64,000 nt of DNA from Acidimicrobiales bacterium (GTDB lineage Bacteria > Actinomycetota > Acidimicrobiia > Acidimicrobiales > Palsa-688). The translations under genes and the position numbers were made by a program. Within the stretch, counting starts at the first letter, position 1. Every line of letters begins with the position of its first letter. This document shows, piece after piece, positions 1-64,000 of the stretch. The stretch lies in contig JBMFUG010000001.1 in NCBI GenBank assembly GCA_049966695.1, positions 23,184 through 87,183 on the forward strand, read 5' to 3'. The notes under the pieces are model-generated. The model ran no database searches. It saw only the letters and a program-made list of their open reading frames with translations, and was not told where the DNA came from.

Positions 1-108
1 CTCCTGGTCGACGCCAACGCTGCTGGTCTGGACGGCACGGCCCGCTCCGACCGGACCCCCCGGCACAGCGCCGGCCGGCCGGTCCCGACGGCATCCTCTA
101 CGGCGCTC

Positions 109-651
109 TTGGCCCGGGTGGTCGCGTCCGGGCACTGGCTCGGCGATTGGGTCTTGGGCGCCCGCTGGCTCGGCCGGTGGTACTCAGAGCGGGCGGTACG
201 CTTCTGGCGTTACAGCGCAGGCTCAGTCGTTGCGTACCTGATGAGCGGGGCCGTCTTTTACGCTGCAGTCAACTGGTTGGACTGGGGTGCCATTACCTGC
301 ACGGTCGTGGCTTTCGTGGCCGGGGCGGTCCCCAACTGGGTCCTGAACCGCCGGTGGGCATGGCAACGGCGCGGCCGGGACCGTTTTGCCCAAGAAACCA
401 GCATGTACGTGGTAGTGACTGGCCTCAGCTTGGTGCTGACAGCCGTAGCTACAAAGCTGGCAGCCCACTGGGTGGACGGCATGCACGCTAGCGACATTGC
501 CCGCAATATGCTGCTTACTTCGACCTACATGTCCGCTCAGGTAGTGATGTTCGTACTTAAGTACGTCGCTTACGACCGCTGGGTGTTCGTAGGCCGCCGG
601 ACGTCGCGCAACCACGTCCTCAGCACGACCGCCCCGAACCGCAGGCCATAG
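109..651 (+). CDS. GtrA-family small membrane protein
   Basis: 180 aa with about 4 hydrophobic helices and the NWVLNRRWAW motif typical of GtrA-like proteins. Its 3' end overlaps the convergent GT2 gene by 82 nt, so the boundaries are uncertain. Confidence 0.6.
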   Translation: MARVVASGHWLGDWVLGARWLGRWYSERAVRFWRYSAGSVVAYLMSGAVFYAAVNWLDWGAITCTVVAFVAGAVPNWVLNRRWAWQRRGRDRFAQETSMYVVVTGLSLVLTAVATKLAAHWVDGMHASDIARNMLLTSTYMSAQVVMFVLKYVAYDRWVFVGRRTSRNHVLSTTAPNRRP

Positions 652-1511
652 ATAAAATCGCCGCCCTTTTTGGTCGTGCCGGAACGGCGACCAGGTGTAA
701 AGGTGGGCACCTCGGCCAGCTTGTAGCCTGCCATCGCGGCCCCGATCAGCAGCTCCGAGGCTTGGTACTGGGGTTGGTCGAGCACGACGCTTGACGTCAC
801 CCCGGCCCTCATTGCGCGCAACCCGCAAGACGGGTCGGTGACCTTTTGGCCGGTCAGCCAGCTTATGAGCTTGCCAAAGACCACCACGCCCAGGTTGCGG
901 GCAAGATCCGTGCTAGCCGTGGAACCGAGCCGGCGCGATGCCGAGACGAAGTCGGCTTTGCCGTCCACGATCGGTTGCACTACCCGAGGTATATCGGCGG
1001 GGTCCCACTGCCCGTCAGCGTCCGTTGTCGCGATAATGCTGGCACCCCTCTCGCGAGCAAGATGGTAGCCAAGCCGCAGTGCGGCACCTTGGCCTCGGTT
1101 GACGCCCACCTCGCAAACAAGGGCACCGGCTCCCCGCGCAACCTCGGCCGTGTTGTCGGAGGCCCCGTCGACGACCACGATCACTTCGGTCGACATGCCG
1201 CAGGCCGTCCCCGGCACCGCCGACACCACCTGGGCTACATTTGCCTCCTCGTTGTAGGCGGCGATCACGACTGCCAACGGCTGCGATGGGCGGTCCTTGT
1301 AAGCCTCCAAGAAGGCGGCCGCAGACTCCCTGTCGAGGCTGTTTAGAGCTTGGGCACCACGCTGACCGCCCGCCCACAGCACGGTTACCCCGCTCCCAGC
1401 GCCGCTCCCGCTCTTGGCAGCGCCCTCCCGCCTCCGGCGGTTGAGCTTTAGCCCAACCACTCGCGTGCCACCTCGGCAATGCCAGCTTCCAGCGCGACAG
1501 AAGGCGACCAA
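570..1511 (-). CDS. Family-2 glycosyltransferase (polyprenol-phosphate sugar synthase-like)
   Basis: GT-A motifs VIAAYNEEANV, VVVDGASDNT and TDADGQWDP. The Arg/Gly-rich N-terminal ~60 aa suggests the true start lies downstream of 1511. Confidence 0.75.
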   Translation of the reverse strand: MVAFCRAGSWHCRGGTRVVGLKLNRRRREGAAKSGSGAGSGVTVLWAGGQRGAQALNSLDRESAAAFLEAYKDRPSQPLAVVIAAYNEEANVAQVVSAVPGTACGMSTEVIVVVDGASDNTAEVARGAGALVCEVGVNRGQGAALRLGYHLARERGASIIATTDADGQWDPADIPRVVQPIVDGKADFVSASRRLGSTASTDLARNLGVVVFGKLISWLTGQKVTDPSCGLRAMRAGVTSSVVLDQPQYQASELLIGAAMAGYKLAEVPTFTPGRRSGTTKKGGDFIYGLRFGAVVLRTWLRDVRRPTNTQRS

Positions 1512-2422
1512 CCAAAGCTCTTGGCAAGGGAATTGTCCACCACCACCGCCGGCATCTCACCAGCCTTGGCTGGGACGTGCGCCACGTCCAAGTGCCGACC
1601 GGTAGCCTTTTCGACCAGGGCGACAAGCTCAAGCACTGAGATGGAGCAACCGGCACCTATGACCACCGGGCCGGACATGGCTGGGGATCTCAGTGCCAAG
1701 AGCACCGCCGAGACCACGTCAGCGATATTTACGTAGTCGCGGACCTGCCGCCCGTCGCCGTAGATGTCGAACTGTGACTCTCCCCTCGCTGCCCGCATCA
1801 ACCTCGGCACGGCCGTGTCTTTTTCCGCCATACCTGGGCCGTAGACATTGGTCAGGCGCAAAGCGACGCCCCGGACCCCGTAAGCGGCGTTGTAGCACGA
1901 GAGCAACATCTCACCGGCAGCTTTAGTCGCCCCGTAAGGCGTGAGAGGCGCCAGCGGCGCCCGTTCGTGGAGCGTCCCAGTTGCCCCTGAACCGACGACT
2001 GCGTTAGAGGACGCAAGCACAAAGGCGGAGACGCCGACTTTGCGGCAACGTTCCAAGAGGTCCCCGAGAGCTGTCACGTTGTTGTCCAAAGCACCTTGGG
2101 GGTCCTGCAGGGACCGCAGCACGGACGTTTGAGCGGCAAGGTGCACGACGGCCGACGTGCCAGGCGCCACCGCCTCTTCTATTACGGCCCGGTTGGTCAG
2201 GTCCCCCAGCACTAGCTCCACTTGGTGGTCACCGTCTGGGTGGCAGCGGAACGGGGGGGCGGGCCGGCGGTCGACGGAGACCACCTGCGCCCCCGCCTGG
2301 CACAGGGCCGCCACGACGTGGCCCCCTATGAACCCAGACCCACCTGTGACCACCACTCGTTCGCCAACCAGGTCCGAAGCGCCCGGAGAGCCGGGCGCCG
2401 AAGTCACATCAGCTGCAGGCAT
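1448..2422 (-). CDS. NAD-dependent epimerase/dehydratase (SDR family)
   Basis: Rossmann motif VVVTGGSGFIGGHVV and catalytic YGATKAAGE (YxxxK). Confidence 0.8.
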   Translation of the reverse strand: MPAADVTSAPGSPGASDLVGERVVVTGGSGFIGGHVVAALCQAGAQVVSVDRRPAPPFRCHPDGDHQVELVLGDLTNRAVIEEAVAPGTSAVVHLAAQTSVLRSLQDPQGALDNNVTALGDLLERCRKVGVSAFVLASSNAVVGSGATGTLHERAPLAPLTPYGATKAAGEMLLSCYNAAYGVRGVALRLTNVYGPGMAEKDTAVPRLMRAARGESQFDIYGDGRQVRDYVNIADVVSAVLLALRSPAMSGPVVIGAGCSISVLELVALVEKATGRHLDVAHVPAKAGEMPAVVVDNSLAKSFGWSPSVALEAGIAEVAREWLG

Positions 2423-2489
2423 CCCACCAAGGTAGCTGCCCGAGCGCTTACCTGGCGAGGCCCGCTCAAATGCTGGGGGCTTGGTGCGA

Positions 2490-2936
2490 CTAACATGCGG
2501 GTTTTGGCCCCACCGGCCTGCGCCACGTGAACAGCCACATCACGAGCCCGGCCGTAATAACTAACAGGCCGAGCACGCTAAGCCAAGTGGCGTTGGAGAT
2601 CGTGACGAAAACGACCCCTAAGCCTAAGACCACCAGCACCGGCCCCGGCCACCTCTCTTCGAGGCAGGTCCTTTTCAGCCCCGTCGGCAGCCTCTTGGCA
2701 GTACGAAGACATGACCGCCCAATAGCGCGGGCCGCCATGGGCGCTGCGCGCGTGACCACAGCTTCGCACGCTAGGGCCACTGGGAGCAATAGCCTCCGCC
2801 ACGCTTTCTCCCACGGCCGCATAGGGCCGCTCAGAGCTTTCGCCAGCTCCGGGTCGCCCGCTTGGACCATAGCTTCGATGGTCGCAAGCTCCTTGCGCTC
2901 TTGAACCGAGAGCCTCACCCTGTCCTGAGTGCCCAT
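2490..2936 (-). CDS. DUF3040-like membrane protein
   Basis: N-terminal LSVQERKELATIEAMVQAGDPELAKAL resembles the DUF3040 helix. C-terminal hydrophobic helices are present. Confidence 0.5.
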   Translation of the reverse strand: MGTQDRVRLSVQERKELATIEAMVQAGDPELAKALSGPMRPWEKAWRRLLLPVALACEAVVTRAAPMAARAIGRSCLRTAKRLPTGLKRTCLEERWPGPVLVVLGLGVVFVTISNATWLSVLGLLVITAGLVMWLFTWRRPVGPKPAC

Positions 2937-3054
2937 GGTAATGCCTCTGTTCTTCTACCTCCTAGCGTAGCGTTTTGCACGCCCTCGTGCTTGGCCAAAA
3001 CCACAACTTCACCTCGGCGCCACCGCAAGCGACGCACCTAGCGAGCGGAGGAGT

Positions 3055-3990
3055 ATGGTCGCGGCCATGCCGCCCACCACGAACAAGTCCCCGACCGCTC
3101 GCCACGATGGCAGCCCCCAAGGGGGACGAGCGGGCCCAAGGGCTGCTGGCCCTGCGCAACCGCAACGCCGTGCGCCTGCGCCGAGGAAGGCACCTGGGAG
3201 CACGCCGCACAAGGTGCCTGCGGCCACGACGGCCAAGACAGCCCGCTCGGGCCTCCCCCACACCCTGTGCTTCGACATCGGGAGGGCCACGATCACGGCT
3301 TCAGTGCTGTCGAGCCAGGGAGAGCCGCTCCACGAGCCGGCCCAAGTGCCCACGCTTTACCCGCTGCAACCTGGGCAGCTGGTTGCCACCTTGCGCCAGC
3401 TTGCATCTGAGCTCCCCTCTTACCAGCGAGTAAGCGCCAGCTTCCCTGGTACGCTCCGAGCTGGCCGAGTGCTCTCAGCCCCCGACTTCATCTCGCCCAC
3501 TGGCCCCGGAGGGGCCCCGTCAGCGCAACTGTGGGAAGCCTGGACGGGTTTCGACCTGCAAGGTGCCCTGGCCGGCACCCTCGGGCACCCATGCCGTGCG
3601 GCCAACGAAGCCGAGGTCGAAGGAGCGGCCCTGGTGGACGGCGAGGGCTTGGAACTAGTCATGACGCTCGGGACCGGGGTAGGCACGGCGCTTTTTTGGC
3701 AAGGCAAGCTCGCCCCCCACCTGGACCTAGCCCACCACCCGCTCGGGAAAAAGGGCCAGGACTACGACGAGCTGCTCGGAGAGGCCGCCAGGCGAAAAGT
3801 CGGCAACAAGAAATGGAGCGCCCGGGTCTCAAGGACGCTCGAAGTGCTTAGGGACCTTTTATTGTTCGACAAGTGCTACATAGGCGGGGACAACGCGTCT
3901 CGGGTGAAGTCCGAGCTCCCAGCCGATGTGGTGCTAGCCAGCAATGGTGGCGGGGCCTTGGGCGGCGTCCGGCTCTGGGAACGGCTGTAG
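3055..3990 (+). CDS. ROK-family sugar kinase (polyphosphate glucokinase-like)
   Basis: Motifs LCFDIGRATI, MTLGTGVGTALF and GGDNA. The Pro/Ala-rich first ~55 codons are doubtful. An in-frame GTG lies at 3214. Confidence 0.6.
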   Translation: MVAAMPPTTNKSPTARHDGSPQGGRAGPRAAGPAQPQRRAPAPRKAPGSTPHKVPAATTAKTARSGLPHTLCFDIGRATITASVLSSQGEPLHEPAQVPTLYPLQPGQLVATLRQLASELPSYQRVSASFPGTLRAGRVLSAPDFISPTGPGGAPSAQLWEAWTGFDLQGALAGTLGHPCRAANEAEVEGAALVDGEGLELVMTLGTGVGTALFWQGKLAPHLDLAHHPLGKKGQDYDELLGEAARRKVGNKKWSARVSRTLEVLRDLLLFDKCYIGGDNASRVKSELPADVVLASNGGGALGGVRLWERL

Positions 3991-4130
3991 CCACTTCGGC
4001 GAGCGCACCTTAGGAGCATTGCGCTGGGCTCCGACGGCCACAACCGCCTGCGCAAGGCTGCTCCCGTCCATCAAGTAAGCGTTCTTGCTACTGGCCCTGG
4101 GCGCCGGCTTTTCAGCGCAACGGCACTTTT

Positions 4131-4931
4131 TTAGCTCAGTATGTCGCGGGTGGTCATACGTGCCCAGGCTGCCGCCCCGAAAACTGCCATGTAGCCGGCT
4201 TGTAAGACTATGTCTTTCCAGATGTCGTGCCACCGCACGGGGTCCCTCAATAGGTCCCCGAAAGCGGTCCAATAGTTGGTGAACAACCAGGGGTGCATGA
4301 ACGACACCTGCGAGACGCTGTCCAAGATCGCGGACACGATGACGGCCCCGACGGTAACCGCCATGGCGGCTATAGGGACATCGGTCACAGTGGAAACAAA
4401 AACGCCGATCGAGGCAAGGCCGAACATCGACACACCTACCACCAACCCCGCCAACAGGCTCCGGCCCACCCCGTCCATAAAACTAACGGTGGTGCCAGAA
4501 AGCGTCACTACCCGGCCGTGCGGGAAAAAGGCGACCCCGGCGACCAGGCCCACGACCACGATGCCAAGGGCGGCAGCCAGGCAAAAAAGAGCGACAACGA
4601 CGGCTTTAGCCAACAAAAGCCGGGCCCGCCCAGCCGGTCGGACGACAAGGTAGCGCAAAGTGCCCATGCTCGCCTCGCCGGCTATGGAGTCGCCCGCGAC
4701 GGCGGCGGTACAAAGGGGGATGAAAAAAGGCATCGAGACCGTGAGGGCAGCCAAGGCCGTGAACACCCCATTGTGCACCACCCGGTCCAGGAACGACGGG
4801 CCCTCCCCTGGTGCCGGCCCACCCGACAGGTAAACGACAACGGCGAGGAAAACTGGCACGGCGGCGAGCGCCCCAAGAAGGGCCTTCGTCCTCGCCCGGC
4901 CAAAGACGGTGCGGGCCTCAACCAGCCACAT
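4131..4931 (-). CDS. ABC-2 type transporter permease
   Basis: 266 aa with about 6 TM helices. It is translationally coupled to the upstream ABC ATPase by a 14-nt overlap. Confidence 0.65.
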   Translation of the reverse strand: MWLVEARTVFGRARTKALLGALAAVPVFLAVVVYLSGGPAPGEGPSFLDRVVHNGVFTALAALTVSMPFFIPLCTAAVAGDSIAGEASMGTLRYLVVRPAGRARLLLAKAVVVALFCLAAALGIVVVGLVAGVAFFPHGRVVTLSGTTVSFMDGVGRSLLAGLVVGVSMFGLASIGVFVSTVTDVPIAAMAVTVGAVIVSAILDSVSQVSFMHPWLFTNYWTAFGDLLRDPVRWHDIWKDIVLQAGYMAVFGAAAWARMTTRDILS

Positions 4932-5853
4932 CGAAACCCTCGCCAGTCAAGGCAACGAAAGCGTCCTCCAAAGAAGCCCTCTCCCTCACCAACGAGCGGA
5001 CCCCCACGCCCGCCTCCACCAGCCTCCGGTTGCATTCCTCGGGCGGGACGTCACCCAACGTGGCCAGCACTTCGCCCCCACGCCGGGCCACGTCCGACAA
5101 GCCCATCGCTGACAGGACCTCGGCCGCCCGAGCAGGGTCGTCCGGCTCAACCCTGAGCCTCGCTCCCGAAGACGCCCGCAGCTCCTCCATGGTCCCCTGC
5201 ATCGCCAGCTTCCCGCGGTGCATGACACCCACATGGGTGCAGATCTGTTCGACTTCCGAGAGCAAATGAGACGAAAGGAAGACCGTAGTGCCTTCTTCCG
5301 CCAGCTGACGGACAAGGTGGCGGATTTCGCGGGTCCCCTGAGGGTCCATGCCATTGGTCGGCTCGTCGAGCACCAGCAACTGGCGTGGCCTGGCCAACGC
5401 CCAAGCCAACCCCAGGCGTTGGCGCATGCCCAACGAGTAGGCCCTGTACTTTTTACCAGCAGCAGCGCTAAGGCCGACCCGGGCGAGCGCTTCTGAGATC
5501 CGTCTCTCCCGGCTCGACGAGCGCCCGTCGGGGCCGAGCGCGTCCAGGCGGGCAAGGTTTTCGTACCCAGACAACCAAGGGTAAAAGGCCGGCCCCTCGA
5601 CCAGCGCTCCCACGCGAGGCAAAGCGGTCATCAAGCGAGCGGGCATCGGCTCGCCAAGCAGGCTCCAGCTGCCGCCAGTCGGGTTGACCAGCCCCAAAAG
5701 TACCCTGATGGTGGTGGTCTTGCCCGAGCCGTTCGGGCCCAAAAAGCCGTACGTACTACCGGCGGGGACAGCCAGGTCTATGCCGTCGACTGCTGTTAGG
5801 CCGCCAAAGTGCTTGGCCAGGCCGTGGGTCTCCACGGCAAGGTCAGCGGGCAC
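4918..5853 (-). CDS. ABC transporter ATP-binding protein
   Basis: Walker A GPNGSGKTT, signature YSLGMRQRL, Walker B LLVLDEPTNGMD. Confidence 0.9.
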   Translation of the reverse strand: MPADLAVETHGLAKHFGGLTAVDGIDLAVPAGSTYGFLGPNGSGKTTTIRVLLGLVNPTGGSWSLLGEPMPARLMTALPRVGALVEGPAFYPWLSGYENLARLDALGPDGRSSSRERRISEALARVGLSAAAGKKYRAYSLGMRQRLGLAWALARPRQLLVLDEPTNGMDPQGTREIRHLVRQLAEEGTTVFLSSHLLSEVEQICTHVGVMHRGKLAMQGTMEELRASSGARLRVEPDDPARAAEVLSAMGLSDVARRGGEVLATLGDVPPEECNRRLVEAGVGVRSLVRERASLEDAFVALTGEGFDVAG

Positions 5854-5870
5854 ACCCAGGACCTAAGTGC

Positions 5871-7013
5871 TCAGGCAGCCGAGGAAGCGGCAGCCTCTAG
5901 AACAGCTGGGGTGACGAACCCGGCATAGAAACGGCCGGTGGGCATGAACAGCACGTTCAGGAGGTAGGTGCTAAAAAGGCGACCCTGTTGGCCCCCGACG
6001 GTGACTACCGTCGTCACCTCGTCGAGGGTGGCTTGCACAGTGGTCCCGAGCTGGCCGGTCCTGCCGCTCACAACGGTCGTCCAACCTGAGCCGATCTTGG
6101 TGAGCCCGGACGAGGTGCCAACCTGGCCTGAGCCCGGCTGAGCCGTGGAGGGGCTCGCCCACCCTCCGCTGCCAGGACCGAGAGTGCGGGTGATGACCTT
6201 GGCGCCGGGGGGCGGGACAAAGGTCAGCTCGCTCGCCGGTGGCGCCCCCAGGCTCAGCGCGCCGGTGAAGGCCAGGGACAGAGCCGGGCCTGCTGTTTGC
6301 CCTACTGCCCATACCGCTACCCCGAGCGGGACGCCCAACAAGCTCCCCGTGGCCCCGACGTCGACCTCGACGCGGTCGACCGTGCTGCCTGCGGGGTCGT
6401 TGGGAGAGAGCACCAGCGGGTAGGCCGGTTGGCCCGCCACGTACAGCGGCTCCCCTACTGCCACTTTCGTAGTGGGGCTCAGGTGCTCGAGCAAGCGGGA
6501 GGCCAGCTGCTGCGGGGTCAAAAGGGGCTCCGTCGTGGTGGTGACCCCGGTACCAGCACCACTGCCTGGCTGGCCGACCAGTTCGAGCACTGTCTGGTTG
6601 GCGCTGTCCCAAAGCCAGGCCTCGTTGCCGTTGCGGACTAAGTCGACCTCGATCGCCGGTTGCTCTTCAGCCAGCGCGATGTGCTCAGCCTTGGCCCCGT
6701 CAAGCCAGACGTCCAAGTTGTAGTTGCCGGACAGCAGGCTAAGGGGGTCAAAGGAAGAGCCGCCCCCCTGGCCGCCCGCCTGCTCTAGCGACGAAAGACC
6801 TGAAATGCCCAAGTTGGCCGCCCAAGTGAGGGTGCCGCTCAGCTGGGGCACTTGGGCTGCCTCGACATCAGCCAATAACTGCTGAGCTGACAGAGCAGGC
6901 AAGTTGGGAGCAGGAGACGCCGACAGTGTCGGGGCCCAGGCAGCCAGGGCGATGACGCCAAGCACGGCGACAGGCGCGAGGTACTTGGCTCGGCGCGCAG
7001 GCAAAGAGCTCAT
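5871..7013 (-). CDS. Secreted protein, LolA/RseB-fold-like (uncertain)
   Basis: Signal peptide KYLAPVAVLGVIALAAWA. Sits in an operon with the ABC exporter. The family assignment is from memory only. Confidence 0.45.
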   Translation of the reverse strand: MSSLPARRAKYLAPVAVLGVIALAAWAPTLSASPAPNLPALSAQQLLADVEAAQVPQLSGTLTWAANLGISGLSSLEQAGGQGGGSSFDPLSLLSGNYNLDVWLDGAKAEHIALAEEQPAIEVDLVRNGNEAWLWDSANQTVLELVGQPGSGAGTGVTTTTEPLLTPQQLASRLLEHLSPTTKVAVGEPLYVAGQPAYPLVLSPNDPAGSTVDRVEVDVGATGSLLGVPLGVAVWAVGQTAGPALSLAFTGALSLGAPPASELTFVPPPGAKVITRTLGPGSGGWASPSTAQPGSGQVGTSSGLTKIGSGWTTVVSGRTGQLGTTVQATLDEVTTVVTVGGQQGRLFSTYLLNVLFMPTGRFYAGFVTPAVLEAAASSAA

Positions 7014-7132
7014 AGCTTCAGGGTACAGTCGTCTGGTCGCTCTAGGCGCCGACCCGCCAGGCCCGCCCGTCGTTCATTGCGCAGACCTCGTGGCCGGTAC
7101 TTTGAGGCGCCCCCTGGTGCCGGCCCGACAAT

Positions 7133-8464
7133 TTACGCGTGCCTGTCCAACAAAAGGGGGCTCGACCAACCGGTACGCTCCCGGGTGGAAGCGTGGTAGG
7201 CCCTCACCTCTTCCAACGACGGGCTGTGGACGACCTCACCATGGTCCACAGCCCTCACCTGGAGCTTCTTCGCCCCCGGGTGCGGGCACTCGGGCGAGGT
7301 GGAGACAATGTCCGCCCAGGCGGGCAGGTCAACCTCGCTCAGCTTGGCCTCCGCTAGCACCTCCAAAGCGAAATGGCCCGGCAGTTCGTGGAGCATGCCC
7401 CGCCATGCCCACTTGCGCCCGCCGATGGTCGCCTTGCCCGCGGAACGCTTTGCGACCGGCCGCTGGGGCGCGCCCGGGCCGCTGCCCGGGTCCCCTACCG
7501 ATACCAGCTTGTAAACAAAGCCTGCGCTGGCAGCTCCCATGCCTGTCACCACATTTGTCCCGACCCCAAAAGAATCAACCGGAGCGGCCCCCAGTGCGGC
7601 AATGGTGCGAGCGTCCAGGTCCCCCGTCACGACCAGCTTCGTCTGGGTAGCTCCCAGCTCGTCCAGCAGCTTGCGTGCCCGAAGGGCTTCCAGCCCGAGG
7701 TCACCGGAGTCGATCCGTACAGCCCCCAGTGCTGGCCCTGCGACCTGAAGCGCGTTGCGTATGCCCTGCATGGAGTCGTAGGTGTCCACGAGGAGCGTCG
7801 TGCCCGGCCCAAAGGCAGCGACCTGTGCAGCAAAGGCATCCGTTTCCCTCGGGTAGGCGAGCACAAAGGCGTGCGAAGCGGTCCCTGCTGTCGGTATGCC
7901 GTACAGCCTCCCCGCTTGCAGGTTGGAAGTGCTGGCAAAACCACCTATGTACGCAGCTCGGGCAGCTGCCACCGCTGCGTTGGGGTCGACCCGGCGGCTC
8001 CCCATCTCGATCACTGGCCGTCCCGCAGCGGCAATGGTTATCAGGCTGGCTGCAGCGGCAACAGCCGAGTCGAAGTTCAAGATGCTAAGGGCCAGCGTCT
8101 CCAGCAAAAGGCCCTCGCCAAAGGGTGCCTCAACGGTCAGGACCGGTGAGCCCGCCGTGTACAGCTCACCTTCTCGGTAGGCGTCTATTTGACCGCTGAA
8201 GTGGTAGTTAGCCAAATAAGCGACCGTGGCGGCATCAACGACTTGGTGCCCTTCTAGCCACGAGAGTTCCTCGGGACCGAAGTTGAAATCCAAAAGAGCG
8301 TCCGTGAAGCGGCCTAGCCCGGCGAAGACACCCCAAGGCCGGCGCTCGGGGATCCGCCGGGTGAACACCTCAAAGGTGGCTGGGCACGAAGCCAGGCCGC
8401 TTTTTAGGGCAGCCTCCAACATGGTCAGTTCATAGCGGTCGGTCAAAAAAGCAGTCGAGGTCAT
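7133..8464 (-). CDS. pncB: Nicotinate phosphoribosyltransferase
   Basis: N-terminal LTDRYELTMLEAALKSG, GTASHAF motif, 443 aa. Confidence 0.85.
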   Translation of the reverse strand: MTSTAFLTDRYELTMLEAALKSGLASCPATFEVFTRRIPERRPWGVFAGLGRFTDALLDFNFGPEELSWLEGHQVVDAATVAYLANYHFSGQIDAYREGELYTAGSPVLTVEAPFGEGLLLETLALSILNFDSAVAAAASLITIAAAGRPVIEMGSRRVDPNAAVAAARAAYIGGFASTSNLQAGRLYGIPTAGTASHAFVLAYPRETDAFAAQVAAFGPGTTLLVDTYDSMQGIRNALQVAGPALGAVRIDSGDLGLEALRARKLLDELGATQTKLVVTGDLDARTIAALGAAPVDSFGVGTNVVTGMGAASAGFVYKLVSVGDPGSGPGAPQRPVAKRSAGKATIGGRKWAWRGMLHELPGHFALEVLAEAKLSEVDLPAWADIVSTSPECPHPGAKKLQVRAVDHGEVVHSPSLEEVRAYHASTRERTGWSSPLLLDRHA

Positions 8465-9285
8465 CTGCGTCCTTCATGCTGGCGGCGACCAGCCGGGCCA
8501 CGTTCGTGCTCGCGGCGACGAGCTAGACGGGCCAATAGGCTAGCTTCTTTGGCCGGCCCGCCCAGCTGTCGTTCCTGCGCCCCCAGCGCCACCCGCTCCC
8601 TGTGCAGCGCTTCGGGCTCTGAGTCATCGAGCGGCGCCAATGGCCCGATCACCCAAGACAAAAGCATGTCGGCAAGGCGCGGGTTGCGAGCTAGGACCGG
8701 GCCGTGCAAGTAGGTACCCCACACTCGGCCCGCCACTGCACCCTCCAGCGACCCGTCTTTGTTGCCAGTACCGGCGAGCACCTTGCCGGCCGGTCGGCAA
8801 CCTGGGCCGAGCTCGGTCACCGCCGCGTGGTTCTCAAAGCCGGTGAGGACCGGGAGGCCTTGAGCTGCCCACTCGTCCTCTGGCTGCACCAAAATCTCGC
8901 CAATGGCACGCGGTGACCCTGTCCGGGTGGTCACGCAGTCGAGAAGGCCAAGGCCTTCGCTGGGACGACCGTCAGGGCCGACGAAACGTTGCCCTAAGAT
9001 CTGCAAGCCGGCGCAGATGGCCAAGACCGCTGCTCCCCCCTCAAGTGCCTTGTCTAGGCAACGAGCCTCTCTCAACTTCGAAGCGGCCAGCGCCTGAGGC
9101 AAGTCCTCACCCCCGCCAACTACGTAAAACTCGCAGCTGGTCGGCACCACCTCGTCGGCTCTCACGGTAAGGACCTGGCTGTCGTACCCACGCCAGCGCA
9201 GCCTTTGCGCCAGCACGGTCGCGTTGCCACCGTCGCCGTAGGTACCGAGGAGCTCGGGGTAAACGAGCGCGACGGTTATGGTCAT
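8461..9285 (-). CDS. gatD: Glutamine amidotransferase subunit of lipid II isoglutaminyl synthase (CobQ/GatD-like)
   Basis: Motifs CAGLQILG (nucleophile Cys), GFENHA and YLHGPVLARNP. Has a 4-nt overlap with murT. Confidence 0.75.
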   Translation of the reverse strand: MTITVALVYPELLGTYGDGGNATVLAQRLRWRGYDSQVLTVRADEVVPTSCEFYVVGGGEDLPQALAASKLREARCLDKALEGGAAVLAICAGLQILGQRFVGPDGRPSEGLGLLDCVTTRTGSPRAIGEILVQPEDEWAAQGLPVLTGFENHAAVTELGPGCRPAGKVLAGTGNKDGSLEGAVAGRVWGTYLHGPVLARNPRLADMLLSWVIGPLAPLDDSEPEALHRERVALGAQERQLGGPAKEASLLARLARRREHERGPAGRRQHEGRR

Positions 9286-10598
9286 AAGCCGCGCCCTGCC
9301 ATGGCCAGTAGCTGGTGAAAAGCAGTGTAGTTAGCAACTACGTCCACTGCGCTGGCGGCTCGAGCCCCCTCTGCGCCCGCCGTCTTCAGCGCCTGGCCCA
9401 AGTCAGGCACATGGACGTGGTCGACATCGGCGTAGTGGAGCCTTACCGCCAAGTCCAAGCCCCGTTCACCGCTCGCCACCACCAGGCGCCCGCGCAGCTG
9501 CTCGAACGCCACGTCCCAGAGCCAGGACGGGTCATGGCCGTCTGCGGTGCGTGCGTTGATAGCAATGACGACCGGCGAGGGCGGGGGATGGAGCATCCCG
9601 AAGACCTCGGCCCAACCCGCTGGGTTCTTGGCCAGTAGCAACCTGGCCAAGACAGGTCCCGCCCGCACGGTTGCATAACGGCCCGCTACGTCTTGTACCG
9701 CCGGCATGGCCTCCAGTGCTTGGGCAACTGGTCTCCCGCTGGCAACGGCCGCCGCCACGGCCATGGCCGCATTAGCTTGGTTGCACCGGCCTGGGAGGCT
9801 GAGCACAAGCGGGTAACGTTCGCCGCTTGCAAAAACGAGCTCGGCCCCAGCCGCGCCATCGTAAGCCAGCCAGATCTCCGGGGAAGGCCGGTGAAAACCG
9901 CACTCAGCGCATGCCCAGCCGGTACCGGCAGTCATGGCAGCCCCGGCTGAGGTCATGGCAGCCCCGGCAGCCCCCGTTGAGGTCATGGCGAAGCGGACTT
10001 GGCCACCACAAGCCGGGCAACCCGTGGCGTCGCCCTTCCACAGCAGCCCCGCACCCACCCAAACGGCACGCTCAGCCTTATAAGCCGCCCAAACTACCAA
10101 AGGGTCATCGGCATTGGCCACGACGAAGGCCGGCGAGGGCACCCCTTCGCACGCCCGTCGCCAGCGCTGGGCCACTTGGCGGACCTCATTGTTGCGGTCA
10201 AGTTGGTCCCGGCTCAGGTTGAGAAGCACCAAGCCGGAGGGGCGCACCTCTTCGGTCACGCTCTCCAGCCAAGCCTCGTCGACCTCTAGCACCGCGGGAG
10301 CGCTCGTTGGCCTCGCTCCCAGGGCGGTCACCAAACCGGTCGGCAAGTTCGCCCCCAGCACGTTCGTCACGACAGGGCCGCTCGCCGACAGCGAAGTTGC
10401 CAGCAACTTGGTGGTCGTGGTCTTGCCGTTTGTGCCCGAGACAAGGAGCACCTCGCGGCCAGCAGAGAGCCTCCGCAGAGCCTGGGGGTCGATAACAAGC
10501 ACGACATGGCCACCCACCACCGACCCCGAGCCGCGCCCGCTCCAGCGAGACAGCGCGCCTAGCACTTGGCCGGAACGAACCGCCAGCCTCGTCCGCAA
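9282..10598 (-). CDS. murT: Mur-ligase-family lipid II isoglutaminyl synthase subunit MurT
   Basis: P-loop SGTNGKTTTTKL. Zinc ribbon CPACG...CAECG. TTG start. Confidence 0.8.
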   Translation of the reverse strand: MRTRLAVRSGQVLGALSRWSGRGSGSVVGGHVVLVIDPQALRRLSAGREVLLVSGTNGKTTTTKLLATSLSASGPVVTNVLGANLPTGLVTALGARPTSAPAVLEVDEAWLESVTEEVRPSGLVLLNLSRDQLDRNNEVRQVAQRWRRACEGVPSPAFVVANADDPLVVWAAYKAERAVWVGAGLLWKGDATGCPACGGQVRFAMTSTGAAGAAMTSAGAAMTAGTGWACAECGFHRPSPEIWLAYDGAAGAELVFASGERYPLVLSLPGRCNQANAAMAVAAAVASGRPVAQALEAMPAVQDVAGRYATVRAGPVLARLLLAKNPAGWAEVFGMLHPPPSPVVIAINARTADGHDPSWLWDVAFEQLRGRLVVASGERGLDLAVRLHYADVDHVHVPDLGQALKTAGAEGARAASAVDVVANYTAFHQLLAMAGRGL

Positions 10599-10618
10599 CG
10601 GCCAAGGACGAGGACGAA

Positions 10619-10647
10619 GGCCCGACCCCTTCGAGGGGTCTTGGGCC
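10619..10647 (-). terminator. GC-rich hairpin between the T4SS ATPase gene and murT
   Basis: ggccc-GACCCC-ttcga-GGGGTC-tt-gggcc. No U tract. Confidence 0.3.
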
Positions 10648-10838
10648 TGGGGCCGCGAACGGCCGAGAGGGCTTGGGGCTGCGAGCTCGGTACCGATAAC
10701 CGCAGGTTAGCGCCCGTGCCGCTCCAAGCACCCAGCCCTCGGCACAAGCGGAGGGGCCTCAGCGCATGGCACGGCAGGATAGGGGCCGGGCGGGCGTCGT
10801 CGCCCACCACCCAGCCATCGCTACAAGCGGAGGGGGCG

Positions 10839-12113
10839 TCAGCGCATAGCGGAATCGGTATCTGTCAAAGCCAGCTCTTTGGGGGAAAGGTCGTGCTCTA
10901 CAAGGTAGGAACGGGAGCCGACTTTCCAAAGCGCCACACCCCGGGGCAACTGGCCAAGCAGCTCGACCTCAGTGCCGGACAGCCCGAGCAGCCGGCCCGC
11001 TTGTTCAGCGTCTGCGGCTGCCTGGCCAAAGACCACCCGGGTTTCAGCGTCAGAAAGCAAGCCCACGGCCAGCCGCTCCTGCTGGGAACCCTCCCGACCT
11101 GCAGCCCGGAGGTCGGAAAGGCGGTGCACTACCGCGATGTTGGCCACCCCGTAGGACCTTGAAAGCTTGAAGGTCGCCCGTAGCCACTCGGCCGTCTCCA
11201 GCTGGCTGAGCAGCGCCCAGGCCTCGTCTAGTACCAAAAGGCGCTTCGCCGTTCGGCCACTGTCCCGTGACAACAGGGCGCTTTGCAACCAAGACATCGC
11301 ACAGACCATGAGCAGGCCCAAAGCGGGGGAGCCGTAGATGAGCGACAGGTCGAGCACCACAAGCCGTCCCCCCAAGTCGGTACCGGGCGTGGTTTCTCCG
11401 TCGAACATCCCGGCCAAGTCGCCCTGCACCAGGCGCCGCAGCTCCAAGGCGAGCTGGCGGCCGTCCTGGCGCAAACCTTGCGCATCGGTCCCGAGCAAGC
11501 GAGCCTGGCTTTCCTCGGGGTTGAGCAGAGCCTCGGCGACAAGGGGAAGGGTCGGGACGCGAGCACGTGCCTCGGCTGCACCGAGCGCTACGTCCGCGGC
11601 GGCTCGCTCTTCGGGGAGCAAAGCCCTACCAAGCGAGCTGGCCAACAGGGCTGCCAACAGCTCGCACCGGCCTTGGTGGCCCCGCCCCGCGTCGGTGGGG
11701 GCGGCGTCAAACGGGTTGAGGCGCAGCCCAGCACCTGGGCCGATCTTAAGTGGGACCGTGCCGCAGGCGGCCGCGAGCCCTCCGTACTCACCCTTGGGGT
11801 CGAGGACCCAGCACTGGCGCCCAAAGGCAAGCTGGCGCCAAATGAAGCTCTTCACGAAGGCCGACTTGCCCCTCCCGATCTGGCCCATCACCACCATGTT
11901 CGGGCCCGTCAGCACGCCTGCCTCGTAGCATTCCCATGGGTCGAAGCAAAACGCGCTACCAGTCGCCTCACGGCCCAGGTAACAGGTTTGAGCGCCGAGC
12001 GGTTCGGGGGCAACGAAGGGGTAAATGGAGCGCACTTCGGCCGTGGTGGCCCGGTGTGCTGGGGGTAACCCCCTGCGCCTGGTCACACGCCCCGCCCGAA
12101 CGGCATAGCCCAT
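10839..12113 (-). CDS. VirB4/TraC-like conjugation ATPase (C-terminal ATPase module)
   Basis: Walker A GQIGRGKSAF, Walker B LLVLDEAWALL, and RSYGVANIAVVHRLSDL. Confidence 0.7.
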   Translation of the reverse strand: MGYAVRAGRVTRRRGLPPAHRATTAEVRSIYPFVAPEPLGAQTCYLGREATGSAFCFDPWECYEAGVLTGPNMVVMGQIGRGKSAFVKSFIWRQLAFGRQCWVLDPKGEYGGLAAACGTVPLKIGPGAGLRLNPFDAAPTDAGRGHQGRCELLAALLASSLGRALLPEERAAADVALGAAEARARVPTLPLVAEALLNPEESQARLLGTDAQGLRQDGRQLALELRRLVQGDLAGMFDGETTPGTDLGGRLVVLDLSLIYGSPALGLLMVCAMSWLQSALLSRDSGRTAKRLLVLDEAWALLSQLETAEWLRATFKLSRSYGVANIAVVHRLSDLRAAGREGSQQERLAVGLLSDAETRVVFGQAAADAEQAGRLLGLSGTEVELLGQLPRGVALWKVGSRSYLVEHDLSPKELALTDTDSAMR

Positions 12114-13471
12114 GCCAAGGCCTCTTTTTGCTGGCCGTACAAGCAGCGCAAGCAGAGCCTCGCTGCTGAGGCCGCCCTCTCCAGCTGGGCACCCGCCTTG
12201 TCCAGGCCCGCCTCGTCACTAGCGGAAATAGTGACATAGCCAGCGAGCTCGAAGGCTCCCCTGCCGTCGGCCAACAGGGCCTCTCGGCTCTCCAACGCCT
12301 CCGCCTTGCGGCGCTGCCGGGCCGTCTCGAGGAAGCCCCCCTGGGAACGCAGCTGCGAGTCCGCCAGCTGCGCTACTCGAGACGACTCGGCCTCCCTGGC
12401 TGCCCGCTCTGGTGGGACCGGCGCCATGACGACCGAAAAGGCGCGGCTGCCCTCACTAAGCAATAGTGGGCTCAGGAAATCCGGGCCCACATGGCTACGT
12501 GGCCATTCCGCCACCCAGTAAGTCCGGTGCCATAAGCCGTCGACGCGCAGCGCGCTCCAATGTTCGTCGGTTACAAGCGGCCACTGGTAAGCGCCGGGGT
12601 GACATCGCCGAACAGGCCCGAGGAACGCCCCGACGGCAGCCGCAATGCCAGCGGCGTCAAGCGCCGGTTCGCAAGCGAAACCAGCACCGCGAAGCTGGGA
12701 CCGCAAAGACGTGACCTCGTTTAGCAGGACCTCCAAGCCGTTCTGGCCACGCTTGCCGAGGCTGCCGTGCCAACGCACGGCCACCACAAGCAGGGTTTCG
12801 TGGCGCCACGACTTGGCGGCCTCGACGAGGCCTACGTGGTCCTGGTAGCTCGGGCTGCCCGGGTCACCTGCTTCCTCGAGACGGCGGAGCAAAGGCCCGT
12901 TATCGCCAGGGAGGTTCCGCTGGCACCACTGCAGACGGGCAAGCGAGCCGCTCTGGCTCGTCAGGGACTCGAGCACCGAAGCCCACGACGCCAACCTCTG
13001 TTGTTTGCCCTGCTCGTCCAAAAGACAAAACGCAGCACCGCGCGCCCGCAGCAGCGCTGCAGCCGTACCGTAGCGTTCGTCCAATAGCACGCCCAAGGCG
13101 CTCGGCCCCAAGCGCGCTTCGAGCTCAACGAGCTTGAGCCCTGGTGCAAGCAGCTTGGCCATTGCAAATTGCGGCCTTGCAAGAGCCAAGCCCGGCGGTG
13201 CTTGGGCCGCCGAACGAGGCCGGGCCAAAAACCGCGCTCCCAAAGCAAGCCAGGACATCAACGGCTTGCCCGCCACGGGACGGCACAGCAACGCCCCAAG
13301 CCCGATCACGCCGAGCGCTCCCACGGCACCGTCAGCGCCGTGGCCCCCGCTCAGCAAGCCGAGAGCGACCAACGCCGCCGAGGCGAGCACAGCGACCTGG
13401 GCGGCACTGAGCCCGAGCACCAAGCCCCCGCGCTCCAGAGGCTCGAAGCGGTAGCGGGCACCCTCAAGCAT
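12083..13471 (-). CDS. T4SS membrane-anchored partner protein (SCO6880-like, VirB3/VirB4 N-terminal-like)
   Basis: N-terminal RYRFEPLERGGLVLGLSAAQVAVLASAAL TM hairpin. Overlaps the ATPase gene by 31 nt. The family name is recalled from memory. Confidence 0.45.
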   Translation of the reverse strand: MLEGARYRFEPLERGGLVLGLSAAQVAVLASAALVALGLLSGGHGADGAVGALGVIGLGALLCRPVAGKPLMSWLALGARFLARPRSAAQAPPGLALARPQFAMAKLLAPGLKLVELEARLGPSALGVLLDERYGTAAALLRARGAAFCLLDEQGKQQRLASWASVLESLTSQSGSLARLQWCQRNLPGDNGPLLRRLEEAGDPGSPSYQDHVGLVEAAKSWRHETLLVVAVRWHGSLGKRGQNGLEVLLNEVTSLRSQLRGAGFACEPALDAAGIAAAVGAFLGPVRRCHPGAYQWPLVTDEHWSALRVDGLWHRTYWVAEWPRSHVGPDFLSPLLLSEGSRAFSVVMAPVPPERAAREAESSRVAQLADSQLRSQGGFLETARQRRKAEALESREALLADGRGAFELAGYVTISASDEAGLDKAGAQLERAASAARLCLRCLYGQQKEALAWAMPFGRGV

Positions 13472-14528
13472 CGCTCACCCGTGCGCTACCAGCATCGCCC
13501 GAGGGACTTCGAGCTGGGCCAAGGGGGTCGCCCCCGTTTGACACTTTGGCCAGCAACGTGCCAGTGAGGACGCTCGCCTCCCCTCCGACCGGGGCGGCAG
13601 CGCTAGAGCCTTTGACATCAGCCAGTTTTGACATCGCCATTTGCACAGCTCGTTCGGCCCCGTGGAAAGGCCCGCGTGACAGCTCGTGCAGGTGCGCTAT
13701 CGTCGCCACCTCGACCACGGGGACAAGCTTGAGCACGGCCACGGGAGCGAACGCTGCAACAAGCAAGATGGCAATGCCTGTGACTAAGGTGCCAACACCG
13801 CCTTGGCCAGTTGTCAGGCTGTGAGCACCCAGGCACAGAGCGCCGACGATCACCGGTTTGGCCAGGAGCAGAGCGACGAGCACTTCGAGCAGCCTCTTGG
13901 CCCAGTGGGCGGTCGCTGGCCAAATGAGCCCCGCCAGCGCAAGCGGCATGAACAAGACAGCTAGCTCGATGGCTGCCGCCCGCAGGGCCAGCTCCACCCA
14001 GATCACTAAGGCTCCTGCCATGAAAACGAGGGAGAAGAACACGGTAGCTGGCCCGCTCGTGACCAGTTGGACGATGGCCTGTGGCACCAAAGCCAAGTAC
14101 AGCCCGTGCAGGTTTGGGCTGACAGCCCTTTGGACCTCCTGGGAAAGCGCGTCTGTGACCTGGAGGCCGAGGTTGGTCAGGTCGACTACGAGGAAGCCCC
14201 CAAAAAACGCCAATGGCAAGCATGCGAACCAGGCACGAGCAAGCCGGCGCATGTCCTGGCGCAACAAGGCGCCAATGGTGGCAGCGAAAAGAAGGGGCGC
14301 CACCACCAGCTCCTCGACTGGCAGCATCTTGCCCATAGCCGACAAGAACCAGGGCTCGGTCACAGCCGGCGCCGTCGAGGCGGTCATGGCCTGGCCGATG
14401 ACGTTGCTCGTCATCCACACAGCACCGTGGGCTAGCCACTTGGCTAAGAACCCGAAGAAAGCACTGACGATTTTGCCGACCAGCACGCTCGTCGGCACCG
14501 TTACAGGTAGCCCTATAGGCGCCGGCAT
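13464..14528 (-). CDS. Polytopic membrane protein (VirB6/TrbL-like role)
   Basis: About 7-8 TM helices. The start is moved to the ATG at 14528, which forms a TGATG stop/start overlap with the upstream small gene. The tracked ORF extends to 14675. Confidence 0.5.
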   Translation of the reverse strand: MPAPIGLPVTVPTSVLVGKIVSAFFGFLAKWLAHGAVWMTSNVIGQAMTASTAPAVTEPWFLSAMGKMLPVEELVVAPLLFAATIGALLRQDMRRLARAWFACLPLAFFGGFLVVDLTNLGLQVTDALSQEVQRAVSPNLHGLYLALVPQAIVQLVTSGPATVFFSLVFMAGALVIWVELALRAAAIELAVLFMPLALAGLIWPATAHWAKRLLEVLVALLLAKPVIVGALCLGAHSLTTGQGGVGTLVTGIAILLVAAFAPVAVLKLVPVVEVATIAHLHELSRGPFHGAERAVQMAMSKLADVKGSSAAAPVGGEASVLTGTLLAKVSNGGDPLGPARSPSGDAGSARVSDA

Positions 14529-14845
14529 CAGTGGAGGTTCTGGCCTTGGGTATAGAAAAAGCTGACCAAGTACGGCCCGGCCCCCACCAGCAAAGCGGCG
14601 ACGCCCGAGACGATGACGCCCTTCCTCCCGTTGTAAGACTGCTGGTAGTTGTGGGAAAAGTGCCCGAAGGCCCATATGACACCGCCGGCGAAAATGCCGA
14701 CTATCGAGGCCAGGAGGGCCCAGTGGCCTATACCACTGGCCAAGCTCTCAAGGGTCGAGCTGCCGGGGAGGTCACCCGTCTGCGACGGGTCGACGGTGAT
14801 GTTGGTCGAGCTCGCAGCGACCAGGTAGGCGAGCAACGAGCGCAT
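14528..14845 (-). CDS. Small membrane protein (possible pilin/VirB2-like)
   Basis: 105 aa with signal-like N-terminus plus 2 TM helices. SD AAGGAG lies 7 nt upstream of the ATG. Confidence 0.45.
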   Translation of the reverse strand: MRSLLAYLVAASSTNITVDPSQTGDLPGSSTLESLASGIGHWALLASIVGIFAGGVIWAFGHFSHNYQQSYNGRKGVIVSGVAALLVGAGPYLVSFFYTQGQNLH

Positions 14846-14877
14846 AGCGGCTCCTTACGTGTGCAGGTCCAGTGACG

Positions 14878-14915
14878 GGGCGCTAGCCCGATGGAGGGGC
14901 GCCAGCCCGATGGAG
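14878..14915. repeat. Tandem 19-nt direct repeat gggcgc(t/c)agcccgatggag x2
   Basis: Read directly at 14878-14896 and 14897-14915, in the divergent intergenic region between the T4SS operon and the relaxase gene. Confidence 0.8.
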
Positions 14916-14997
14916 CAGGCCGGTGCCTGCGAGCGGCACAGTGGCAACCGACTTGCCCTTTCCATATCTTTACATGTGTTTGATAGAGTTTCAAGTG

Positions 14998-17619
14998 ATG
15001 TTAGTCCTTAGCGCCATATCCGCTTCTAGCGTGCCCTATTGGTCGCGCACGGCGGCCCACAGCACTTGGCTGGGCGAAGGTGCCCACGCCCTCGGGTTGA
15101 CGGGCGAAGTCGGCTGTGACGACCTTCGCCAAGTCCTTTTGGGCCGCTCTCCAGGTGGTGGCCCACTGGTGCCCCGGCCTAGCTCGCGACGGCGTCACGG
15201 CTGGGACATGGTGCTCGCCGCTCCCAAGTCCGTCTCCCTCCTTGCAGCCACGCTCAGCCCGGCTCCTGCACAGGAGGTGCGAGAGGCCTTCCGCCAAGCG
15301 GTCACAGACACAGTGGCACTGGCACAACAGCGCGCCGTTAAGTTACGACGGGCTGGTCGCCAGGTACCGGGCCAAGCAGTCGTAGCTGCCTTCGAGCATT
15401 TGGAAAGCAATGCCGGGGATCCTCACCTGCACTGCCATGCAGTGCTCGCCAACCTGGGCTTTTGCCCCGAGATTGGGTGGGGGTGCCTGGTACAAGGACC
15501 GTTGTGGCTCTGGCGCGAAGCACTGGGAGCTGGGTTCCAGCTGGCATTGCGAGAAAGGCTGCGCGAGACGGGCCTCGGCTTTAGCTGGCGCCTGTCACCA
15601 GGTGGCCTGGGCGAGTTGACAAGCGTCCCAGAGGAGGCCATAAGAGCCTCCAGCTCACGCTCTCTGGCAGTGCTGGCTGAGAGCCGTTCGTTCGGGGCAG
15701 CTTCCAGTGCCTCAAGCCGGGTAGCCCAAGGCGCGACACGGCCGTCCGCGTCCCAGCGCTCGCACCAGGGCCGCCTATCGGGCACGCCACAAGCCAGCAG
15801 CCTCAGCGAGAAAATTGTCCGAGCCGCCAGGGACCAGCCCGCCCAACCGTCGCCTCCACCATCTGACCAGCTTGTGACCAAAGCCCTAGCCGCTCGGGCT
15901 TCTAACTTCAAAGAGCCGGACGTCCTCGTAGCCCTCGCCGAGACCAGCACGTGCCTTAACTTGCCAGAGGCCGCAGCCTGGTCCTCTCAGTGGTGCGCGG
16001 CTCAACGCCTCGCTACGAGTAGCCAACAAGGCAAGGGCCTTCGCACGAGCGCTTTCGCCGACGCTTTGGACCGCCACGTCTTCGACGCCGCGTTCGAGGC
16101 GCGTTTGGCCCATATGGCCCAAGTGGACCGCCACCTGGCCGGACAACAGCTGGAGTCGCTCGGTGCCCACGGCCCCATAGCCGTGGCGGCTGCCCAGCTG
16201 GCCTGCGGGGGCGAGGGCGTGGCTGTCGTCCCACGAGCGCCCTGGCTGGCCCAAGCAGCGTGCATCGACGCTGCCCGCAGCACCTGGCAAGCAGCCGGCT
16301 TCGCTGTAGAGGTGATGGTGCCTACCGACATCGCCGCACTTCGCTGGCGGCCCCTCACTTCGCTGCGCCCAACGGACACGGTCGGGGGGTGGGACCGGGG
16401 GCGCACACGCCAACGAGTGCTGGTAGTCGACGCGGCGGACCATCTCAGCCCCCTTGCGCTAGCCAAATTGGTAGACGAAGCAGGAGCCAGCACTACCAAG
16501 CTCGTCCTTGTGGTAGGCGGCACCCAGCCCGGCCGAGGCCCGTGCCTTTCTAGCTCCCTGGACAGGCTGCAAGATGAGCTCGCCCAAGGTGCACTTCATG
16601 AGCTCCCCGAACCAGGACAGCTTTTAGCCGCCGGGCCCACCGGCGGCTTTTCGCTTGCTACGGGCCAATTGCCAGCGAACCCCGGCATTTCAGTCCCAGG
16701 GATCGGCGTCAGTGGTGCCTTTACAGGCATGGACGCTATAGCCCACTTGACTGCGGCCTGGCGCTCCCAGGGCGGTCGAGCCGTCATGGTCGCCTATGGC
16801 CCCCCTGAAGCCGAAGCCCTCAACGTGCTAGCACGCTCGGCCTTGCTGGCAACAGGAGCCTTAGGGAACGGCACAGTGCTTGCGCGCCAAGCTCCTCACG
16901 GCTACCAGCCCGATGCGCTGAAGGCGAGCCTGCCAACGGGCCGACCGCCGGTTGTCCGCTTAGGCTCCCGCGAGTACGCGCTTGGTGAGAAGGTCATGGC
17001 CCTTAGGCGCTTCGGGACAGTCCGTGCAGCGACGTGGGGCAGCGTCGTGGCGCTCGGGAGGGCCTCTGTGACCGTAGAGTGGAGCAGCGTGCGTGGACCA
17101 GCCCGTTCGGAGGTGGGGCCAGAGCAGGCAGCCTCTTTGGGGTACGGTTACGCTACGACGGTCCCCTACCTGAAGGCCTGGGCCGGCCGAGGCACTGCGC
17201 CCAGTCTGAAAGCCAGCCAAGAACAGGGCCGCCAGGCCAAGCTCCTGGTACTAGGCGACCCACTGGGACTTGGGAGCGTGCACCGCCACGTTGCGGCTGC
17301 CTGGGTCGCTGTTGCTTCGCCCACCGCACTTGCTCTTTGCAGACCGGGTGCCCGGCAGCGGGCGGGCGCTGGAGAGCTGGCCGTGAGCTGGCCAGACGAA
17401 GAAATGTTGCAGCGCGCCGGGCCGCGGCCGCTCAGCCGTGCGTCGCGTCAACACTGGGAACGGGAAGTGGCACATTATGCCCACCAACGCGTGAACGGGC
17501 TGGTGCTGGGCCGACCGCTTTCACCCGGGCTCAGCCGCTCGCCATCCTCCGGCCTGGGCAACCAGCTTTCTCCCCTCGCGCGCCGAGCCGGGCCGCCCCG
17601 GGCCCTGTCGCTTCGGTGA
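14998..17619 (+). CDS. MobF/TrwC-family conjugative relaxase with degenerate helicase-like C-terminal half
   Basis: N-terminal MLVLSAISASSVPYW and metal motif HLESNAGDPHLHCHAVLANL. No GK[ST] P-loop anywhere in the 873 aa. Start moved to ATG 14998. Confidence 0.75.
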   Translation: MLVLSAISASSVPYWSRTAAHSTWLGEGAHALGLTGEVGCDDLRQVLLGRSPGGGPLVPRPSSRRRHGWDMVLAAPKSVSLLAATLSPAPAQEVREAFRQAVTDTVALAQQRAVKLRRAGRQVPGQAVVAAFEHLESNAGDPHLHCHAVLANLGFCPEIGWGCLVQGPLWLWREALGAGFQLALRERLRETGLGFSWRLSPGGLGELTSVPEEAIRASSSRSLAVLAESRSFGAASSASSRVAQGATRPSASQRSHQGRLSGTPQASSLSEKIVRAARDQPAQPSPPPSDQLVTKALAARASNFKEPDVLVALAETSTCLNLPEAAAWSSQWCAAQRLATSSQQGKGLRTSAFADALDRHVFDAAFEARLAHMAQVDRHLAGQQLESLGAHGPIAVAAAQLACGGEGVAVVPRAPWLAQAACIDAARSTWQAAGFAVEVMVPTDIAALRWRPLTSLRPTDTVGGWDRGRTRQRVLVVDAADHLSPLALAKLVDEAGASTTKLVLVVGGTQPGRGPCLSSSLDRLQDELAQGALHELPEPGQLLAAGPTGGFSLATGQLPANPGISVPGIGVSGAFTGMDAIAHLTAAWRSQGGRAVMVAYGPPEAEALNVLARSALLATGALGNGTVLARQAPHGYQPDALKASLPTGRPPVVRLGSREYALGEKVMALRRFGTVRAATWGSVVALGRASVTVEWSSVRGPARSEVGPEQAASLGYGYATTVPYLKAWAGRGTAPSLKASQEQGRQAKLLVLGDPLGLGSVHRHVAAAWVAVASPTALALCRPGARQRAGAGELAVSWPDEEMLQRAGPRPLSRASRQHWEREVAHYAHQRVNGLVLGRPLSPGLSRSPSSGLGNQLSPLARRAGPPRALSLR

Positions 17620-17647
17620 GCTCGCCTGGGCACTGGAGCGAGCGCTT

Positions 17648-18928
17648 TTGTGCGCTCTGGCTGGGGAGGTGAGCGCGCCTCTGCCTAGCCACGGGCGCGA
17701 AGATGCCCGAGTGGGCTGGCTGAAGGCACTTCGGCGCTACTGGAGGCCGCTTCGTGCCGTCGTTGGCCTGGCCCTGGTGGGAGTGGCAGTCTGGGCGTTG
17801 ACGGGCAAGTCCAGCGAGCTGTCGGGCGCGACCACGTTCCTGGAGAACCCGCACTGGGGCTGGCTTGTCCTGGCTGCCGGTGCAGAACTGGCCTCTTTTA
17901 TGGCAGCGGCTGCCCTGCAAATGGTCTTGTTGAAAGCGGGCGAAGTCCACGTTCGCCTCCGCAAGCTCACTGCGGTCACCTTCGCAAGCAACTCTGTGCA
18001 AGCGGCACTCCCAGTAGGAGCAGCTTTCGCGGGCTTGTACCTCTTCCGCCAGTACCAGTTCCTGGGTGCAGACGAGATATTGGCTGGGTGGGTGGTGATA
18101 GCGACTTCCATGGTCGCGTTCGCGGTCATAGCGGGCCTGGCAGGCGTGGCGCTCTCCTTGGCAGCCTCCACCGGTACCACGTTCGACCTTGTCGGGGTGA
18201 TCGTCGGGGTCGTGGCATTAGCCATGGTGGCGGTCGCCGTCTGGGCCAACAGGGCCCGCCTCTACGAACCCGCAGCCCGGGCTGTGAGCGCCCTCGAAAG
18301 GGCCCTTCACCGCCCCGCCGGCCAGCTAAGGGGGCCTTTGCACGTCGGTTTCGAGCGGGTGCGCACCATTGCCCCGACCCGTAGAGAGTGGACAGAGGCT
18401 TGGGTGGCGAGCTTGGTCAACTGGCTGGCCGACTGCAGCGCACTGGGTTTTGCGTTCCTGGCAGTTGGAGGCGGTGTCCCATGGCGGGGGCTTCTGCTTG
18501 CCTACTGCGGCGCGCAGCTGGCCACGCTCCTGCCAGTCACGCCCGGCGGCCTCGGTGTCGTGGAGGGCAGCCTTACCGTGGCATTGGTCGCGTTCGGCGG
18601 GGGCAAGGCGACGACGGTCGCTGCTGTACTGTTTTACAGGCTCTTTAGCTTTTGGGTGCCCCTGCCGGTGGGTGCCGCTTGTTACCTAGGCCTGTCGCAC
18701 GTCCGTCGTCGGGCCCTTCGGCCGGGTGGCGCAACGTCGCCAGGCGGCCCGGTCCCCGCTACTGGCCAAAGCGCTCGTCCTGGGGCACCTACTGCCACAG
18801 GGACAGCTAACTACGCCGCCCAGCCCACCGGGACCGCTAACGCCGCGCTTGCAGGTAGTGGCACCGAAAAGCACTCCGGGGCCGGCAATGCCGCGCTGGC
18901 AGGTGGGACTGGAGAGGGGGCATCATGA
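17648..18928 (+). CDS. Flippase-like / lysylphosphatidylglycerol-synthase TM-region family membrane protein (UPF0104)
   Basis: About 8 TM helices and the LLPVTPGGLGVVEGSL motif. Ala/Gly/Thr-rich repetitive C-terminal tail. Confidence 0.6.
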   Translation: MCALAGEVSAPLPSHGREDARVGWLKALRRYWRPLRAVVGLALVGVAVWALTGKSSELSGATTFLENPHWGWLVLAAGAELASFMAAAALQMVLLKAGEVHVRLRKLTAVTFASNSVQAALPVGAAFAGLYLFRQYQFLGADEILAGWVVIATSMVAFAVIAGLAGVALSLAASTGTTFDLVGVIVGVVALAMVAVAVWANRARLYEPAARAVSALERALHRPAGQLRGPLHVGFERVRTIAPTRREWTEAWVASLVNWLADCSALGFAFLAVGGGVPWRGLLLAYCGAQLATLLPVTPGGLGVVEGSLTVALVAFGGGKATTVAAVLFYRLFSFWVPLPVGAACYLGLSHVRRRALRPGGATSPGGPVPATGQSARPGAPTATGTANYAAQPTGTANAALAGSGTEKHSGAGNAALAGGTGEGAS

Positions 18929-19395
18929 TCAAGTTGAGCGATCGCCGCTGGCCGGTTGCCCGAGCGCTAGCCGGTGCCGTCGTCGTAGCCCTGCTGGCAG
19001 TCGGGCTTGGAGGGTGCTACCACCCCAAGCCGCCCACTGGGCTGGCCGATTGCTACGAAGGCATCCCCCTGGCAGAAGCAGCCCTCAACTCCCCCGACCG
19101 CGACTACCGCCTAGAGGGGGTAAAGCTGGTCGACCCCCAGGTGCTCGAAAGGCTCGTCCGGCGTCGCTACCCCCACAGCGCCCATGGCCCGACCTCTGCC
19201 ACAGTCAAGCCCGGCACCAGTGTGTGCGCCTTTGCTTTTACTGGCACCTTCGCTGCTGGACAGGTGGCGGGTTCTCCGCCAGGCACTTCAGGCGGCGCTG
19301 CCATCGTGCTGGTCACGGTCGACAGGAAGCTGCTGTTCAGCTTCGTACTGGCGAAGCTGCCCACTCGCTTCAGCCGCCCTTTCGCCGGTGCCTGA
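18925..19395 (+). CDS. Putative lipoprotein
   Basis: Signal peptide with lipobox-like AVGLGGC. ATGA overlap with the upstream gene. Confidence 0.45.
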   Translation: MIKLSDRRWPVARALAGAVVVALLAVGLGGCYHPKPPTGLADCYEGIPLAEAALNSPDRDYRLEGVKLVDPQVLERLVRRRYPHSAHGPTSATVKPGTSVCAFAFTGTFAAGQVAGSPPGTSGGAAIVLVTVDRKLLFSFVLAKLPTRFSRPFAGA

Positions 19396-19499
19396 CGACG
19401 GCAAAGCCCGCACCAGGCCCCGAGAGGCTCGCTGGTCGGCCCGAGACCGGCGACGCGCCGTACCAGGACTGGCGCGGTGGGCTTAGGTAACCAGTCGCC

Positions 19500-20435
19500 T
19501 TAGGTGGTGAGGAGCTCCCGTGCGCCGCGGTCGGTAGAAGGATGGCGGAGCTTTGACATAGCACGCGCCTCGATCTGGCGGATACGTTCGCGCGTCAAGT
19601 TGAAGTGCTCCCCCACTTCGTCCAAGGTTCGCGGCTCTCCACGGTCAAGCCCGAAGCGGAGCCTCAGGATCTCGCGCTCTCTCTCGTCCAGGGCGACCAG
19701 CATCTTGCCCACCTCGCCTGACAGCAAAGAAGCGGCGGCGGCCTCAAAGGGGGACACGGCTGAGCGGTCCTCGACGACGTCACCGAGCTCGGCGTCACCG
19801 TCCTCGCGCAGTGGCTCTGACAACGACAACGGCTCTGCCGCGTGACGGAGGATCTCGATTACCTTTTCCTCTTCAAGTTCAAGGTCGTTGGCTAGCTCCG
19901 CCGATGTGGGCCGACGGCCCAGCTGGCCCTCGAGCCGCCCGCGTGCCTTGGTCACACGGGTGAGCAGGTCCCCAGCATGCACCGGGAGGCGCACAGTACG
20001 GCCGGTATTGGCAATGCCACGGGTGATGGCTTGGCGGATCCACCATGTCGCGTACGTCGAGAACTTGAAGCCCTTGCGCCAGTCAAACTTTTCGACTGCG
20101 TGCATAAGGCCCAAGTTGCCCTCTTGGACAAGGTCAAGCAGAGGGAGCTCAGCTGCCTGGTACTTCTTGGCTATGGAAACGACCAAACGAAGGTTGGCCT
20201 TGACGAAGGTCTCAGCTGCTTCGTCACCCTCCCTGATCGCCCGGCGCAGCTCCCGTTTGCGAGGAACGGGTAACTGCTTGCCACAGCTCATCTCTGCACG
20301 AGCTGCCCGACCGGCTTCAATAGCTTGCGCCAGCCGAGCTTCGTCGTCCTTGGTCAGCAAAGAGTGCTTACCTATGTCGTTCAGGTAGAGCCGGACCAAG
20401 TCCTCTTCTGGCTGAGCGGCGTGATTATTAGGCAC
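19500..20435 (-). CDS. Sigma-70 family sigma factor (primary-like, group 2 type, no region 1.1)
   Basis: Region 1.2 DLVRLYLNDIGK, region 2 GNLGLMHAVEKFDWRKGFKFSTYATWWIRQAITR, region 4 LTRERIRQIEARAMSKLR. GTG start. Confidence 0.85.
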   Translation of the reverse strand: MPNNHAAQPEEDLVRLYLNDIGKHSLLTKDDEARLAQAIEAGRAARAEMSCGKQLPVPRKRELRRAIREGDEAAETFVKANLRLVVSIAKKYQAAELPLLDLVQEGNLGLMHAVEKFDWRKGFKFSTYATWWIRQAITRGIANTGRTVRLPVHAGDLLTRVTKARGRLEGQLGRRPTSAELANDLELEEEKVIEILRHAAEPLSLSEPLREDGDAELGDVVEDRSAVSPFEAAAASLLSGEVGKMLVALDEREREILRLRFGLDRGEPRTLDEVGEHFNLTRERIRQIEARAMSKLRHPSTDRGARELLTT

Positions 20436-20567
20436 TTAGTCCATCGTCCTTCATTGATACGTCCCGCACGAGGCCCATTGCGGGCATCCCCAAAGAGCAG
20501 CTCTCTTTCCTGCAGGCACAATATCTGGGCGGGGTCCCTCCACCAACAAACAGTCCCTGACCTTAGG

Positions 20568-20858
20568 TCAATATGATACCGGGCCCAGGGCTTGTCGTGA
20601 AGGGCTCTTGGGCTCCTCGGCCTCTTTTGGCTTTTCAGTATGGTGCAGCTCGTCGAGGACCTCGAGCTCTGCCGCAGAGGTGGCGGCCTCTCGGTTGGCC
20701 GCGCTCAGGGCGACAAAGACTTCCTCGCGGTGCACCTGCACATGCTTGGGAGCAGTGATCCCCAAGCGAACCTGGTCTCCCCTCACTTCTAGCACGGTGA
20801 CAACCACATCGTGGCCGATCACAATGCTTTGATGGGCATGCCGCGTCAACACGAGCAC
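20568..20858 (-). CDS. csrA: Carbon storage regulator CsrA (flagellar type, with C-terminal extension)
   Basis: VLVLTRHAHQSIVIGHDVVVTVLEVRGDQVRLGITAPKHVQVHREEV. GTG start at 20858 is preceded by GGAAGGAG. The tracked ORF starts 34 codons further upstream. Confidence 0.85.
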   Translation of the reverse strand: MLVLTRHAHQSIVIGHDVVVTVLEVRGDQVRLGITAPKHVQVHREEVFVALSAANREAATSAAELEVLDELHHTEKPKEAEEPKSPSRQALGPVSY

Positions 20859-21014
20859 TGCTCGCTCCTTCCGTGGGCGATGCCGGGGAGCATAGTCGGC
20901 TCTGGAGCAGTTGTGGGCTTGCGCGCGCGCACGACAAGCGGCCCTGGACGGGTTGTGCACCGGTGGGCGGGTGTGGGCGCTGGGCCGGTCGTGGGCCGGA
21001 GAAACTTGTGGCTC

Positions 21015-21464
21015 TCAGGAGCGCGGGCGCAAGGGCACCTGAGGGCCGTAGTCCGTGCCAGAGAGCACTGCCTGGACAGCTTGGCCAGTGCGGGCGTTTA
21101 TCACGACGGGGCCAAGCAGGTTAGCGGTCGTGTCCTCGGGACGCGCCCGCAAAGTCAAGATCACCAAAAGGACCAGCTCGTCAGGGCCAGCGGCATCGAC
21201 AGCGCGGTACACGTCAGCGCCGAAGCTGGGCCGGTACCAGGGGAAGAACACGCCCGGCCCGACAGCCACAAAACGCAACCCGACCACCTCTTGGCAGTCG
21301 AGGATCCAAAAGGGGCTAGCCGGCTCTGGGCCCCAGCGCCGCAGGGAGAAGTGCCTCGCTGCCGGGAACCCGGGGATACCGCCGGCAAAGTAAAGGCCCG
21401 AAATGCCTACCGAGCCCGGGGCCGTGCCAGCGCGGGGCAACGAGGAGGTGCCAGCCAGGCTCAT
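21015..21464 (-). CDS. fliW: Flagellar assembly factor FliW
   Basis: Motifs FAGGIPGFPAARHFSL, PFWILDC and LLGPVVINARTGQAVQAVL. ATGA overlap with the flgL stop. Confidence 0.8.
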   Translation of the reverse strand: MSLAGTSSLPRAGTAPGSVGISGLYFAGGIPGFPAARHFSLRRWGPEPASPFWILDCQEVVGLRFVAVGPGVFFPWYRPSFGADVYRAVDAAGPDELVLLVILTLRARPEDTTANLLGPVVINARTGQAVQAVLSGTDYGPQVPLRPRS

Positions 21465-22387
21465 TGCAAGAAGTCCACCAGGGAGGGCTGGATGATCTTG
21501 GCCGTTGTCTCAAGTGCTGCTTGGTAGGAGGTCTCTGCCAGGTCCAGCTCGGTTGCCACCTGCGCCTCGTTGGCATCGGTTATGTTCGCCACCTGCGTCT
21601 GGAGCGATTGCACGGTGTTGGTGGCGTTGGTCGCGGCGTTGGCAAGGCCCGCGCCCAGTGCCCCAACGTCGCCCTGGGCTGTGGTGACTTTGGCGATCGC
21701 CGACTGTAGCTGGGTCAGGTCGGCCCCCGAGAGCTGCGACGTGTTGCCGCTGGCCAGATCCTGTGAGATGGTGTCCAGCAGGGCGAACACGCTGTTGCTG
21801 CCGCTCCCGAACACCTGGTCACCCGTCACGCTCACGTCTGTCGTCTCGCCCGGCGCGACCACCCGGGTGACGGGTTGGTCGTTCCCCGCATATTTATAAG
21901 CGATGTCGGGGCTGCTCGACACGCCGGCAGTGGCTTGGGGGTAGGGGGAAATGCCGTAGGTGCCCGAGAAAATGTACCGGTTGTTGTAGGTGGTGTTGGC
22001 CAGGCCTATGACCTGCTGCTTCGTGGCCAAGACCTGTTGGGACAGGGCTTGTAGGCTCGTTGAGTCCTGGGAGCTAGCGTTGGCGCCAGATAGCACGTCG
22101 GTCTGTACCTGGTCGAGCGCCTTGATCACAGAGCCGAGCGTGCTGTCGGCGGTGTTAAGCCAAGACTGGCCGTCCGATATGTTGGCCGAGTACTGCTGGA
22201 AGCGCCCGATCTGGGCGTTCAGCGACAGCACTTCGGCTGTGCCGACGGGGTTGTCAGACGGCTGGTTCAAGGACTTGCCTGAGGCCGCCTCCTGCTGGAG
22301 CTCGGTCAGGTTGGAAAGCGACGACTCCAAGTCGGCCACCATCAGCATCGAGGCACTTTGCTGGGTGACACGTGTGATGTCTGACAT
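21461..22387 (-). CDS. flgL: Flagellar hook-associated protein 3 FlgL
   Basis: Flagellin-like N and C termini. Positioned after flgK. Confidence 0.8.
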   Translation of the reverse strand: MSDITRVTQQSASMLMVADLESSLSNLTELQQEAASGKSLNQPSDNPVGTAEVLSLNAQIGRFQQYSANISDGQSWLNTADSTLGSVIKALDQVQTDVLSGANASSQDSTSLQALSQQVLATKQQVIGLANTTYNNRYIFSGTYGISPYPQATAGVSSSPDIAYKYAGNDQPVTRVVAPGETTDVSVTGDQVFGSGSNSVFALLDTISQDLASGNTSQLSGADLTQLQSAIAKVTTAQGDVGALGAGLANAATNATNTVQSLQTQVANITDANEAQVATELDLAETSYQAALETTAKIIQPSLVDFLQ

Positions 22388-22393
22388 TGGCCC

Positions 22394-23881
22394 CTACCCG
22401 TTGACCATGGAGATGAGGGACTGCAACGTAGCGTCCACAGTGCTGATGAACTTGGCAGAAGCGTCGTAGGCGTTTTGGTACATGACCATGTTCGTCAGCT
22501 CCTCGTCGGTGTTCACCCCTGTCGCCGACTGCAACGCAGAGTTGACGTTGGTAGTCACAGCCTGCTGGGCCGTTAGCTCGTTGTTCACAGCCGACGTGGC
22601 CTGCCCTATACCGCTGACCAACTGGTTATAGGCAGCGTCCGCTTCAGGGCCGGTCGCGGTGCTGGTCCCAGTGCCCCACGCCGAGGCCGAACCACCGGCG
22701 GCCCAACCCCCGGAGGGCTCTAGCAGGGTCACCTGGGAGCTGTTCGGGAGCTCGCCGATCTCGGCGGCAAGAGAACCGTCTTCGTTAGTGGCGCTCGAGC
22801 CAGTTACGACCGGGGAAGAGGCGGCTGCGATCAAGCTTGGGTCTGAAGCGACAGCAGGGTTCACCTCGATGTCGCTTGCCCCCGTGCCCAGGAAGAAAGG
22901 GGCGCCCGGGCTGTTGTTAAGGTCGTAACCGGTAGTCGTAAGCTCGTTCACCGACCCCATGAGGCTCTGGGCCACCTGGTCCAAGCCTTGCTGGTACTGG
23001 GGGACGTACTGGTTGACCGTCGTCAGCATCCCGGCCAGCTCTCCGCTCGTTGGCTGGAAGGCGCTCTGGTCGTTGCTCCATACCAACGAGTACGGCGGCC
23101 CCGAGCTCGATAGGGACAATTGCTGGTAGTTGGTGCCCGAGACCAGCGCCTCGCTGCCTGAGTAGATGTTGACCGTGCCGTCGGAGTTATAAGTGACCCG
23201 CAGGCCGAGCTGGCTGGACAGTTGAGATACCAACTGGTCTCGCTGGTCCTCGAGCTCGTCCACGGCCGAGCTGCCGGCTGTGCCTTGGCCAGCCGTGCCC
23301 TGTGCAATTGACTGGTCAAGAGACGCTATCTGGCTGGCAGTCGTGTTCACTTGCTGCAGGGTGCCCTGGATGTCCTGTACCGTCTGGTTGCTAAGGGTGG
23401 CCAGGCTTGTGGAAGCCTGGTTGAGCGAAGAGGTGAGCGTGCTCGCGTCCTGCACCAGGAGCGAGCGCGTGGAGGCGTCAGACGGGTTGCTGGCCAGAGT
23501 CGACCAGTCCTGCCAGAACTGCGTCAGCTGGCTAGATATACCGTTGCTCGACGGCTCCAGGAACACCTCCTGGACCGCCTGAAGGCCGCTTTGTTGAGCG
23601 CTTAGCAAGCCCTGCTCACCCTGCTCGGTATAACTGCGCGCTTGCAGGTAGGTGTTGTCCAAGCGCGTTATGCCCAAGACCTGGACACCGTCGCCTGGCA
23701 GCTTGGAGACGCTCTCGTCAAAACCAGGGTGCTGCACCGAGCTGACAGCCCCGAGCTGGACTTGCTCGTCCACATAACCGGGGGTGTCAGCGTTCGCAAC
23801 GTTCTGGCCGACGGTGTCAAGGCCCACCTGGTTGGCCTCGAGGCCAGAAAGGCCCACGCTCAGGTCAGAGAAATCGCTCAA
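22394..23881 (-). CDS. flgK: Flagellar hook-associated protein 1 FlgK
   Basis: N-terminal GLSGLEANQVGLDTVGQNVANADTPGY. C-terminal MVMYQNAYDASAKFISTVDATLQSLISM. TTG start with SD GAGGTGAGGTGA. Confidence 0.85.
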   Translation of the reverse strand: MSDFSDLSVGLSGLEANQVGLDTVGQNVANADTPGYVDEQVQLGAVSSVQHPGFDESVSKLPGDGVQVLGITRLDNTYLQARSYTEQGEQGLLSAQQSGLQAVQEVFLEPSSNGISSQLTQFWQDWSTLASNPSDASTRSLLVQDASTLTSSLNQASTSLATLSNQTVQDIQGTLQQVNTTASQIASLDQSIAQGTAGQGTAGSSAVDELEDQRDQLVSQLSSQLGLRVTYNSDGTVNIYSGSEALVSGTNYQQLSLSSSGPPYSLVWSNDQSAFQPTSGELAGMLTTVNQYVPQYQQGLDQVAQSLMGSVNELTTTGYDLNNSPGAPFFLGTGASDIEVNPAVASDPSLIAAASSPVVTGSSATNEDGSLAAEIGELPNSSQVTLLEPSGGWAAGGSASAWGTGTSTATGPEADAAYNQLVSGIGQATSAVNNELTAQQAVTTNVNSALQSATGVNTDEELTNMVMYQNAYDASAKFISTVDATLQSLISMVNG

Positions 23882-23892
23882 TCACCTCACCT

Positions 23893-24001
23893 CTGTCCTG
23901 GACCAGGCTGTTCGTGGCCCTCGTGATGGTCGTGATGGTCGTGGCGACCGTCCTAGTGGCCCTCGTGATGACTGTCCTGGACCACCAAAAGGCTGTTCGT
24001 G
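23893..24001. repeat. Permuted short repeats in the flgN-flgK spacer
   Basis: ctgtcctggacca at 23893 and 23972. ggctgttcgtg at 23906 and 23991. gccctcgtgatg at 23917 and 23959, plus gtcgtgatg iterations. Confidence 0.8.
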
Positions 24002-24018
24002 CATTTCCAATTGCCTCG

Positions 24019-24537
24019 TTAAATTGCCTCATTGACCAGCAGGTGGCCGGCAGGGGACTGTGAGGGTGCTCCGGCTGAGGTGTAGGCCTCAGCGGGCGGG
24101 GCCCCGTTGCCGGTCAGCCAGGACAGCGCCTCCCTGGCAGCGTCGCGCCCCTTGGCCAGCAGATGACGGTTGCGCTCCGACAGCTCTCGGACCTCCTGGG
24201 TCAGTTCCAAGAAAGCTTGCCTGTGCTTGGCGAAGATGCTTGCCCAAGGCTCAGGGCTTGCCTCGCCCAGGCTCCGCAGCCCTGGGTAGCTCGGCAGCGC
24301 CAGCTCCGTCGCAGCCGTCTCGACCTTGACCGCCCTCAGCAGCTCGGCTGAGCGCAGCTGGTCCAGCACTATCTCCACTTCGCGCGAGGCGTTGTTCACC
24401 CAACGGACCTTGCCGGCGGTCAGAAGCAGCTGCTCCTCTTCGAGCTTGAACACCAGTAGCTCAAGAAGCTGCCGTTCACGCCAAAGCACGGTCGAGACGT
24501 CGTTCAAGGCCTGTTCGGTTTGTGCGCCAAGGGCCAC
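24019..24537 (-). CDS. flgN: FlgN-like flagellar export chaperone
   Basis: LLELLVFKLEEEQLLLTAGK-type helical protein immediately upstream of flgK-flgL, as in Bacillus. GTG start. Confidence 0.6.
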   Translation of the reverse strand: MALGAQTEQALNDVSTVLWRERQLLELLVFKLEEEQLLLTAGKVRWVNNASREVEIVLDQLRSAELLRAVKVETAATELALPSYPGLRSLGEASPEPWASIFAKHRQAFLELTQEVRELSERNRHLLAKGRDAAREALSWLTGNGAPPAEAYTSAGAPSQSPAGHLLVNEAI

Positions 24538-24543
24538 GCCACC

Positions 24544-24571
24544 TCATCGGTACGCGTGGCCTGCACCTGAG
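24544..24571 (-). promoter_or_regulatory. Candidate FliA/WhiG (sigma28-type) promoter of flgN-flgK-flgL-fliW-csrA
   Basis: Minus strand reads CTCAGG-N14-ACCGATGA. The -10 box ends 6 nt before the flgN GTG. Confidence 0.5.
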
Positions 24572-24646
24572 CCAGTCGGAAGACTGGCCCCAAGACAGCG
24601 CGCGAAGCGTGGTAGGCGCGCGCCGAACGTGCCAGGCCGGAGCGGC

Positions 24647-25441
24647 TCAGTGCAAAATGCCCAGCTCCAGGGCCTTGGCCAGCGCCTCGTAACGCCCTGC
24701 GGCCCCGAGCTTGGCGTATATGTGCTCCAGGTGGGTCTTGACAGTCGCCGGGGCTACGTAGAGCGTTTCAGCGATCTTGTTGTTCGAAGCACCTCTTGCT
24801 AGCTGAGCTAGTACCAGCCGTTCTCTGGAAGTGAGCAACGCTTCGACCCCTGGCTCATCTTGGGCCGTGCTCGCGAGCGCGCCAGTGCCGTCGTCAGGCG
24901 TACCCGTAAAGCCGACCAGCAGGGGTACCAGTGCCGGGTCGACCGACCTGTCGCCACGCGCAACTGCCTCGACCATGGCGACAAGTTCCTCGGTCGCCAG
25001 CGAGCGCAACGCCAGGCCGGCCACGCCAACATTGAGCATCTCCAACAGCTCAGCGCGCTTGGCTCGCGCCACTAGGGCCACGACAGCGCGACCGGGGAGC
25101 GAGGACACCGCTTCGGCAGCTTCCTTGACGCCAGCGTCACCAAGCACGAGCACCTGCGCTTGTTTTTGGCGTGCAAGCTCAACGCCCTCTGGCACTCCGG
25201 CCGCTTCTCCGAGGACTTGGCAACGCCCACGGTTGAGCACCGTCCTGACCCCAGCTCGGAAGAGAGGTACTTGGTCAACGACAACCGCGCTGGTGCTGCC
25301 CCGTCCCAAGCGGGCCACAGCGGGCCCCACTGAAGTTGTCCCGCTTGCCCGAGCAACTACCCGCGAGGTCCCGCCTACAGCATCTCCGCCGTTTGCGGCT
25401 TTTTCCGCTTCGGTCGCCCCTTTCAAAGACGTCCCAGACAT
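24647..25441 (-). CDS. NarL/LuxR-family response regulator with atypical receiver domain
   Basis: C-terminal HTH LTSRERLVLAQLARGASNNKIAETLYVAPATVKTHLEHIYAKLG. The receiver-like region VVVDQVPLFRAG...QVLVLGDAGV has non-canonical acidic pocket positions. Confidence 0.75.
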   Translation of the reverse strand: MSGTSLKGATEAEKAANGGDAVGGTSRVVARASGTTSVGPAVARLGRGSTSAVVVDQVPLFRAGVRTVLNRGRCQVLGEAAGVPEGVELARQKQAQVLVLGDAGVKEAAEAVSSLPGRAVVALVARAKRAELLEMLNVGVAGLALRSLATEELVAMVEAVARGDRSVDPALVPLLVGFTGTPDDGTGALASTAQDEPGVEALLTSRERLVLAQLARGASNNKIAETLYVAPATVKTHLEHIYAKLGAAGRYEALAKALELGILH

Positions 25442-25487
25442 TGCGCTCCTTTTTCCGGTGACGTGCGCACAGGGTGCTCCGCCTCTA

Positions 25488-25493
25488 ATTGTA
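25488..25493 (-). promoter_or_regulatory. Possible housekeeping-type -10 box (TACAAT) for the LuxR-type regulator
   Basis: Minus strand reads aggcTACAATtag, 47 nt upstream of the ATG. No good -35 box. Confidence 0.3.
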
Positions 25494-25597
25494 GCCTAGC
25501 CGGCACCCTCTGTGGCGACAATCTGTGGGCATTTCCCCATGTCGTGCACGCTCCGTAGCGGAAAGGCTGTCACTAACTAGTTATATAGAGCCAGGCC

Positions 25598-25603
25598 TAC
25601 AAT
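25598..25603 (+). promoter_or_regulatory. Possible housekeeping-type -10 box (TACAAT) for fliA
   Basis: ggccTACAATagc lies in the most AT-rich patch of the divergent spacer, 80 nt upstream of the fliA ATG. Confidence 0.3.
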
Positions 25604-25683
25604 AGCTCGAAGGGGCCAGCGATCGAGAACAGGTTCATCCCTTCGACCGATCTAGTAACCCCCGGCACCGTGCCGAGGCAACA

Positions 25684-26643
25684 ATGGTGCCCTACTCAAG
25701 CGCTGACAGTGGTGATACCACCACTTATCATGTTGCTGGGTCCTGGCGCCATGTGCTCGATCGCGCCGATAGTGGTGCAAAGGCCCAAGCCGCACGAGAG
25801 GACGAGCTGGTACGTTCCCACTTGCCCCTAGTGCATTACATCGTATCTGAGATGGCTAGCCGTATCCCCCGCTATGTATCTCGGGACGACCTGGAATCGG
25901 CTGGCCTGGCGGGGCTCGCACAGGCAGCACGTACGTACGACCCAGACAGAGGTATCTCTTTCCAACGCTACGCTTCGGCCCGTATCAGGGGAGCACTGCT
26001 GGACGAGCTGCGTTCGCGCGACTGGGCCAGCCGCTCAGTCCGGGCCAAGGCGCGCAACGTCGCCGCTGCCACCGAGCAGCTCACCGCCAAGCTTGGCCAC
26101 CAGCCCTCGAAGTCGGAAGTGGCCGCGGCAACAGGCATGAGCCGCAACGACTTAGACGCGTTGGACGACGACGTGCACCGAGCGCTGGTCCTCAACTTCG
26201 AGGCTCTTAACCTCGACGGCAACGCCGAAGAAGTCCTGCTCGTCGGGCCGGGAACGAGCCCAGACGACATAGTGCTGGACAACGAAAGGCGCGCCTATTT
26301 GGTGGCCGCCGTTGCGAACTTGCCTGAGAGGCTAAGGCGGGTGGTGGTCGGGTACTTCTTCGAGGAACTGCCCATGCAAGTGCTAGCCGAGGAACTAGGG
26401 GTCACCGACTCGCGCATCTCCCAGATGCGCGCCGAGGCCCTGGTCCTACTGAAAGACGCCATGAACGCTCAGCTCGACCCCGACCTGTTGCCGAAACAAG
26501 AGCCTTCCTCGCGCCTGACCAAGCGCCGCTGCGCCTACTACGCCGCCGTTGCCGCCCACGACGACTACCGCCGACGTCTCGAGCCAGAAGCAGGCCGCCT
26601 GGCAACCCTGTCGAGCAGGCACGACTTGGCCGCACTGGCGTAG
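25684..26643 (+). CDS. fliA: Flagellar/WhiG-type alternative sigma factor (sigma28 family)
   Basis: Region 2 DDLESAGLAGLAQAARTYDPDRGISFQRYASARIRGALLDELRSRDW. Region 4 LAEELGVTDSRISQMRAEAL. About 55 aa of C-terminal extension. Confidence 0.85.
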   Translation: MVPYSSADSGDTTTYHVAGSWRHVLDRADSGAKAQAAREDELVRSHLPLVHYIVSEMASRIPRYVSRDDLESAGLAGLAQAARTYDPDRGISFQRYASARIRGALLDELRSRDWASRSVRAKARNVAAATEQLTAKLGHQPSKSEVAAATGMSRNDLDALDDDVHRALVLNFEALNLDGNAEEVLLVGPGTSPDDIVLDNERRAYLVAAVANLPERLRRVVVGYFFEELPMQVLAEELGVTDSRISQMRAEALVLLKDAMNAQLDPDLLPKQEPSSRLTKRRCAYYAAVAAHDDYRRRLEPEAGRLATLSSRHDLAALA

Positions 26644-27328
26644 GAGTGCCAACCCGGGCCGAAGGGTGGTGAGCAACAAAGGAGGGTGGCGGGCGGCGAG
26701 AGCGACGGAAGGTCCGGGCGAAGACGCTGCCTTCACGGGTCATCTCAAAAATGGACATGGCTCCAGCCTCCTCGTGGCGACATTCGGACTGCGCCTACAC
26801 CACCTCCCACGGCGGTGCCAGCCTGAACTCGGCCCCGAACATCTCGAACAGCTCGACTTCGTCTATTTGCCCCCCTATCGGTTGCTCTCAGTCGGAGCCG
26901 AAGCTATGGACGCCGGACGGCGCTCGGAAGAAAATTGCGCTCTGGCTTAACCCCAGCCGCATCGATAGCCAATCCACCTGGGTAACAGTGAGCATAAGAG
27001 CGGAAGAAATGTGTGGCTATGCGGCACGTACGAGCCTTGACCCACGCCCCTAATAGAGCCCGTGCTCAGACGGCTGTCGAGGTTCGAGTTCGCGCAGGAA
27101 AAACGCAAGCACCTGGAACCTGTCGACGAGCCCCAGCCGGCGTCTTGAAAAAGTGGGATCAGCCGCCCGTGCCGGCAGGCCCCAAACGGGCGACCGACTA
27201 CGAGAGCTACCTTGTCGTACCGGCACGGCCTTCACAAATGGAGACTTGACTTTCTGACATCGCAATTATGCGGTCCCAAGTGCCGTGCCGTCGTAGTACT
27301 GGGGTTGTAACCACCACGGGCACCGATG

Positions 27329-27356
27329 CTCATGTCCAGCCAACGGACGCCGATCA
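27329..27356 (+). promoter_or_regulatory. Candidate sigma28-type promoter of the glycosyltransferase genes
   Basis: CTCATG-N14-GCCGATCA, then 7 nt, then the in-frame ATG at 27364. Confidence 0.5.
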
Positions 27357-27363
27357 AAAGTAC

Positions 27364-29706
27364 ATGACTGGCGAAGTGCTGACGGCGCCGACGGATGGCC
27401 GCGCTCGAGGGGCCCAGCGGCCACATCAGTCGCAACCGCACACCGGCACCGAGCCCGACGACATCGCATGGGTAGCACCCTTCCTGAACCCCTCAGGGTA
27501 CGGCGAGGAGGCGCGGGGTTTCCTTATGGGCCTGACGAGCAAGGGCTACCGCGTAGCAGCGCGCTCATCTGGAGATGAACCTCGTGATTTTCTAGAAGGT
27601 TTGGCCGACGACCCGGCTCTGGCACAACAGCTGCAGGCGTCTTTGACATGCCAGATAGCTCCCAACCCCACAGTAGTACTACACCTACCGGGCTACGCAT
27701 TAAGCCCAGTAGAAGGTGCCAAGTTCACAATAGGGCGGACCATGTTCGAAACGGACAGCCTTCCCGTCAACTGGGTCGACAACTGCAACAGGCTGGACCA
27801 GGTCTGGGTGCCGTCCTCGTTCAACGCTGAGACTTTTTACAAGGCCGGCGTGCGTGTGCCGGTCCACGTTGTGCCTGGAGGCGTCGACACACGACGCTTT
27901 CGACCGGGGGTAGTTCCCCTCGACGTACCCGAGGCTCGTGGCGTTACCTTCCTTAGCATCTTCGAGTGGAGCCACCGCAAGGCACCCGATGTCATCATGA
28001 GCGCGTGGGCCCGAGCGTTCAGCCCTGACAGCCCAGTGTCGCTTGTGCTGCGGTGCTTCCCGCGCGGGCAGTTCGACAACCAGGCTGGCACCACAGACGC
28101 TCTCGTGAACAACCAGCTCGCCCTTCTCGGGTTCAGCCGTACAGAAGTCGCACCAATTGTAATTATTGACCAGCAACTACCTCCCAGTGCAATACCCCGG
28201 TTGATGGCACGCGCCGATGTATTTGTCGGGGTATCGCGTGGAGAGGGTTGGGGACGTCCTCAAATGGAAGCGATGGCAAGCGGGCTAGCCGTAATAGGAA
28301 CTCGCTGGAGCGGCAACCTCGATTTCATGGACGACTCGAACAGCCTATTAGTCGAAATCGACGGTCTCGCACCGGTTGACGAGAAGATGGAAGTACCCTT
28401 CTACAGAGGCCATCGCTGGGCCGAGCCGTCGGTCGACCACTTGGTTGAGCTGCTCCGTCGAACTGCCAGGGACGCTCAGCTGGTACAGCGGCTCGGCAGA
28501 AAAGCTCGTGCCGACATAGAGGCTCGGTGGCAGTGGGACAGCGCAGCCGATATCGCCGACAAGCGCCTAAGGGCTTTGCGGCCAAGACGGGCGACCCTAG
28601 CCACGTCCGTGCCGATGACCAACCGAAACTGCGCTGTTGGCAGCCTGCACAATGAGCCCGAACCGGCGTCCGTGGGGCCGGCCTCGGGCAACCGCAATGG
28701 CTCAGCACGTCTGGACAGCCTTGCACCCTTCGCAACTCCTCCGATAGGTACGCCATCTCCCGACCAAAGCACTTCAGTGCAAGAGCTAGCACAGCTCGTG
28801 TACCGAGCGCTGTCTGCCATGAACAACGCTCTTCTTGAACAGCAGTCAGCCATAGCTGCCTTGCAAGCAAGCTCCTCCCACCAGCCTGGCAGGTCTCCCC
28901 ACGATCAGCCAAGCCTTGAAGAACAATGGTCGCGGCGCCCGTTTTGTGCCCTACCTGGCGGGCTAAGGCTCATGGCCCCCTCAGGACGCGTAGTTATGGG
29001 TTACCGGCACGATAAAGGCAAGACGTCCCACATGGACCAAATATACGTCACGTTCGAAGACGCCTTCCGAGGTACATCAGAGCGCGTCAGTTACCTTCTC
29101 ACCGAGTACCTCCCTTACCTGCGTGACAGGCACAACGTGCTAGAGCTCGGGTGCGGCCGTGGCGAACTTTTAGCCATGTTGGCCCAGCACGGCATCCCTG
29201 CAAGGGGCGTGGACTCCGACGCTGGCATGCTCGAGCGCGCCCGGCGCCAAGGCCTTTCAGTCGTACAGGCCGACCTCCTCGATTACCTAGTAGAGCAAGC
29301 CGACGCCACTGTAGATGCCATCGTCTCAGTCCAAGTCATCGAGCACATTGACCCGACGGCGTTACCCCGGCTGCTCTCGCATGCTCGCAGGGTACTGCAA
29401 CCCGGTGGCCTTCTCCTAATGGAGACAGTAAACCCGCACAACCTGACATCTGCCAAGCTGTTCTGGCTCGACCCAACTCATCGGCACCCCCTCTTCCCAG
29501 AAGCCATGGTCGTGCTGGCCGCCGCCGCCGGTTTTGATGAGACCGTTGTCCTGTTCCCTGGGTCTACCGGCGACCTCGACGCTGACCTGTCCAGGTGCGA
29601 CAGGTACGCACTCCTTGGCAAGGTTGGCAACGCCTGCCAAGAGCCTGCACCGCCAACCGCCCATGACTCCCAAGGCTTGTCCGATGCGCCCCAGTCGCTC
29701 ACATAA
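27364..29706 (+). CDS. Fusion protein: GT4-type glycosyltransferase, coiled-coil linker, class I SAM methyltransferase
   Basis: GT4 ExxxxxxxE motif GEGWGRPQMEAMASG. Methyltransferase motif VLELGCGRGELLAML...VQVIEHI...LQPGGLLLMETVNPHN. Start set at 27364 by the promoter argument (tracked ORF starts at 27268). Confidence 0.75.
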   Translation: MTGEVLTAPTDGRARGAQRPHQSQPHTGTEPDDIAWVAPFLNPSGYGEEARGFLMGLTSKGYRVAARSSGDEPRDFLEGLADDPALAQQLQASLTCQIAPNPTVVLHLPGYALSPVEGAKFTIGRTMFETDSLPVNWVDNCNRLDQVWVPSSFNAETFYKAGVRVPVHVVPGGVDTRRFRPGVVPLDVPEARGVTFLSIFEWSHRKAPDVIMSAWARAFSPDSPVSLVLRCFPRGQFDNQAGTTDALVNNQLALLGFSRTEVAPIVIIDQQLPPSAIPRLMARADVFVGVSRGEGWGRPQMEAMASGLAVIGTRWSGNLDFMDDSNSLLVEIDGLAPVDEKMEVPFYRGHRWAEPSVDHLVELLRRTARDAQLVQRLGRKARADIEARWQWDSAADIADKRLRALRPRRATLATSVPMTNRNCAVGSLHNEPEPASVGPASGNRNGSARLDSLAPFATPPIGTPSPDQSTSVQELAQLVYRALSAMNNALLEQQSAIAALQASSSHQPGRSPHDQPSLEEQWSRRPFCALPGGLRLMAPSGRVVMGYRHDKGKTSHMDQIYVTFEDAFRGTSERVSYLLTEYLPYLRDRHNVLELGCGRGELLAMLAQHGIPARGVDSDAGMLERARRQGLSVVQADLLDYLVEQADATVDAIVSVQVIEHIDPTALPRLLSHARRVLQPGGLLLMETVNPHNLTSAKLFWLDPTHRHPLFPEAMVVLAAAAGFDETVVLFPGSTGDLDADLSRCDRYALLGKVGNACQEPAPPTAHDSQGLSDAPQSLT

Positions 29707-32700
29707 CCGCGCGCCGCACGCCGCTCCTCACGCTTCCAGCAAGCGTCTGGCTCACAAGCAGGCCGCGGCCCCGCCTAGCTTCAGCGTCGACTGGGAGGGG
29801 GACATTTTTCAGCACCACAGCCTCTCGCTAGTAAACCAGGCGCTGTGCTCTCGCCTCATCCAGCGAGGCATCGACGTTGCGGTACAGGCATTAGATGCAC
29901 CGCCCCTCAATGGCAGTGCTTTTAGTAGCCCCGTACCAGAACGCAACATCAACGTCACTGGTCGCTCCCCCACCATCACGGTCCGCCATAGCTGGCCGCC
30001 CCGTTTCGACCCTCGGCCTCCCAGCTTGTGGGCACATATACAGCCTTGGGAGTTCGGCGGCGTCCCCGACACGTGGGTAAGCTCCCTCCAGCACGCAGAC
30101 GAAGTATGGGCACCGTCAACGTGGGTCCGAGACAACTACATTGCCAGCGGCCTGTCCGACGACAAGGTGCAGCTAGTACCCAACGGCGTCGACACCACGC
30201 TCTTCACGCCGTACGGCCCTCGGTACCCGCTCTCTACCCAGAAAGCGTTCCGGTTCTTGTTCATCGGTGGGCTCATAGCCCGCAAGGGCATCGACTTGCT
30301 TCTCCGGGCTTACATGGACGCCTTTTCACCCAACGACGACGTGTGCTTGGTCATAAAGGGCTTTGGCTCCAACAGTGTGTACGCCAACGGTTTGTACGAC
30401 ATGGTACGTTCGTTGTGCGCCAGCCAAGAAGGCCCGGCCATAGAGCTCATCGAAGCTGACCTGTCGCAAAATGATATGGCAAGCCTTTACCGCTCCTGCG
30501 ACGTCCTTGTACGCCCTTACCGCGGCGAAGGTTTTGCTTTGCCGGTCGTCGAGGCCATGGCCAGCGGCGTACCCGTGGTGGTCACGGCAGACGGTGCGAC
30601 GGCGGACTTCTGTGATGACTCCGATGCATGGCTTTTACCGAGCCGACGGCAAACTTTACGACAGGTTGGTGGCGTCGGCCCCAGCAGATTGGGTTATTGG
30701 ATGGCCGAACCAGACTTAGGCTATCTAACTAACTTATTGAGAGAGCTGCCGAACCTTCAGGCCGAGTCTGCAATAAAAGCCAAGCGGGCCCGTGACCAGG
30801 TTGTGCACAACTACAGCTGGGACAAAGTCGTCGACGTTGTAGAGGCGCGGCTCAGGAACATGGCAGCGAACAGCACCTCGCCGGCTTTTAGAGACCGCCG
30901 TAATCGCTCCACAGGCCCAACCAGTGCTCAGCCTTACAAGGATTATAAAGTGAACAGCCATGCCGGACTGCCTACAGCACCAAAAGTGCTCCTCTCGGCT
31001 TGCTTGATCGTGAAGGATGAAGAAAAAACACTGCCCGACTGCTTAGAATCCCTCCATCGAGTGGTCGACGAGGTCGTCGTCTACGACACCGGCTCCAGCG
31101 ATGGGACAGTCGCCCTGGCAAAGCGCGCGGGTGCGAGGGTGTTCCAGGGTTACTGGGACAACGACTTCAGCCGAGCGCGCAATGCCGCTTTGGAGCAGTG
31201 CAGCGGGGACTGGGTGCTTTGGGTGGACGCCGACGAGCACTTCGTGTGCGACGCTGTGCCAAGGCTCCGAGGGCTCCTCGCTCAATTGGGACGCGCGGAA
31301 GAGCCTGACGCGTTGCTGGTGGACATCTACAACTTTGGCGGGGACGGCTCCATGCTCGGCAACGTCCATCGCGCATTTCGCATCTTCCGCAAGTCTGCCT
31401 GCTGCTGGTACGGCATGCTGCACGAGCAGGTAGACCTGCGGCCCGCTCTCGCAAGCTCACGCTCCGTCAAGGCGGCCGTGCTGGAGGGTGCCCACATAGA
31501 CCACTACGGCTACCTGGACAAGGTCATCCGCGAGCGTGACAAGCTCGCTCGCAACTTGCGCCTAGCGGAGGCTGCCTTGGAGAGCGAGCCACTAGAGGGC
31601 CAAGAGGGGATGCCGCAGCTCAACTTCGCTCGCTCCCTGGCCGCCCTCGGCCGCTGCGACGAAGCACAGCCTCATTTCGAAGCCGCTCTCGCCTTGGCCC
31701 ACGAAGGCGTCCAAAGGCGCACCGTGCTGCTGCATTTAACCCAAAACCTGCTGACATTAGAGCGTTACGTAGACGTCCTCCGGTACACAGAGATGTTTAG
31801 GCAGGCCAGCAAGAAGACCGGCCTCGTCGACTACCTTGAAGGTGTCGCGCGTAGACGTCTGGGCCAGCTCGACGACGCCATCGGCCTCTTCGAAAGGGCA
31901 GGCGAGCTTGTAGACGACAATGGCTTCGCTTACCCCGAGGCGATGTTGCACGCTGAGCTAGCCGCCGCGCTCGTAGACGCGGGCAGGCCGGCAGACGCCG
32001 CCGAGCACCTTGTCAAACTAGTGGGCGAAGGCCACAACGTCTTGGCGATGACCGCCGCCCTGAAAATCTTTGCGTCAACAGGCAAGCCCCCAGAAGAGCT
32101 TGCTGCCGCTATGCCCGAAGACGACCTCGACAAGGTCGGCGCGGCTCTGCTCCTGGTGCCGCCTGTCGTGGCGGCACCAGTGGCCGAGGCTCTGTACGCA
32201 CGGCTCGGGCCGCGTCCAGCCCTGCTCGCTGCCGCCATCCGCTTCGCGCCCGCCCTGCCCGTCCTGCAGGCGCTCGAGTGGTCCGCACGCCTGAGGGCCA
32301 TCGGCATGTCCAGCCGATGCCCTTTGCTCTCTCAGGCACAGACAGCCGTGCTTGACACACGAGACCGAGTGCGCGCCGCTCTTACAGCTCATGCGGCCTT
32401 TGGGGACCCTGTAGCGGCCTCTCTCGCCCTGGATTTAGCACCGGGCGTGCCCCTAGCTCAGCTGGCGGCCGTTCTTGCCGAGGTCACGGTGCTAGACCCA
32501 CCTATGACACCAGACTTTGCGCGAGCCGTTGCCGGCCCCGGCGCTCCCGCGGCAGGGCCAGTTGGGTCGCCGGACGGTCGCCGCGACGCTGTGGCCACAG
32601 CTCTCCGGGAGCTCGGCTACGGGGACCTAGCTGAGCAAATCAAGAACGGCTGGCAAGATGACGACCCGACCGCGCCCTTTGCAGCTCAGGTCGAGGCCGT

Positions 32701-32716
32701 GGCTGCCGATCGCTAG
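29684..32716 (+). CDS. Fusion protein: GT4-like plus GT2 glycosyltransferase domains with a C-terminal TPR-like helical repeat region
   Basis: GT4 motif RGEGFALPVVEAMASG, paralogous to the preceding gene. GT2 motif SACLIVKDEEKTLPDCLESL...VVVYDTGSSDGT...WVDADE. Ala/Leu-rich helical repeats at the C-terminus. Start is uncertain (ATG 29684 with AAGG SD; tracked ORF starts at 29534). Confidence 0.7.
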   Translation: MRPSRSHNRAPHAAPHASSKRLAHKQAAAPPSFSVDWEGDIFQHHSLSLVNQALCSRLIQRGIDVAVQALDAPPLNGSAFSSPVPERNINVTGRSPTITVRHSWPPRFDPRPPSLWAHIQPWEFGGVPDTWVSSLQHADEVWAPSTWVRDNYIASGLSDDKVQLVPNGVDTTLFTPYGPRYPLSTQKAFRFLFIGGLIARKGIDLLLRAYMDAFSPNDDVCLVIKGFGSNSVYANGLYDMVRSLCASQEGPAIELIEADLSQNDMASLYRSCDVLVRPYRGEGFALPVVEAMASGVPVVVTADGATADFCDDSDAWLLPSRRQTLRQVGGVGPSRLGYWMAEPDLGYLTNLLRELPNLQAESAIKAKRARDQVVHNYSWDKVVDVVEARLRNMAANSTSPAFRDRRNRSTGPTSAQPYKDYKVNSHAGLPTAPKVLLSACLIVKDEEKTLPDCLESLHRVVDEVVVYDTGSSDGTVALAKRAGARVFQGYWDNDFSRARNAALEQCSGDWVLWVDADEHFVCDAVPRLRGLLAQLGRAEEPDALLVDIYNFGGDGSMLGNVHRAFRIFRKSACCWYGMLHEQVDLRPALASSRSVKAAVLEGAHIDHYGYLDKVIRERDKLARNLRLAEAALESEPLEGQEGMPQLNFARSLAALGRCDEAQPHFEAALALAHEGVQRRTVLLHLTQNLLTLERYVDVLRYTEMFRQASKKTGLVDYLEGVARRRLGQLDDAIGLFERAGELVDDNGFAYPEAMLHAELAAALVDAGRPADAAEHLVKLVGEGHNVLAMTAALKIFASTGKPPEELAAAMPEDDLDKVGAALLLVPPVVAAPVAEALYARLGPRPALLAAAIRFAPALPVLQALEWSARLRAIGMSSRCPLLSQAQTAVLDTRDRVRAALTAHAAFGDPVAASLALDLAPGVPLAQLAAVLAEVTVLDPPMTPDFARAVAGPGAPAAGPVGSPDGRRDAVATALRELGYGDLAEQIKNGWQDDDPTAPFAAQVEAVAADR
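32685..32712 (+). promoter_or_regulatory. Candidate sigma28-type promoter of fliC
   Basis: CTCAGG-N14-GCCGATCG lies inside the last codons of the upstream gene, 73 nt before the fliC ATG. Confidence 0.5.
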
Positions 32717-32785
32717 AGACGGCCCAGCACTGGGCAACCACAGGGTGCTTACGGAAGAGCCCCCTTTAGACCCCATGGAGGAAAA

Positions 32786-33916
32786 ATGGGTCTTGACATT
32801 GTCACCAACATAATGGCCCAGCAGGCCTCGAACGACCTGTCCACCAACGAAGCCAATATGCAGTCAGCTTTGGAAAAGCTGTCCTCTGGCTACCAGATCA
32901 ACAACGCGGCAGACGACGCATCTGGCCTAGTGATAAGCCAGCACTTGCAGGCTCAGATAGGCGCCTTCCAGCAAGCGCAGTCCAACACGCAGGCCGGCAT
33001 CAACGTTATCCAGACAGCAAGCGGCGCTCTCAACACGGTGAGCACGATCCTGCAGCGCATCAACACCCTTGCAGTGGAAGCTCAAAACGGCACAGCCACT
33101 GACAATACAGCGATCACCGCGGCCCAGGACGAGGTGAACCAGTCTCTCTCGTCAATAGTCGACATCGCCCAGACCACCGTCTACGGCGACAACCAGCTCC
33201 TCGTCCACGGCTCAGCGAGCAGCGTCAACTATACGTTCCAGGTTGGCTACGACTCCTCTAACGCGAGCCAAGTCGCCTTCTCAGTCTCGGCGTTGACCCT
33301 GGCAAACCTTGGCCTGGTCATGAACTCTGTCGACTTCACGGCGGCTGGCGGCATTTCCAGTGTCGTCAGCAACCTCGCTTCTGGTACTTACGATATCAGT
33401 ATCTCCGCTGATGCCTCCGCCGGTGCCTCCGCAATGGCGATCAATATTGCGAATGGCAGTGATGTGCTGGGCACTGCGGTTGTAACCGATGGCGGCACGG
33501 CCGGCGAAGTCGCTACGATCAACCTCGGGACTTTCGGCGTGGTCAACCTCACTCTAAGCGGTCCGCTGACATCGGCAACCGCGCTCACGGCAACGCAGAC
33601 ATATGCGAACATCAACAGTACGACGAGCCTAGCCTTGGGCAGTGCCGACGTCATAGACGTCGTACAAAATGCCATCGCGACGGTATCGTCAATGCAAGGC
33701 GAGTTCGGTGCTTACCAAAACGAACTGCAGCACATCTCCGACAACGAGACTGTGATGGTACAAAACCTGCAGTCGTCCAACGCAAGCATCGAGGACACCA
33801 ACATGGCATCGGAGATGGTCAACTTCACCCAGGACCAAGTCCTCGTCCAAGCAGGGGTCTCTATGCTGGCGCAGGCCAACCAGATACCCCAGTACGTGCT
33901 CAAGTTGCTCGGCTAA
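32786..33916 (+). CDS. fliC: Flagellin
   Basis: N-terminal NIMAQQASNDLSTNEANMQSALEKLSSGYQINNAADDASGL. C-terminal MVNFTQDQVLVQAGVSMLAQANQIPQYVLKLL. Confidence 0.92.
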   Translation: MGLDIVTNIMAQQASNDLSTNEANMQSALEKLSSGYQINNAADDASGLVISQHLQAQIGAFQQAQSNTQAGINVIQTASGALNTVSTILQRINTLAVEAQNGTATDNTAITAAQDEVNQSLSSIVDIAQTTVYGDNQLLVHGSASSVNYTFQVGYDSSNASQVAFSVSALTLANLGLVMNSVDFTAAGGISSVVSNLASGTYDISISADASAGASAMAINIANGSDVLGTAVVTDGGTAGEVATINLGTFGVVNLTLSGPLTSATALTATQTYANINSTTSLALGSADVIDVVQNAIATVSSMQGEFGAYQNELQHISDNETVMVQNLQSSNASIEDTNMASEMVNFTQDQVLVQAGVSMLAQANQIPQYVLKLLG

Positions 33917-33949
33917 GGCTGGGCAGTCCTTGGCACGTGCCAACGGGCA

Positions 33950-33986
33950 GCGTAGCGGCCGGCAAGCACCACGACGGCCGCTACGC
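33950..33986 (+). terminator. Perfect 12-bp stem-loop downstream of fliC
   Basis: GCGTAGCGGCCG, 13-nt loop, CGGCCGCTACGC. No U tract, which is common in high-GC genomes. Confidence 0.45.
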
Positions 33987-34126
33987 CCCAGGCAAGTGCC
34001 CCCGTGCTACCCCCGCCGAGCCAGGACCTTAAGCCTTACTGGGCGAGCATGCCGGTCCTTTGCGTGAGGCATTAGCAGCGATCAGCAGGAGGCAACGATG
34101 TCGGTCAGTTCAAGTGGTTCTTCAAC

Positions 34127-36703
34127 ATGAGCACCTTGCAAGGCCTTGGCTACCTCAACACAGCACAAACGCTGTCGGCACTCTTGGGCACTTCTGACAC
34201 GAGCCTGGCCTCCCTAGAAGAAGGCTCGCCCATCACGATCTCGGGCGCAGCCTCAGGGGTCGACACAGCTGAGATAGTCGCGGAGCTGATGCAGGTCGCG
34301 GCAATGCCTCAACAGGAGCTGCAGGCCCAGCTCAACCAGGCCTCCACAGTGCTCGCCAGCTACCAAGAACTTTCCAACGACGTCGCCACGCTGCTTTCCG
34401 TGTCGGACACCCTGGAGTCCCCCTCGGGCTGGCAGGCCTGGATCCCCAACTCGACCAGCGCCGACGCTACCGCCACTGTGGGAGCGGGAGCGGTCGGCGG
34501 CTCCATAACCTTCGCAGTAGACGCTCTGGCTCAGGCAGACTCCATGATCTCGTCAGGTAGCGTCTCTTCACAAAGCTCTCAGGTGACAAGCGGCCCGCTG
34601 CTAGTTGCAGTCGGCGGTGGGGGGCTCGGTATCGGCACGCTGGCTTCGACCAACCTCTCGATCGGCAACCACACGATCGCCGTTACGCAAGCGTCGGCCG
34701 GTGCCTCGCTAGCAGCCAGTAGCGCCCCTGCGAGCTCCACAACCATAACGACGGGGAGCAACGACACCTTGGACTACAGCTTGGACGGCACCAGCGGCTC
34801 GCTGACCATAGCTGCCGGCACTTACAGCGCGTCGCAGCTCGCCGCTGCCGTCCAGTCCGCTTCGGGTGGCAGCCTCACAGCCTCGCTCAACTCAGCCGGC
34901 GACATCGTCCTCACCACCACGGCCCAAGGCAGCAGCACCTCGCTCCAGGTGACAGGAGGAGATGCGGCCTCGGCTCTCGGCTTCACGACCACCCCCAGCG
35001 CGACAGCCTACGGTACAAACGGGGTGGTGACTGTAGACGGGGTTTCCAACACCCTCACCAACTTTTCGCCGGGCAACGCCGTTACCTTGAACGGGCCCAG
35101 CGGTGCTACCGTCACCGCGACCTTCACGGGCCCGCTGAGCGTTGGCTCGCTCACCGCAGCGGAAGTGAACACGGGCAACGGCAGCTTGCAAGATGTCGTA
35201 GATGCCATCAACTCGTCAGGCATAGGGGTCTCAGCGTCGGCCGTCACCACCGGGACCGACCAGTACAGGCTGTCGCTACAGTCCACTGCGAGCGGGGCAG
35301 CAAATACGATCAACATCGACCCCAACGCCTTCAGCGGCCTCGGGACGATGACTACCGTCACCGCTGCAGCCAATGCACAGATAACCGTCGGCACCGGCTC
35401 TGGAGCCTTCATCGTCACCAACAGCTCCAACAACATCACCGGTCTTATGCCCGGGGTCACAATACAGCTGCTGGCAGCCAACCCTGGGCAGGAGACTACG
35501 ATCTCGTTGGAGCCCGACGGCCAGACAATGGCTAGCACCGTGCAGAGCCTTGTAACGGCCGCTAACCAGCTCATAACTGACCTCAATACCGCGACTGCTT
35601 ACACTCCTGCGAGCTCCTCGTCGTCAGGTTCTGCAACTGCAGGGCCCCTGCTCGGCGACCCGACTGCCGACGCGCTGCTCAACTCTGTCCTGTCTGCGGT
35701 GGGCAGCCAAGCCGGCGTCAACTCCACCGGCTCGGCGGGTCTCCTTGGCATCACGATGAACCAGAACGGCACGCTCTCGTTTGACCAGGCGACGTTTGCG
35801 GCTGCTTACGATGCCAACCCCACCCAAGTCGCCAATACCTTCATCTCGGGCGGCTCCAGCTCAAACCCGCTCATGTCTTTTTACGAGTCAAGCGACGCCA
35901 CGGTGCCGGGCCAGTACCAGGTGGACGTCACCCAAGCCGCCTCACAGGCCACCGACACAGGAGCCGCGGTTTCAGGCGGCAGTGTCAGCACGGCAGAGAC
36001 GCTGACCGTTACTTCTGCCGGCAGCACCGCGACCTACACCACCACGGCCGGAGAAAGCCTTGCCGACATCGCCGCCGGTCTAAACCAAGCCTTCGCCACG
36101 GCAAACGTGGCTGTCAACGCGAGCGTCGTCAACGGAGCACTGCAGCTCACCAGCATGGCCTACGGGTCGTCGGCATCCTTCACCGTGAGCTCGACAGCCT
36201 CGGGTAGCGGCACCACGGGGCTCGTAAGCACCTCCGGTACACCCGAGACCTTCACCGGTACCGATGTCCAGGGCACCATTGACGGCCAGGCGGCGACAGG
36301 CACAGGCCAGCTCCTCCTCGGGGCTATCAACACCCCCGCTCAGGGGCTGCTCGTCAATGTCAACGCCACACCCGCACAGCTTTCGGCTGCTGGAGGGACG
36401 ATCACAAGCACCATCACCTACCAGCCCGGCATTGCCCAAGCACTGGCGAACGTCGCTTACGCCGCCGGCAACCCAGCGAACGGCACGCTTGTCAACGCGA
36501 TCAATGGCGAGCAGTCCGAGATGAGCAACCTCTCCACGCAGATATCAAATTGGAACCCAATCCTGCAAGAAGAGCAAGCCCAGCTTGAGAACGAGTTCAA
36601 CGCAATGGAGACCGCCATGGCAACGTTGAAGTCCACGCAGAGCTACTTGTCCCAGTACATGGCGCAGTCTGCCAACTCGTCTTCGTCGTCAAGCGGTGGC
36701 TAG
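34127..36703 (+). CDS. fliD: Flagellar filament cap protein FliD (unusually long, Ser/Thr-rich)
   Basis: ISGAASGVDTAEIVAELMQVAAMPQQELQ near the N-terminus. C-terminal NEFNAMETAMATLKSTQSYLSQ. 858 aa. Confidence 0.8.
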   Translation: MSTLQGLGYLNTAQTLSALLGTSDTSLASLEEGSPITISGAASGVDTAEIVAELMQVAAMPQQELQAQLNQASTVLASYQELSNDVATLLSVSDTLESPSGWQAWIPNSTSADATATVGAGAVGGSITFAVDALAQADSMISSGSVSSQSSQVTSGPLLVAVGGGGLGIGTLASTNLSIGNHTIAVTQASAGASLAASSAPASSTTITTGSNDTLDYSLDGTSGSLTIAAGTYSASQLAAAVQSASGGSLTASLNSAGDIVLTTTAQGSSTSLQVTGGDAASALGFTTTPSATAYGTNGVVTVDGVSNTLTNFSPGNAVTLNGPSGATVTATFTGPLSVGSLTAAEVNTGNGSLQDVVDAINSSGIGVSASAVTTGTDQYRLSLQSTASGAANTINIDPNAFSGLGTMTTVTAAANAQITVGTGSGAFIVTNSSNNITGLMPGVTIQLLAANPGQETTISLEPDGQTMASTVQSLVTAANQLITDLNTATAYTPASSSSSGSATAGPLLGDPTADALLNSVLSAVGSQAGVNSTGSAGLLGITMNQNGTLSFDQATFAAAYDANPTQVANTFISGGSSSNPLMSFYESSDATVPGQYQVDVTQAASQATDTGAAVSGGSVSTAETLTVTSAGSTATYTTTAGESLADIAAGLNQAFATANVAVNASVVNGALQLTSMAYGSSASFTVSSTASGSGTTGLVSTSGTPETFTGTDVQGTIDGQAATGTGQLLLGAINTPAQGLLVNVNATPAQLSAAGGTITSTITYQPGIAQALANVAYAAGNPANGTLVNAINGEQSEMSNLSTQISNWNPILQEEQAQLENEFNAMETAMATLKSTQSYLSQYMAQSANSSSSSSGG

Positions 36704-36728
36704 TTACAGACTTGAGGAGAAGTAGTAC

Positions 36729-37193
36729 ATGAACACGCCAGATGGCCGGCAAGCTTACCTAACGAACTCAGTTGTGAGCGCCCCCCCCGAGCGCTTGCTT
36801 ACGATGCTTTACGACGCCCTAGTCAACAACATCGCGGTAGCCGAAGACGCATTAGAAAAACACGACTTCTACACGTTGAACCAGCGGCTCGTACGCTCAC
36901 AGGAGATCGTCTTGGAACTGCGAGCGAGCTTAAAGCCTGAACTTTGGTCTGGAGGGCCGGCGCTCGCCGCAATCTACACCTACGTTTATGGCCTACTGGT
37001 CAAAGGCAACGTCCACAAAGACCCGGGCGCTCTGTCGGAAGCCCGCAAGCTCCTCGAGCCTCTCCAGTCTGCCTGGCACCAAGCTGCCGATATAGCAGCA
37101 GCAGCGCGCGCCGCCAAGGGGCGCCTCGCCGCCGACCGAGCGTCCACTGACGGCCTCGGCAACGATCCCGAACCGCTAAGCGCCAGTGCCTAG
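36729..37193 (+). CDS. fliS: Flagellar export chaperone FliS
   Basis: Motifs AYLTNSVVSAPPERLLTMLYD and IVLELRASL. Positioned after fliD. Confidence 0.85.
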   Translation: MNTPDGRQAYLTNSVVSAPPERLLTMLYDALVNNIAVAEDALEKHDFYTLNQRLVRSQEIVLELRASLKPELWSGGPALAAIYTYVYGLLVKGNVHKDPGALSEARKLLEPLQSAWHQAADIAAAARAAKGRLAADRASTDGLGNDPEPLSASA

Positions 37194-37683
37194 AGCACCC
37201 AGCTCGCGCACGGCTGCTCGGGTCACGGCTGCTCAGGTCACGGGCGCTCGGGAAAACGAGGTCGCGCGCACGGTCGCCCTCTACGTCGCCAGCGAGCTCA
37301 GGGCCGGCGAGCGTATCTTCAGCGAGCACAAGGCCGGTCAGCCCACGAGCGGCCGGTCCGCCGGGGCGGTGAGCGCACCCGGCCCCCAGGAACGGCTCGA
37401 GCTATTGGAACGCACTGTGGCGGCCCAAGCGGCCGCACTTCGCAGGACGCCCTTGGCCATGCCTCTACCGCGTGAAGTGCTCACCCTCCTAACGGCACCA
37501 CCCACCTCACTGGCTGGCGTACCGGCGAAAGACATGCCGCGCGTAGTAGCGCTCATGGACCAACTGCAGCTACTAGTTGAGGATCTCACCTTGCGCGAGC
37601 GCTCCCTGGCTGGGCGTATCGCGTGCGTGCGTGCTGCTCGCCGCGCAGGCCCGGCTCCTCACGTCGTCGATTGCTCAAGTTGA
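37186..37683 (+). CDS. Hypothetical protein in the fliT position
   Basis: GTG start overlaps the fliS stop by 8 nt. Ala/Arg-rich with no recognisable motif. The coding call rests on position only. Confidence 0.35.
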   Translation: MPRAPSSRTAARVTAAQVTGARENEVARTVALYVASELRAGERIFSEHKAGQPTSGRSAGAVSAPGPQERLELLERTVAAQAAALRRTPLAMPLPREVLTLLTAPPTSLAGVPAKDMPRVVALMDQLQLLVEDLTLRERSLAGRIACVRAARRAGPAPHVVDCSS

Positions 37684-37810
37684 GCTGGCGGCCCGACAAA
37701 GACGATCGGGCAAAGTCCAAAGACGACGGGCCAGCTGAAGCAACGCTGGTGGCGAGCTCCTATTGGTCCTGCTCGGCTCTGCGGCCCTGCCCGGCTGCCC
37801 CGGGACCTCT

Positions 37811-38326
37811 TTAGGACGCTAGCTTGCGCTTGATATCACGGATCTCGGCGTTGACCTGGTCAAAACGGGCATCGATCGAGATGAAGCCTCTCTGCATATC
37901 CGCGCGCAGCTCCGACACCTGCCCCTGCAGACTGGTCAAAGCGGCCCCCATGACATTGAAACCCTCTTCGACTAATGCAGCCAAGCGCTGCATGTGGTCA
38001 CGCAGCTCATCCAGGTCCTGGCGCTGCTGGGCCACTACGTCGACGAGGTTGCTGACCGTGCCAGCCAGGCTGCTGACCGTGCCAGTGAGGCTCCCCACGT
38101 TGGCGGCCAGGTCGCTGACCGTGCTGGTAAGGCTGGCCAGGTCCTGGCGCTGCTGGGCAAACGCGTCGATAAGGCCGTCAATTTTCGTTGCCATGCCGGC
38201 AACGACCTCGGGCAACTGGAGGAGCTCAGCGCTAAGCAGCTCTCGCCTCACTGTGTCCCGGAAGCCTGCGTCAGCTCTCAGGGCATCAAGAAAGTGCCTC
38301 TTGGCAGCTTCGTCCATCATCGTCAT
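37811..38326 (-). CDS. Coiled-coil protein with internal repeats, unknown function
   Basis: Start set at ATG 38326 (MTMMDEAAK, SD GGAG). Repeats: AQQRQDL x2, (D/S)ELRxxMQR x2, and heptad SLxGTVS. The only minus-strand gene inside the flagellar block. Confidence 0.5.
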   Translation of the reverse strand: MTMMDEAAKRHFLDALRADAGFRDTVRRELLSAELLQLPEVVAGMATKIDGLIDAFAQQRQDLASLTSTVSDLAANVGSLTGTVSSLAGTVSNLVDVVAQQRQDLDELRDHMQRLAALVEEGFNVMGAALTSLQGQVSELRADMQRGFISIDARFDQVNAEIRDIKRKLAS

Positions 38327-38581
38327 GGTACTTCTCCGGTTCAAAAGTAAACGTCGTAATAGGGAGGGCAGCCACAACGGGCCAGCGGAGCCGTAACGCC
38401 ACGATGATGCCAAAGCCCACTGACCGAAACCCACTTGCCAAGGCAACTATAGCCCGTGCCGCACCCCGGCGGGCGGTACGAGCCGGTGCAGCACCCCAGC
38501 GGGCGACGCACCCGACAACGCTCGTCGCTGGCTCGCCACACGAAAACTCGGACACTCGAACGCTCTGCGTGGCCTGGCTTT

Positions 38582-38609
38582 CTCAAGTAAGCCGCAGCCC
38601 TGCCGATCA
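38582..38609 (+). promoter_or_regulatory. Candidate sigma28-type promoter of the flgB operon
   Basis: CTCAAG-N14-GCCGATCA, then 5 nt, then ATG 38615 of a 41-codon upstream ORF. Confidence 0.5.
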
Positions 38610-38736
38610 CGCAGATGAGCAGGGAAGCAATTACCCGTACGCCACGGACTGGCAGGGCCCTAACTTCTTCGGAGGCAGTGGTGTACCTTCTGCTCGCAGC
38701 GCCGCACCGGGCGGCATTAGATCTAGCGGCACGGCC

Positions 38737-39099
38737 ATGAACGGCCCCCTTTCCGACCTGGCCACGAACGCCCTGTACGAGGCGATGCAGGGGCTATGGG
38801 CACAACAGCAGGCAGTGGCCAACAACGTGGCCAACGTCGACACGCCTGGCTACCAGGCAAAAGATGTGAGCTTTGAGTCGAGCTTGTCCCAGGCGATAGC
38901 GGCGGGTGACCCGTCTCAGATGCAAATTTCTGTCACTAATTCGACCGCTCCAGACCAACAGGACGCCAACAACGTAAACCTGGCAGACCAGATGGCGGAG
39001 GGTGAAAAAGCAAGCATGCAGTTCCAGACCATGGTGGACGCGATGAACGCCAAGTTCCAGTTGCTTAGCACAGCCATAAGCGAGTCAGCGAGCGGCTAG
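38737..39099 (+). CDS. flgB: Flagellar basal-body rod protein FlgB
   Basis: LWAQQQAVANNVANVDTPGYQAKD. Start set at ATG 38737, which has no SD upstream. The tracked ORF begins at 38404. Confidence 0.8.
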   Translation: MNGPLSDLATNALYEAMQGLWAQQQAVANNVANVDTPGYQAKDVSFESSLSQAIAAGDPSQMQISVTNSTAPDQQDANNVNLADQMAEGEKASMQFQTMVDAMNAKFQLLSTAISESASG

Positions 39100-39208
39100 C
39101 AGGACAGGACCGCCATAAGCGAGCCAGCGAGCGGCTGGCTGTACTAGACGGGCCAACCAGCAGCGAACAGCTAAGCAGACCGGACCGGCCAACAGGAAAG
39201 GACCAGAA

Positions 39209-39646
39209 ATGGGCTTATTTGACGCCATCGATACCGCACTGACCGGTGCGGACGCCTCACAAACGTGGCTCAATGCTGTCTCCGAAAATATCGCGAACAT
39301 GAACGACGTGACTTCCCCGGCACTGGGTGCCTACCAGACGCGCTACGTCGTCATGACCTCCGCCCCCGCGGAGCCGGGAGGCACCGGCCCCGGCACCGGT
39401 ATAGACGAGAGCATCGGTGGTGGGGTCGAAGTCGCGGGCATCGCCTTGGGAAGCCCAGCCGGCGTGCTCGAGTACGACCCCAGCAACCCGCTGGCCGACA
39501 AACAGGGCATGGTGAGGTCAGCGAACGTCGACCTTGGCGCGCAAATGACTGACTTGGTCATGGCCCAGAACAGCTACGAAGCCAACATCGCCACTATCAC
39601 GCGCGCCCAGCAGGCCTACCAAGCCGCTCTGGGGCTAAAGGTCTGA
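39209..39646 (+). CDS. flgC: Flagellar basal-body rod protein FlgC
   Basis: Motifs NAVSENIANMNDV and VDLGAQMTDLVMAQNSYEANIATI. Confidence 0.9.
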   Translation: MGLFDAIDTALTGADASQTWLNAVSENIANMNDVTSPALGAYQTRYVVMTSAPAEPGGTGPGTGIDESIGGGVEVAGIALGSPAGVLEYDPSNPLADKQGMVRSANVDLGAQMTDLVMAQNSYEANIATITRAQQAYQAALGLKV

Positions 39647-39656
39647 GGTTAAAGCA

Positions 39657-40034
39657 ATGAGCATGGTCTCACCCCTCGGAGCACTATCAGCGACGAGCGG
39701 CACCTGGCCGGGCGCTGGCACGAGCAACGCCTCGCCAGTTACCGGGACCGAGGCAACCCAGCCCACTGCGCCAACTGCGCCGAGCGGTGCCGGTGCGCTC
39801 GGGGCCAGCACGGACAACGGCTTCGCTGGCATTTTGGGCAACGCCATCGACAACGTGCAAACAGCCCAGACCAGTGCCGACGACGTGGCTACCCAGGCTG
39901 CGACTGGCAGCCTCACCAACGTCTCTGACTACATGGTGGCCGCAGAAGAGGCCAACCTCGACACCCAGCTCACCGTGGCGGTGAGGAACAACGCCCTGCA
40001 GGCCTTCCAGCAGATCATGGGGATGCAGCTTTGA
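39657..40034 (+). CDS. fliE: Flagellar hook-basal body protein FliE
   Basis: FAGILGNAIDNVQTAQ...VAAEEANLDTQLTVAVRNNALQAFQQIMGMQL. Confidence 0.8.
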   Translation: MSMVSPLGALSATSGTWPGAGTSNASPVTGTEATQPTAPTAPSGAGALGASTDNGFAGILGNAIDNVQTAQTSADDVATQAATGSLTNVSDYMVAAEEANLDTQLTVAVRNNALQAFQQIMGMQL

Positions 40035-41692
40035 CAGCTCCGATGGCTTCAAAGCCGCCCGGCGGGGCGCCCGACCGGGGCACCAATCTTTTGCTACGCC
40101 TGCGCCAGCGAGCGCAGGAGCTGATGGCGGGGTTTTCCAGCGGCCAAAAAACTGTCCTTGTTGTCGCGGTCCTCGCCGTCACCATAGGCGGTTACCTGTT
40201 CATGTCATGGGCAGGTAAGCCCACGTACGTGCCGTTGTTCTCAAACTTGAGCTCAACAGACGCCGCAGCTATAACTCAGAAGCTCGCTGCCAACAAGATC
40301 CCCTACCAGCTATCAGAAGACGGCCAGCAAATCCTCGTGCCGCAGGCCGATGTCTACCAGCAGCGCCTTGACATGGCGGCTGCCGGGCTACCTTCCACCG
40401 GAGACCAGGGTTACAGCCTCCTAGACAGTGCGGGGGTGACGACTTCTCAGTTCCAGCAACAAGTGGAGTACCAACAGGCGGTTTCGGACGAACTAGAAAA
40501 GACCATCGAGTCCATAAGCGGTGTCAGTTCTGCGATCGTCAACGTGGTCATCCCCCAGCAGACCCTTTTCGCCAACAGCACTGACCAGCCAAGCGCCTCG
40601 GTGCTTGTGACGCTCGCAGACGGCACGACGCTTACGCCCGAGCAGGTGCAAGCCATAGTGCACCTTGTAGCGTCGAGCATCGAAGGCCTTTCCCCCGACA
40701 ACGTGACGGTGGCGGACAGCAACGGCGACATACTCAACGCGCCCGGGACTAACTCTTCCAGCGTTGCGGCTGGGACGCTCGAACAGCAAGAAACCGAGGC
40801 CTACGAGCAGAACCTCGACAATTCCCTGCAGGACTGGCTGTCAAGCGTCCTCGGGCCAGGTAACGCCGTGGTGCACACCAGCGCCGAGCTCGACTTCGAC
40901 CAAAGCCAGACCACGAGCCAGATTTACAACCCTAACAAGCAGGGGCCTATACCGGTCCAACAAGCAACCTCAAGCGAAACCTACACGGGCCCTGCGGCAA
41001 GCCAGGCAGCCAGCGGCGTCTTGGGAGCCACCACGACAACTCTGCCGAGCACGAAAAAAAACACTGGGGGCACCGCCACGACCGGCACGACGGTGCCCAC
41101 TTACACCCAGCAGGGCAGCTCCCAACAAGATGTCGTAAGCGAGGTTACCAAGACCGTCAACTCAGCACCGGGAACGCTAGTGCGCCTTTCGGTTGCCGTC
41201 ATAGTCAACAGCTCAGTAAAGGGCGTCACCGCCAACCAGATCAAACAGCTCGTGTCCCAGGCGGCCGGCCTTCAACCCTCGCGAGGCGACACGATACAGG
41301 TCGGGTTCTTGCCGTTCAACCAGGCAACCGCCAAGGCTGAAGCGGCCCAGCTGAAAGCAGCAGCCGCTGCCCAAAGCCAAGCCCAGCTCCTCGGCGAAGC
41401 CAGAGATGTCCTGGTCGTGCTCGTCGTGCTTGGGCTTTTGTTCTTCGCTATGCGCAGGCTCACCAAGACTACTCGCGTCCCCCTTGCACTGCCGTCCGCT
41501 TACGCGCCCCTTGAGCTAGAAGCCGGTGACGACGAAGCCGAAGACGAGGAACGCACCCTAGCTTTGGCACCCGTGCCTCAGGTCGCGCCGCCCATCGAAG
41601 CAGAGGTCAGCCAGATCGGCCAAATGATAGAAAACGAGCCAGAACGCATCGCCGAGATGCTGCGCACCTGGCTAGAAGCAGGCGACAAATGA
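40031..41692 (+). CDS. fliF: Flagellar MS-ring protein FliF
   Basis: 553 aa with N- and C-terminal TM helices. Motifs IPYQLSEDGQQILVPQADVYQQRLDMAAAGLP and VLVTLADGTTLTPEQVQAIVHLVASSIEGLSPDNVTV. Confidence 0.85.
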   Translation: MTAPMASKPPGGAPDRGTNLLLRLRQRAQELMAGFSSGQKTVLVVAVLAVTIGGYLFMSWAGKPTYVPLFSNLSSTDAAAITQKLAANKIPYQLSEDGQQILVPQADVYQQRLDMAAAGLPSTGDQGYSLLDSAGVTTSQFQQQVEYQQAVSDELEKTIESISGVSSAIVNVVIPQQTLFANSTDQPSASVLVTLADGTTLTPEQVQAIVHLVASSIEGLSPDNVTVADSNGDILNAPGTNSSSVAAGTLEQQETEAYEQNLDNSLQDWLSSVLGPGNAVVHTSAELDFDQSQTTSQIYNPNKQGPIPVQQATSSETYTGPAASQAASGVLGATTTTLPSTKKNTGGTATTGTTVPTYTQQGSSQQDVVSEVTKTVNSAPGTLVRLSVAVIVNSSVKGVTANQIKQLVSQAAGLQPSRGDTIQVGFLPFNQATAKAEAAQLKAAAAAQSQAQLLGEARDVLVVLVVLGLLFFAMRRLTKTTRVPLALPSAYAPLELEAGDDEAEDEERTLALAPVPQVAPPIEAEVSQIGQMIENEPERIAEMLRTWLEAGDK

Positions 41693-41709
41693 CCGAGGCG
41701 AGGCAGTAA

Positions 41710-42729
41710 ATGGCCGCCACGCTTACTCAGATACCCGGTAACCGCAAGGCCGCCTTGCTCTTGGTCGCACTTGGCCAAGAGAGGGCCGCACGGATCTTGC
41801 GCTTCCTTTCCGAAGAGGAAGTAGAAAAGGTCATGACCGAGGTCGCCAACCTCGGCCCAGTGGAAGAGCCGCTCGTCAACCAGGTCATGAAAGAGTTCGT
41901 GGCCGAGGCTCGCCAGCACGTGCACCGAGCGCAAGGCGGGATCGAAGTAGCAAAGGAACTGCTGGCTCAGGCCCTTGGGAGCAGTGCCAAAGCCGAGGCC
42001 ATGCTGGCCCGCATAGGCGGTACGCCGGCTGGGTCCCACTTCCGGGCCCTTACCGCGCTCGACTCTGCCGTTGCCGCATCTCTCTTGGGGCGCGAGCACC
42101 CCCAGACGATCGCCCTGGTCATATCGAAACTGCCACCTGACCGAGGACTGGCAATGCTGCGGGAACTACCAGATGACGTGAAAGGAGATGTCGCTTACCG
42201 CATAGCCACCCTCAGCCCCCCGAGCCCAGAAGCCGTCAAGGCCGTAGAGGCCGGGCTGGAGCGCAGGATCATATCGGCCGCTGCTGGCCAGCGCTTAAAA
42301 GCCGACAGCGACCCGCTAAAAACGCTGGTCGAGATCCTCATCAGGGCCGACGGTGAAACTGAGCGCGAAATCCTCGAGAGCATGGACGAAGTCGACCCGC
42401 AGCTCGCCCAGGACATCCGCCAACGTCTCTTCACGATCGAGGATCTCGTAAAGCTTGAGGACAAGGCCCTGCAGCTGTTGTTGCGCCAGGTCGACACCAA
42501 AGAACTTGCCTTGGCGCTCAAGGGCACAAGCGAAGCTGTGCGACAGAAGGTGTACGCCAACCTCTCTGAACGCGCCCAGGAGAACCTGAAGGAGGAGATG
42601 GACCTCCTTGGGCCCCAACGCTTGAGGGACGTAGAAAAAGCCCGCAAAGAAGTCGTCCGCACGGTGCGCCAATTGGAACAAGAAGGCTCGATAGTCTTGT
42701 CGAGGGCGGTCGAAGATTATGTCGAGTGA
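41710..42729 (+). CDS. fliG: Flagellar motor switch protein FliG
   Basis: Motifs KAALLLVALGQERAARIL, HPQTIALVISKLPPDRGLAML and LSERAQENLKEEMDLLGP. Confidence 0.9.
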   Translation: MAATLTQIPGNRKAALLLVALGQERAARILRFLSEEEVEKVMTEVANLGPVEEPLVNQVMKEFVAEARQHVHRAQGGIEVAKELLAQALGSSAKAEAMLARIGGTPAGSHFRALTALDSAVAASLLGREHPQTIALVISKLPPDRGLAMLRELPDDVKGDVAYRIATLSPPSPEAVKAVEAGLERRIISAAAGQRLKADSDPLKTLVEILIRADGETEREILESMDEVDPQLAQDIRQRLFTIEDLVKLEDKALQLLLRQVDTKELALALKGTSEAVRQKVYANLSERAQENLKEEMDLLGPQRLRDVEKARKEVVRTVRQLEQEGSIVLSRAVEDYVE

Positions 42730-43492
42730 GCTGTTCGTCCCCGCATCGGCCGAGCCTACCGCCGTACTGCCAACCAGCCTCCAAGACGCCCTGCCCGAGC
42801 TGACGACGCTCCAAGAACGCTATGACCGGGGCTACGAAAAGGGCTACATGGCCGGCTATGCGGAAGGGGCTAGGCGAGCCGAGGCAGAGCGGGCCGCCGA
42901 CTTGGCCAACCACAAAGCGGCCTACGCAGCCATCCAAGCGAGGGCCACGACTTTTCTTGACCGCGCAGTCGCCGCAATTGCCAAGGAGCTCACCAGGCTC
43001 GAAAACGAGTCCGTCGTCGTCACCGATGAGCTTGTGGAAATGGCGTTCCAACTGGCGGAAGCCGTCCTGGGGGCAGAGCTCAAGTTGCGGCCCCAGCGCG
43101 CGCTTGAGGCGGCTGCTGACGCGCTGCGCCGCCTGCCTCTCGGGCCAGCTTTGGTCCGCGTCCACCCTGATGACGAAGCCCTGCTGCGAGCCAGCCCAAG
43201 CGCCCTGCCCAGCATTAGGGCCGGCGGGGAGGTGACCGTGCTGGCCGACCCTGAGGTCGAAAGGGGCAGCTGCATCGTCACGAGCGGGGCCACCACGCTG
43301 GACGCCAGGGTCAGCCAGGCAATGGCCCGCGCCCGGCAAGTGTTTTACAGGCTCGGCGACGGGGAGGCTGAGCCAGGCGAAGGACCAGTTCTTGGACAGG
43401 TCGGAGACGAGGGCCCAGCCAATGGGCGGCCGAGCAAGGAGGGGCCAGCCGCTCGGTGGGCAGGCCGTGAGGAGAAAGCGAGCGGCCAATGA
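42719..43492 (+). CDS. fliH: Flagellar export apparatus protein FliH
   Basis: Positioned between fliG and fliI. Has GYEKGYMAGYAEG plus a C-terminal FliH-like domain. Confidence 0.65.
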   Translation: MSSELFVPASAEPTAVLPTSLQDALPELTTLQERYDRGYEKGYMAGYAEGARRAEAERAADLANHKAAYAAIQARATTFLDRAVAAIAKELTRLENESVVVTDELVEMAFQLAEAVLGAELKLRPQRALEAAADALRRLPLGPALVRVHPDDEALLRASPSALPSIRAGGEVTVLADPEVERGSCIVTSGATTLDARVSQAMARARQVFYRLGDGEAEPGEGPVLGQVGDEGPANGRPSKEGPAARWAGREEKASGQ

Positions 43493-44799
43493 GCAGCGCT
43501 TCTGTGAAAGAGCGTTTCCAAGCAGCCCTGTCTGCTGCGCGCCCGCGCCCAGTCGGGCGGGTCCGTTCTGTCGTCGGTATGAGCATCACCGTCGAGGGCG
43601 TCGACGCAGCGATCGGAGACGCGGTGTCCCTTGCCACTCCGGCAGGCGACCTAGTGGCAGAGGTCGTTGCCATTGCTGACGAGGGCCTCGTGTGCCTGCC
43701 GCTGGGGGACCTGCAAGGCACCCGCTCGGGAGCGCCTGTAGAAGTCGCCTCCGAACGCCTTACAGTACCCGTCGGCCCACAACTGCGCGGCCGCGTGCTG
43801 AACGGCTTGGGACGGCCCATTGACGGTGGGCCAAGCCTGCGCGGCGTGCAAAGAGCACGCACCAGCGGTACCCCGCCGCACCCTCTGCGCCGGGCCATGG
43901 TGGAAGTCCAACTACCACTTGGCGTCCGCGCTATCGACGCTTTGCTGCCTTGTGGGCGCGGCCAGCGCTTGGGGATATTCGCGGGGTCGGGCGTCGGCAA
44001 GTCAAGCCTCTTGTCGATGATCGCCAGAGGGACCGAGGCAGACATCTCGGTGATAGCCCTAGTCGGCGAGCGAGGCCGCGAGGTTCGAGAAATGATCGAG
44101 CACGACCTCGGGCCGACGGGCCTGGCCCGTTCTGTGGTCGTGGTCGCCACTTCTGACGAGCCAGCCCTCGTGCGCCTGCAAGCTGCGCAAACGGCCACTC
44201 GTATCGCAGAGTGGTTCAGGGACGCCGGCCAGCACGTGGTCTTAATGATGGACAGCCTCACCCGTTATTGCATGGCCCAGCGCGAGGTGGGCCTGTCGGC
44301 CGGAGAGCCCCCTGCCACGCGCGGCTACCCGCCCTCGGTGTTCTCGTTGATGCCACGTTTGTTGGAACGAGCGGGAGCCGGCGAGCGCGGCAGCATAACG
44401 GGGCTGTACACGGTCCTGGTGGAAGGTGACGACATGAACGAACCGATCGCCGACGCAGCCAGGGCGGTCCTCGACGGCCATATCGTGCTGTCGCGCAGGC
44501 TGGCCACTTCCGGCCATTTCCCGAGCATCGACGTGCTCGAGTCGGTCTCCCGGGTCGCCCCCCGGGTCACGACGGCTGAGCACTACGCTCAGGCGACCGA
44601 GCTGCGCCGGCTTATGGCCGCCTACCGCGACGCTAAAGACCTCGTGGAAATTGGTGCTTACGTAAAAGGCACCAACGCTGACGTCGACCGGGCGGTCCAG
44701 CTCAACCCGGCCATTAACCATTTCCTCCGCCAAAGCCCAGAAACTGTGGCGCCGCTTTCCCAGAGCTTGGCTGGCCTAGCAACCTTGGTGACCTCATGA
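43489..44799 (+). CDS. fliI: Flagellum-specific ATPase FliI
   Basis: Walker A GSGVGKSSLL, Walker B VVLMMDSLTR, 436 aa. Confidence 0.92.
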   Translation: MSSASVKERFQAALSAARPRPVGRVRSVVGMSITVEGVDAAIGDAVSLATPAGDLVAEVVAIADEGLVCLPLGDLQGTRSGAPVEVASERLTVPVGPQLRGRVLNGLGRPIDGGPSLRGVQRARTSGTPPHPLRRAMVEVQLPLGVRAIDALLPCGRGQRLGIFAGSGVGKSSLLSMIARGTEADISVIALVGERGREVREMIEHDLGPTGLARSVVVVATSDEPALVRLQAAQTATRIAEWFRDAGQHVVLMMDSLTRYCMAQREVGLSAGEPPATRGYPPSVFSLMPRLLERAGAGERGSITGLYTVLVEGDDMNEPIADAARAVLDGHIVLSRRLATSGHFPSIDVLESVSRVAPRVTTAEHYAQATELRRLMAAYRDAKDLVEIGAYVKGTNADVDRAVQLNPAINHFLRQSPETVAPLSQSLAGLATLVTS

Positions 44800-45227
44800 A
44801 GCGCTACAGGTTCCAGCTGGAGGCGGTGCTCCGGGCCAGGCGTGTGCAAGAAGGCGTCGCTCGGGCAGCTTTGGTAGCGGCAAATTCGGCTGCCCGGGCA
44901 GCTGAGCTCGCCACCAAGGAAGCGCTGGCCCACTACCAGCAGGTGGCACAAAAACCTGGGGAAGACTTTATGTCCGACCGAGAGCGGGCCACGCTGGCAG
45001 CCAAGTCCTTTTTCCAAGCAAACGAGTCGTACCGACGGGCCAAGGCGGCCGCCGAGGCAGCCGTGGCGCAGTACCTGGAAGCCCGCCGCCACGTGGCGAT
45101 GCTGGACCGCCTAGACGAACGCCAGCGCGCAGAGCACGCTTTGGCTGTCCAGCACGAGGAGGCCGTGCTGGCGGACGAGCTGGCTACCAACCGCAACCGG
45201 AGGAAAAGGGCGGCGGGGCGCTCATGA
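44796..45227 (+). CDS. fliJ: Flagellar export protein FliJ
   Basis: MKRYRFQLEAVLRARRVQE coiled coil. Positioned after fliI with an ATGA overlap. Confidence 0.6.
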   Translation: MKRYRFQLEAVLRARRVQEGVARAALVAANSAARAAELATKEALAHYQQVAQKPGEDFMSDRERATLAAKSFFQANESYRRAKAAAEAAVAQYLEARRHVAMLDRLDERQRAEHALAVQHEEAVLADELATNRNRRKRAAGRS

Positions 45228-46432
45228 CCTACACCGACGGCCTCTCGAACGTCTTAACCCAAATAGGCCAGATCCAAGGCACTTTTGCCGCTCTGCCCCC
45301 GCTGGGCCAGCCTGCTGATTTCGAAAGCGTCCTGGACTTCGTTTCTTCCCTTGCCTACGTCGGAGGGCCAGTTACAAGCGACCCGAACACCGAGCCAGTG
45401 GGCTGGCCGCTCGAAGAGGGCCAGCCGGTCAGCCCACAGCTTGGCACGGCTAGTGCCACGGCCTCGCCAGCCATTTATGAGGCAGCAGAGTCAGCCAGTG
45501 CGGGGCCAAACATTGCGGGAGCCAGTGCTGCGCCAGCTGGGGCCGAGCCCCTAACTGGGAGCGAACTTAGCTTCGGCCAACAAGTTGTGGCCGACGCAGA
45601 AAAGTACATCGGCACCCCCTATCTTTGGGGAGGTACTAACCCGTCCCAGGGTGTCGACTGTTCGGGGCTGGTCCAAGACGTCTTCGCCGACCTTGGGACC
45701 AGCTTGCCCAGGACTTCGCAGGAACAAGCACGTGCAGGCGTCCCCGTGGCGAGCCTGGCCGACGCACAACCAGGCGACCTCGTCTTTTTCCCCGGCACTG
45801 ACGGGACTGCTGCGGCACCCGGCCACGTCGGGATCTACATAGGTAACGGCGAGATGATCGATGCACCCTACGCGGGGGCAAAAGTAAGGGTGGACCCCGT
45901 AGGCGACCCTACAGAGATCCGGCGCATCATCGGCCCAGTCGGCACTGTCGGCACGGTGAGCGCGGTCGGCACAACCGGTACGGCGGGCGCTGCGGGCACG
46001 ACCGGCACGGACGTCACAGCCGGCATGCAAGACACGACCGGCACGGTGGCTGCCTCGCTTTACGCTTCTGACTTCGCCAGCGCATCAGCGAGCACGGGGG
46101 TCCCGCAATCGTTGCTGGCCGCCGTAGCCGAAACCGAGTCAGCGAACCAATCGAGCGCTGTGAGCAACGCCGGAGCACAAGGCCTCATGCAGCTCATGCC
46201 CTCGACTGCCAACAGCCTCGGCATCAACCCTTTCAACCCTGCCCAAGCGATACCCGCTGCGGCGAACTTGCTGTCGTCTTACTACAAACAGTTCGGTTCT
46301 TGGTCGCTGGCGTTGGCCGCCTACAACGCCGGCCCCGCAGCCGTGGAGTCGAGCGGCGGGATCCCCCCCTACCCCGAGACGCAGGCCTACGTGAGAGAAG
46401 TCCTCAGCCGTGCAGGAATGGAGCCAGCATGA
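45224..46432 (+). CDS. Bifunctional peptidoglycan hydrolase: NlpC/P60 endopeptidase plus SLT lytic transglycosylase domains
   Basis: NlpC/P60: YLWGGTNPSQGVDCSGLV...GHVGIYIGNGEMIDAP. SLT: AETESANQSSAVSNAGAQGLMQLMPSTA...AYNAGP. Overlaps the fliJ stop and the fliK start. Confidence 0.8.
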   Translation: MTYTDGLSNVLTQIGQIQGTFAALPPLGQPADFESVLDFVSSLAYVGGPVTSDPNTEPVGWPLEEGQPVSPQLGTASATASPAIYEAAESASAGPNIAGASAAPAGAEPLTGSELSFGQQVVADAEKYIGTPYLWGGTNPSQGVDCSGLVQDVFADLGTSLPRTSQEQARAGVPVASLADAQPGDLVFFPGTDGTAAAPGHVGIYIGNGEMIDAPYAGAKVRVDPVGDPTEIRRIIGPVGTVGTVSAVGTTGTAGAAGTTGTDVTAGMQDTTGTVAASLYASDFASASASTGVPQSLLAAVAETESANQSSAVSNAGAQGLMQLMPSTANSLGINPFNPAQAIPAAANLLSSYYKQFGSWSLALAAYNAGPAAVESSGGIPPYPETQAYVREVLSRAGMEPA

Positions 46433-48438
46433 GTATGACAACGATCGCCCCGGCTGAACCAGGCACAACCCAGCCGGCCACAGCACCGGCTGGGCCCTCT
46501 GCCGGCACCACTGGCGCGCAGACCTTCGCAGGCATGCTCGCCGTCATGGGGGTCGTGCCCCAGGCTCAACCGGCCCAACCTCCAGCACCAACCGGCACTG
46601 CGGCCCAACAGACAAGCTTGGCGCCGCCAGCCAGCGTCACGGCCACGGCCGCTCCTGCTGGCGCTGCTCTTGCGACCAGCCCGGCGTCCGCCCCTACTGA
46701 GGCACCCGGGGAAGCCGGCAGCAGCTCTACGGCTCAGGCATCTAGCCCCGTCACCCAGGCCGGCAGCTCTATGGCCCAACCGGGCAGCTCACAGACGGAC
46801 GGGCCCGGTACCGCGACCATTACGGGCAGCCAGACCACCGACCACGCCCAGGGCAGCCTCAACGACCAAGCCGGGACAGGCAACAGCGCAACTGCCCAGG
46901 TCCCAGCGAAAGGCACAGCACAAGTCGGCACAGCACAAGTCGGCACAGCACAAGTCGGCACAGCGCAAGTCGGCACAGCACAACCGGCCCTGTCGGTCGC
47001 GCTGCTCACCGGCAGCGCCACGGAGGGCCAGCGCACTGTGGCAGCAGGGCCCGGAGCTGCAACTGAGGCCGCCGGTGCCAACGCCGTCTCTCAACATGCG
47101 ACAACCCTGGTTGTCCCGGGGGGGACGGCCACTTCTGGGACAGCGGTAGTCACGGTCAAGGCACTGGCCCCCGGCAGTCCCGCCGAACCTGCTGGGCCTG
47201 CTGGGCCTGCTGGGCAGAGTGCTCTTCTTGCCGCACCTGGGAGCTCGGCCAACCTCGCCGCACCTGGGAGCTCGGCCAACCTCGCCGCACCTGGGAGCTC
47301 GGCCAACACGACGGCTACCCAGTCGAGCGCAAGTGCAGCCACCGCGGTCCGGGCCGAGGGCACGTTAGCCAACAGGCCAGGGACTGGCGCAACACCAGCT
47401 TCGGCGCGAGACAGCCGTCCTGGTGCCCAAGCGGGGACGAACCCGTCGGCGGTCACAGACCGAGGCCAAGATGGCCCCCTGGTCGCCGGCTCTCAAGCCG
47501 GAGCCCAGGACCAGCAACCGGTACTGGCCAGCCACGGCGATAACGGTGGCGGCCAGGGCGCTGCGGGCCAAGCCGATAGCAGCACAGGTGGAGCTCCGGG
47601 CCAAGCCGGTGCCAGCGCGGATGCGGCCCACGGCGATAACGGTGGCGGCCAGGGCGCTGCGGGCCAAGCCGATAGCAGCACAGGTGCAACGAACCTGTCT
47701 CAAAAGTCTCCTGCCTCTGCTGGCACTGCGTCCTCACAAAGCTTCCGCCCCGCCACCATTGCCACGGCTCCATCCCAGGACGCCCACAGCCCCTCAACCG
47801 GGCCAACCGGCAACACCTCCGGTTCCCAGTCGCCCGGGGCTGGGACGGGCGCCCAAAAGACCGCCATCTCCGCCAGCAACCAGCCCGGTGCAAGCCAGAC
47901 ATCCTCGAGCACGGCCACGGCACCAACTGCTGCGCTGCTCCAATCGTCTCGCGGCGCTCCCGTCGCCGCGGGCCAAGCAACGACTAGTGCCAATAGCGCC
48001 AACCAGCCCGCAAGCACGTTGCCTATCGCTAACCAATTGGCCGATGTCATCACGCCAGCAGCCAACCAGCCTGACGGCACCTACCAGGTGAGCATCCATC
48101 TTCACCCCGAAGAGCTGGGGACGGTACACGTCGAGCTGCACATTGAGTCGGGAGTGGTCAACGTCTCAGTGCACACCGAAGGCGACGCCACAAGGGATCT
48201 GCTGCGCCAGAACATGGGCCAGCTGCGCCAGCAACTGGCGGGAAGTGGTCTAGCAACCGGGCACTTCGACGTCGAGAGCGGCTCGGCACAGGCCCACCAA
48301 GACAGCGGGCGCCCGCTCACCAGCCCATTGCCACCCGGGCCGTCCGCTGACAACCAAGAAGAGCAAGTGCCGTTAGTACCAGACAGTGGGCCCTACCTGT
48401 TGCCCTTGGTCAACGGCGCCCTAGACGTAAGGCTGTGA
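46429..48438 (+). CDS. fliK: Flagellar hook-length control protein FliK (repeat-expanded)
   Basis: C-terminal Flg_hook-type domain VSIHLHPEELGTVHVELHIESGVVNVSVHTE. Start ATG 46429 overlaps the upstream stop (ATGA). 669 aa. Confidence 0.7.
   Translation: MSMTTIAPAEPGTTQPATAPAGPSAGTTGAQTFAGMLAVMGVVPQAQPAQPPAPTGTAAQQTSLAPPASVTATAAPAGAALATSPASAPTEAPGEAGSSSTAQASSPVTQAGSSMAQPGSSQTDGPGTATITGSQTTDHAQGSLNDQAGTGNSATAQVPAKGTAQVGTAQVGTAQVGTAQVGTAQPALSVALLTGSATEGQRTVAAGPGAATEAAGANAVSQHATTLVVPGGTATSGTAVVTVKALAPGSPAEPAGPAGPAGQSALLAAPGSSANLAAPGSSANLAAPGSSANTTATQSSASAATAVRAEGTLANRPGTGATPASARDSRPGAQAGTNPSAVTDRGQDGPLVAGSQAGAQDQQPVLASHGDNGGGQGAAGQADSSTGGAPGQAGASADAAHGDNGGGQGAAGQADSSTGATNLSQKSPASAGTASSQSFRPATIATAPSQDAHSPSTGPTGNTSGSQSPGAGTGAQKTAISASNQPGASQTSSSTATAPTAALLQSSRGAPVAAGQATTSANSANQPASTLPIANQLADVITPAANQPDGTYQVSIHLHPEELGTVHVELHIESGVVNVSVHTEGDATRDLLRQNMGQLRQQLAGSGLATGHFDVESGSAQAHQDSGRPLTSPLPPGPSADNQEEQVPLVPDSGPYLLPLVNGALDVRL
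46912..46983 (+). repeat. 15-nt in-frame tandem repeat (GTAQV) x about 4.5 in fliK
   Basis: ggcacagcacaagtc is iterated. Read directly. Confidence 0.9.
47230..47310 (+). repeat. 27-nt in-frame tandem repeat (AAPGSSANL) x3 in fliK
   Basis: gccgcacctgggagctcggccaacctc is iterated. Confidence 0.9.
47532..47686 (+). repeat. About 59-nt identical direct repeat x2 (period 96 nt) in fliK
   Basis: ccacggcgataacggtggcggccagggcgctgcgggccaagccgatagcagcacaggtg occurs at 47532 and 47628. Confidence 0.9.
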
Positions 48439-48442
48439 ACCG

Positions 48443-49048
48443 ATGAGCGACATTTCCGCGACTAGCTCAACGAGCACCGGGCCCACGGCCACGCTGCCTC
48501 CCGGCTACAGCGCCCCCACCGACAGCACCAGCACGACCAGCCAGTCGAGCCTGAACGGCGTCAATGCCGACACCTTCTTGCAACTTCTCGTGGCCCAGCT
48601 CCAGTACCAGGACCCAACCAGCCCAGTCGACCCCACAGAGTTCCTGTCGCAAACGGCGTCGTTCGAAGAAGTGGAAGAGCTGACCAGCCTGCAGAGCTCG
48701 CTGTCGAGCCTCGTAAGCGCTCAACAGGCGGGGGCGGCCACGGCGATGCTTGGGTCCCAGGTCACCGGTACAGACGCAAATGGCAAGCAAGTGTCTGGCA
48801 TCGTGACCGGTGTCCAGCTGACATCGAACGGCCCCACCCTCACCGTAGGCAACAGCACCATCGCCTACAGCTCAGTTACCAGCGTAACGACGGCGTCAAG
48901 CGCGTCCGGCACCACCAGCTCGTCGTCCAGCACAACCGGCTCGTCAACCACCACGGGCACCACTGGCTCGTCGTCTGCCACTAACAGCTCGTCCGCCACC
49001 GCTAGCCCGTCAACCTCGTCAACCTCGTCAACCTCGTCGAGCTCTTAG
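48443..49048 (+). CDS. flgD: Flagellar hook capping/assembly protein FlgD with poly-Ser/Thr tail
   Basis: DTFLQLLVAQLQYQDPTSPVDPTEFLSQ. The C-terminal ~55 aa are almost entirely S/T/G. Confidence 0.8.
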   Translation: MSDISATSSTSTGPTATLPPGYSAPTDSTSTTSQSSLNGVNADTFLQLLVAQLQYQDPTSPVDPTEFLSQTASFEEVEELTSLQSSLSSLVSAQQAGAATAMLGSQVTGTDANGKQVSGIVTGVQLTSNGPTLTVGNSTIAYSSVTSVTTASSASGTTSSSSSTTGSSTTTGTTGSSSATNSSSATASPSTSSTSSTSSSS

Positions 49049-49084
49049 GAGCGAGACCAACCCAAACAACAAAGGAGGAAGCCA

Positions 49085-50356
49085 GTGCTCCGTTCACTGT
49101 CCAGCGCAGTCTCCGGGCTCGACGCCAACCAGGAGATGATCGATACCATCGGCAACGACATCGCCAATGTCAATACCACCGGCTATAAGAGCAGCAGCGT
49201 CGAGTTCGAGGACTTGCTCAGCCAGACCATAGCCGGTGCCACTGCACCAAGCTCCGGTCAGGGTGGCGTCAACCCAACTCAGGTCGGCCTAGGGGTGAAG
49301 GTGGCCGGGATCGAGACCAACTTCACCCAGGGCAACTCCGAACAGACCGGCAACCCGCTTGACTTGGCCATCCAGGGCGACGGCTTTTTCATTTGCAACG
49401 CCAACGGCCAGACCTACTACACCAGAGCTGGTTCGCTGCAGCTCGACGCCAACGGCGACCTGACAACGCCCGATGGCTACCTGGTCCAGGGCTGGGCCGC
49501 TGATGCGAAAGGCAATATCAACACCAGCGCTCCGCTGACCAACCTTGCCATCCCCTCGGGGCAATCGATCGGGGCCAACGCCACTCAGAACATAAACCTC
49601 GCAGGCAACCTGGCGCCACAATCTGGTTGGACCGACCCCGACAGTTCAGCCTCGGGCCCGGGCACGTCCACTTCCGTCACGGTCTACGCGCCCAACGGCT
49701 CGACAGAGACCCTGAGCCTGGTCTTCACCGAAGGAAGCGCTGGCCCCACGAGCTGGAACGTGTACGGGGCGCTAATAACACCCGGCTCCACCACAGCGCC
49801 CACCTACAGCTCAATAGGGACATTGAGCTTCAACAGCGACGGCACATTGGCCAGCGGCAACACCTTACCGCTCAAGTTCTCCCCTACGAGCGGTACGACC
49901 ATAAACATCAACTTCACCGACTCCTCCGGCAACCCGACCGTAACGGCTTACTCGGGCGATGACACCTTGTCGGTGGCGAGCCAAGACGGCAACGCCTCAG
50001 GCACCCTGCAGAGCTACAGCATTGGCAGCAACGGCGTCATCCAAGGCGTGTTCAGCAACGGCCAAACAAAAGACCTGGGCCAGATCGCCTTGGCCACCTT
50101 CGCCAACCCTGACGGCTTGCTGCGCGCAGGGGACACAGACTTTACCGCCACTGCGAACTCCGGCTTGGCCCAGATCGGCACCCCCGGCAACGCCAACTGG
50201 GGCACCATCGAAGCGGGGACGCTGGAGTCGTCCAACGTGGACCTGGGCACCGAGCTCACCGAGCTCATCGAAGGCGAGCGTGGGTTCCAAGCGAACTCAA
50301 GCGTCATCACTACCTCGGACCAGCTACTGCAAACCCTGATCAGCATGAACCCATGA
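49085..50356 (+). CDS. flgE: Flagellar hook protein FlgE
   Basis: N-terminal MLRSLSSAVSGLDANQEMIDTIGNDIANVNTTGYK. C-terminal LESSNVDLGTELTELIEGERGFQANSSVITTSDQLLQTLISM. GTG start with SD AAAGGAGGAA. Confidence 0.88.
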   Translation: MLRSLSSAVSGLDANQEMIDTIGNDIANVNTTGYKSSSVEFEDLLSQTIAGATAPSSGQGGVNPTQVGLGVKVAGIETNFTQGNSEQTGNPLDLAIQGDGFFICNANGQTYYTRAGSLQLDANGDLTTPDGYLVQGWAADAKGNINTSAPLTNLAIPSGQSIGANATQNINLAGNLAPQSGWTDPDSSASGPGTSTSVTVYAPNGSTETLSLVFTEGSAGPTSWNVYGALITPGSTTAPTYSSIGTLSFNSDGTLASGNTLPLKFSPTSGTTININFTDSSGNPTVTAYSGDDTLSVASQDGNASGTLQSYSIGSNGVIQGVFSNGQTKDLGQIALATFANPDGLLRAGDTDFTATANSGLAQIGTPGNANWGTIEAGTLESSNVDLGTELTELIEGERGFQANSSVITTSDQLLQTLISMNP

Positions 50357-50516
50357 CCCCCTAAAGTGCGACCCTCCTAAAGCAAGCCGGTACCAGCGGG
50401 CCGCAAGCGGCACGCGGCTCGTGGACGGCTTGGTGAGGTAGCGCCTTCTTCACTTTCTCGCTTCGCGTCTCTATGACGCCTGGGACCGCCATTGGGCACT
50501 GAGCTTGCCCCCCACG

Positions 50517-50545
50517 CTCATACGCCTGTGCTGCCCTGCCGATCG
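50517..50545 (+). promoter_or_regulatory. Candidate internal sigma28-type promoter upstream of flbD-motAB
   Basis: CTCATA-N15-GCCGATCG, with a spacer 1 nt longer than the other six copies. Lies 64 nt before the flbD ATG. Confidence 0.35.
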
Positions 50546-50609
50546 TGAAGGAGCCGGCCAACGGACTGGCCGGGCGCTTTTAGCGCTGGCAACCCGACGG
50601 AGCGGGGCA

Positions 50610-50879
50610 ATGATCCTACTCACACGGCTCAACGGCCCGCAGTTCGCGGTCAACGCGGACTTGATCGAGCGTGCCGAAGCGACTCCCGACACCGTCCTCA
50701 CCCTTGTCGACGGCACAAAGTACCTTGTCGAAGAGAGCGTGCAGGAGGTGATCGAGCGGGTACGCACGTTCCGCGCCTCGGTACTGGTCGCTGCCAAGGA
50801 GCTTGAGCGGACGGCAGACCAGCCCCTGGCCACTCTAAGGGCCCTTCCCAAGCCTGCCAACGAAGCTCAGGAGACCTAG
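50610..50879 (+). CDS. flbD: Flagellar protein FlbD
   Basis: MILLTRLNGPQFAVNADLIERAEATPDTVLTLVDGTKYLVEESVQEVIERV. Start ATG 50610 (tracked ORF begins at 50505). Confidence 0.75.
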   Translation: MILLTRLNGPQFAVNADLIERAEATPDTVLTLVDGTKYLVEESVQEVIERVRTFRASVLVAAKELERTADQPLATLRALPKPANEAQET

Positions 50880-50881
50880 CC

Positions 50882-51679
50882 GTGGACCCTGCGAGCTTTA
50901 CCGGCATCGGCCTCGCACTTTTCTCCCTTTTCGTGGCGATGATCATGGACGGGGGCAACCCTGCCGCGCTCATCGCCCCTTCCTCGATACTGCTGACCTT
51001 TGGCGGCACGATCGGCGCGGCCACTGCGGGAATGCTCATGAGCGACGCCAAGGCGCTACCTACGATATTGAAGAGCGCCCTTACGACCAAGGTGAGCGCC
51101 CCTGACGACGCAGTCACCACGGTGGTCTCTTTCGCCGAAAAAGCCAGGCGCCAAGGGCTGCTGGCCCTAGAAGAAGAAGCACGCAACATTGACGACGCCT
51201 TTCTCAGGAAAGGCATAGAAATGGCTGTGGACGGCACTGACCCGGAGGAGATACGCGAAATACTGGGCAATGACCTCGACGCCATGAAAGCCCGGCACCG
51301 TGCCGGGGCCAAGTTCTTCGGGGACATGGGCGGGTTCGCCCCGACAATGGGGATCATAGGCACCGTGATGGGGCTCCTCCACGTGCTGCAAAACCTTTCC
51401 ACTCCCAGCACGTTGGGCCCCATGATCGCAGCAGCCTTCACCGCCACGTTATGGGGCGTCATGCAGGCGAACATCTTTTGGATCCCGATATCCAACAAGC
51501 TGAAGCGTGCCAGCGAGGTAGAGGTGAGGCGCATGGAGCTATTGCTTGAAGGGATACTGGCGATCCAAGCGGGCGCCAACCCTCGGGTCGTCGAGCAACG
51601 CCTGCTTTCCTACCTTTCGCCAAAGGAACAGGCCGCGGCCAGGGAGGCCCGGGAAGCAGCCAAGACGAAGGCGGCTTGA
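50882..51679 (+). CDS. motA: Flagellar stator protein MotA
   Basis: 4 TM helices, GGFAPTMGIIGTVMGL and AAAFTATLWGV motifs. GTG start. Confidence 0.85.
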   Translation: MDPASFTGIGLALFSLFVAMIMDGGNPAALIAPSSILLTFGGTIGAATAGMLMSDAKALPTILKSALTTKVSAPDDAVTTVVSFAEKARRQGLLALEEEARNIDDAFLRKGIEMAVDGTDPEEIREILGNDLDAMKARHRAGAKFFGDMGGFAPTMGIIGTVMGLLHVLQNLSTPSTLGPMIAAAFTATLWGVMQANIFWIPISNKLKRASEVEVRRMELLLEGILAIQAGANPRVVEQRLLSYLSPKEQAAAREAREAAKTKAA

Positions 51680-51680
51680 G

Positions 51681-52550
51681 ATGGCACGCCGCCGTCCCCA
51701 CGTGGACGCCGAGGAGGAAGGCCCCAGCAGGGAGCGATGGCTTCTCACCTACTCCGACATGATCACGCTGCTCATGGTGCTTTTCATCGTGCTCTTCGCC
51801 CTGGGCCAGACCGACATCCGCAAGTTCGATGCTTTCAGGGACAGCTTCAGGCCCATACAGGAGCCCACTCCCAATACCCCCCCCGGTGGCCCAGGAGTGC
51901 TGTCGGCCCCAGCTGCGATCGCGCTAGAAGAGCAAAACGCCTTCGCTATGCTAACGCGTGCCATCGCCAGTGCGTCGGCGACGGCCAAGCAGCTTGACCA
52001 GCAACATTCCGGGAAAACGGCCTCTGGCCAAGACCAACCGGGCGAGCCCAACCAAGCCCTCCAGGCTGCCGAGCGCGAGTACCAGACGCTCAACAACGCT
52101 GAGAGGGCCATGGAAAATGCACTGGTGCGGGCGGGGCTGGCCAATGAGGTGACGTTCAACATCGACCAGCGTGGCCTGGTGGTCACGATACTGACCGACA
52201 AGATCCTTTTCCCGACGGACTCGGCGCAGCTGCAGCCAGAGGGAGTCAAAATCCTGAACGTGCTGGCACCCGTACTTGCCTCGCTGCCCAACCTGATCGA
52301 CGTGGAGGGCGACACCGACAACCAGCCGATCAGGGGAGGGCCTTACCCAGACAACTGGGCACTGTCCGCGGCACGAGCTGTCGCCGTGGTCGAAGACCTG
52401 ATACACGAGCACGGGATCAACCCGGACCGCCTTCAGGCGACAGGCAACTCCGACACCCGCCCCGTGGTGCCCAACAACACGCCCCAGCACCGTGCCGAAA
52501 ACCGCCGAGTTGAAATAGTCGTCTACTCCACGACGTTGGCGGCACCTTGA
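51681..52550 (+). CDS. motB: Flagellar stator protein MotB (OmpA-like C-terminal domain)
   Basis: WLLTYSDMITLLMVLFIVLFAL with the conserved Asp. C-terminal NWALSAARAVAVV...NRRVEIVV. Confidence 0.85.
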   Translation: MARRRPHVDAEEEGPSRERWLLTYSDMITLLMVLFIVLFALGQTDIRKFDAFRDSFRPIQEPTPNTPPGGPGVLSAPAAIALEEQNAFAMLTRAIASASATAKQLDQQHSGKTASGQDQPGEPNQALQAAEREYQTLNNAERAMENALVRAGLANEVTFNIDQRGLVVTILTDKILFPTDSAQLQPEGVKILNVLAPVLASLPNLIDVEGDTDNQPIRGGPYPDNWALSAARAVAVVEDLIHEHGINPDRLQATGNSDTRPVVPNNTPQHRAENRRVEIVVYSTTLAAP

Positions 52551-52664
52551 GCAGGGTTCATATGACCGAGACAGCCGCGACAGCCCTGAGACTTATGACC
52601 GAGACCGACCGACAAAAAACACAGACCGGCAGGCCGGCCACCGAGGCAGCCCTAAGGCAAGAAG

Positions 52665-53120
52665 ATGGCCACAAAAACAGCTAAAGACAATGCCCCGGCC
52701 GATGGCGCTAAGGGCAAGCACAAGAGCAAAAAGAAGCTCTTCGTCATCCTCTTGGTCGTCGTGGTCGGCGTGGCGGGTTTCGGCTACAAGACCATGGCCA
52801 AAAAGCCGGCGGGCAGCCCCGCCCCCGTTACAGGCCCAGTGGTCGTCGAGAGCTCCCTCACGGTCAACTTGAGAGACGGCCACTACCTGCAGTTCACGGC
52901 TGGGCTCCAATTGGCCGTGGGCAAGCCCAGCACCGCCCTCAACAACTACACGCCGGAGATCATGGACATCTTGATCTCGCAGGCGTCTGGCTTCACCGAA
53001 GCAGGCCTGCTGGCCCCTGGCGGCCGCAAGGCACTAAAAAGAGACATCCTCAGCGCGTTGAACAAGTTCTGGCCCGGTGCCGTCGTCGCCGTGTACTTCG
53101 AGCAGTTCGTCATGCAATAA
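52665..53120 (+). CDS. fliL: Flagellar basal body-associated protein FliL
   Basis: Lys-rich N-terminus, a single TM helix, and C-terminal VVAVYFEQFVMQ. Confidence 0.7.
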   Translation: MATKTAKDNAPADGAKGKHKSKKKLFVILLVVVVGVAGFGYKTMAKKPAGSPAPVTGPVVVESSLTVNLRDGHYLQFTAGLQLAVGKPSTALNNYTPEIMDILISQASGFTEAGLLAPGGRKALKRDILSALNKFWPGAVVAVYFEQFVMQ

Positions 53121-53222
53121 CTCGCCAGTCTGCAATAACCCGCCGCCTATGCCATAGCCCCCCGTGCACCAACAGCAGGCCACGTAGCCAAAAGACCTCC
53201 CAGCCACCCCAGCGCGGCATTG

Positions 53223-53250
53223 CTCAGGTCGAGGTCATGCCTGCCGATCA
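53223..53250 (+). promoter_or_regulatory. Candidate internal sigma28-type promoter of fliM
   Basis: CTCAGG-N14-GCCGATCA, then 8 nt, then the in-frame ATG at 53259. Its first 13 nt are identical to those of the fliC copy (CTCAGGTCGAGG). Confidence 0.5.
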
Positions 53251-53258
53251 CAGCGCAG

Positions 53259-54173
53259 ATGACCGCGCCCGCCAACCAGAGCACCGTGGTGCCGTTGGGG
53301 CGCGCAGGCAGGCCGAAACCGCTTAGGAGGTTCCGGATCAGGCCTGCCAGCACCCTGAAAGACGAGCACGAACAGGTCTTGGTCCTCGTTGGCCAGAGCT
53401 TCTGCCGTCTGTTCGGTGCGGACATGTCGACCTTCGTGCGCGGCGACGTCGACATCGACATGTTGCCCGTCCAGCAGTGGTCATGGGACGACCTGCTCAA
53501 CTCGTTGCCCGAGCCTTACTGCGCGGGCCGCCTGGCGATGCCGCCGATGGTGGGCACGGGGCTCGTCACCTTGGACATGTCGCTCGCTACTGCGGTCGTC
53601 GAAAAGCTCCTGGGCGGGGCGGGCCGGCCCCAGGAACGTGACGAGCCGCTGACCGACGTCGAAGTGACGCTCTTATCGGAACTTCACCAGCATGCCGCCG
53701 AGGACATGGCTGAGGCTCTCTCCTTGGTCGTCGCCACCAAGCCCGTCACGACCCGCCAAGAAAGCCGCCTCGAGCTGATCCGCGCCGTACCGGGGCACAC
53801 GCTGCTCGTAGCCCTCGAGTTCGACATCGACATGAAAAGTGCCAGCGGGCGCCTGCGCATTGCCATCCCAGCGGAAGCGCTCATGGCCCATTTGGAGGCC
53901 TTCGCAGGCACCTCCACTAGCAGTGCCACCTTGAACGAGACCGGCAGGCTGTCGCTTTGCGCCGTCGAGGCAAGTGTGCGCTTCAACGACACTCCTATTA
54001 CTTCGCGCCAGCTGCTCGAACTTGAGCCCGGAGATGTCCTGGCCCTCGCTCACCCGACGACCAGCCCCCTTACCCTTTACGTCGGCGGCGTCCCCTTTTT
54101 AAAGGTCCTAGCTGGCCGCCGAGGCGCACAAAAAGCGTTCGCAGTAATTGGGCCTTACAAACAAACAACCTGA
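53259..54173 (+). CDS. fliM: Flagellar motor switch protein FliM
   Basis: Positioned between fliL and fliN. Has a RRFRIRP...QVLVLVGQSFCRLF core region and a C-terminal SpoA-like LEPGDVLAL. Start set at 53259. Confidence 0.75.
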   Translation: MTAPANQSTVVPLGRAGRPKPLRRFRIRPASTLKDEHEQVLVLVGQSFCRLFGADMSTFVRGDVDIDMLPVQQWSWDDLLNSLPEPYCAGRLAMPPMVGTGLVTLDMSLATAVVEKLLGGAGRPQERDEPLTDVEVTLLSELHQHAAEDMAEALSLVVATKPVTTRQESRLELIRAVPGHTLLVALEFDIDMKSASGRLRIAIPAEALMAHLEAFAGTSTSSATLNETGRLSLCAVEASVRFNDTPITSRQLLELEPGDVLALAHPTTSPLTLYVGGVPFLKVLAGRRGAQKAFAVIGPYKQTT

Positions 54174-54192
54174 CAGATGAGCAAGGTAACAG

Positions 54193-55230
54193 ATGAGCAA
54201 CATCGCTAACACCGAGCCCTCAGAAGACGCCGTGACCGGGCCTCCACAAAGCGGGGTAGAGGCCGAGGCTGCTCCGGCAGAAAAGGCCGAGGCCCAGGCC
54301 TCCGCCGCCGGCCCAGCTGGCGGAGCCGAGGACCATCCCGGTGCCGGCCTAGCTGGCGGCAGCGGAGCTGGTGACCCTCAACGCTCCGTTGTCGACCTCG
54401 GGGAAACTGCCCACGTCGCTCCTGCACCCGCACTAGGGGCCAGTCCTGCAACCGCCTCGACGGCTTCGGCTCGCCCCCCCGAAAGCCGATCAGCCAAGGA
54501 CAACAGCGCCTTTGCCCTCCTGGGGCCCGCAGCAACTGAGGCCGCCTCCTTGCTGGTCAGCGAACTGGGCCTCGATGCCCAAGTCGGCGATGGCATTGAC
54601 CTATGGGGCCCCGATGGTGCCATTTTGGCGTCCATCCTTTCCAACGGCACAAAGGCTTGGAGCGCTCCGCTTATGAGCTCTGCTGGCACCTGCGGCGAGC
54701 TTGCCCTGGCCTTGTTGCCTGGCTTGCCCGTGCTAGGCGAGGGACGCCTGGCATCGGCTCTAGCCGCCACGGTGCCGGCCCTGGCCAACGCCTGCCCGGC
54801 CAAGCACCTGGGCAAACTTGCGCACCAAAACGCCCAGGCCCTGCGGGAAGCACGTCCCGGCCAACAGGCTTTAGCCCTGCCGCTTCTTTCAAAAGGAGAG
54901 CGCGCCGGGCTGTTCATCGTCATGGTCCCGTCGGCCCAGCCTGCAGCCGAGCTCCCCCACCTCGACCCCGCACCCGGCCCACAGGCGACTGCACGTTCGA
55001 TAGCCGCCCTAGCCGACGTCGAGATGTCCGTCAGCGTCGAGCTGGGCCGCACCAAGATCGCGATCCGGGACCTGCTCGGGATCCACAACGGCGCAGTGGT
55101 ACAGCTTGACCGGACCGTTAGCCAACCAGTGGACGTCTTCGTCAACGGCACCCTGATCGCTCGCGGTGAAGTCGTAGTCGTCGACGAGTGCTTCGCGGTA
55201 CGCGTCACCGAGCTATTGACCGGCGACTGA
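54193..55230 (+). CDS. fliN: Flagellar motor switch protein FliN/FliY (long form)
   Basis: C-terminal SpoA domain VSVELGRTKIAIRDLLGIHNGAVVQLDRTVSQPVDVFVNGTLIARGEVVVVDECFAVRVTEL. Confidence 0.8.
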   Translation: MSNIANTEPSEDAVTGPPQSGVEAEAAPAEKAEAQASAAGPAGGAEDHPGAGLAGGSGAGDPQRSVVDLGETAHVAPAPALGASPATASTASARPPESRSAKDNSAFALLGPAATEAASLLVSELGLDAQVGDGIDLWGPDGAILASILSNGTKAWSAPLMSSAGTCGELALALLPGLPVLGEGRLASALAATVPALANACPAKHLGKLAHQNAQALREARPGQQALALPLLSKGERAGLFIVMVPSAQPAAELPHLDPAPGPQATARSIAALADVEMSVSVELGRTKIAIRDLLGIHNGAVVQLDRTVSQPVDVFVNGTLIARGEVVVVDECFAVRVTELLTGD

Positions 55231-55240
55231 GGGACCATCG

Positions 55241-55723
55241 ATGCCCGGCACCATAGACATGCTCCTGCGCCTCGCCATCTCAATGGCGGTGGTCATGGGC
55301 GTCATGGGCCTAGCCGCCCACATGCTCCGGCGACGGGCCAACAAGGGCTCGCTGCCTGGTAACGGCATGTTCGCCCTGCTCCCCCGGGCACCTCGCACGA
55401 AGAAACTGAACGACCCCGAGCTGGACGTCGTTTACCGCCGCCCCCTTTCCAAGGGCACCTCGGTAGCGCTGGTGAAAGCCGACGGCAAAAGGTACCTCCT
55501 CGGGGTGAGCGAGCGTGCCGTGACGCTGCTCGCCCGCCTCCCCGACCAGCCGCCTCCACAACCGAAAGAAAACCTGCCGATTGTCCTTACGAAGCTCGGC
55601 AACGAGGACGACCGGACGTCGCCCTCGCTCGCTGCCCTGCACCCCGCCGCGCGTGGTGAAGGTCAGCCCAATGCATGGAAGCTCGCCCTTGACTCACTGC
55701 GGGAGCGTACCGTCCGGCGGTAG
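55241..55723 (+). CDS. fliO: Flagellar biosynthesis protein FliO/FliZ-like
   Basis: Single N-terminal TM helix (LAISMAVVMGVMGLAAHML). Positioned before fliP. Confidence 0.55.
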   Translation: MPGTIDMLLRLAISMAVVMGVMGLAAHMLRRRANKGSLPGNGMFALLPRAPRTKKLNDPELDVVYRRPLSKGTSVALVKADGKRYLLGVSERAVTLLARLPDQPPPQPKENLPIVLTKLGNEDDRTSPSLAALHPAARGEGQPNAWKLALDSLRERTVRR

Positions 55724-55763
55724 CCCTCGCGTTCGTGGCCCCGAGAACGGGCCCTGGAGCACC

Positions 55764-56690
55764 ATGCTAAAGCTCGAAAAAAGATTTTTAGCATTCACCG
55801 TAAGCCTCCTGGCCCTAGGTGGTGCCTTTTTCGTTGCCCAAATGGCCACGGCAGGGCACGCAGCGGCCAGCCCCATCAGCAACCCTGCCGTCGCACCGGC
55901 GACCTCTCCGGCAACGGGGGCTCCACAGACCTCGGCGGGTGGCGTCACCCCTGTCACCAGCCAGGCTCCCACGGCCCCCCAGGCACCGTCTGCACCTTCG
56001 TCTGCCAGCAGCTCACAGGGCAACGCCGGGGGGTCGGTATCGGTCAACCTAGGTGGCAACCTCGGCAAGCCGAGCACGAGCGTCACCATAATCATCGCGC
56101 TCACCCTGCTAGCCGTTGCCCCAGCTTTGCTCATGCTTTTGACGAGCTTTACCCGGGTAATTATAGTCCTGTCGCTCACTCGCCAAGCGCTCGGCCTACA
56201 GAACGTGCCCCCCAACCAGGTACTGGCAGGCCTCGCGTTGTTCTTGACGCTTTTCATCATGGCGCCTGTCGTGAGCCAAGTCGACAAACAAGCCGTGCAA
56301 CCCTACCTGGCCGGCAAGATAACCGCGTCACAAGCCTATACCGATGCAGAGGCGCCGCTTAAGACATGGATGCTGAAGCAGACCCAAGCCGACGACCTCG
56401 CCTTGTTCGAAAAAGGCAACCAAAAACCAGCTTCGCCAGCGTCCATGCCGATGTCGGCAGTGGTACCAGCCTTCGCGCTTTCGGAGATGCGCACCGCTTT
56501 TATAATTGGGTTCGTAATATTCGTGCCGTTCCTGGTCATAGACCTTGTCGTGAGCTCTACGCTCATGTCCCTTGGCATGATGATGCTCCCGCCGACACTT
56601 GTGTCGCTGCCCTTCAAATTGCTCTTGTTCGTGATGGTCAACGGTTGGGCACTAGTAGTCCAATCCCTTCTCAGCAGCTTTCGTACCTGA
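55764..56690 (+). CDS. fliP: Flagellar export gate protein FliP
   Basis: ALLMLLTSFTRVIIVLSLTRQALGLQNVPPNQVLAGLALFLTLFIMAPV. Start ATG 55764. Confidence 0.9.
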   Translation: MLKLEKRFLAFTVSLLALGGAFFVAQMATAGHAAASPISNPAVAPATSPATGAPQTSAGGVTPVTSQAPTAPQAPSAPSSASSSQGNAGGSVSVNLGGNLGKPSTSVTIIIALTLLAVAPALLMLLTSFTRVIIVLSLTRQALGLQNVPPNQVLAGLALFLTLFIMAPVVSQVDKQAVQPYLAGKITASQAYTDAEAPLKTWMLKQTQADDLALFEKGNQKPASPASMPMSAVVPAFALSEMRTAFIIGFVIFVPFLVIDLVVSSTLMSLGMMMLPPTLVSLPFKLLLFVMVNGWALVVQSLLSSFRT

Positions 56691-56755
56691 CGCAGTTCGC
56701 GACACGGCCTGGTGGCCATTATGGCTACCAGGAGCCGCCCGGTCCCGGAGGTGAA

Positions 56756-57028
56756 ATGAACGACTCCTCAGTCATAGAAATAGCGGTCCGGATGATGACC
56801 GTGACCGCTGAACTGGCCGCGCCCATGCTGGTCACGGCGCTCGCTATTGGCTTAGCCGTTGCCCTGTTGCAGTCCGTCACGTCGATCCAGGAAGTGACGC
56901 TCACCTTCGTCCCGAAGATGGCGGGCATAGCGCTGGCCATCGTCTTGGCCGGCCACTGGATGCTCAACACGCTCGTTGGTTTTACCGACCAGCTCTTCCA
57001 AATGGTCCCTCAACTTGTGGGTGCCTAA
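56756..57028 (+). CDS. fliQ: Flagellar export gate protein FliQ
   Basis: 90 aa. LLQSVTSIQEVTLTFVPKMAGIALAI. SD GGAGGTGA. Confidence 0.85.
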   Translation: MNDSSVIEIAVRMMTVTAELAAPMLVTALAIGLAVALLQSVTSIQEVTLTFVPKMAGIALAIVLAGHWMLNTLVGFTDQLFQMVPQLVGA

Positions 57029-57037
57029 GGCGCGGCT

Positions 57038-57811
57038 GTGACCTTTGAGCTCGGAGCCGCAAGTTTCTTCGCCTTTCTCCTTGCACTGGCACGGGCGGCC
57101 GCCTGGCTTAGTTTTGCTCCCCCATTTTCAGCCAGCGCCCTGCCCGCCCTGGTCAAGTTCGGCTTTGCAGCAGCTCTCGCGCTCACGGTCAGCCCCCAGT
57201 TCGCCGCGACGGTCGGCAGCGGCTCGCTTAGCACCGCATCGTTCATCACGGACCTTGTCGCCCAGGTCGCCACGGGTGCAGGGCTCGGCTATGTCACCTC
57301 ATTACTGCTGTCTGCGGTCGCCTCGGCAGGCGCCCTAGTTGACGTGTCGAGCGGTCTCAGCGCTGCCCAGTCCTTTGACCCCTTCTCGGGCAACGTAAGC
57401 GCAGTCACCTCCAACACCTACTCTCTCCTCATGACAACGCTGTTGTTCGCCACCCAGGGTTACTTGCTGATAGTCAAGGGCTTTCTCACTTCCTTCCAGG
57501 CCGTAGGCCTGGCGGCGGGCCCAGCCAGCCTGCTTGGGGCTGCCCTGGCCTCAGAAATGGGCTTTTTCTTCCTAGCAGCTATAGAAATGGCCGCCCCGGT
57601 GATCGCTGCGATGTTCCTCGCTTACGTGGCGCTTGGGCTCCTCACTCGTGCTGCGCCCCAGCTCAACGTGATGGCCCTCGGGTTCGGTACCAACATTGCG
57701 CTTGCCTTTGTGGTCGTGACGGCCTGCCTGGCGCTGTTGCCAGGAGCGGTCAGCACCCTCGTAGACCGAGCCGTGCGCGACAGCCTTGGCTTTTTGGGCA
57801 TCACGCCCTGA
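57038..57811 (+). CDS. fliR: Flagellar export gate protein FliR
   Basis: 257 aa polytopic protein positioned between fliQ and flhB. Confidence 0.8.
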   Translation: MTFELGAASFFAFLLALARAAAWLSFAPPFSASALPALVKFGFAAALALTVSPQFAATVGSGSLSTASFITDLVAQVATGAGLGYVTSLLLSAVASAGALVDVSSGLSAAQSFDPFSGNVSAVTSNTYSLLMTTLLFATQGYLLIVKGFLTSFQAVGLAAGPASLLGAALASEMGFFFLAAIEMAAPVIAAMFLAYVALGLLTRAAPQLNVMALGFGTNIALAFVVVTACLALLPGAVSTLVDRAVRDSLGFLGITP

Positions 57812-57822
57812 GCGGGGCGGCC

Positions 57823-58947
57823 ATGGCCAGCAGCGACAAGCACTCGAAAACCGAAAAGCCCACCCCCCGGCGCAAGAGGGAGGCCCGGCGTGAGGGCAAG
57901 GTTGCCCGCACCCCCGAGCTCGTCACCTGGCTAGTAGTCCTAGCGGGGACCTATCTAGTCCAGTACACGGCCAAGCAGACCTATGCCCTGTGCGAACGGC
58001 TCGCCTCCCAGGTGGCGGGGGCCATGAGCCACCCAGCTTTGCCGAACGACCTCGCCGTAGCCAAAAGCGCGGCCAGCGGGGCCCTTCTCGCTATAGCCCC
58101 CGCGCTGCTTGGGTCTATGGTTATCGCCCTAGCGGTCAACCTGGCCCAGACCCGGGGCCTTGTGACCTTCAAGCCTCTCAAGCCGTCCCTGAAAAACCTC
58201 AACCCAAAAAATGGCCTGTCACGCATGTTCGGCACCCGTGGCTTATGGGAGCTGGCCAAGCAGGCAGTGAGGGTGGGCCTGCTGAGCTTGGTGGCTTGGC
58301 AGTCGGTGGCAGGGCTGCTGCCCCTCATGACCGAGCACGGGCCGCTGTCGAGCGCTGGCATTGCCTCGTTGGTCGCCGCTCGCGCGCTCAACCTGGCCCG
58401 TGAGGTGGCCGGCATCAGCCTTGTGCTCGCCGCCGCTGACTACATTTTCCAGTGGCGCAAGAACGCCCAGAGCCTGCGCATGAGCAAAGAAGAGGTCAAG
58501 GAGGAAGGTAAGCAGACCGAGGGCAACCCAGTGACCAAGGGCGCGCTGCGCCGCCGCCAGCGGCAGTTCTCCCGGAGGCGCATGATCGCATCGGTTGCCA
58601 AGGCAGATGCGGTCGTCCTAAACCCGACCCACTACGCCGTGGCAGTGAAGTACGTGCGCGGGCAGGGCGCGCCCCGCGTGGTCGCCAAAGGCACGGACTT
58701 CCTCGCCCTGCGCATCCGAGAGGAGGCCGTCGCCCACCGTGTGCCCCTGGTAGAAGACCCACCGTTGGCGAGAGCTCTCTACGTCGCCTGCGAGATCGAG
58801 CAAGAAATACCTAGGGAGCTCTACGAGGCCGTTGCCCGCCTCCTCACGTTTATCTACTCGCTGAAAGCGCGTGGGGGGGCGGCTCGCTTGGACGGCGGGG
58901 CTCACCGGACGTCCCTGCTCGTCCCGGCGCGGGCACGCGCGGGCTAG
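57823..58947 (+). CDS. flhB: Flagellar export switch protein FlhB
   Basis: N-terminal KTEKPTPRRKREARREGKVARTPEL. Autocleavage motif VVLNPTHYAVAV (NPTH). Confidence 0.9.
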   Translation: MASSDKHSKTEKPTPRRKREARREGKVARTPELVTWLVVLAGTYLVQYTAKQTYALCERLASQVAGAMSHPALPNDLAVAKSAASGALLAIAPALLGSMVIALAVNLAQTRGLVTFKPLKPSLKNLNPKNGLSRMFGTRGLWELAKQAVRVGLLSLVAWQSVAGLLPLMTEHGPLSSAGIASLVAARALNLAREVAGISLVLAAADYIFQWRKNAQSLRMSKEEVKEEGKQTEGNPVTKGALRRRQRQFSRRRMIASVAKADAVVLNPTHYAVAVKYVRGQGAPRVVAKGTDFLALRIREEAVAHRVPLVEDPPLARALYVACEIEQEIPRELYEAVARLLTFIYSLKARGGAARLDGGAHRTSLLVPARARAG

Positions 58948-58963
58948 TGCTCGGCGCTCAGTG

Positions 58964-58991
58964 CTCAGCTGAGACCCCCGCCTGCCGATAG
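58964..58991 (+). promoter_or_regulatory. Candidate internal sigma28-type promoter of flhA-flhF
   Basis: CTCAGC-N14-GCCGATAG, 85 nt upstream of the flhA TTG. The -35 element lies in the 10-bp palindrome CTCAGCTGAG. Confidence 0.4.
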
Positions 58992-59076
58992 TAGGGCAGC
59001 CAGCAGGGACGCAGCCGGCTGAGGCCCAAGGGATGGGGCCACCCAAGGTCGTGAGGCAAGCTCCGGAGGCTTCGAG

Positions 59077-61128
59077 TTGCGTCCCAACCAAATGACACTG
59101 GTGGGCGTCCCGGCTGCGGTCGTGTGCATCGCGGTCATGCTCGTGGTGCCCTTGCCCACCCAGCTGATCGACATCCTGATAACGCTCAACCTGGTGGGCT
59201 CGGTCATCATCCTGCTCACCAGCATGTACGTCAAGCGGGCTCTTGACTTCTCCGTCTTCCCCTCTCTTCTTTTGATCGCCACCATGTACCGCCTGGCGCT
59301 GAACGTGAGCGTCACTCGCCAGGTGCTCCTGCACGCTCGGGCTGGCAACGTGGTCGAGGCTTTTGGCCATTTCGTGATCGGTGGGTCACTGATCGTAGGG
59401 CTTGTAGTTTTCCTCATCGTCATAGTCATCCAGTTCATCGTCATCACCAACGGTGCCCAGCGGGTCGCAGAAGTAGCCGCCCGCTTCACCTTGGACGGGA
59501 TGCCTGGCAAACAAATGGCCATCGACGCGGACCTGAACAGCGGGCTCATAAACAAAGACGAGGCGCGCAGGCGCAGACGTGAGGTAGCGGCCGAGGCCGA
59601 CTTTTACGGCGCTATGGACGGGGCGTCCAAGTTCGTCCGAGGCGACGCCATAGCTGCGATCGTGATAATGGCGATCAACCTCGTCGGTGGTTTTGCCATA
59701 GGCGTGCTCCAAAACGGCGACAGCCTCAACCAAGCCATCAACACCTACAGCCTGCTGTCGGTCGGCGACGGCCTCGCCTCGCAGCTGCCCGCCTTGCTCA
59801 TCTCTATATCCACCGGCATCATTGTCACCCGGGCCGGCACCGAGTCCGACCTTGGGACAGAGTTCGTCTTCCAAATGCTGCGCCAGCGCCGCGCCGTCCG
59901 CATCGCAGGCATAGCGATAGTCGTCCTCGGCCTCGTCCCCGGCTTGCCCAAGATCCCGTTCTTGTTGGTCGGCGGCACGGTCCTTTTGATCTCCGGACGT
60001 CTTCCTGACGACGCAGCTCTTGGACGCAGGATGGAAAAGGAAGCTGCCGCTTCGGCACCTCCCCCACCGTCACCCGACTCGCCCGAGGGCTTGGCGCGCG
60101 ACATGAAGGTCGACCCTTTGGAGCTAGAAGTTTCTTTCAACCTGGTAGAGCTGGTGGACCCGTCCCGTGGGGGCGACCTTTTGGAGCGAGTGAAGGCTCT
60201 CCGGCGCAAGATCGCCTTGGAGATCGGCGTGGTGCTGCCGCTCGTGCGCACCCGGGACAACATAGACCTGCCTGCTTCTACCTACACCATAAAGGTGCAG
60301 GCAGCGGAGGTCGCCCGCGGTACGGCGCTGCCTGGCCACGTCCTAGCGATCGGCGACGTCCTCGGTTCGCTCCCCGGCACTCCAACCAAAGAGCCGGTGT
60401 TCGGCCTGGACGCGAAGTGGGTCCCGGCAACCGCCCGCGCCCAAGCTGAGCGCATGGGCGCCACCGTGGTCGACCCAGCCTCCGTGATCACCACCCATTT
60501 GTCTGAAGTCGTAAAGCAGAACGCCGGCAAAATGCTGACGCGGTCGGCCACCAAGGAACTAGTCGAGATCACCAAGCGCACTGACCCCGTTGTCGTCGAG
60601 GAACTGGGCTCTGCGCAGGTGACCTTGGCCGAAGTGCAGCGGGTGCTCCGAGACCTCCTGGACGAAGGGGTGTCGGTGCGCAACCTGTCCCGTATTTTCG
60701 AAGCCCTCACAGAACGGGCACGTACAACTCACGACCCTGAAGCGTTCGTCGAGGCCAGCCGCCAAGCGCTCGGCCCTGCGCTTTCCACTTCTTTAGCGAC
60801 TGGCGGCCGCTTACCGGTGCTCACGCTCGACCCCCTGCTCGAGCACCAGCTGAGCGAGGCACTGCGTACGGGCGACAACGGCAGCTTCTTGGCTTTGCCG
60901 CCAGACCAGGCAGAGGCGCTCACCTTGGCCGTGGCCCAGCGCTCTCGGGAGGCAGAGCAGCAGGGCGACTCCCCTGTGCTCGTCTGCGCCGCCCCCTTGC
61001 GGCCGGCTTTGCGCAAACTGGTGCGTACTGCTGCGCCTCGCGTCCCGGTCCTTTCTTACGCGGAACTGGCACCCCAGCTCCGCCTCGACACCCGTGGAGT
61101 GGTGAGCCTTGCCCACGCTACGCTTTGA
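59077..61128 (+). CDS. flhA: Flagellar export gate protein FlhA
   Basis: Motifs FTLDGMPGKQMAIDADL and FVRGDAIA. 683 aa. TTG start with SD GGAGG. Confidence 0.92.
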   Translation: MRPNQMTLVGVPAAVVCIAVMLVVPLPTQLIDILITLNLVGSVIILLTSMYVKRALDFSVFPSLLLIATMYRLALNVSVTRQVLLHARAGNVVEAFGHFVIGGSLIVGLVVFLIVIVIQFIVITNGAQRVAEVAARFTLDGMPGKQMAIDADLNSGLINKDEARRRRREVAAEADFYGAMDGASKFVRGDAIAAIVIMAINLVGGFAIGVLQNGDSLNQAINTYSLLSVGDGLASQLPALLISISTGIIVTRAGTESDLGTEFVFQMLRQRRAVRIAGIAIVVLGLVPGLPKIPFLLVGGTVLLISGRLPDDAALGRRMEKEAAASAPPPPSPDSPEGLARDMKVDPLELEVSFNLVELVDPSRGGDLLERVKALRRKIALEIGVVLPLVRTRDNIDLPASTYTIKVQAAEVARGTALPGHVLAIGDVLGSLPGTPTKEPVFGLDAKWVPATARAQAERMGATVVDPASVITTHLSEVVKQNAGKMLTRSATKELVEITKRTDPVVVEELGSAQVTLAEVQRVLRDLLDEGVSVRNLSRIFEALTERARTTHDPEAFVEASRQALGPALSTSLATGGRLPVLTLDPLLEHQLSEALRTGDNGSFLALPPDQAEALTLAVAQRSREAEQQGDSPVLVCAAPLRPALRKLVRTAAPRVPVLSYAELAPQLRLDTRGVVSLAHATL

Positions 61129-62503
61129 GGGCGCCACCCTCGACGAGGCAGTTCAAGTCGCGCGCCAAAGCGCCGGGGCGGGCGCCAAGGTGGTCGGGGC
61201 TTCCCGGGTGCGACGAGGCGGGATAGCGGGTTTTTTCGCCCGAGAGCGTATAGAGGTCGAAGTCGAGGTCCCGGGCAAAAAGGACGTCCCCGACGAAAGG
61301 GCAGCCCTTGGCAAAAACGGCGCTCTAGGCAATAAGGACGTCCCCGGCAGACAAGAGGCCCACGACAGAAAGGAGCCCCCCGGCAAAAAGCCAGCCACGG
61401 AGCCGGTTGGAAACCCCAGAAGTGCTCCGCTGGCGGAGGACAGCTTTGACCCCCTCGAGCACATCATCTCGCAAATGGCAACCGAGGGGCCTTCGTCGGT
61501 CTTGGACCTGGCCGAGACCGTGAACGCCTTAGAGGACAACGGCACCGGTCGCAGCAGGCAACGGCCCGTCTTTTCCCTACGGCGCCCAACTTCTAGCGCC
61601 GACGGACGCCTACCTTCCGACGCCGACGGACGCTTGCCCCCCAGCGCCGACGAGCCAACGACAGCAAGCGAGCGTGACTTTGCCGCCGTTTTGGAACGCA
61701 TAGCGCACGGGCCAGAGCCGACGGCGGACGAGGCCCAACTTGGCCCACCCGTGCACCATGACCCCGTGCTGCTGAAAGACTTGGGCGAGAGCCAGGGCTT
61801 AGGCCGGCACCTGGACACAAGCGGGCGCCCGGACTTGGGACATCGCCGCGGGCACATGGGCAAAGCGCTGCAACTTCTCGGGCTGCCCGAGGCCCTGTGC
61901 CAACAGGTCATGCCAGCCGTCAGCTGCGAGGGCTTGGAAGCGGAGCTGGCCCGGGTGCTGCGGGCGGCCTTGGCCCCCTCGCCAGCGCTGCCCACTTCCC
62001 CCACCAGCGTCATGGCCGTCGTCGGGCCGGCCAAGCATGCCATGGCAACGGCACGAGCTCTGGCAAGCGAGCTCGGCACCCCGCCTGAGCAGGTCGTTAT
62101 CGCCACCCAGCGCAAGGTCTGGAGCCGGCGGGAAACCGTCATCTCCTCGCCAGAAGCTGCGGTTGAACAGCGCCGAAGCTGGCGCTGGCGGTCCTGGCCC
62201 TCGGTCGTAGTAGTCGAACAGCCCGTCCGGCCGTTCGGGACGGCTTGGTGTGCGTCCATGTTGCGAGCTCTCGAACCCACCCTTTGCTGGGGCGTTGTAG
62301 AAGCAGCTCACAAGCCCGAGGACGTTGCCACCTGGTCGGCTGCCCTCGGAGGGCTGGACGTGCTGGCGCTCGTTGACCTCGAAGGGACGACGACACCCGC
62401 CAGTGCCCTGGCCTGCTCGGTACCCGTTGGCAGGCTCGACGGCGTGCCGGCAAGCGCGCAAGCCTGGGCCAACCTGCTTTGCAGCCGGTTGGCGAGCCAC
62501 TAA
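61109..62503 (+). CDS. flhF: FlhF-like protein with degenerate GTPase motifs
   Basis: N-terminal MPTLRFEGATLDEAVQVARQSAGAGAKVVGASRVRRGGIAGFF matches the FlhF B-domain pattern. The expected GxxGxGKT position reads VVGPAKHAMATA. Confidence 0.55.
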   Translation: MPTLRFEGATLDEAVQVARQSAGAGAKVVGASRVRRGGIAGFFARERIEVEVEVPGKKDVPDERAALGKNGALGNKDVPGRQEAHDRKEPPGKKPATEPVGNPRSAPLAEDSFDPLEHIISQMATEGPSSVLDLAETVNALEDNGTGRSRQRPVFSLRRPTSSADGRLPSDADGRLPPSADEPTTASERDFAAVLERIAHGPEPTADEAQLGPPVHHDPVLLKDLGESQGLGRHLDTSGRPDLGHRRGHMGKALQLLGLPEALCQQVMPAVSCEGLEAELARVLRAALAPSPALPTSPTSVMAVVGPAKHAMATARALASELGTPPEQVVIATQRKVWSRRETVISSPEAAVEQRRSWRWRSWPSVVVVEQPVRPFGTAWCASMLRALEPTLCWGVVEAAHKPEDVATWSAALGGLDVLALVDLEGTTTPASALACSVPVGRLDGVPASAQAWANLLCSRLASH

Positions 62504-62512
62504 GGGCCGACA

Positions 62513-62761
62513 GTGCAAGCCAAGACGGTCAAGCCAGCCCTGTTCGTGTTCTTGTCCGTCGTGCTATCGGCCCCGACGCTGGCCAACATCCTCGCGGGGT
62601 CCGTGTCAGCAGTGAGCGCAGGGGCGCACCTGGTGGGCGCGATCTTGATTTCTTGGGCAGCTGTCGGCACCCTGAGCTACCTGGTCAGCACTTACCGCGC
62701 CTCCGTGGCGCACCAGCAGCACCAACAGGAGCGCCACGACGGGCCTGCGCCACGGTCATAG
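62513..62761 (+). CDS. Small hypothetical membrane protein
   Basis: 82 aa with two hydrophobic helices. GTG start. No homology recognised. Confidence 0.35.
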   Translation: MQAKTVKPALFVFLSVVLSAPTLANILAGSVSAVSAGAHLVGAILISWAAVGTLSYLVSTYRASVAHQQHQQERHDGPAPRS

Positions 62762-62767
62762 CTTCGC

Positions 62768-64000
62768 CTACGGCATTAGCGCTTCCAACAAGGCGCCGGG
62801 CCGGCTGGCAACAGTTTCGGCCGGGAAAACCGCCACATTGCCAGCTACGGTGACGATTTCTTCCAAAAAGGCCTCGTGGCCGCCAAAGGACGGGTCTTCT
62901 ACCGTGCCCTCTACGAAAACGACGGCGAAGCGCGCGCGGCGGCCGTCAGCTTTGCGCCGCAGGACCCGGCCCATCCGCTGGACCATCTGCCGGCGTGTGC
63001 GGCTGGCCCCCACGATCACGGCTAAGTCGGCAGCAGGGACGTCGATGCCCTCGTCGAGCACGCGCGGCGCTGCCAGTACGTCCAATTGCCCTGCGGCAAA
63101 CCGGCGCAAGACCTCCACCCGGTCCCGGCCTGCCATATGCGAGTGCACCGCCGCTGCACGCAAGCCACAACCCGCGAGGGCACGGCGCGCTCGCTCAGCA
63201 ACTGCAATGCTCTGGGTGAACACGATCGCCCGGTCGGCCGCGCTGAAGGCAGGTACGAGAAGGCTGACAATGCCGTCTTTGGCCGTCGTCTCCGCTAGCA
63301 ACCTGCGCCTTTTACGCATCGCCCGGACATAAGCCCGCGCCACTGCGCTCCCGGGGCTGTCACTGTCAGCCAACATGGCTACGGCTCTCATGAAAGCCTC
63401 GAAGGGCTGAGCCGGGATCCCATGGTCGCCGACCAGGCGCCCGAACAAGGCCTTCATCTCGTCGCTCAGGTCCTCGTAAAGCATTTGCTCGTCGGGGGCA
63501 AACCGCACGCCCACCAGGGCCACATCGAAGCTGGCAACGATCGCGTCGGCAACAGCACGGGCGTAACCGAGCCGGAAACAAGTACCGCCGAAGTACGGGT
63601 CAAGCCAGGCCAGGTTGCCGTCGTCATCTCGAGCGTACGTAGCGCTCAACCCGAGACGGCGAGAAAAGCGTGGGTCGAGCGCTAGGCGGTTGGCTGCGCT
63701 GCCGTAGCGGTGGCACTCGTCGGCAATCAGCAAGCCGCCCCGGCGCACCGGCCGGAGGTCCTTTGCCCGAGCGCTGTTGACAACCGCCACCAAGACGTCG
63801 TGCGTCGACAACGAGTTGCTTGCCCCGGCGCCCATGCGGCCCGCTCGCCCGAGGACGGACATGCGTGCCTCGAGCTGTGCGGCCCACTGGTGCTGGAGCT
63901 CGACGGTCGGGACCAGCACGACGACTTGGCCTCGTCGGTCGAGCTCGTCGAGGGCCGCCGCAATACCCACCATGGTCTTGCCCGTCCCCGTCACCGCTTC
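62768..64000 (-). CDS. Superfamily-2 DEAD/DEAH-type helicase (XPB / type III restriction Res-like), 5' end outside the window
   Basis: Motif I TGTGKT, motif II LLIADECHRYGS, motif VI-like GASRTRRQMVQRMGRVLR. The reading frame stays open to 64000. Confidence 0.75.
   Translation of the reverse strand, partial: EAVTGTGKTMVGIAAALDELDRRGQVVVLVPTVELQHQWAAQLEARMSVLGRAGRMGAGASNSLSTHDVLVAVVNSARAKDLRPVRRGGLLIADECHRYGSAANRLALDPRFSRRLGLSATYARDDDGNLAWLDPYFGGTCFRLGYARAVADAIVASFDVALVGVRFAPDEQMLYEDLSDEMKALFGRLVGDHGIPAQPFEAFMRAVAMLADSDSPGSAVARAYVRAMRKRRRLLAETTAKDGIVSLLVPAFSAADRAIVFTQSIAVAERARRALAGCGLRAAAVHSHMAGRDRVEVLRRFAAGQLDVLAAPRVLDEGIDVPAADLAVIVGASRTRRQMVQRMGRVLRRKADGRRARFAVVFVEGTVEDPSFGGHEAFLEEIVTVAGNVAVFPAETVASRPGALLEALMP

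Follow-up and report, generated by a model that had tools for sequence, protein, structure and literature searches.

The flagellar gene cluster of an uncultured Acidimicrobiales bacterium raises the question of whether a single sigma factor could switch on early and late flagellar genes together. In the 64-kb stretch of DNA analysed here (the window), a first-pass annotation had listed seven copies of a bipartite motif, each pointing into a flagellar gene. All seven copies were found at the positions and on the strands listed there, and they are confirmed as real, conserved sites. Every one (7/7) is co-oriented with the downstream gene and stands at the 5′ end of an operon, either in an intergenic gap or within the final 30 nt of the upstream open reading frame (ORF). 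The targets are in all cases flagellar or flagellin-glycosylation operons.

The core pattern CTCA-N16-GCCGAT occurs five times in the window, always on the plus strand, against a mean of 0.12 in 100 dinucleotide-preserving shuffles of the window, none of which (0/100) reached five. Relaxing the -10 half to NCCGAT gives six matches versus 0.30 expected, the added one being the ACCGAT variant of the flgN site on the minus strand, and the N17 spacer variant of the flbD site raises the total to seven. GCCGAT itself is found 63 times on the two strands, with CTCA at the right spacing only at the motif sites, so that the earlier by-eye statement that other copies lack CTCA holds for GCCGAT throughout the window. 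The matrix scan with shuffled controls that had been proposed was run on the window; the position weight matrix, being derived from the seven sites themselves, is circular for those and informative for the remaining sequence. The seven sites score 21.9–32.8 bits, the runner-up 13.7 bits (128 kb, both strands), and the best score in 30 shuffles was 20.0 bits. None of the cluster's other intergenic gaps contains a match to more than 8/10 core positions.

The only site on the minus strand is the FliA-type promoter predicted for flgN (24544..24571; CTCAGG-N14-ACCGATGA), which would serve flgN-flgK-flgL-fliW-csrA. The GTG start codon of flgN, at 24537, lies just 6 nt past the -10 element, so that the flgN mRNA is probably leaderless. 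The same probably applies to the flagellin-glycosylation unit (promoter 27329..27356, plus strand), composed of a glycosyltransferase-methyltransferase (GT-MT) ORF ending at 29706 and a GT/TPR ORF ending at 32716, given the in-frame ATG of the GT-MT ORF at 27364, 7 nt past the -10 element. It also probably applies to the unit fliM-fliN/Y-fliO-fliP-fliQ-fliR-flhB (53223..53250, plus strand), as the fliM ATG at 53259 is 8 nt past that element. The remaining plus-strand promoters would act at a greater distance. That of fliC (32685..32712) leaves a 5′ leader of about 73 nt before the gene (32786-33916) and probably also serves fliD-fliS. That of flgB (38582..38609; flgB ATG at 38737) would drive flgB-flgC-fliE-fliF-fliG-fliH-fliI-fliJ-(NlpC/SLT)-fliK-flgD-flgE. 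The flbD promoter, with its 17-nt spacer (50517..50545; flbD ATG at 50610), would drive flbD-motA-motB-fliL, and the flhA promoter (58964..58991) would drive flhA (59077-61128) together with a downstream ORF (61109-62503) whose match to FlhF is sub-threshold only. A simple terminator scan revealed no terminators marking the ends of these proposed units.

All seven sites have counterparts, matching in place and distance, in related Acidimicrobiales contigs, whose proteins are just 52-90% identical and whose spacers have diverged; some sites are also present in Actinokineospora, Sinomonas, and other Actinomycetota. In loci L081, L082, L083, and L086 the flgN site is kept as CT(C/A)AGGT-N13-ACCGAT followed by GTG, and the glycosylation genes have analogous promoters with the start codon 6-8 nt downstream. 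The motif precedes the fliM ATG by 8-9 nt in L001-L005, L007, and L013, and is present too in L010, L016, L020, L021, and L022. At flgN, at fliM, and in the glycosylation unit, the start codon 6-9 nt past the -10 element is conserved, at the distance where transcription from a sigma-28 promoter would be expected to start; this spacing fits leaderless mRNAs and marks the transcription start indirectly. Orthologous sites are located 73-76 nt before fliC (L081, L082, L083, L092), upstream of flgB (L083, L087, L089, L091, L092, L093, L095, L097), 52-70 nt before flbD (L001-L005, L013, L020, and L021, among others), and 80-110 nt before flhA (L001-L006, L012, L013). The flbD site is weaker, TTCA...G(T/A)CGAT, in the closest relatives except L001. 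For the flhA site, weaker forms are seen in L010, L021, L022, and L033. In Bacillota loci from the same query, no sites were found before flbD, fliM, or flhA.

The cluster encodes a presumed reader. The product of fliA (25684..26643, plus strand) has the Sigma70 regions r2, r3, and r4 and matches TIGR02479 with 190 bits, narrowly clearing the cut-off of 189.6. Among solved structures WhiG is its best match (137 bits, E = 9e-39), FliA being the other leading relative (133 bits for a deposited chain); it is no closer to the one than to the other. The earlier remark that fliA lacks the motif stands for the full motif, but a conserved -10-like box, RCCGATCYAG, precedes its start by about 30-33 nt. 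Divergent from fliA is a gene for a NarL/LuxR-type response regulator (24647..25441, minus strand; GerE domain and NarL-family matches), kept next to fliA in L081-L086 and, as had been noted, without the FliA motif; by inference it is a candidate upstream regulator. No recognisable FlgM is encoded in the cluster, in agreement with published surveys (PMC10746217; PMC13595943).

Taken together, the enrichment and exclusivity of the motif, its co-orientation, its orthologous conservation, and the sigma gene in the cluster make it very probable that the seven sites are promoters read by RNA polymerase with this putatively WhiG1-like FliA. The 17-nt spacer at flbD and the weak flbD orthologues (TTCA...GTCGAT) in several close relatives speak against such a reading. 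Transcription would start 6-9 nt past the -10 element. Since the seven units jointly take in every flagellar structural gene of the cluster, transcription would be essentially two-tiered: some input (candidates are the divergent response regulator and the conserved box that precedes fliA) would turn on fliA, and FliA would then turn on early and late genes together, the early operons presumably having no other promoters. As the sites of the early operons (flgB-flgE, flbD-motAB-fliL, fliM-flhB, and flhA) are conserved in position, a one-tier hierarchy is the best reading. Of the flat or feed-forward hierarchies suggested in the first-pass annotation, the flat one is supported to this extent, but it represents no departure for Actinomycetota, given that all flagellar genes of Actinoplanes missouriensis, in 11 units, are under FliA1/FliA2 promoters (PMC13083903).

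The alternative that deserves most attention is that flgB, flbD, fliM, and flhA are first transcribed from undetected housekeeping-sigma or activator-dependent promoters, with FliA acting as a feed-forward booster, in which case the hierarchy would not be flat. Such an arrangement would resemble the fla/che operon of B. subtilis, which is served by both sigma-A and sigma-D, and those E. coli operons that combine class-2 with class-3 promoters. A FliA site precedes the class-2 operon fliLMNOPQR of E. coli (PMC4183435 Table 2), five flagellar units of A. missouriensis are also activated directly by TcrA (PMC13083903), and a NarL/LuxR regulator is conserved beside fliA. However, three units are translated from 6-9 nt past the FliA -10 element with no Shine-Dalgarno visible at their starts, and a transcript from farther upstream would not be leaderless. 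Jang et al. reportedly mapped, in 2016, a single start per flagellar unit in A. missouriensis, which also counts against dual control. No sigma-70-like consensus match was found in the relevant gaps with a scan that is unreliable for actinobacterial housekeeping promoters; because actinobacterial -10 and -35 elements are too degenerate for it, additional promoters of this kind at the early operons are possible. On balance, dual control is considered unlikely, though with a real chance of being correct.

Far less can be said for the other readings. Were the motif a binding site for a transcription factor, such as the conserved NarL/LuxR regulator next to fliA, its confinement to the cluster in the matrix scan of the window would fit, but an asymmetric, bipartite, strictly co-oriented element with promoter-like 16-17 nt spacing, leaderless starts always 6-9 nt away, and the canonical sigma-28 box as its -10 half makes this very improbable. 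NarL-family sites, moreover, are usually paired heptamer repeats. It is equally hard to credit a different sigma factor as the reader of these promoters. One such candidate, a group-2-like sigma (19500-20435) with region 1.2 and best matches to RpoD/SigB-type models, adjoins csrA and keeps its place next to the cluster in every relative examined; such sigmas read -10 elements of the TANNNT type rather than GCCGAT, and the gene stays in L084 and L085 despite the absence of the neighbouring flagellar genes. That the motif is an artefact, of chance or of GC-rich composition, could be argued from the looser pattern CTCA-N14-18-GCCGA, which is barely enriched (12 versus 4.7 expected, about 2.5-fold), so that much of the specificity comes from the fixed spacing and from the T that follows GCCGA. 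With the strict counts so far above the shuffles and orthologous sites kept while spacers diverge, this reading has a negligible probability and is effectively refuted.

The reading of the motif as FliA promoters is correct but not new, as the motif and the one-tier layout were previously described in Actinoplanes; the novelty lies in the lineage, class Acidimicrobiia, which the text of PMC13595943 does not mention. The proposed FliA/WhiG signature equals the consensus of A. missouriensis FliA (WhiG1 clade), quoted in PMC12871210 as -35 CTCA, N16-17, and -10 GCCGA or GCCGAACT, and fits the general WhiG consensus xT(C/A)Ax-N16-GCCGA (PMC13595943). A. missouriensis shares the inclusion of early genes, a cluster-associated sigma gene, and the absence of FlgM (PMC13595943). 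It differs in belonging to the Actinomycetia (Micromonosporaceae) and in having 11 units and three fliA paralogues, compared with seven units and one fliA in the window; the organism studied here is probably unicellular and hence without a sporangium programme. The extended -10 element, GCCGAT(C/A)(A/G), is nearer to canonical GCCGATAA than to Actinoplanes GCCGAACT. Predicted WhiG1 sites inside the Cellulomonas, Geodermatophilus, and Actinoplanes clusters (Denis et al. 2026, PMC13595943, Fig. 6) likewise comprise multiple embedded xT(C/A)Ax-N16-GCCGA sites that imply several FliA-dependent operons, as here, and the same kind of embedded site was found in the Actinokineospora and Sinomonas loci.

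As previously claimed, the -10 half coincides with the canonical sigma-28 box (PMC8325347; PMC4183435). The -35 half, CTCA, does differ in its letters from TAAA, but the best alignment pairs c[TCAGGT] with E. coli TAAAGT, giving the canonical 15-nt spacer, and E. coli has TCAAGT-type FliA promoters of its own, one before class-2 fliLMNOPQR (PMC4183435 Table 2). With TCAGGT as -35, the enterobacterial class-3 promoter TAAAGTTT-N11-GCCGATAA has the same -10 box and spacing, and close E. coli matches are flgKL (TCAAGTCC...GCCGATAA) and fliLMNOPQR (TCAAGACG...GCCGATAAG) (PMC4183435). In E. coli, the early operons depend on the master regulator FlhDC and FliA is restrained by FlgM, whereas the cluster has neither FlhDC nor FlgM and its early operons have the FliA motif as their sole recognisable promoter. 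WhiG2 of Streptomyces and Rubrobacter belongs to the same sigma family and reads a nearly identical promoter, T(A/C)AA-N16-GCCGATAA (PMC8325347; PMC12871210); it governs sporulation or type IV pili, with c-di-GMP-bound RsiG holding it, while the sigma gene here is located in a flagellar cluster.

The flgN operon ends with fliW (21015-21464) and csrA (20568-20960), together 20568..21464 on the minus strand, and these two genes are a candidate post-transcriptional checkpoint. CsrA is matched by Pfam and NCBIfam and FliW by NCBIfam, and L081-L083 as well as L086 have kept both genes. The order flgN-flgK-flgL-fliW-csrA is that of the B. subtilis operon, part of its sigma-D/FliW-CsrA-Hag partner-switch system. 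B. subtilis differs in having FlgM and in gathering its early genes into a single fla/che operon that is driven by sigma-A and closes with sigD. The hag leader contains two CsrA sites and the fliC leader is alike, with an ACGGA hairpin and a looped GGAGGA Shine-Dalgarno. The only known target of B. subtilis CsrA is hag, whereas CsrA-like sites are found here in early-operon leaders too.

In all four operons with 5′ leaders, the leader contains conserved GGA-loop hairpins that resemble CsrA binding sites. The conserved flgB leader (38617..38740, plus strand) combines a GGA-loop hairpin (GCCA-CGGAC-TGGC, 38641-38653), a GGAGG Shine-Dalgarno, and an upstream ORF (38678-38740), conserved and translationally coupled to flgB, with its stop codon overlapping the flgB ATG as ATGA. 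Two hairpins are present in the flbD leader (50554..50606, plus strand), CCGGCCA-ACGGAC-TGGCCGG (50554-50573) and CCCG-ACGGAG-CGGG (50593-50606), the second overlapping the Shine-Dalgarno; their loops are ACGGAC and ACGGAG. The flhA leader hairpin (59023..59040, plus strand), GGCCC-AAGGGATG-GGGCC, also has GGA in its loop. These leaders and the upstream ORF are more novel than the promoter motif, and their sequences suggest that the order of assembly may be enforced post-transcriptionally.

The flagellar genes of the window form a near-complete cluster of the Gram-positive type, which extends from 20.5 to 62.5 kb according to Pfam and NCBIfam matches. The minus strand carries csrA, fliW, flgL, flgK, flgN and the gene of a NarL/LuxR-type response regulator, while the plus strand holds the gene of a FliA/WhiG sigma factor, two large glycosyltransferase/methyltransferase genes, fliC, fliD and fliS. 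These are followed by a block of flgB, flgC, fliE, fliF-J, an NlpC/SLT hydrolase gene, fliK, flgD and flgE, by a second one of flbD, motA, motB and fliL, by a third of fliM, fliN/Y, fliO-R and flhB, and finally by flhA with a downstream ORF. Seven sites of the form CTCA-N16-17-(G/A)CCGAT split the cluster into seven units and thereby cover all flagellar genes of the window, those for the basal body and export included. No such site precedes fliA, the response regulator gene, a divergent coiled-coil ORF (37811-38446) or the gene of a group-2-like sigma factor (19500-20435), and these four are the sole exceptions. A simple scan for intrinsic terminators, which is uninformative in GC-rich DNA, found none at the expected unit ends and gave counts no higher than those in shuffles. 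By Pfam and NCBIfam, the cluster contains no flgF, flgG or FlgM gene, and the small ORFs considered as FlgM candidates (26751-27053 and 26549-26950 after fliA, 37186-37683 after fliS) had no Pfam match at E <= 0.1. The window agrees with the reported lack of FlgFG and FlgM in Acidimicrobiia, Nitriliruptoria and Actinomycetia (PMC10746217).

The first-pass annotation had read the seven motifs directly from the sequence, and re-reading the window reproduced their sequences and coordinates. The strict form, CTCA-N16-GCCGAT, has five matches in the 64-kb window, all of them on the plus strand (27329, 32685, 38582, 53223 and 58964, before the first glycosyltransferase-methyltransferase gene (GT-MT), fliC, flgB, fliM and flhA), against an expected mean of 0.12; none of 100 dinucleotide-preserving shuffles reached five. 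If the first -10 position may be any base, the site before flgN on the minus strand (24546-24571) is included as well, for six matches versus 0.30 expected; permitting a 17-nt spacer adds the site before flbD at 50517. The spacer is N16 in six of the seven sites and N17 in one; likewise, six have GCCGAT and one ACCGAT. The same annotation had stated that other GCCGAT occurrences lack CTCA at this spacing, which holds for both strands of the window: GCCGAT is present 63 times, and CTCA lies at the correct distance solely within the seven-site set. When a position weight matrix was run on the window and on shuffled controls, the seven sites stood apart with 21.9-32.8 bits (scores that are circular for these seven, on which the matrix was trained), while the runner-up on either strand reached 13.7 and the top score in 30 shuffled windows was 20.0. 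The gap in scores below the seven leaves no room for an eighth site in the window. In the other intergenic gaps of the cluster, core matches never exceeded 8 of 10 positions, and the gap scan revealed no extra sites before fliD, flgC, fliL, flgK, fliW, csrA and others. Each of the seven points into its downstream gene from an intergenic gap or from within the final 30 nt of the ORF before it, being upstream of and co-oriented with a start codon that follows within about 200 nt.

Three sets of loci served to assess the conservation of these sites: species-representative genomes supplied 80 that surround FliP, metagenomes supplied 80 that surround FlgC, and six more were centred on FliA homologues. 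Proteins homologous to the sigma factor and to FliP come from Acidimicrobiales/Acidimicrobiaceae MAGs, the top matches being 93% and 87% identical, respectively, which places the source among the uncultured Acidimicrobiia. Among the Acidimicrobiales relatives, which share 52-90% protein identity with the window, the motif is found at orthologous places with diverged spacers: 64-70 nt from the ATG of flbD, 8-9 nt from the ATG of fliM and 80-110 nt from the start of flhA. It also recurs before fliC, the glycosylation genes, flgB and flgN, the last retaining its unusual ACCGAT. The -35 variants seen in relatives (CTCA, CTAA, TTCA and CTTA) correspond to the published xT(C/A)Ax. The motif also precedes flbD and fliM in Actinokineospora inagensis (L020) and flbD in Sinomonas (L015, L018), and several Actinomycetota MAGs without further classification have it before at least one of the three operons. 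In the Bacillota loci retrieved with the same FliP query, it is absent before flbD, fliM and flhA.

Similar promoters have already been described in Actinomycetota. The FliA consensus of A. missouriensis, as quoted in PMC12871210, consists of a CTCA -35 element, a spacer of N16-17 and a -10 element GCCGAACT, and the window motif equals this consensus as reported there. Denis et al. (PMC13595943) defined WhiG1 as the sigma factor clade associated with flagellar clusters, described a common consensus in which 16 nt separate xT(C/A)Ax from GCCGA, predicted that Actinoplanes, Cellulomonas and Geodermatophilus have several such sites within their flagellar clusters, and noted the absence of FlgM; Acidimicrobiia go unmentioned in the text of that paper. 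The window shares the WhiG1 trait of Denis et al. (2026), with its sigma factor gene located inside the flagellar cluster, and its seven sites fit the WhiG1-type bipartite consensus, with CTCA for xT(C/A)Ax, a 16-17 nt spacer, GCCGA (ACCGA in one site) and an invariant CGA core. The first-pass annotation had set CTCA against the TAAA of enterobacterial and Bacillus promoters. CTCA is indeed the sequence present, but the contrast is smaller than claimed: with the -35 element shifted by one base, TCAGGT aligns with the TAAAGT of E. coli at the canonical 15-nt spacer. FliA promoters of the TCAAGT type even occur in E. coli itself, before flgKL and the class-2 operon fliLMNOPQR (PMC4183435, Table 2). 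The extension of the -10 element in the window (GCCGATCA/CG/AG) resembles the canonical box more than it does the Actinoplanes one. Hence, the phenomenon as such is known from the phylum; what is new is its occurrence in the class Acidimicrobiia, with strong comparative support.

The sigma factor encoded at 25684-26643 scores 190 bits with the FliA_WhiG model TIGR02479 (cut-off 189.6) and contains regions r2, r3 and r4. Among solved structures it matches WhiG and FliA best, with scores of 137 bits for S. venezuelae WhiG and 133 bits for a deposited FliA chain that do not favour one over the other. The gene is flanked by the flgN operon on one side and the glycosylation-fliC genes on the other, a layout shared by four of the loci of relatives (L081-L083, L086). 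The protein has 319 residues (263-349 aa among relatives), with an N-terminal extension of about 40 aa and a C-terminal tail of about 60 aa beyond the sigma regions, which end near residue 260. The full motif is absent upstream of fliA. Instead, the box TCAYCC-N5-6-RCCGATCYAG, which is kept in seven loci (window 25600-25683; L081-L086 at about 9900-10000), is found about 30-33 nt ahead of the start codon. The box resembles a -10 element; a standard autoregulatory promoter was considered and rejected, as no CTCA is present at N15-17 upstream of the conserved CCGATC. Further conserved blocks occupy the gap between fliA and the regulator gene (AACTAGTYA, ATGTAGCGCA and TTTCCCCACG). By its position, the divergently encoded response regulator qualifies as a candidate for the control of fliA.

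Counted from the last base of the -10 element, the distance to the start codon separates two kinds of unit. It amounts to 73 nt at fliC, 127 nt at flgB, 64 nt at flbD and 85 nt at flhA, whereas an in-frame start codon closely follows the -10 octamer at flgN (GTG 24537, minus strand, 6 nt), GT-MT (ATG 27364, plus strand, 7 nt) and fliM (ATG 53259, plus strand, 8 nt), with no Shine-Dalgarno sequence between the two elements in any of the three. Relatives retain the close start (8-9 nt at fliM in seven loci, 6 nt at flgN, 6-8 nt at the glycosylation genes), and in L082, one of the loci around FliA homologues, gene callers independently chose the same FlgN start. The mRNAs of flgN, GT-MT and fliM are probably leaderless, as is common in Actinomycetota. 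This spacing would put the start of transcription where a sigma-28 promoter is expected to place it, and the close start codons are, at the level of sequence, the strongest indication that the sites are working promoters. Since the leaderless starts are conserved, the listed ORF starts at 27268 and 53220 are probably too far upstream.

That the FliA regulon includes early operons, as the first-pass annotation had proposed, is well supported: all seven units carry a site, the cognate sigma factor gene is part of the cluster and the sites are conserved. On the best-supported reading, the FliA holoenzyme would read all seven promoters, so that early and late genes would be transcribed together once fliA is expressed. 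Additional housekeeping promoters at the early operons, a less likely alternative, would render the architecture feed-forward rather than flat. A scan with a sigma-70-like consensus, which is insensitive in high-GC Actinomycetota, yielded chance-level matches only, none of them in the relevant gaps. If all operons are indeed transcribed at once by FliA, and given that FlgM is absent, the order of assembly may be imposed after transcription.

The 5' leaders are of interest in this respect. In each of the four leadered units (flgB-flgE, flbD-motAB-fliL, flhA and fliC), conserved hairpins present GGA in their loops and the Shine-Dalgarno sequence likewise contains GGA, elements that look like the known arrangement of CsrA binding sites. 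Leaders targeted by CsrA have at least two GGA motifs, as a rule within hairpin loops, one of which overlaps the Shine-Dalgarno sequence. The flgB, flbD and flhA leaders contain five GGA-loop hairpins in 349 nt versus 0.2 expected, a density 24-fold higher than elsewhere in the window (Poisson P ~3e-6). One more such hairpin is located inside fliK (47376), probably by chance. In the flbD leader (50554-50606), a 7-bp hairpin has an ACGGAC loop and a second hairpin shows ACGGAG at the Shine-Dalgarno sequence; the flhA leader (59023-59070) has GGCCC-AAGGGATG-GGGCC and a GGAGG Shine-Dalgarno sequence; and the fliC leader (32740-32790) forms GCUU-ACGGAA-GAGC as well as a hairpin with GGAGGA in the loop and the start codon in its stem, the fliC hairpins including a G-U pair. 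The GGA hairpins of flbD, flhA and fliC are shared by relatives such as L001-L006, L012, L013 and L021, and where stems differ (L021, L095) the GGA loop is retained.

In the flgB leader (window 38610-38740, plus strand), the block GAGCAGGGAAGCA-N4-CCGTACGCCA(C/G)GGACTGGCA...TTCGGAGG-N4-5-(A/G)TGGTGTAC is near-invariant in ten loci (also L083 and L087-L094), among which the FlgB proteins are 43-83% identical. Two elements are embedded in it: the hairpin GCCA-NGGAC-TGGC, whose loop presents GGA, and the Shine-Dalgarno sequence GGAGG, which serves an upstream ORF of 20-55 codons. This ORF starts with M/V-V-Y in nine of the ten loci, the remainder being unconserved, and its stop overlaps the flgB start in all ten (ATGA in eight, ATGnnTAA or GTGnnTAG in two), a pattern that indicates translational coupling. 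In the RNAalifold consensus, the local GGA hairpin has a competitor in a long-range helix of 8 invariant base pairs, GUACGCCA:UGGUGUAC, with covariation for neither. The thermodynamic z-scores of the four leaders are unremarkable (+1.6 to -1.4); the case for leader structure is built on conservation, the placement of GGA and the differing stems in L021 and L095 rather than on stability. When 19-64 kb was compared with Rfam at E <= 1, the sole match was a spurious one to an lncRNA, and the leaders were assigned to no described RNA family.

The leaderless flgN operon ends with fliW and csrA. A plausible but tentative reading, judged less likely than not, is that CsrA-FliW sets the order of assembly post-transcriptionally, as a checkpoint on translation that acts on the early operons and on flagellin, with flgB tied in addition to its upstream ORF. 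The three leaderless units, among them the one that encodes CsrA and FliW, would then escape CsrA control. In Bacillus, CsrA is known as a checkpoint for flagellin only; if this reading is true, its role would widen to the operons of the basal body, the motor and the export gate. Our literature search retrieved no paper on CsrA in actinobacterial flagellar control.

The combination of a CTCA-type sigma-28 promoter and a layout in which FliA drives all flagellar operons is not peculiar to the sporangium-forming Actinoplanes. Since Acidimicrobiia and several lineages of Actinomycetia conserve both promoter type and layout, the two probably date back to the ancestor shared by the FlgM-less classes of Actinomycetota. 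A question already posed in the literature, namely how flagellar assembly is ordered without FlgM or tiered promoters, thereby becomes sharper. The value of the present analysis lies in the extension to Acidimicrobiia and in exposing the conserved leaders and leaderless starts. The window supplies testable sequences (seven promoters, three apparent leaderless starts, the CsrA-like leaders and the flgB upstream ORF) and a clean matrix for annotating the motility regulon in the many uncultured Acidimicrobiales genomes.

Several further observations concern the surroundings of the cluster and individual genes. Two of the loci around FliA homologues, on contigs of 4.1 Mb (L084) and 2.35 Mb (L085), keep fliA, the LuxR-type regulator and a flgN-like gene with a FliA-type promoter, while flgK, flgL, fliW, csrA and fliC are not nearby. 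Either the flagellar cluster has been lost in these organisms, or the sigma factor has been re-used, as WhiG has been. The group-2-like sigma-70 factor (19500-20435, minus strand), which has region 1.2 and RpoD/SigB as best models, adjoins csrA and keeps its position in six of six relatives, even where flagellar genes are missing from its vicinity. In relatives L081-L086, the region upstream of the cluster has genes for a TrwC relaxase, TrbC/TrbL-like proteins and an LPG-synthase-like membrane protein (compare about 14900-19500 in the window), which suggests that the flagellar cluster may border a conjugative element. Lastly, short tandem arrays (46912-47307 and 47548-47677) that keep the reading frame, their periods being 15, 9 and 27 nt, occur in fliK together with a 34-nt stretch present in two identical copies 96 nt apart, repeats that are typical of the variable 'ruler' region of FliK.

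Follow-up and report, generated by a model that had tools for sequence, protein, structure and literature searches.

Probable leaderless first cistrons and conserved 5' leaders downstream of FliA/WhiG-type promoters in an Acidimicrobiales flagellar gene cluster

Introduction

Sigma-28 transcripts of enterobacteria and Bacillus carry 5' leaders with a Shine-Dalgarno (SD) sequence, and sigma-28 is, as far as is known, used in these organisms for late flagellar genes only. Their class 3 (sigma-28/SigD) promoters share with the cluster described here the extended-GC -10 element GCCGATAA and the promoter geometry (PMC12784957), and control, as here, late genes such as fliC and flgN/flgK. The present cluster differs in that its promoter type also stands ahead of the early genes flgB, fliM and flhA, and in that three of its units would be leaderless.

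A closer parallel is the flagellar cluster of Actinoplanes missouriensis, where Jang et al. (J Bacteriol, 2016) reportedly found the promoter CTCA(N15-17)GCCGAA by 5'-RACE; a single promoter type is said to precede all of the flagellar units there, as it does in the cluster of our window (the whole stretch of 64,000 nucleotides that was analysed). Actinobacterial FliA/WhiG promoters have the same bipartite consensus (PMC13595943); we searched two papers on them (PMC13595943 and PMC8325347) for leaderless transcripts from such promoters, and the word “leaderless” is absent from both. Neither paper deals with the class treated here, Acidimicrobiia.

Leaderless mRNAs are routine in Actinobacteria (10.1101/834739), and atsA of A. 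missouriensis has been called leaderless, with its transcription start site (TSS) 1 nt 5' of the start codon (PMC11064477). In the cases from Mycobacterium, Streptomyces, Corynebacterium and Actinoplanes the -10 element lies a short fixed distance from the ATG or GTG, there is no SD, and the gene often opens a polycistronic message (10.1101/834739), and the same applies to the units proposed here. The documented cases mostly have a -10 element of the housekeeping type TANNNT, whereas ours have the flagellar alternative-sigma type, concern flagellar genes and are predicted from sequence. An earlier, sequence-only reading of the window had presented leaderless flagellar genes as a novelty; this was overstated, as Actinobacteria are already known for both this promoter consensus and leaderless mRNAs, and the cluster is a further case.

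Two systems of translational control by CsrA are also relevant for comparison. Bacillus subtilis hag, which is under CsrA-FliW control, carries an upstream GGA hairpin and a second GGA in its SD (PMC6529632, PMC7652899), and Escherichia coli CsrA represses iraD via a translationally coupled upstream ORF (PMC5574718).

Results and Discussion

Table 1. Features of the flagellar cluster, in window coordinates
Feature	Position	Strand	Details
fliW (21015-21464) and csrA (20568 to about 20858)	20568-21464	-	last genes of the flgN unit; Pfam FliW E = 1e-23, CsrA E = 1e-21
flgN coding sequence	24019-24537	-	Pfam FlgN, E = 1e-19; source annotation also 172 aa
Sigma-28-type promoter, flgN-flgK-flgL-fliW-csrA unit	24544-24571	-	CTCA 24571-24568, 16-nt spacer, ACCGATGA 24551-24544
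FliA/WhiG-family sigma factor gene	25684-26643	+	Pfam sigma-70 regions 2, 3, 4
Sigma-28-type promoter, glycosyltransferase-methyltransferase unit	27329-27356	+	CTCA, 16-nt spacer, GCCGATCA 27349-27356
GT4 glycosyltransferase-methyltransferase fusion (GT-MT), read from ATG 27364	27364-29706	+	Pfam
fliC promoter (32685-32712) and 73-nt leader	32685-32785	+	GGA hairpin GCUU-ACGGAA-GAGC; SD CCAUGGAGGA
Sigma-28-type promoter, flgB operon	38582-38609	+	CTCA, 16-nt spacer, GCCGATCA 38602-38609; conserved in 7 lineages
Conserved flgB 5' leader, about 120 nt	38610-38736	+	AGCAGGGAAGCA; hairpin GCCA-CGGAC-TGGC; TTCGGAGG (SD of upstream ORF)
Flagged ATG	38615-38617	+	5 nt past GCCGATCA; opens 41-codon ORF 38615-38740; out of flgB frame
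SD-led upstream ORF ahead of flgB	38678-38740	+	GTG GTG TAC..., 20 codons; TGA stop overlaps flgB ATG as ATGA
flgB coding sequence	38737-39099	+	120 aa; Pfam Flg_bb_rod
flbD/motAB/fliL promoter (17-nt spacer) and 64-nt leader	50517-50609	+	two GGA hairpins; SD within the second
Sigma-28-type promoter, fliM-to-flhB unit	53223-53250	+	CTCA, 16-nt spacer, GCCGATCA 53243-53250
fliM coding sequence	53259-54173	+	Pfam FliM and FliMN_C; source annotation 304 aa from 53259
flhA promoter and leader of about 85-100 nt	58964-59091	+	GGA motifs; hairpin GGCCC-AAGGGAUG-GGGCC

One promoter motif ahead of seven flagellar units

The motif CTCA-N16-RCCGAT occurs six times in the window against an expectation of 0.19 from shuffled sequences, none of 100 shuffles reaching six. 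All six exact copies are intergenic within the flagellar cluster and are oriented toward the downstream gene, and a seventh site, with a spacer of 17 nt, precedes flbD (Table 1). The earlier reading had flagged four of these sites, with positions and distances that proved exact throughout: the GTG of flgN (24537) lies 6 nt past the -10 octamer ACCGATGA, and 7, 5 and 8 nt separate the octamer GCCGATCA from the ATG of GT-MT (27364), ATG 38615 upstream of flgB and the ATG of fliM (53259), respectively. As a randomly chosen position of the window is followed at 5-8 nt by an ATG or GTG with a probability of 0.10, four among seven promoters correspond to P = 0.003.

At all four flagged sites the promoter has the form CTCA-N16-(G/A)CCGAT(C/G)A, with CTCA exactly 16 nt 5' of the octamer, in keeping with the sigma-28 consensus (-35 TAAA or xT(C/A)Ax, a 15-16 nt spacer, -10 GCCGA(TAA)). 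The cluster motif likewise agrees, in its two elements as well as in the length of its spacer, with the consensus published for actinobacterial WhiG1/2 (-35 xT(C/A)Ax, a 16-nt spacer, -10 GCCGA; PMC13595943). The 16-nt spacer is kept in 18 sequences at fliM, in 14 close sequences at flgN and in seven lineages at flgB, with the one exception of flgB in lineage L033 (17 nt); its length is fixed and its sequence varies freely, both elements being conserved at orthologous positions. The FliA/WhiG-family gene of the cluster is likely to encode the cognate sigma factor of all seven promoters, and its score against NCBIfam TIGR02479 (FliA_WhiG) is 190 bits, a narrow margin over the cut-off of 189.6. 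No anti-sigma gene was found between this gene and GT-MT, where Pfam and NCBIfam give the ORFs no match, and there are no sigma-70-like promoters in the intergenic regions ahead of the flgN, GT-MT and fliM units. Further copies of GCCGATCA at 20814, 52325 and 54485 lie inside genes and were rejected as additional promoters, being chance matches because they have no -35 element.

We infer that the cluster motif is a working promoter. It is very improbable that CTCA-N16-GCCGAT is instead the operator of a regulator or an RNA element, with transcription starting elsewhere: although the cluster does contain a gene for a LuxR-type regulator, such a role is at odds with the match to the FliA/WhiG consensus, with a spacer free in sequence at a fixed length, which is typical of bipartite promoters, with the presence of a cognate sigma gene, and with the placement of the motif in the correct orientation ahead of seven flagellar units.

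Start sites predicted on or next to start codons

In the Pseudomonas aeruginosa fliC promoter GCCGATAA occupies positions -15 to -8 (PMC12784957), so +1 is expected at the eighth nucleotide after the octamer. Under this rule, which comes from a proteobacterial promoter, the predicted +1 of GT-MT is the A of its ATG, and that of flgN falls within the GTG, with G as the seventh and T as the eighth nucleotide, the predicted 5' UTR being 0 nt in both cases. For fliM the predicted +1 falls on the G at -1, the ATG beginning at the ninth nucleotide, and for the flgB site it is G38617, inside ATG 38615. From this geometry we infer the exact TSSs and leaderless translation.

The starts of flgN and fliM

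Across 14 related sequences the flgN promoter has a 16-nt spacer and lies 6-7 nt from the GTG; the DNA between promoter and GTG is not conserved in sequence and has no conserved SD, a pyrimidine invariably preceding the GTG. In the window a TGA lies in frame two codons 5' of GTG 24537, and homology starts at residue 1 (tblastn). The FlgN N-terminus is of constant length across lineages, with its first 9-10 residues variable. The fliM promoter is found with a 16-nt spacer and 8-9 nt from the ATG in 17/17 related genomes (63-84% amino-acid identity), among which the DNA 5' of the -35 element is unalignable. FliM homology runs from residue 1 in 15 of the 17 (tblastn); 15 also have no in-frame start upstream, and in ten a stop lies at most two codons upstream.

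The earlier reading had described the leaderless starts as SD-less, and the anti-SD duplex energies bear this out: 0 kcal/mol for fliM, against -8 to -11 for fliC, flgE, fliS, fliI and flhA; -3.2 kcal/mol for GT-MT, neither of whose two candidate ATGs has an SD; and -6.9 kcal/mol for flgN, a value that derives from a non-conserved GAGGTG overlapping the -10 element. GTG 24537 is strongly supported as the start of a leaderless first cistron, and so is fliM 53259 as a leaderless start, with a predicted 5' UTR of 0-2 nt. The 8-9 nt spacing of fliM predicts a leader of 1-2 nt rather than a strict 5'-AUG.

The true starts could conceivably lie further downstream, for example at GTG codons 10/11 of fliM and at TTG codon 11 or GTG codon 17 of flgN; the leaders would then be short, at about 30-50 nt, and SD-less, with the conserved ATG or GTG left unused. 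Most lineages have GTG at fliM codons 10 and 11, which makes a downstream start formally conceivable in some of them, and the variable first 9-10 residues of both proteins would fit such an arrangement. We nevertheless consider it improbable, given that the ATG and GTG are invariant, and that the variable N-terminal segment keeps exactly the same length in every lineage, free of stops and indels. The alternative codons, moreover, are not conserved as starts and have no SD, fliM of L008 lacks any alternative start ahead of codon 44, and a 5'-terminal AUG would be used in any case.

The start of the glycosylation unit and the question of read-through

The longer GT-MT ORF from 27268, the start used by the source annotation, includes the promoter itself. 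Ahead of the conserved W-x-AP motif homologues have 0-30 residues, the short form 36 and the long form 68; it is the short form that the N-termini of homologues fit. No GT-MT orthologues were found beside the sigma gene in relatives, because glycosylation genes differ between relatives, and the contexts of more distant homologues were therefore used; three of five have the same promoter near the start, at 10 nt in L071, 8 nt in L070 and 6 nt in L082. The first 36 residues are not conserved, and a comparison of GC3 between starts at 27268 and 27364 does not discriminate. ATG 27364 is the probable true start, and a leaderless reading of it is moderately supported. Both the fliM and the GT-MT starts had been put forward for revision; only that of GT-MT would change, because 53259 is already the FliM start in the source annotation, and we argue that GT-MT should be shortened by 32 codons.

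Alternatively, most of the FlgN, GT-MT and FliM protein might come from longer messages produced by read-through, with the same start codons at internal positions and leaderless transcripts as a minor species. No intrinsic terminator was found after fliL and before fliM, so read-through into fliM is possible, and a purine-rich GAGG or GAAGG, present 3-4 nt ahead of the fliM ATG in 11 of the 17 relatives, could act as a weak SD in such transcripts; for GT-MT, too, the sigma gene is on the same strand 720 nt upstream, and no terminator was found in between. However, nothing resembling an SD precedes fliM in the window or in its closest relative, L001, as the score of zero reflects for the window, the unconserved flgN spacers lack a conserved SD, and an incidental promoter would hardly explain so tightly kept a promoter-to-codon spacing. 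We regard read-through as an unlikely source of the bulk of these proteins, and leaderless mRNAs are probably made from the flgN, GT-MT and fliM operons.

Of the leaderless starts claimed at four sites, those of flgN and fliM are strongly supported by geometry conserved in many genomes, the codon next to the promoter being the real start; that of GT-MT is supported less firmly, and that at ATG 38615 is not supported.

A conserved leader and a probably coupled upstream ORF ahead of flgB

ATG 38615 is refuted as a leaderless flgB start, for it is not in the flgB frame, opens an ORF of 41 codons and is not conserved. The FlgB of the window gene call, at 120 aa, falls among its homologues (mostly 120-127 aa). 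Only the window and L072/L073 (FlgB 95% identical) have the ATG, which is absent from L074, L076, L025, L033, L078 and L079; in these six other lineages a conserved RNA element has CTG, GGG, GAG etc. at the homologous positions. Given where sigma-28 promoters usually start transcription, part of the ATG probably lies 5' of the TSS. Judging from the alignment, the ATG is a lineage-specific chance occurrence and is followed by a conserved, putatively regulatory leader. It might still act as a true leaderless start in this strain, translated for 41 codons as far as the TGA overlapping the flgB ATG and coupled to flgB without an SD, as it is in frame with the upstream ORF, whose end at 38740 overlaps the flgB ATG at 38737. 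This is hardly likely, in view of its absence from the six other lineages inside a conserved element, of a +1 that would fall at G38617, within the codon, if the octamer spans -15 to -8, and of a 5-nt spacing outside the 6-9 nt of the conserved leaderless sites.

The flgB leader has 35 invariant columns in an alignment of seven lineages. Neither the leader nor the whole window has an Rfam match, no covariation is seen in the consensus fold of the leader, whose paired columns are invariant, and the leader as a whole is not more stable than its shuffles (z = +1.8); the structure proposed here consists of predicted local hairpins, and nothing is claimed beyond those. The upstream ORF is present in eight sequences from seven lineages with a length of 12-38 codons, its peptide not being conserved. 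In six of the eight the ORF ends in an RTGA overlap with the flgB start, in one the overlap is TGATG, and in the remaining one the stop lies 5 nt into flgB. The arrangement resembles that of E. coli iraD, with a GGA in a hairpin loop and another in the SD of an upstream ORF that overlaps the start of the downstream gene.

GGA hairpins in the four leadered units

ANGGA motifs occur nine times in 308 nt of leader against 0.64 expected (P = 3e-8); their GGAs lie in predicted hairpin loops, and the motifs are conserved among relatives. The leadered units have the sequence features expected of CsrA-bound leaders, namely at least two A(N)GGA motifs, placed in hairpin loops and with one at the SD, and csrA is present. 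All four leadered sigma-28 units have such CsrA-like GGA-hairpin leaders, and the remaining three have none. The fliC leader is like that of B. subtilis hag in its upstream GGA hairpin and SD GGA, with csrA and fliW in the cluster; unlike in hag, the putative CsrA targets would extend beyond flagellin to flgB, flbD/mot and flhA. It is possible, though we hold the idea tentatively, that the sigma-28 regulon of this Acidimicrobiia clade is split into two translational classes, with fliC, flgB, flbD/motAB and flhA leadered and under CsrA-FliW control and the flgN, glycosylation and fliM units leaderless. If the latter three are leaderless, CsrA would find neither a 5' leader nor an SD to occlude on their first cistrons.

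A model of the cluster

In the model that we favour, each of seven units would be transcribed from a FliA/WhiG-type promoter, CTCA-N16/17-(G/A)CCGAT. In flgN-flgK-flgL-fliW-csrA, GT-MT and fliM-to-flhB the -10 element lies 6-8 nt from the first start codon, such that transcription would begin on that codon or at most about 2 nt from it. The product would be a polycistronic leaderless mRNA, whose SD-less first cistron would be read from a 5'-terminal AUG or GUG and whose later cistrons would rely on their own SDs or on coupling. The flgB promoter would instead give a leadered mRNA, in which translation of flgB would be coupled to the short SD-led upstream ORF. We think it rather likely that this account of the seven sigma-28 units, three leaderless and flgB leadered with a coupled upstream ORF, is correct.

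Conclusions

The start codons of flgN and fliM are fixed by this analysis, and the promoter motif can be used for start calling in Acidimicrobiia, to our knowledge a flagellated class that is experimentally unstudied. Early and late flagellar genes apparently share one promoter type here, and post-transcriptional mechanisms are therefore the obvious place for control of the order of assembly. The division into three units that would be leaderless and four with GGA-hairpin leaders, one of them with a coupled upstream ORF, offers a concrete and testable model and, if true, the CsrA-FliW checkpoint would reach well past flagellin.

Predicted flagellar promoters and transcription starts

The flagellar cluster lies in a window of 64% G+C, and its nearest genomes are MAGs of Acidimicrobiales and Acidimicrobiaceae, with FliM identities of 63-84%. 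The four sigma-28-type promoters that a sequence-only reading had placed 5-8 nt from a start codon (flgN, GT-MT, ATG 38615 upstream of flgB, and fliM) were all exact when the sequence was rechecked, and at each of them a CTCA (-35) element lies 16 nt upstream of the -10 octamer. CTCA-N16-RCCGAT occurs six times in the window versus 0.19 expected, with no shuffle giving six copies, and a seventh copy, its elements 17 nt apart, is found upstream of flbD. The seven copies all lie between genes and are directed toward flagellar genes (flgN, GT-MT, fliC, flgB, flbD, fliM and flhA). A start codon follows within 5-8 nt at four of the seven, versus 10% of random positions (P = 0.003). The motif matches the published consensus of actinobacterial WhiG1/2 (-35 xT(C/A)Ax, 16-nt spacer, -10 GCCGA; PMC13595943). 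Three further exact GCCGATCA octamers were rejected as chance matches: none has a CTCA at the -35 distance, and they are internal or antisense to genes (csrA region, motB and fliN).

In the fliC promoter of P. aeruginosa the octamer GCCGATAA is found at -15 to -8 (PMC12784957), so +1 is the eighth nt after the octamer; this rule is taken from that promoter, not the host's own. By this rule, the predicted +1 would be the A of ATG for GT-MT, the G at -1 or the A of ATG for fliM (a leader of 0-2 nt), and approximately the G of GTG for flgN (the seventh nt in the window, with its 6-nt gap, and the eighth in relatives with a 7-nt gap). For the flgB promoter it would be G38617, within the flagged ATG. 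No sigma-70-like promoters were found in the three intergenic regions of the putatively leaderless units.

The sigma factor encoded in the cluster scores barely above the NCBIfam FliA_WhiG cut-off (190 bits vs 189.6). The ~620 nt between its gene and GT-MT hold no ORF matching Pfam or NCBIfam and no anti-sigma candidate (FlgM or RsiG). Directly 3' of csrA, at the cluster edge, is a gene for a second sigma factor, which has region 1.2 and belongs to the SigB/RpoD-like group, and the ORF after flhA is weakly similar to the FlhF N-terminus (28 bits vs a cut-off of 174).

Features of the window (positions in nt unless kb is given)
Feature	Position	Strand	Remark
csrA, fliW, flgL, flgK, flgN, LuxR-type regulator gene	within 20.5-62.5 kb	minus	flagellar cluster (Pfam)
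sigma factor, GT-MT, second glycosyltransferase, fliC, fliD, fliS, flgB, flgC, fliE	within 20.5-62.5 kb	plus	flagellar cluster (Pfam)
fliF-fliK, flgD, flgE, flbD, motA, motB, fliL, fliM, fliN-fliR, flhB, flhA	within 20.5-62.5 kb	plus	flagellar cluster (Pfam)
Second sigma factor	19500-20435	minus	
Rejected octamers	20814-20821, 52325-52332, 54485-54492		
flgN start	24537	minus	GTG
Sigma gene to GT-MT interval	26644-27267		
GT-MT, annotated form	27268-29706	plus	812 aa
GT-MT, short start	27364	plus	ATG
fliC leader	32713-32785	plus	GGA-bearing
flgB leader, conserved	38610-38740	plus	
flgB leader, GGA-bearing part	38610-38680	plus	
GUACGCCA	38637-38644		flgB leader
UGGUGUAC	38679-38686		flgB leader
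flgB start	38737	plus	ATG
Hairpin consensus copy	47376-47388		inside fliK
flbD leader	50546-50609	plus	GGA-bearing
fliM start	53259	plus	ATG
flhA leader	58992-59091	plus	GGA-bearing
ORF after flhA	61109-62503		
Candidate housekeeping-type leaderless ORF	2422	minus	TACCTT
Candidate housekeeping-type leaderless ORF	7013	minus	TACCCT
Candidate housekeeping-type leaderless ORF	14998	plus	TAGAGT
Candidate housekeeping-type leaderless ORF	38317	minus	TACCAT

Probable leaderless starts of fliM, flgN and GT-MT

All four sites had been read as giving leaderless mRNAs. This interpretation is strongly supported at fliM, by a fixed 8-9 nt gap, a conserved start and the lack of a Shine-Dalgarno (SD) sequence in the window, and at flgN, by a 6-7 nt gap kept in 14 sequences. 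Support is moderate at GT-MT, and the flgB site is refuted.

In the window and all 17 related loci from a genome scan, C/T-T-C/A-A, a spacer of 16 nt and G(C/T)CGATNN stand in this order before the fliM ATG. The gap from octamer to ATG is 8 nt in 11 sequences (window included) and 9 nt in 7, and sequence 5' of the -35 element is unalignable among relatives. FliM homology (tblastn) extends from residue 1 in 15 of the 17; there is no in-frame upstream start in 15, with a stop at most two codons upstream in 10, and in the related L008 no alternative start occurs before codon 44. Nine variable N-terminal residues of constant length, with codons 10 and 11 frequently GTG, precede the invariant VVPLGRxGRPKPLRRFRVRPA. 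SD strength at the window ATG is 0 kcal/mol (none), versus -8 to -11 for fliC, flgE, fliS, fliI and flhA. The extension to TTG 53220 is window-specific and contains the promoter. GAGG/GAAGG (GAGGGG in some) stands 3-4 nt before the ATG in 11 relatives, inside the promoter discriminator, and is absent from the window and the related L001. On read-through transcripts these purine-rich stretches might serve as a weak SD, which would allow a dual mode of expression (leaderless and SD-led); no intrinsic terminator was found after fliL.

Metagenomes scanned with the sigma factor as query yielded the flgN loci. The 14 sequences (71-87% amino-acid identity) carry CTCA/CTAA-N16-(A/T)CCGATNN, then 6 or 7 nt, then GTG. 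The intervening nt are unconserved, except that the last is always a pyrimidine, which fits initiation on the G of GTG. In FlgN a variable N-terminal stretch, always ten residues long, precedes LNDVSTVLWRERQLLELLVFKLEE, and in the window an in-frame TGA lies two codons 5' of the GTG. The more distant L082 departs from this arrangement, with a leader of 17 nt containing AGGAGG in front of flgN.

Alignments to GT-MT homologues begin only near residue 65 of the long ORF, so the N-terminus is out of reach of direct homology. The conserved W-x-AP-x-LNPSGYGEEARGF is preceded by 0-30 residues in annotated homologues, by 36 in the form from ATG 27364 and by 68 in that from ATG 27268. The short-form N-terminus MTGEVLTAPTD aligns to MSLLAAVD, MTALWELTD and MTAGGDDLHFSND of homologues. 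Gene contexts of five homologues were compared, and in three the promoter lies 6-10 nt from the start: CTCA-N16-GCCGATGG-N10-ATG, with no in-frame start upstream, in L071 (61% identity); TTCA-N16-GCCGATAG-N8-ATG, in frame, in L070; and CTCA-N17-TCCGATGA-N6-GTG in L082. The other two (L068 and L081) are operon-internal. Neither candidate start has an SD in the window, and GC3 does not discriminate between them. The source annotation uses the long ORF, which contains its own predicted promoter. Of the proposed start revisions this is the only real candidate (27268 to 27364), as the annotation already has FliM (304 aa) and FlgN (172 aa) starting at their promoter-adjacent codons.

The flgB leader

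The reading frame that ATG 38615 opens is not that of flgB; it runs for 41 codons and ends at 38740. The flgB gene has its own call of 120 aa, in line with most homologues (120-127 aa). The flgB promoter is conserved in seven lineages; the flagged ATG is present only in the window and L072/L073 (FlgB 95% identical), and the other six lineages have no ATG at this position (CTG in L076, for example).

Across the seven lineages the leader contains AGCAGGGAAGCA, CCGTACGCCA(N)GGACTGGC, TCGGAGG and (A/G)TGGTGTAC in this order, with 35 invariant columns, and an Rfam search found no known RNA family matching it. GGAGG and a start codon open an upstream ORF, which is 12-38 codons long and encodes an unconserved peptide. 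Its stop overlaps the flgB start as RTGA in six sequences and TGATG in one, and lies 5 nt into flgB in another, which implies putative translational coupling of flgB to this SD-led ORF. The conserved GUACGCCA can pair with UGGUGUAC, spanning the upstream ORF start, as a would-be alternative to the GCCA-CGGAC-UGGC hairpin. The hairpin consensus GCCANGGACTGGC also has an exact copy inside fliK (GCCAGGGACTGGC, as in the related L025, L033 and L079).

GGA motifs and possible wider leaderless initiation

Conserved ANGGA motifs occur in the leaders of all four leadered units (nine in 308 nt vs 0.64 expected, P = 3e-8). They are located in predicted hairpin loops or the SD and are kept in relatives; in the related L016 the flbD leader hairpin shows a compensatory change (A-U to C-G). 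The organization of the fliC leader is similar to that described for CsrA and hag (PMC6529632), and that of the flgB leader recalls iraD, which CsrA controls via a coupled upstream ORF (PMC5574718). csrA and fliW are the last genes of the putatively leaderless flgN operon. It is possible, if rather doubtful, that CsrA would control several flagellar operons (fliC, flbD, flhA and flgB), beyond flagellin, with the leaderless first cistrons having no such handle.

The motif CTCA(N15-17)GCCGAA is said to have been derived for Actinoplanes flagellar genes by Jang et al. in 2016. The promoter consensus is already established for Actinobacteria, and leaderless sigma-28 flagellar units would not be a new mechanism; no description of leaderless sigma-28 flagellar transcripts was found in the literature searched. 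The term leaderless has been applied to an Actinoplanes gene transcribed from 1 nt before its start codon (PMC11064477). Four non-flagellar ORFs of the window have a candidate ATG 6-8 nt after a TANNNT hexamer, the ATG being the first of the ORF at 2422 and 7013. These candidate housekeeping-type leaderless genes suggest that leaderless initiation may be general in this organism.

Follow-up and report, generated by a model that had tools for sequence, protein, structure and literature searches.

A gene pair combining glycosyltransferase, methyltransferase and TPR modules upstream of flagellin in an Acidimicrobiales genome, and its probable role in flagellin glycosylation

The gene pair between the fliA-like gene and fliC

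The window, i.e. the whole stretch of 64,000 nucleotides analysed here, contains a flagellar gene cluster (about 20.5-62.5 kb) in which two genes of the + strand, overlapping by 23 nt, are located between a sigma factor gene and the flagellin gene fliC. The features of this region are as follows (positions in the window):

25684..26643, + strand: FliA/sigma-28-like sigma factor gene (319 aa; Pfam Sigma70_r2, r3, r4)
27329..27356, + strand: predicted sigma-28-like promoter of gene 1, CTCA-N16-GCCGATCA, with 7 nt between the end of its -10 element and the ATG at 27364
27364..29706, + strand: gene 1 (780 aa; GT4 type A, long helix, class I SAM methyltransferase)
27451..28587, + strand: GT4A domain (about aa 30-408; complete GT-B fold, EX7E at aa 294-302)
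28765..28878, + strand: predicted 38-residue helix (aa 468-505), the spacer between GT4A and the methyltransferase (DSSP on the AlphaFold2 model, pLDDT about 77-85)
29017..29634, + strand: class I SAM methyltransferase domain (about aa 552-757; FEDAFRG and GCGRG motifs)
29684..32716, + strand: gene 2 (1010 aa; GT4 type B, GmaR-like GT2, TPR/alpha-solenoid)
29783..30871, + strand: GT4B domain (about aa 34-396; EX7E at aa 282-290)
30986..31588, + strand: GT2 (GT-A) domain (about aa 435-635; DTGS at 468-471, DADE at 515-518)
31610..32704, + strand: TPR and all-alpha C-terminal solenoid (about aa 643-1007; all helical in the AlphaFold2 model, pLDDT >90)
32685..32712, + strand: predicted sigma-28-like promoter of fliC, CTCA-N16-GCCGATCG, inside the last codons of gene 2
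32717..32785, + strand: 5' leader of fliC, with conserved GGA motifs (ACGGA and, at the ribosome-binding site, AUGGAGGA; alignment A1)
32786..33916, + strand: flagellin gene fliC, the presumed acceptor (376 aa; Pfam Flagellin_N, Flagellin_C)
34127..36703: FliD gene (858 aa), the downstream neighbour of the flagellin gene

The initial annotation had placed two overlapping genes of this size between fliA and fliC, and both reading frames were confirmed. The ORF at 27268..29706 (812 aa) yields the 780-aa protein from the ATG at 27364, and that at 29534..32716 (1060 aa) the 1010-aa protein from the ATG at 29684; Pfam coordinates given below refer to the longer forms, motif coordinates to the shorter ones. 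An AAGG Shine-Dalgarno-like sequence is present 9 nt upstream of gene 2, and fliC starts 69 nt past the end of this gene. The position of the FliA-like sigma factor gene is kept in two syntenic loci (L001 and L002). Neither a signal peptide nor a convincing transmembrane segment was found in the two proteins, whose AlphaFold2 models have mean pLDDT values of 81.5 (gene 1) and 88.9 (gene 2). The relatives of the window are nearly all metagenome-assembled genomes, and its organism is therefore probably uncultured.

The domain architecture that the initial annotation had read from the sequence proved correct throughout in the Pfam searches, with intact motifs and confident AlphaFold models. Gene 1 matches Glyco_trans_1_4/Glycos_transf_1 at about 170-430 and Methyltransf_23/25/11 at 605-757 (Methyltransf_23, E 1e-19), while gene 2 matches Glyco_transf_4 and Glyco_trans_1_4 at 144-370, Glycos_transf_2 at 488-583 (E 3e-17) and TPR_12/TPR_2 at 696-797. 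The N-terminal GT4 domains of the two proteins are indeed paralogous, as had been claimed (28% identity over 289 aa, E 1e-27). Both show the GT-B fold (two Rossmann domains) and the EX7E motif characteristic of retaining CAZy GT4 enzymes, and their structural relatives found with Foldseek are GlgM, PimB', MshA, ManT and B736L (E 1e-12 to 1e-18); GT4A, with pLDDT mostly >90, matches B736L, GlgM, PimB' and ManT at E 1e-15 to 1e-18. In the model of gene 1, a disordered linker lies on either side of the 38-residue helix. The methyltransferase carries its glycine-rich SAM loop (GCGRG) at aa 596-600, and its closest solved structure is PDB 3dli (E 1.4e-29).

The DTGS and DADE motifs of the GT2 domain of gene 2 are invariant in alignment A2. 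GmaR, which had been named as an analogous TPR-linked flagellin modifier, turned out to be a true homolog: the GT2 domain matches the GT domain of GmaR (PDB 22ao) with E 1.7e-33 (profile E 9.7e-44). The match of the GT2-TPR part to GmaR141-637 (7x9r; E 3.7e-11) runs into the first TPRs, past which no sequence match to this structure was found in the C-terminal part of gene 2. SunS (7msp) is matched at E 4e-15 by sequence and E 5e-16 with Foldseek, SunS/ThuS being the best structural match of the GT2-TPR part (TM about 0.7 to target), and NCBIfam TIGR04195 is hit at E 3e-17, under its cutoff. The AlphaFold2 model is all helical across aa 612-1007, and the C-terminal solenoid contains a strongly conserved W..SARLR.IGM...CPL block with invariant columns in alignment A2.

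A flagellar promoter had been proposed for the gene pair, and a second one, serving fliC, within the 3' end of gene 2; both were found as predicted motifs. The sigma-28-like motif CTCA-N16/17-GCCGAT, defined post hoc from this clade, occurs 6 times in the window versus 0.26 expected, and all 6 copies are on the + strand inside the flagellar cluster. L001 and L002 carry the motif as well. In L001 the same GCCGATCA is followed, after a gap of 8 nt, by the ATG of the GT gene of that locus, and in the fliC promoter TCA and TGCCGATCGCTA are invariant in alignment A1 with L001 and L002. In related loci, 22 of 69 flagellin genes have the strict motif upstream, at a distance of 51-128 nt (mode 77-80). 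The FliA-like sigma factor is the presumed reader of the promoters of gene 1 and fliC. The -35 part of the motif (CTCA) is unlike the canonical TAAA. The window also contains csrA and fliW.

Module shuffling in related loci

The initial annotation had suggested a search for such fusions near fliC in other genomes. This showed that the modules recur: a flagellin gene lies no more than 1.5 kb from the GT2-TPR homolog in 42 of 49 evaluable loci, all from GTDB species-representative genomes with such a homolog, mostly Acidimicrobiales. L001 and L002 carry cassette variants in the same fliA-fliC slot, other flagellar loci (L003/L067 and L085) carry GT4A-GT4B-methyltransferase or GT4A-methyltransferase fusions, and in Desulfacinum infernum a GT4A-GT4B gene and two GmaR-like GT2-TPR genes are located directly upstream of the genes for flagellin and FliD.

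GT4A and GT4B are distinct recurrent types, and their tandem is the commonest, with 55 standalone proteins of about 800 aa and 18 that end in a methyltransferase. The other fusion orders counted were GT2-TPR-CT-GT4B (16), GT4A-GT4B-GT2-TPR-CT (10), GT4B-GT2-TPR-CT (9) and GT4A-methyltransferase (4). A methyltransferase of the gene 1 type was present in 8 of 80 loci, always together with at least two GT4 domains (Fisher p 2.7e-4) and usually fused to them. The fliA-fliC slot contains methyltransferases of three unrelated families (in the window, in L001, where it is a Methyltransf_21, and in L002), and methylation is therefore recurrent at this site. The GT4A module family is not specific to flagellin, since, of 44 metagenome loci anchored on GT4A and at least 12 kb long, only 17 contain a flagellin gene, and the module also occurs in giant multi-GT proteins at non-flagellar loci.

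As judged from these sequence comparisons, the gene pair comes from an uncharacterised family that shuffles its domains and is common in Acidimicrobiia. The earlier view of the pair as an unrecognised fusion system needs correction in that the pair is no isolated case but one of the arrangements taken by a widespread modular family.

Comparison with described glycosylation systems

GmaR (Lmo0688) of Listeria monocytogenes is both the flagellin O-GlcNAc transferase and the MogR anti-repressor; it is cytoplasmic and glycosylates Ser/Thr residues of flagellin with GlcNAc (PMC9638930). The corresponding half of gene 2 has the same layout, i.e. an N-terminal GT2 (GT-A) domain with a DxD motif followed by TPR and all-alpha repeats, about 600 aa in total, and is likewise encoded in a flagellar cluster close to flagellin. 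Unlike in GmaR, this GT2-TPR part is fused to an N-terminal GT4 and partnered by a second GT4 and a methyltransferase, so that the product is probably an oligosaccharide rather than a single GlcNAc; its C-terminal part also lacks detectable sequence similarity to the linker and anti-repressor domains of GmaR.

In the type B locus of Clostridioides difficile, GT1, GT2 and GT3 are encoded downstream of fliC. GlcNAc is the sugar added by GT1. For the GT2 enzyme, in which a GT is fused to a methyltransferase, the proposed role is to add rhamnose and methylate it (PMC5207246, PMC5207245), the glycan being Rha-Rha3OMe-GlcNAc-Ser (PMC5207245). Both systems have an initiating HexNAc transferase (here putative) adjoining fliC and an elongating GT fused to a SAM methyltransferase (Pfam 08241 in C. 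difficile; PMC5207246). A fusion of this kind acting on a flagellin glycan has thus already been published, and the fusion type is not as undescribed as first supposed. The C. difficile elongating enzymes belong to the GT2 family, take dTDP-rhamnose as donor and have dedicated sugar genes in their vicinity, whereas the elongating modules described here are of the retaining GT4 type, have no accompanying sugar genes, and one of them is fused to the initiator.

Tandem GTs, a helical spacer and a terminal methyltransferase, variably split, are also found in the polymerase-terminator systems of ABC-transporter-dependent O-polysaccharide synthesis, i.e. WbdA/WbdD, ORF6 of Klebsiella pneumoniae O7 and WbbB of O12 (PMC11231755). 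The gene 1 methyltransferase shares with WbdD the class I SAM fold and glycine-rich loop, but no WbdD chain was among its 43 PDB sequence matches at E up to 0.01, and instead of an extended coiled coil and Wzm/Wzt there is one 38-residue helix and no adjoining Wzm/Wzt. Unlike WbdA/WbdD, the gene pair comes without an ABC transporter or membrane-anchoring helix, and its expected acceptor is a protein-linked sugar, not an undecaprenyl-linked primer. In the glycocin S-glycosyltransferases SunS/ThuS, as in gene 2, a GT2 is combined with a TPR-like helical domain for substrate recognition. Their acceptor is Cys in small secreted peptides whose genes are adjacent, whereas here there is no small peptide gene and it is the linkage to flagellin that is conserved.

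The predicted flagellin glycan and its significance

The presumed acceptors were expected to be rich in Ser and Thr, and they are: these residues make up 26.7% of the flagellin central domain, 28.1% of FliD and 45.8% of FlgD (48443..49048), versus 8-13% of the non-flagellar proteins of the window. On composition, FliD and FlgD might be further substrates. Also as claimed, the gene pair is not accompanied by nucleotide-sugar genes, none being found among the ORFs of at least 200 aa scanned in the flagellar cluster; the sole candidate in the window, an NAD epimerase/dehydratase (1448..2422), lies 25 kb away behind unrelated genes. Maf/FlmG-type nonulosonic-acid glycosylation is not indicated, as neither protein has Maf (DUF115) or FlmG-type Pfam matches and no NulO (pseudaminic/legionaminic acid) synthesis genes were found among the window ORFs scanned.

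Three independent lines, namely GmaR homology, the conserved neighbourhood and the enriched promoter motif, support the link to flagellin. The domains with their intact motifs and the co-occurrence and fusion of the modules are, like these, directly supported. From them we infer the glycan itself. The pair is probably a FliA-controlled cassette for flagellin O-glycosylation and methylation, with four catalytic modules distributed over two co-transcribed polypeptides. The promoter before the ATG at 27364 would give a gene 1-gene 2 mRNA that is leaderless, given the short distance of its -10 element from this codon, and the pair would be expressed alongside fliC. The enzymes would act in the cytoplasm, before the flagellar type III apparatus exports flagellin. 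The helical repeats of gene 2 would recognise flagellin and its GT2 would place the first sugar on Ser/Thr residues in the exposed central domain; homology to GmaR makes GlcNAc from UDP-GlcNAc the most likely sugar, with a hexose as a possible substitute. GT4B, fused to the initiator, and GT4A, fused to the methyltransferase, would then add alpha-linked sugars from housekeeping nucleotide sugars, which would explain the absence of sugar-synthesis genes from the cluster, and the methyltransferase would O-methylate the outer sugar as a cap. The order GT2, GT4B, GT4A, methyltransferase is a guess drawn from the commonest module fusions. A short methylated oligosaccharide is predicted as the product, e.g. 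Me-Hex-Hex-HexNAc-O-Ser/Thr, although its donor sugars and the module order are not readable from sequence.

The same enzymes might instead produce a polymer, with GT4A and GT4B working iteratively as a WbdA-like polymerase on a protein-linked primer and the helix-distanced methyltransferase acting as a WbdD-like chain terminator, so that flagellin would bear a methyl-capped polysaccharide. We consider this unlikely. The prevalence of the GT4A-GT4B tandem and the helix between GT4A and the methyltransferase favour it, and so does the company kept by the methyltransferase: its standalone homologs (43-57% identical), some of which (43-51%) bear the JGI name 'O-antigen chain-terminating methyltransferase', adjoin large GT4 proteins in the case of its closest relatives, and one of these (L167) belongs to a polysaccharide locus that also encodes Wzm/Wzt (Wzt_C) and GT4 proteins matching the same profile. 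O-polysaccharide polymerase and terminator modules are, moreover, documented to be variably spread over polypeptides (PMC11231755). Against a polymer, the helix is shorter than the known rulers, WbdD is absent from the PDB sequence matches of the methyltransferase (E <0.01), and in relatives with 4-7 GT modules each linkage seems rather to have a module of its own. The flagellin glycans characterised so far are, to our knowledge, short. That of C. difficile (PMC5207245) is one example. It is doubtful that flagellin in these Acidimicrobiia serves as a polysaccharide primer, on which a first sugar placed by the GmaR-like enzyme would be extended by GT4A-GT4B and the helix-tethered capping methyltransferase into a methyl-capped chain of controlled length, and there is only a slim chance that such a polymerase-terminator machine was borrowed from ABC-transporter-type O-antigen synthesis. 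If true, a pathway known solely from lipid carriers would exist here in a protein-primed form, and the fusion permutations would be natural experiments in the wiring of such machines.

Methylation of the flagellin polypeptide or another flagellar protein, rather than of a sugar, is improbable. Its outcome would resemble the lysine methylation by FliB in Salmonella, and it would agree with the sharing of the fliA-fliC slot by unrelated methyltransferase families and with the closest solved structure (3dli), which offers no substrate pointing to a sugar. Flagellin contains no more than 2 Lys and 1 Arg, however, so that Lys methylation is unlikely as the main role of the enzyme, which moreover always occurs with GT4 domains and has homologs in polysaccharide loci. 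It is most improbable of all that the two genes produce a polysaccharide or glycolipid of the cell envelope and lie in the flagellar cluster incidentally. The source annotations speak of 'glycosyltransferase involved in cell wall biosynthesis', and members of the GT4A family are found outside flagellar loci too and together with Wzm/Wzt; yet among the window ORFs scanned no polyprenyl-phosphate priming transferase, flippase or Wzm/Wzt adjoins the pair, GT4B shares its polypeptide with a protein-targeting GmaR-like GT2-TPR, a flagellin gene lies nearby in 42 of the 49 loci, and the pair shares its sigma-28-like promoter type with fliC.

The gene pair probably represents a flagellin glycosylation island of a type already known, in a differing module arrangement, and judging by its sequence it most likely attaches a short methylated sugar chain to flagellin. 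If so, GmaR-type flagellin glycosylation would not be confined to the Firmicutes but would also occur in an actinobacterial class that is large and mostly uncultured, as well as in Desulfacinum at least, and the initiating enzyme could be hard-wired to elongating and capping modules. The permutations observed (GT4A-methyltransferase with GT4B-GT2-TPR, GT4A-GT4B-methyltransferase with GT2-TPR-GT4, and all-in-one proteins) would form a set ready for the study of modular glycosyltransferase cooperation on a protein substrate, for which a methylated Hex-Hex-HexNAc made from housekeeping sugars would be a concrete glycan prediction. The clade-specific sigma-28-like promoter CTCA-N16-GCCGATC[AG], here with a predicted leaderless start, may in turn aid the annotation of flagellar regulons in Acidimicrobiia.

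The gene pair and its GmaR-like core

ORF calling returned two long ORFs, which overlap by 23 nt as genes (ORF and gene starts are separated by a slash):

27268/27364..29706, +, gene 1 (780 aa)
29534/29684..32716, +, gene 2 (1010 aa)

In gene 1, Pfam recognises the C-terminal Rossmann domain of GT4 type, followed by a class I SAM methyltransferase; in gene 2, it recognises a full GT4 signature and, after it, GT2 and TPR domains. The GT4 domains of the two genes are paralogous (28% identity, E 1e-27), and the catalytic signatures (EX7E twice, DTGS/DADE and GCGRG) are unbroken. AlphaFold2 models built from homolog alignments were confident (mean pLDDT 81.5 for gene 1 and 88.9 for gene 2), with disorder limited to the N-termini and inter-domain linkers. 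Foldseek matched the GT4 domains with the retaining GT-B enzymes GlgM, PimB', MshA, PBCV B736L and ManT (a methylmannose-polysaccharide mannosyltransferase), and the gene 1 methyltransferase with 3dli; for the GT2-TPR part of gene 2 it returned SunS/ThuS, which are glycocin glycosyltransferases. No signal peptide or convincing membrane segment was found in either protein. The neighbouring genes encode a FliA-like sigma factor, flagellin and FliD (Pfam). The description of the pair in the initial annotation is borne out in every particular.

The comparison with TPR-linked, GmaR-type glycosyltransferases, also proposed there, is upheld at the sequence level. A search of solved structures matched the GT2 domain of gene 2 with the GmaR GT domain (PDB 22ao, E 1.7e-33; E 1e-43 with a family profile), and the likeness to GmaR141-637 (7x9r) reaches the first TPRs (E 4e-11). 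GmaR, the flagellin O-GlcNAc transferase of Listeria, comprises 637 aa arranged as a GT domain, TPR, linker and all-alpha C-terminal domain (PMC9638930), a size and layout equal to those of the last 585 aa of the gene 2 product. Many standalone homologs (566-629 aa, 51-80% identity) occur among metagenome-assembled genomes of Acidimicrobiales.

The larger ORFs scanned in the rest of the flagellar cluster (~20.5-62.5 kb) are flagellar genes only, plus one hydrolase, an NlpC/P60 endopeptidase-SLT lytic transglycosylase fusion (45224-46432, +) that may be a FlgJ-like peptidoglycan-opening enzyme. The sole sugar-nucleotide-type gene in the window encodes an epimerase/dehydratase and lies 25 kb upstream, behind unrelated genes. 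Two other proteins of the cluster are repetitive: the FliK-like protein (46300-48438, 712 aa), whose gene carries short tandem repeats at 46912-47307 and, at about 47547 and 47643, two exact copies of a 39-nt repeat offset by 96 nt, and FlgD (48443-49048, 201 aa), with 46% Ser+Thr and a repetitive poly-S/T tail.

Linkage to flagellin and a predicted flagellar promoter

Three homolog look-ups led to flagellar loci. Two of these, L001 and L002, show synteny with the window and share the gene order TrwC, LPG synthase, sigma-70, csrA, fliW, flgL, flgK, flgN, fliA, [slot], fliC, fliD, fliS, and the difference is confined to the fliA-fliC slot:

window: GT4A-methyltransferase + GT4B-GT2-TPR
L001: FkbM-type methyltransferase + GT4B-GT2-TPR
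L002: unrelated methyltransferase protein + GT2-TPR

The L002 methyltransferase was rejected as an ortholog of that of gene 1, because of its N-terminal position and an identity of only 30% across the SAM motif. Genes at 10839-17619, just 5' of the flagellar cluster, encode a TrwC-type relaxase of 898 aa together with a TraG-like P-loop protein; since TrwC occupies the same place in L001 (1-1022), it is a conserved neighbour and no recent insertion.

A scan anchored on GT2-TPR, with one genome per GTDB species, yielded 80 loci, in nearly every case from Acidimicrobiales or Acidimicrobiaceae genomes; the cultured carriers Aciditerrimonas ferrireducens JCM 15389 (L065), Acidiferrimicrobium sp. 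IK (L029) and Spirilliplanes yamanashiensis (L082) are among the sources. When these loci were searched with profiles built for this analysis, a complete flagellin gene lay no more than 1.5 kb from the GT gene in 42 of the 49 that extend at least 2.5 kb to either side of it (24 divergent, 18 co-directional downstream). In another phylum, the cultured sulfate reducer Desulfacinum infernum DSM 9756 (L084, FQVB01000021.1) carries a flagellin glycosylation island of ~15 kb, in which a GT4A-GT4B homolog and two GmaR-like GT2-TPR genes stand directly 5' of flagellin and fliD, together with a GT2-GT4 fusion, a TPR protein, a GT4 and a 963-aa Methyltransf_24-GT4-Methyltransf_23-sulfotransferase fusion. 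The GmaR-like core is diagnostic of flagellin modification, unlike GT4A alone, which was rejected as a flagellin-specific marker because flagellin accompanies it in only 17 of 44 GT4A-anchored metagenome loci of at least 12 kb and because giant non-flagellar GT proteins contain it.

Scans for the canonical sigma-28 consensus (TAAA-N15-GCCGATAA) and for CCGA[TA]A gave no match near fliC, and a sigma-70 scan between the genes found neither promoter nor terminator. A sigma-28-like motif was derived solely by alignment of fliC upstream regions from related loci. In the window, L001 and L002, the TCA and TGCCGATCGCTA blocks are nucleotide-invariant within the final few codons of the GT gene, whose products are only 55-63% identical. 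The motif CTCA-N16/17-GCCGAT occurs six times in the window (0.26 expected; none of 100 shuffles reached six), always within the flagellar cluster, and is also found in L001 and L002. Its copies start at:

27329, +, gene 1
32685, +, fliC
38582, +, flgB
50517, +
53223, +
58964, +

The -10 element GCCGATC[AG] agrees with the sigma-28 consensus GCCGATAA; the -35 element departs from the canonical one. In related loci, 22 of 69 flagellin genes have the strict motif 51-128 nt 5' of them, with a mode of 77-80. Together, the six copies in the window define a predicted sigma-28-like promoter, specific to the clade, that would serve several flagellar operons, and two of them place the two flagellar promoters postulated in the initial annotation, one before gene 1 and one for fliC within the 3' end of gene 2.

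The -10 element of gene 1 (27349-27356) stops 7 nt short of the ATG at 27364; likewise in L001, the ATG of the GT gene follows 8 nt after the same GCCGATCA. This spacing argues for leaderless transcripts and, with homolog N-termini, favours the originally assigned start at 27364 over that at 27268, which corresponds to the 812-aa database form (P0121). Because gene 2 overlaps gene 1 and has AAGG 9 nt 5' of the ATG, co-transcription and coupled translation of the pair are likely. The fliC leader (32717-32785), conserved in the window, L001 and L002, contains the GGA motifs ACGGA and AUGGAGGA, the latter over the ribosome-binding site. Since the cluster also contains the genes

20568-20960, -, csrA
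21015-21464, -, fliW

fliC translation is likely to be under the control of a CsrA-FliW-flagellin partner switch.

Module permutation and a possible polysaccharide connection

The GT4 domains of the family split into type A (as in gene 1) and type B (as in gene 2), and combine with the other modules (MT, methyltransferase; CT, conserved C-terminal solenoid region) as follows:

GT4A-GT4B: 55
GT4A-GT4B-MT: 18
GT2-TPR-CT-GT4B: 16
GT4A-GT4B-GT2-TPR-CT: 10
GT4B-GT2-TPR-CT (gene 2 type): 9
GT4A-MT (gene 1 type): 4

In addition, GT4B-MT-GT4 adjoins a standalone GT2-TPR in loci L008 and L013. As the modules recur in many orders, the window represents the usual set, with a gene boundary between the methyltransferase and GT4B. 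Apparent "CT" matches, both in small ORFs of their own and in the methyltransferase protein of L002, were discarded, since they arose from the use of stop-to-stop ORFs and from a composition rich in Ala and Pro. The architecture of gene 1 is rare (among the best 150 matches from 1.84 billion cluster representatives, only P0372 and P0190 were full-length), and the GT4A module itself is abundant (2,237 cluster representatives at E up to 1e-30). A gene-1-type methyltransferase is present in 8 of the 80 loci, and in each of these two or more GT4 domains accompany it (Fisher p 2.7e-4). Rosetta-stone logic thus assigns the four modules to a single pathway. The reading of the pair as one frameshifted gene was rejected as the default, because the GT4B-GT2-TPR gene begins at an equivalent position in P0003-P0006, L001 and L016, has its own promoter in L001, and is joined to gene 1 in this order within a single protein in no relative.

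Giant proteins of 4,000-5,089 aa (L095 2219-14275; L106 1850-14170; P0350, P0364, P0382) contain 5-7 GT modules of the GT4A type besides GT2 and methyltransferase; the two inspected are not beside flagellin, their neighbours being VWA, fumarase and response-regulator genes. Standalone relatives of the methyltransferase domain (43-57% identical, 260-430 aa), several of which bear the JGI name "O-antigen chain-terminating methyltransferase", were inspected in two cases. Both are flanked by large GT4 proteins, whose C-terminal domains align with the GT4A/B profile from end to end (E 5e-69), and one locus adjoins Wzm and Wzt with a Wzt_C cap-binding domain. This organisation agrees with that of ABC-transporter-dependent O-polysaccharide systems, which employ multi-module polymerases and coiled-coil methyltransferase terminators, variously split over polypeptides (PMC11231755). 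The GT4A/GT4B/methyltransferase set appears to have been recruited from O-polysaccharide-type machinery.

A proposed pathway of flagellin modification

The best-supported reading is that flagellin is O-glycosylated in the cytoplasm before export. The GmaR-like module would start the glycan on flagellin, two retaining GT4 modules would extend the chain and the methyltransferase would cap it, every sugar being drawn from housekeeping nucleotide sugars; glycan structure and enzyme order are predictions. The closest worked example is the type B flagellin locus of C. difficile, in which GT1 adds GlcNAc. For GT2 of that locus, a fusion of a glycosyltransferase with a methyltransferase of Pfam 08241, addition and methylation of two rhamnoses have been proposed; the products include Rha-Rha3OMe-GlcNAc-Ser (PMC5207246, PMC5207245). 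The flagellin glycosylation islands of Geobacillus, too, commonly contain methyltransferases and GT2/GT4 enzymes (PMC5109656).

The most interesting alternative, that GT4A-GT4B forms an iterative polymerase with the methyltransferase as its terminator, is in our estimate rather improbable. Synthesis of an envelope polysaccharide with no tie to flagellin is unlikely, given the fusion of GT4B to a protein-targeting enzyme, the conserved neighbourhood, the shared promoter and the absence of genes for lipid-carrier priming or export nearby. FliB-like lysine methylation ranks low, because the flagellin has only 2 Lys.

Flagellin glycosylation islands combining an initiating GT beside fliC with elongating GTs and a methyltransferase are a well-known kind of system. 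Our literature search returned nothing on this family or on flagellin glycosylation in Acidimicrobiia, and nothing relevant on Actinoplanes flagellin glycosylation or GmaR GT-domain structure. The finding is real, and its reading as flagellin modification is supported. What is new is a GmaR-like initiator outside Firmicutes, its physical fusion to elongating GT4 modules, the apparent recruitment of the GT4A/GT4B/methyltransferase set from O-polysaccharide-type machinery, the extensive permutation of these modules, and the clade's own predicted sigma-28-like promoter, with a putative leaderless start here.
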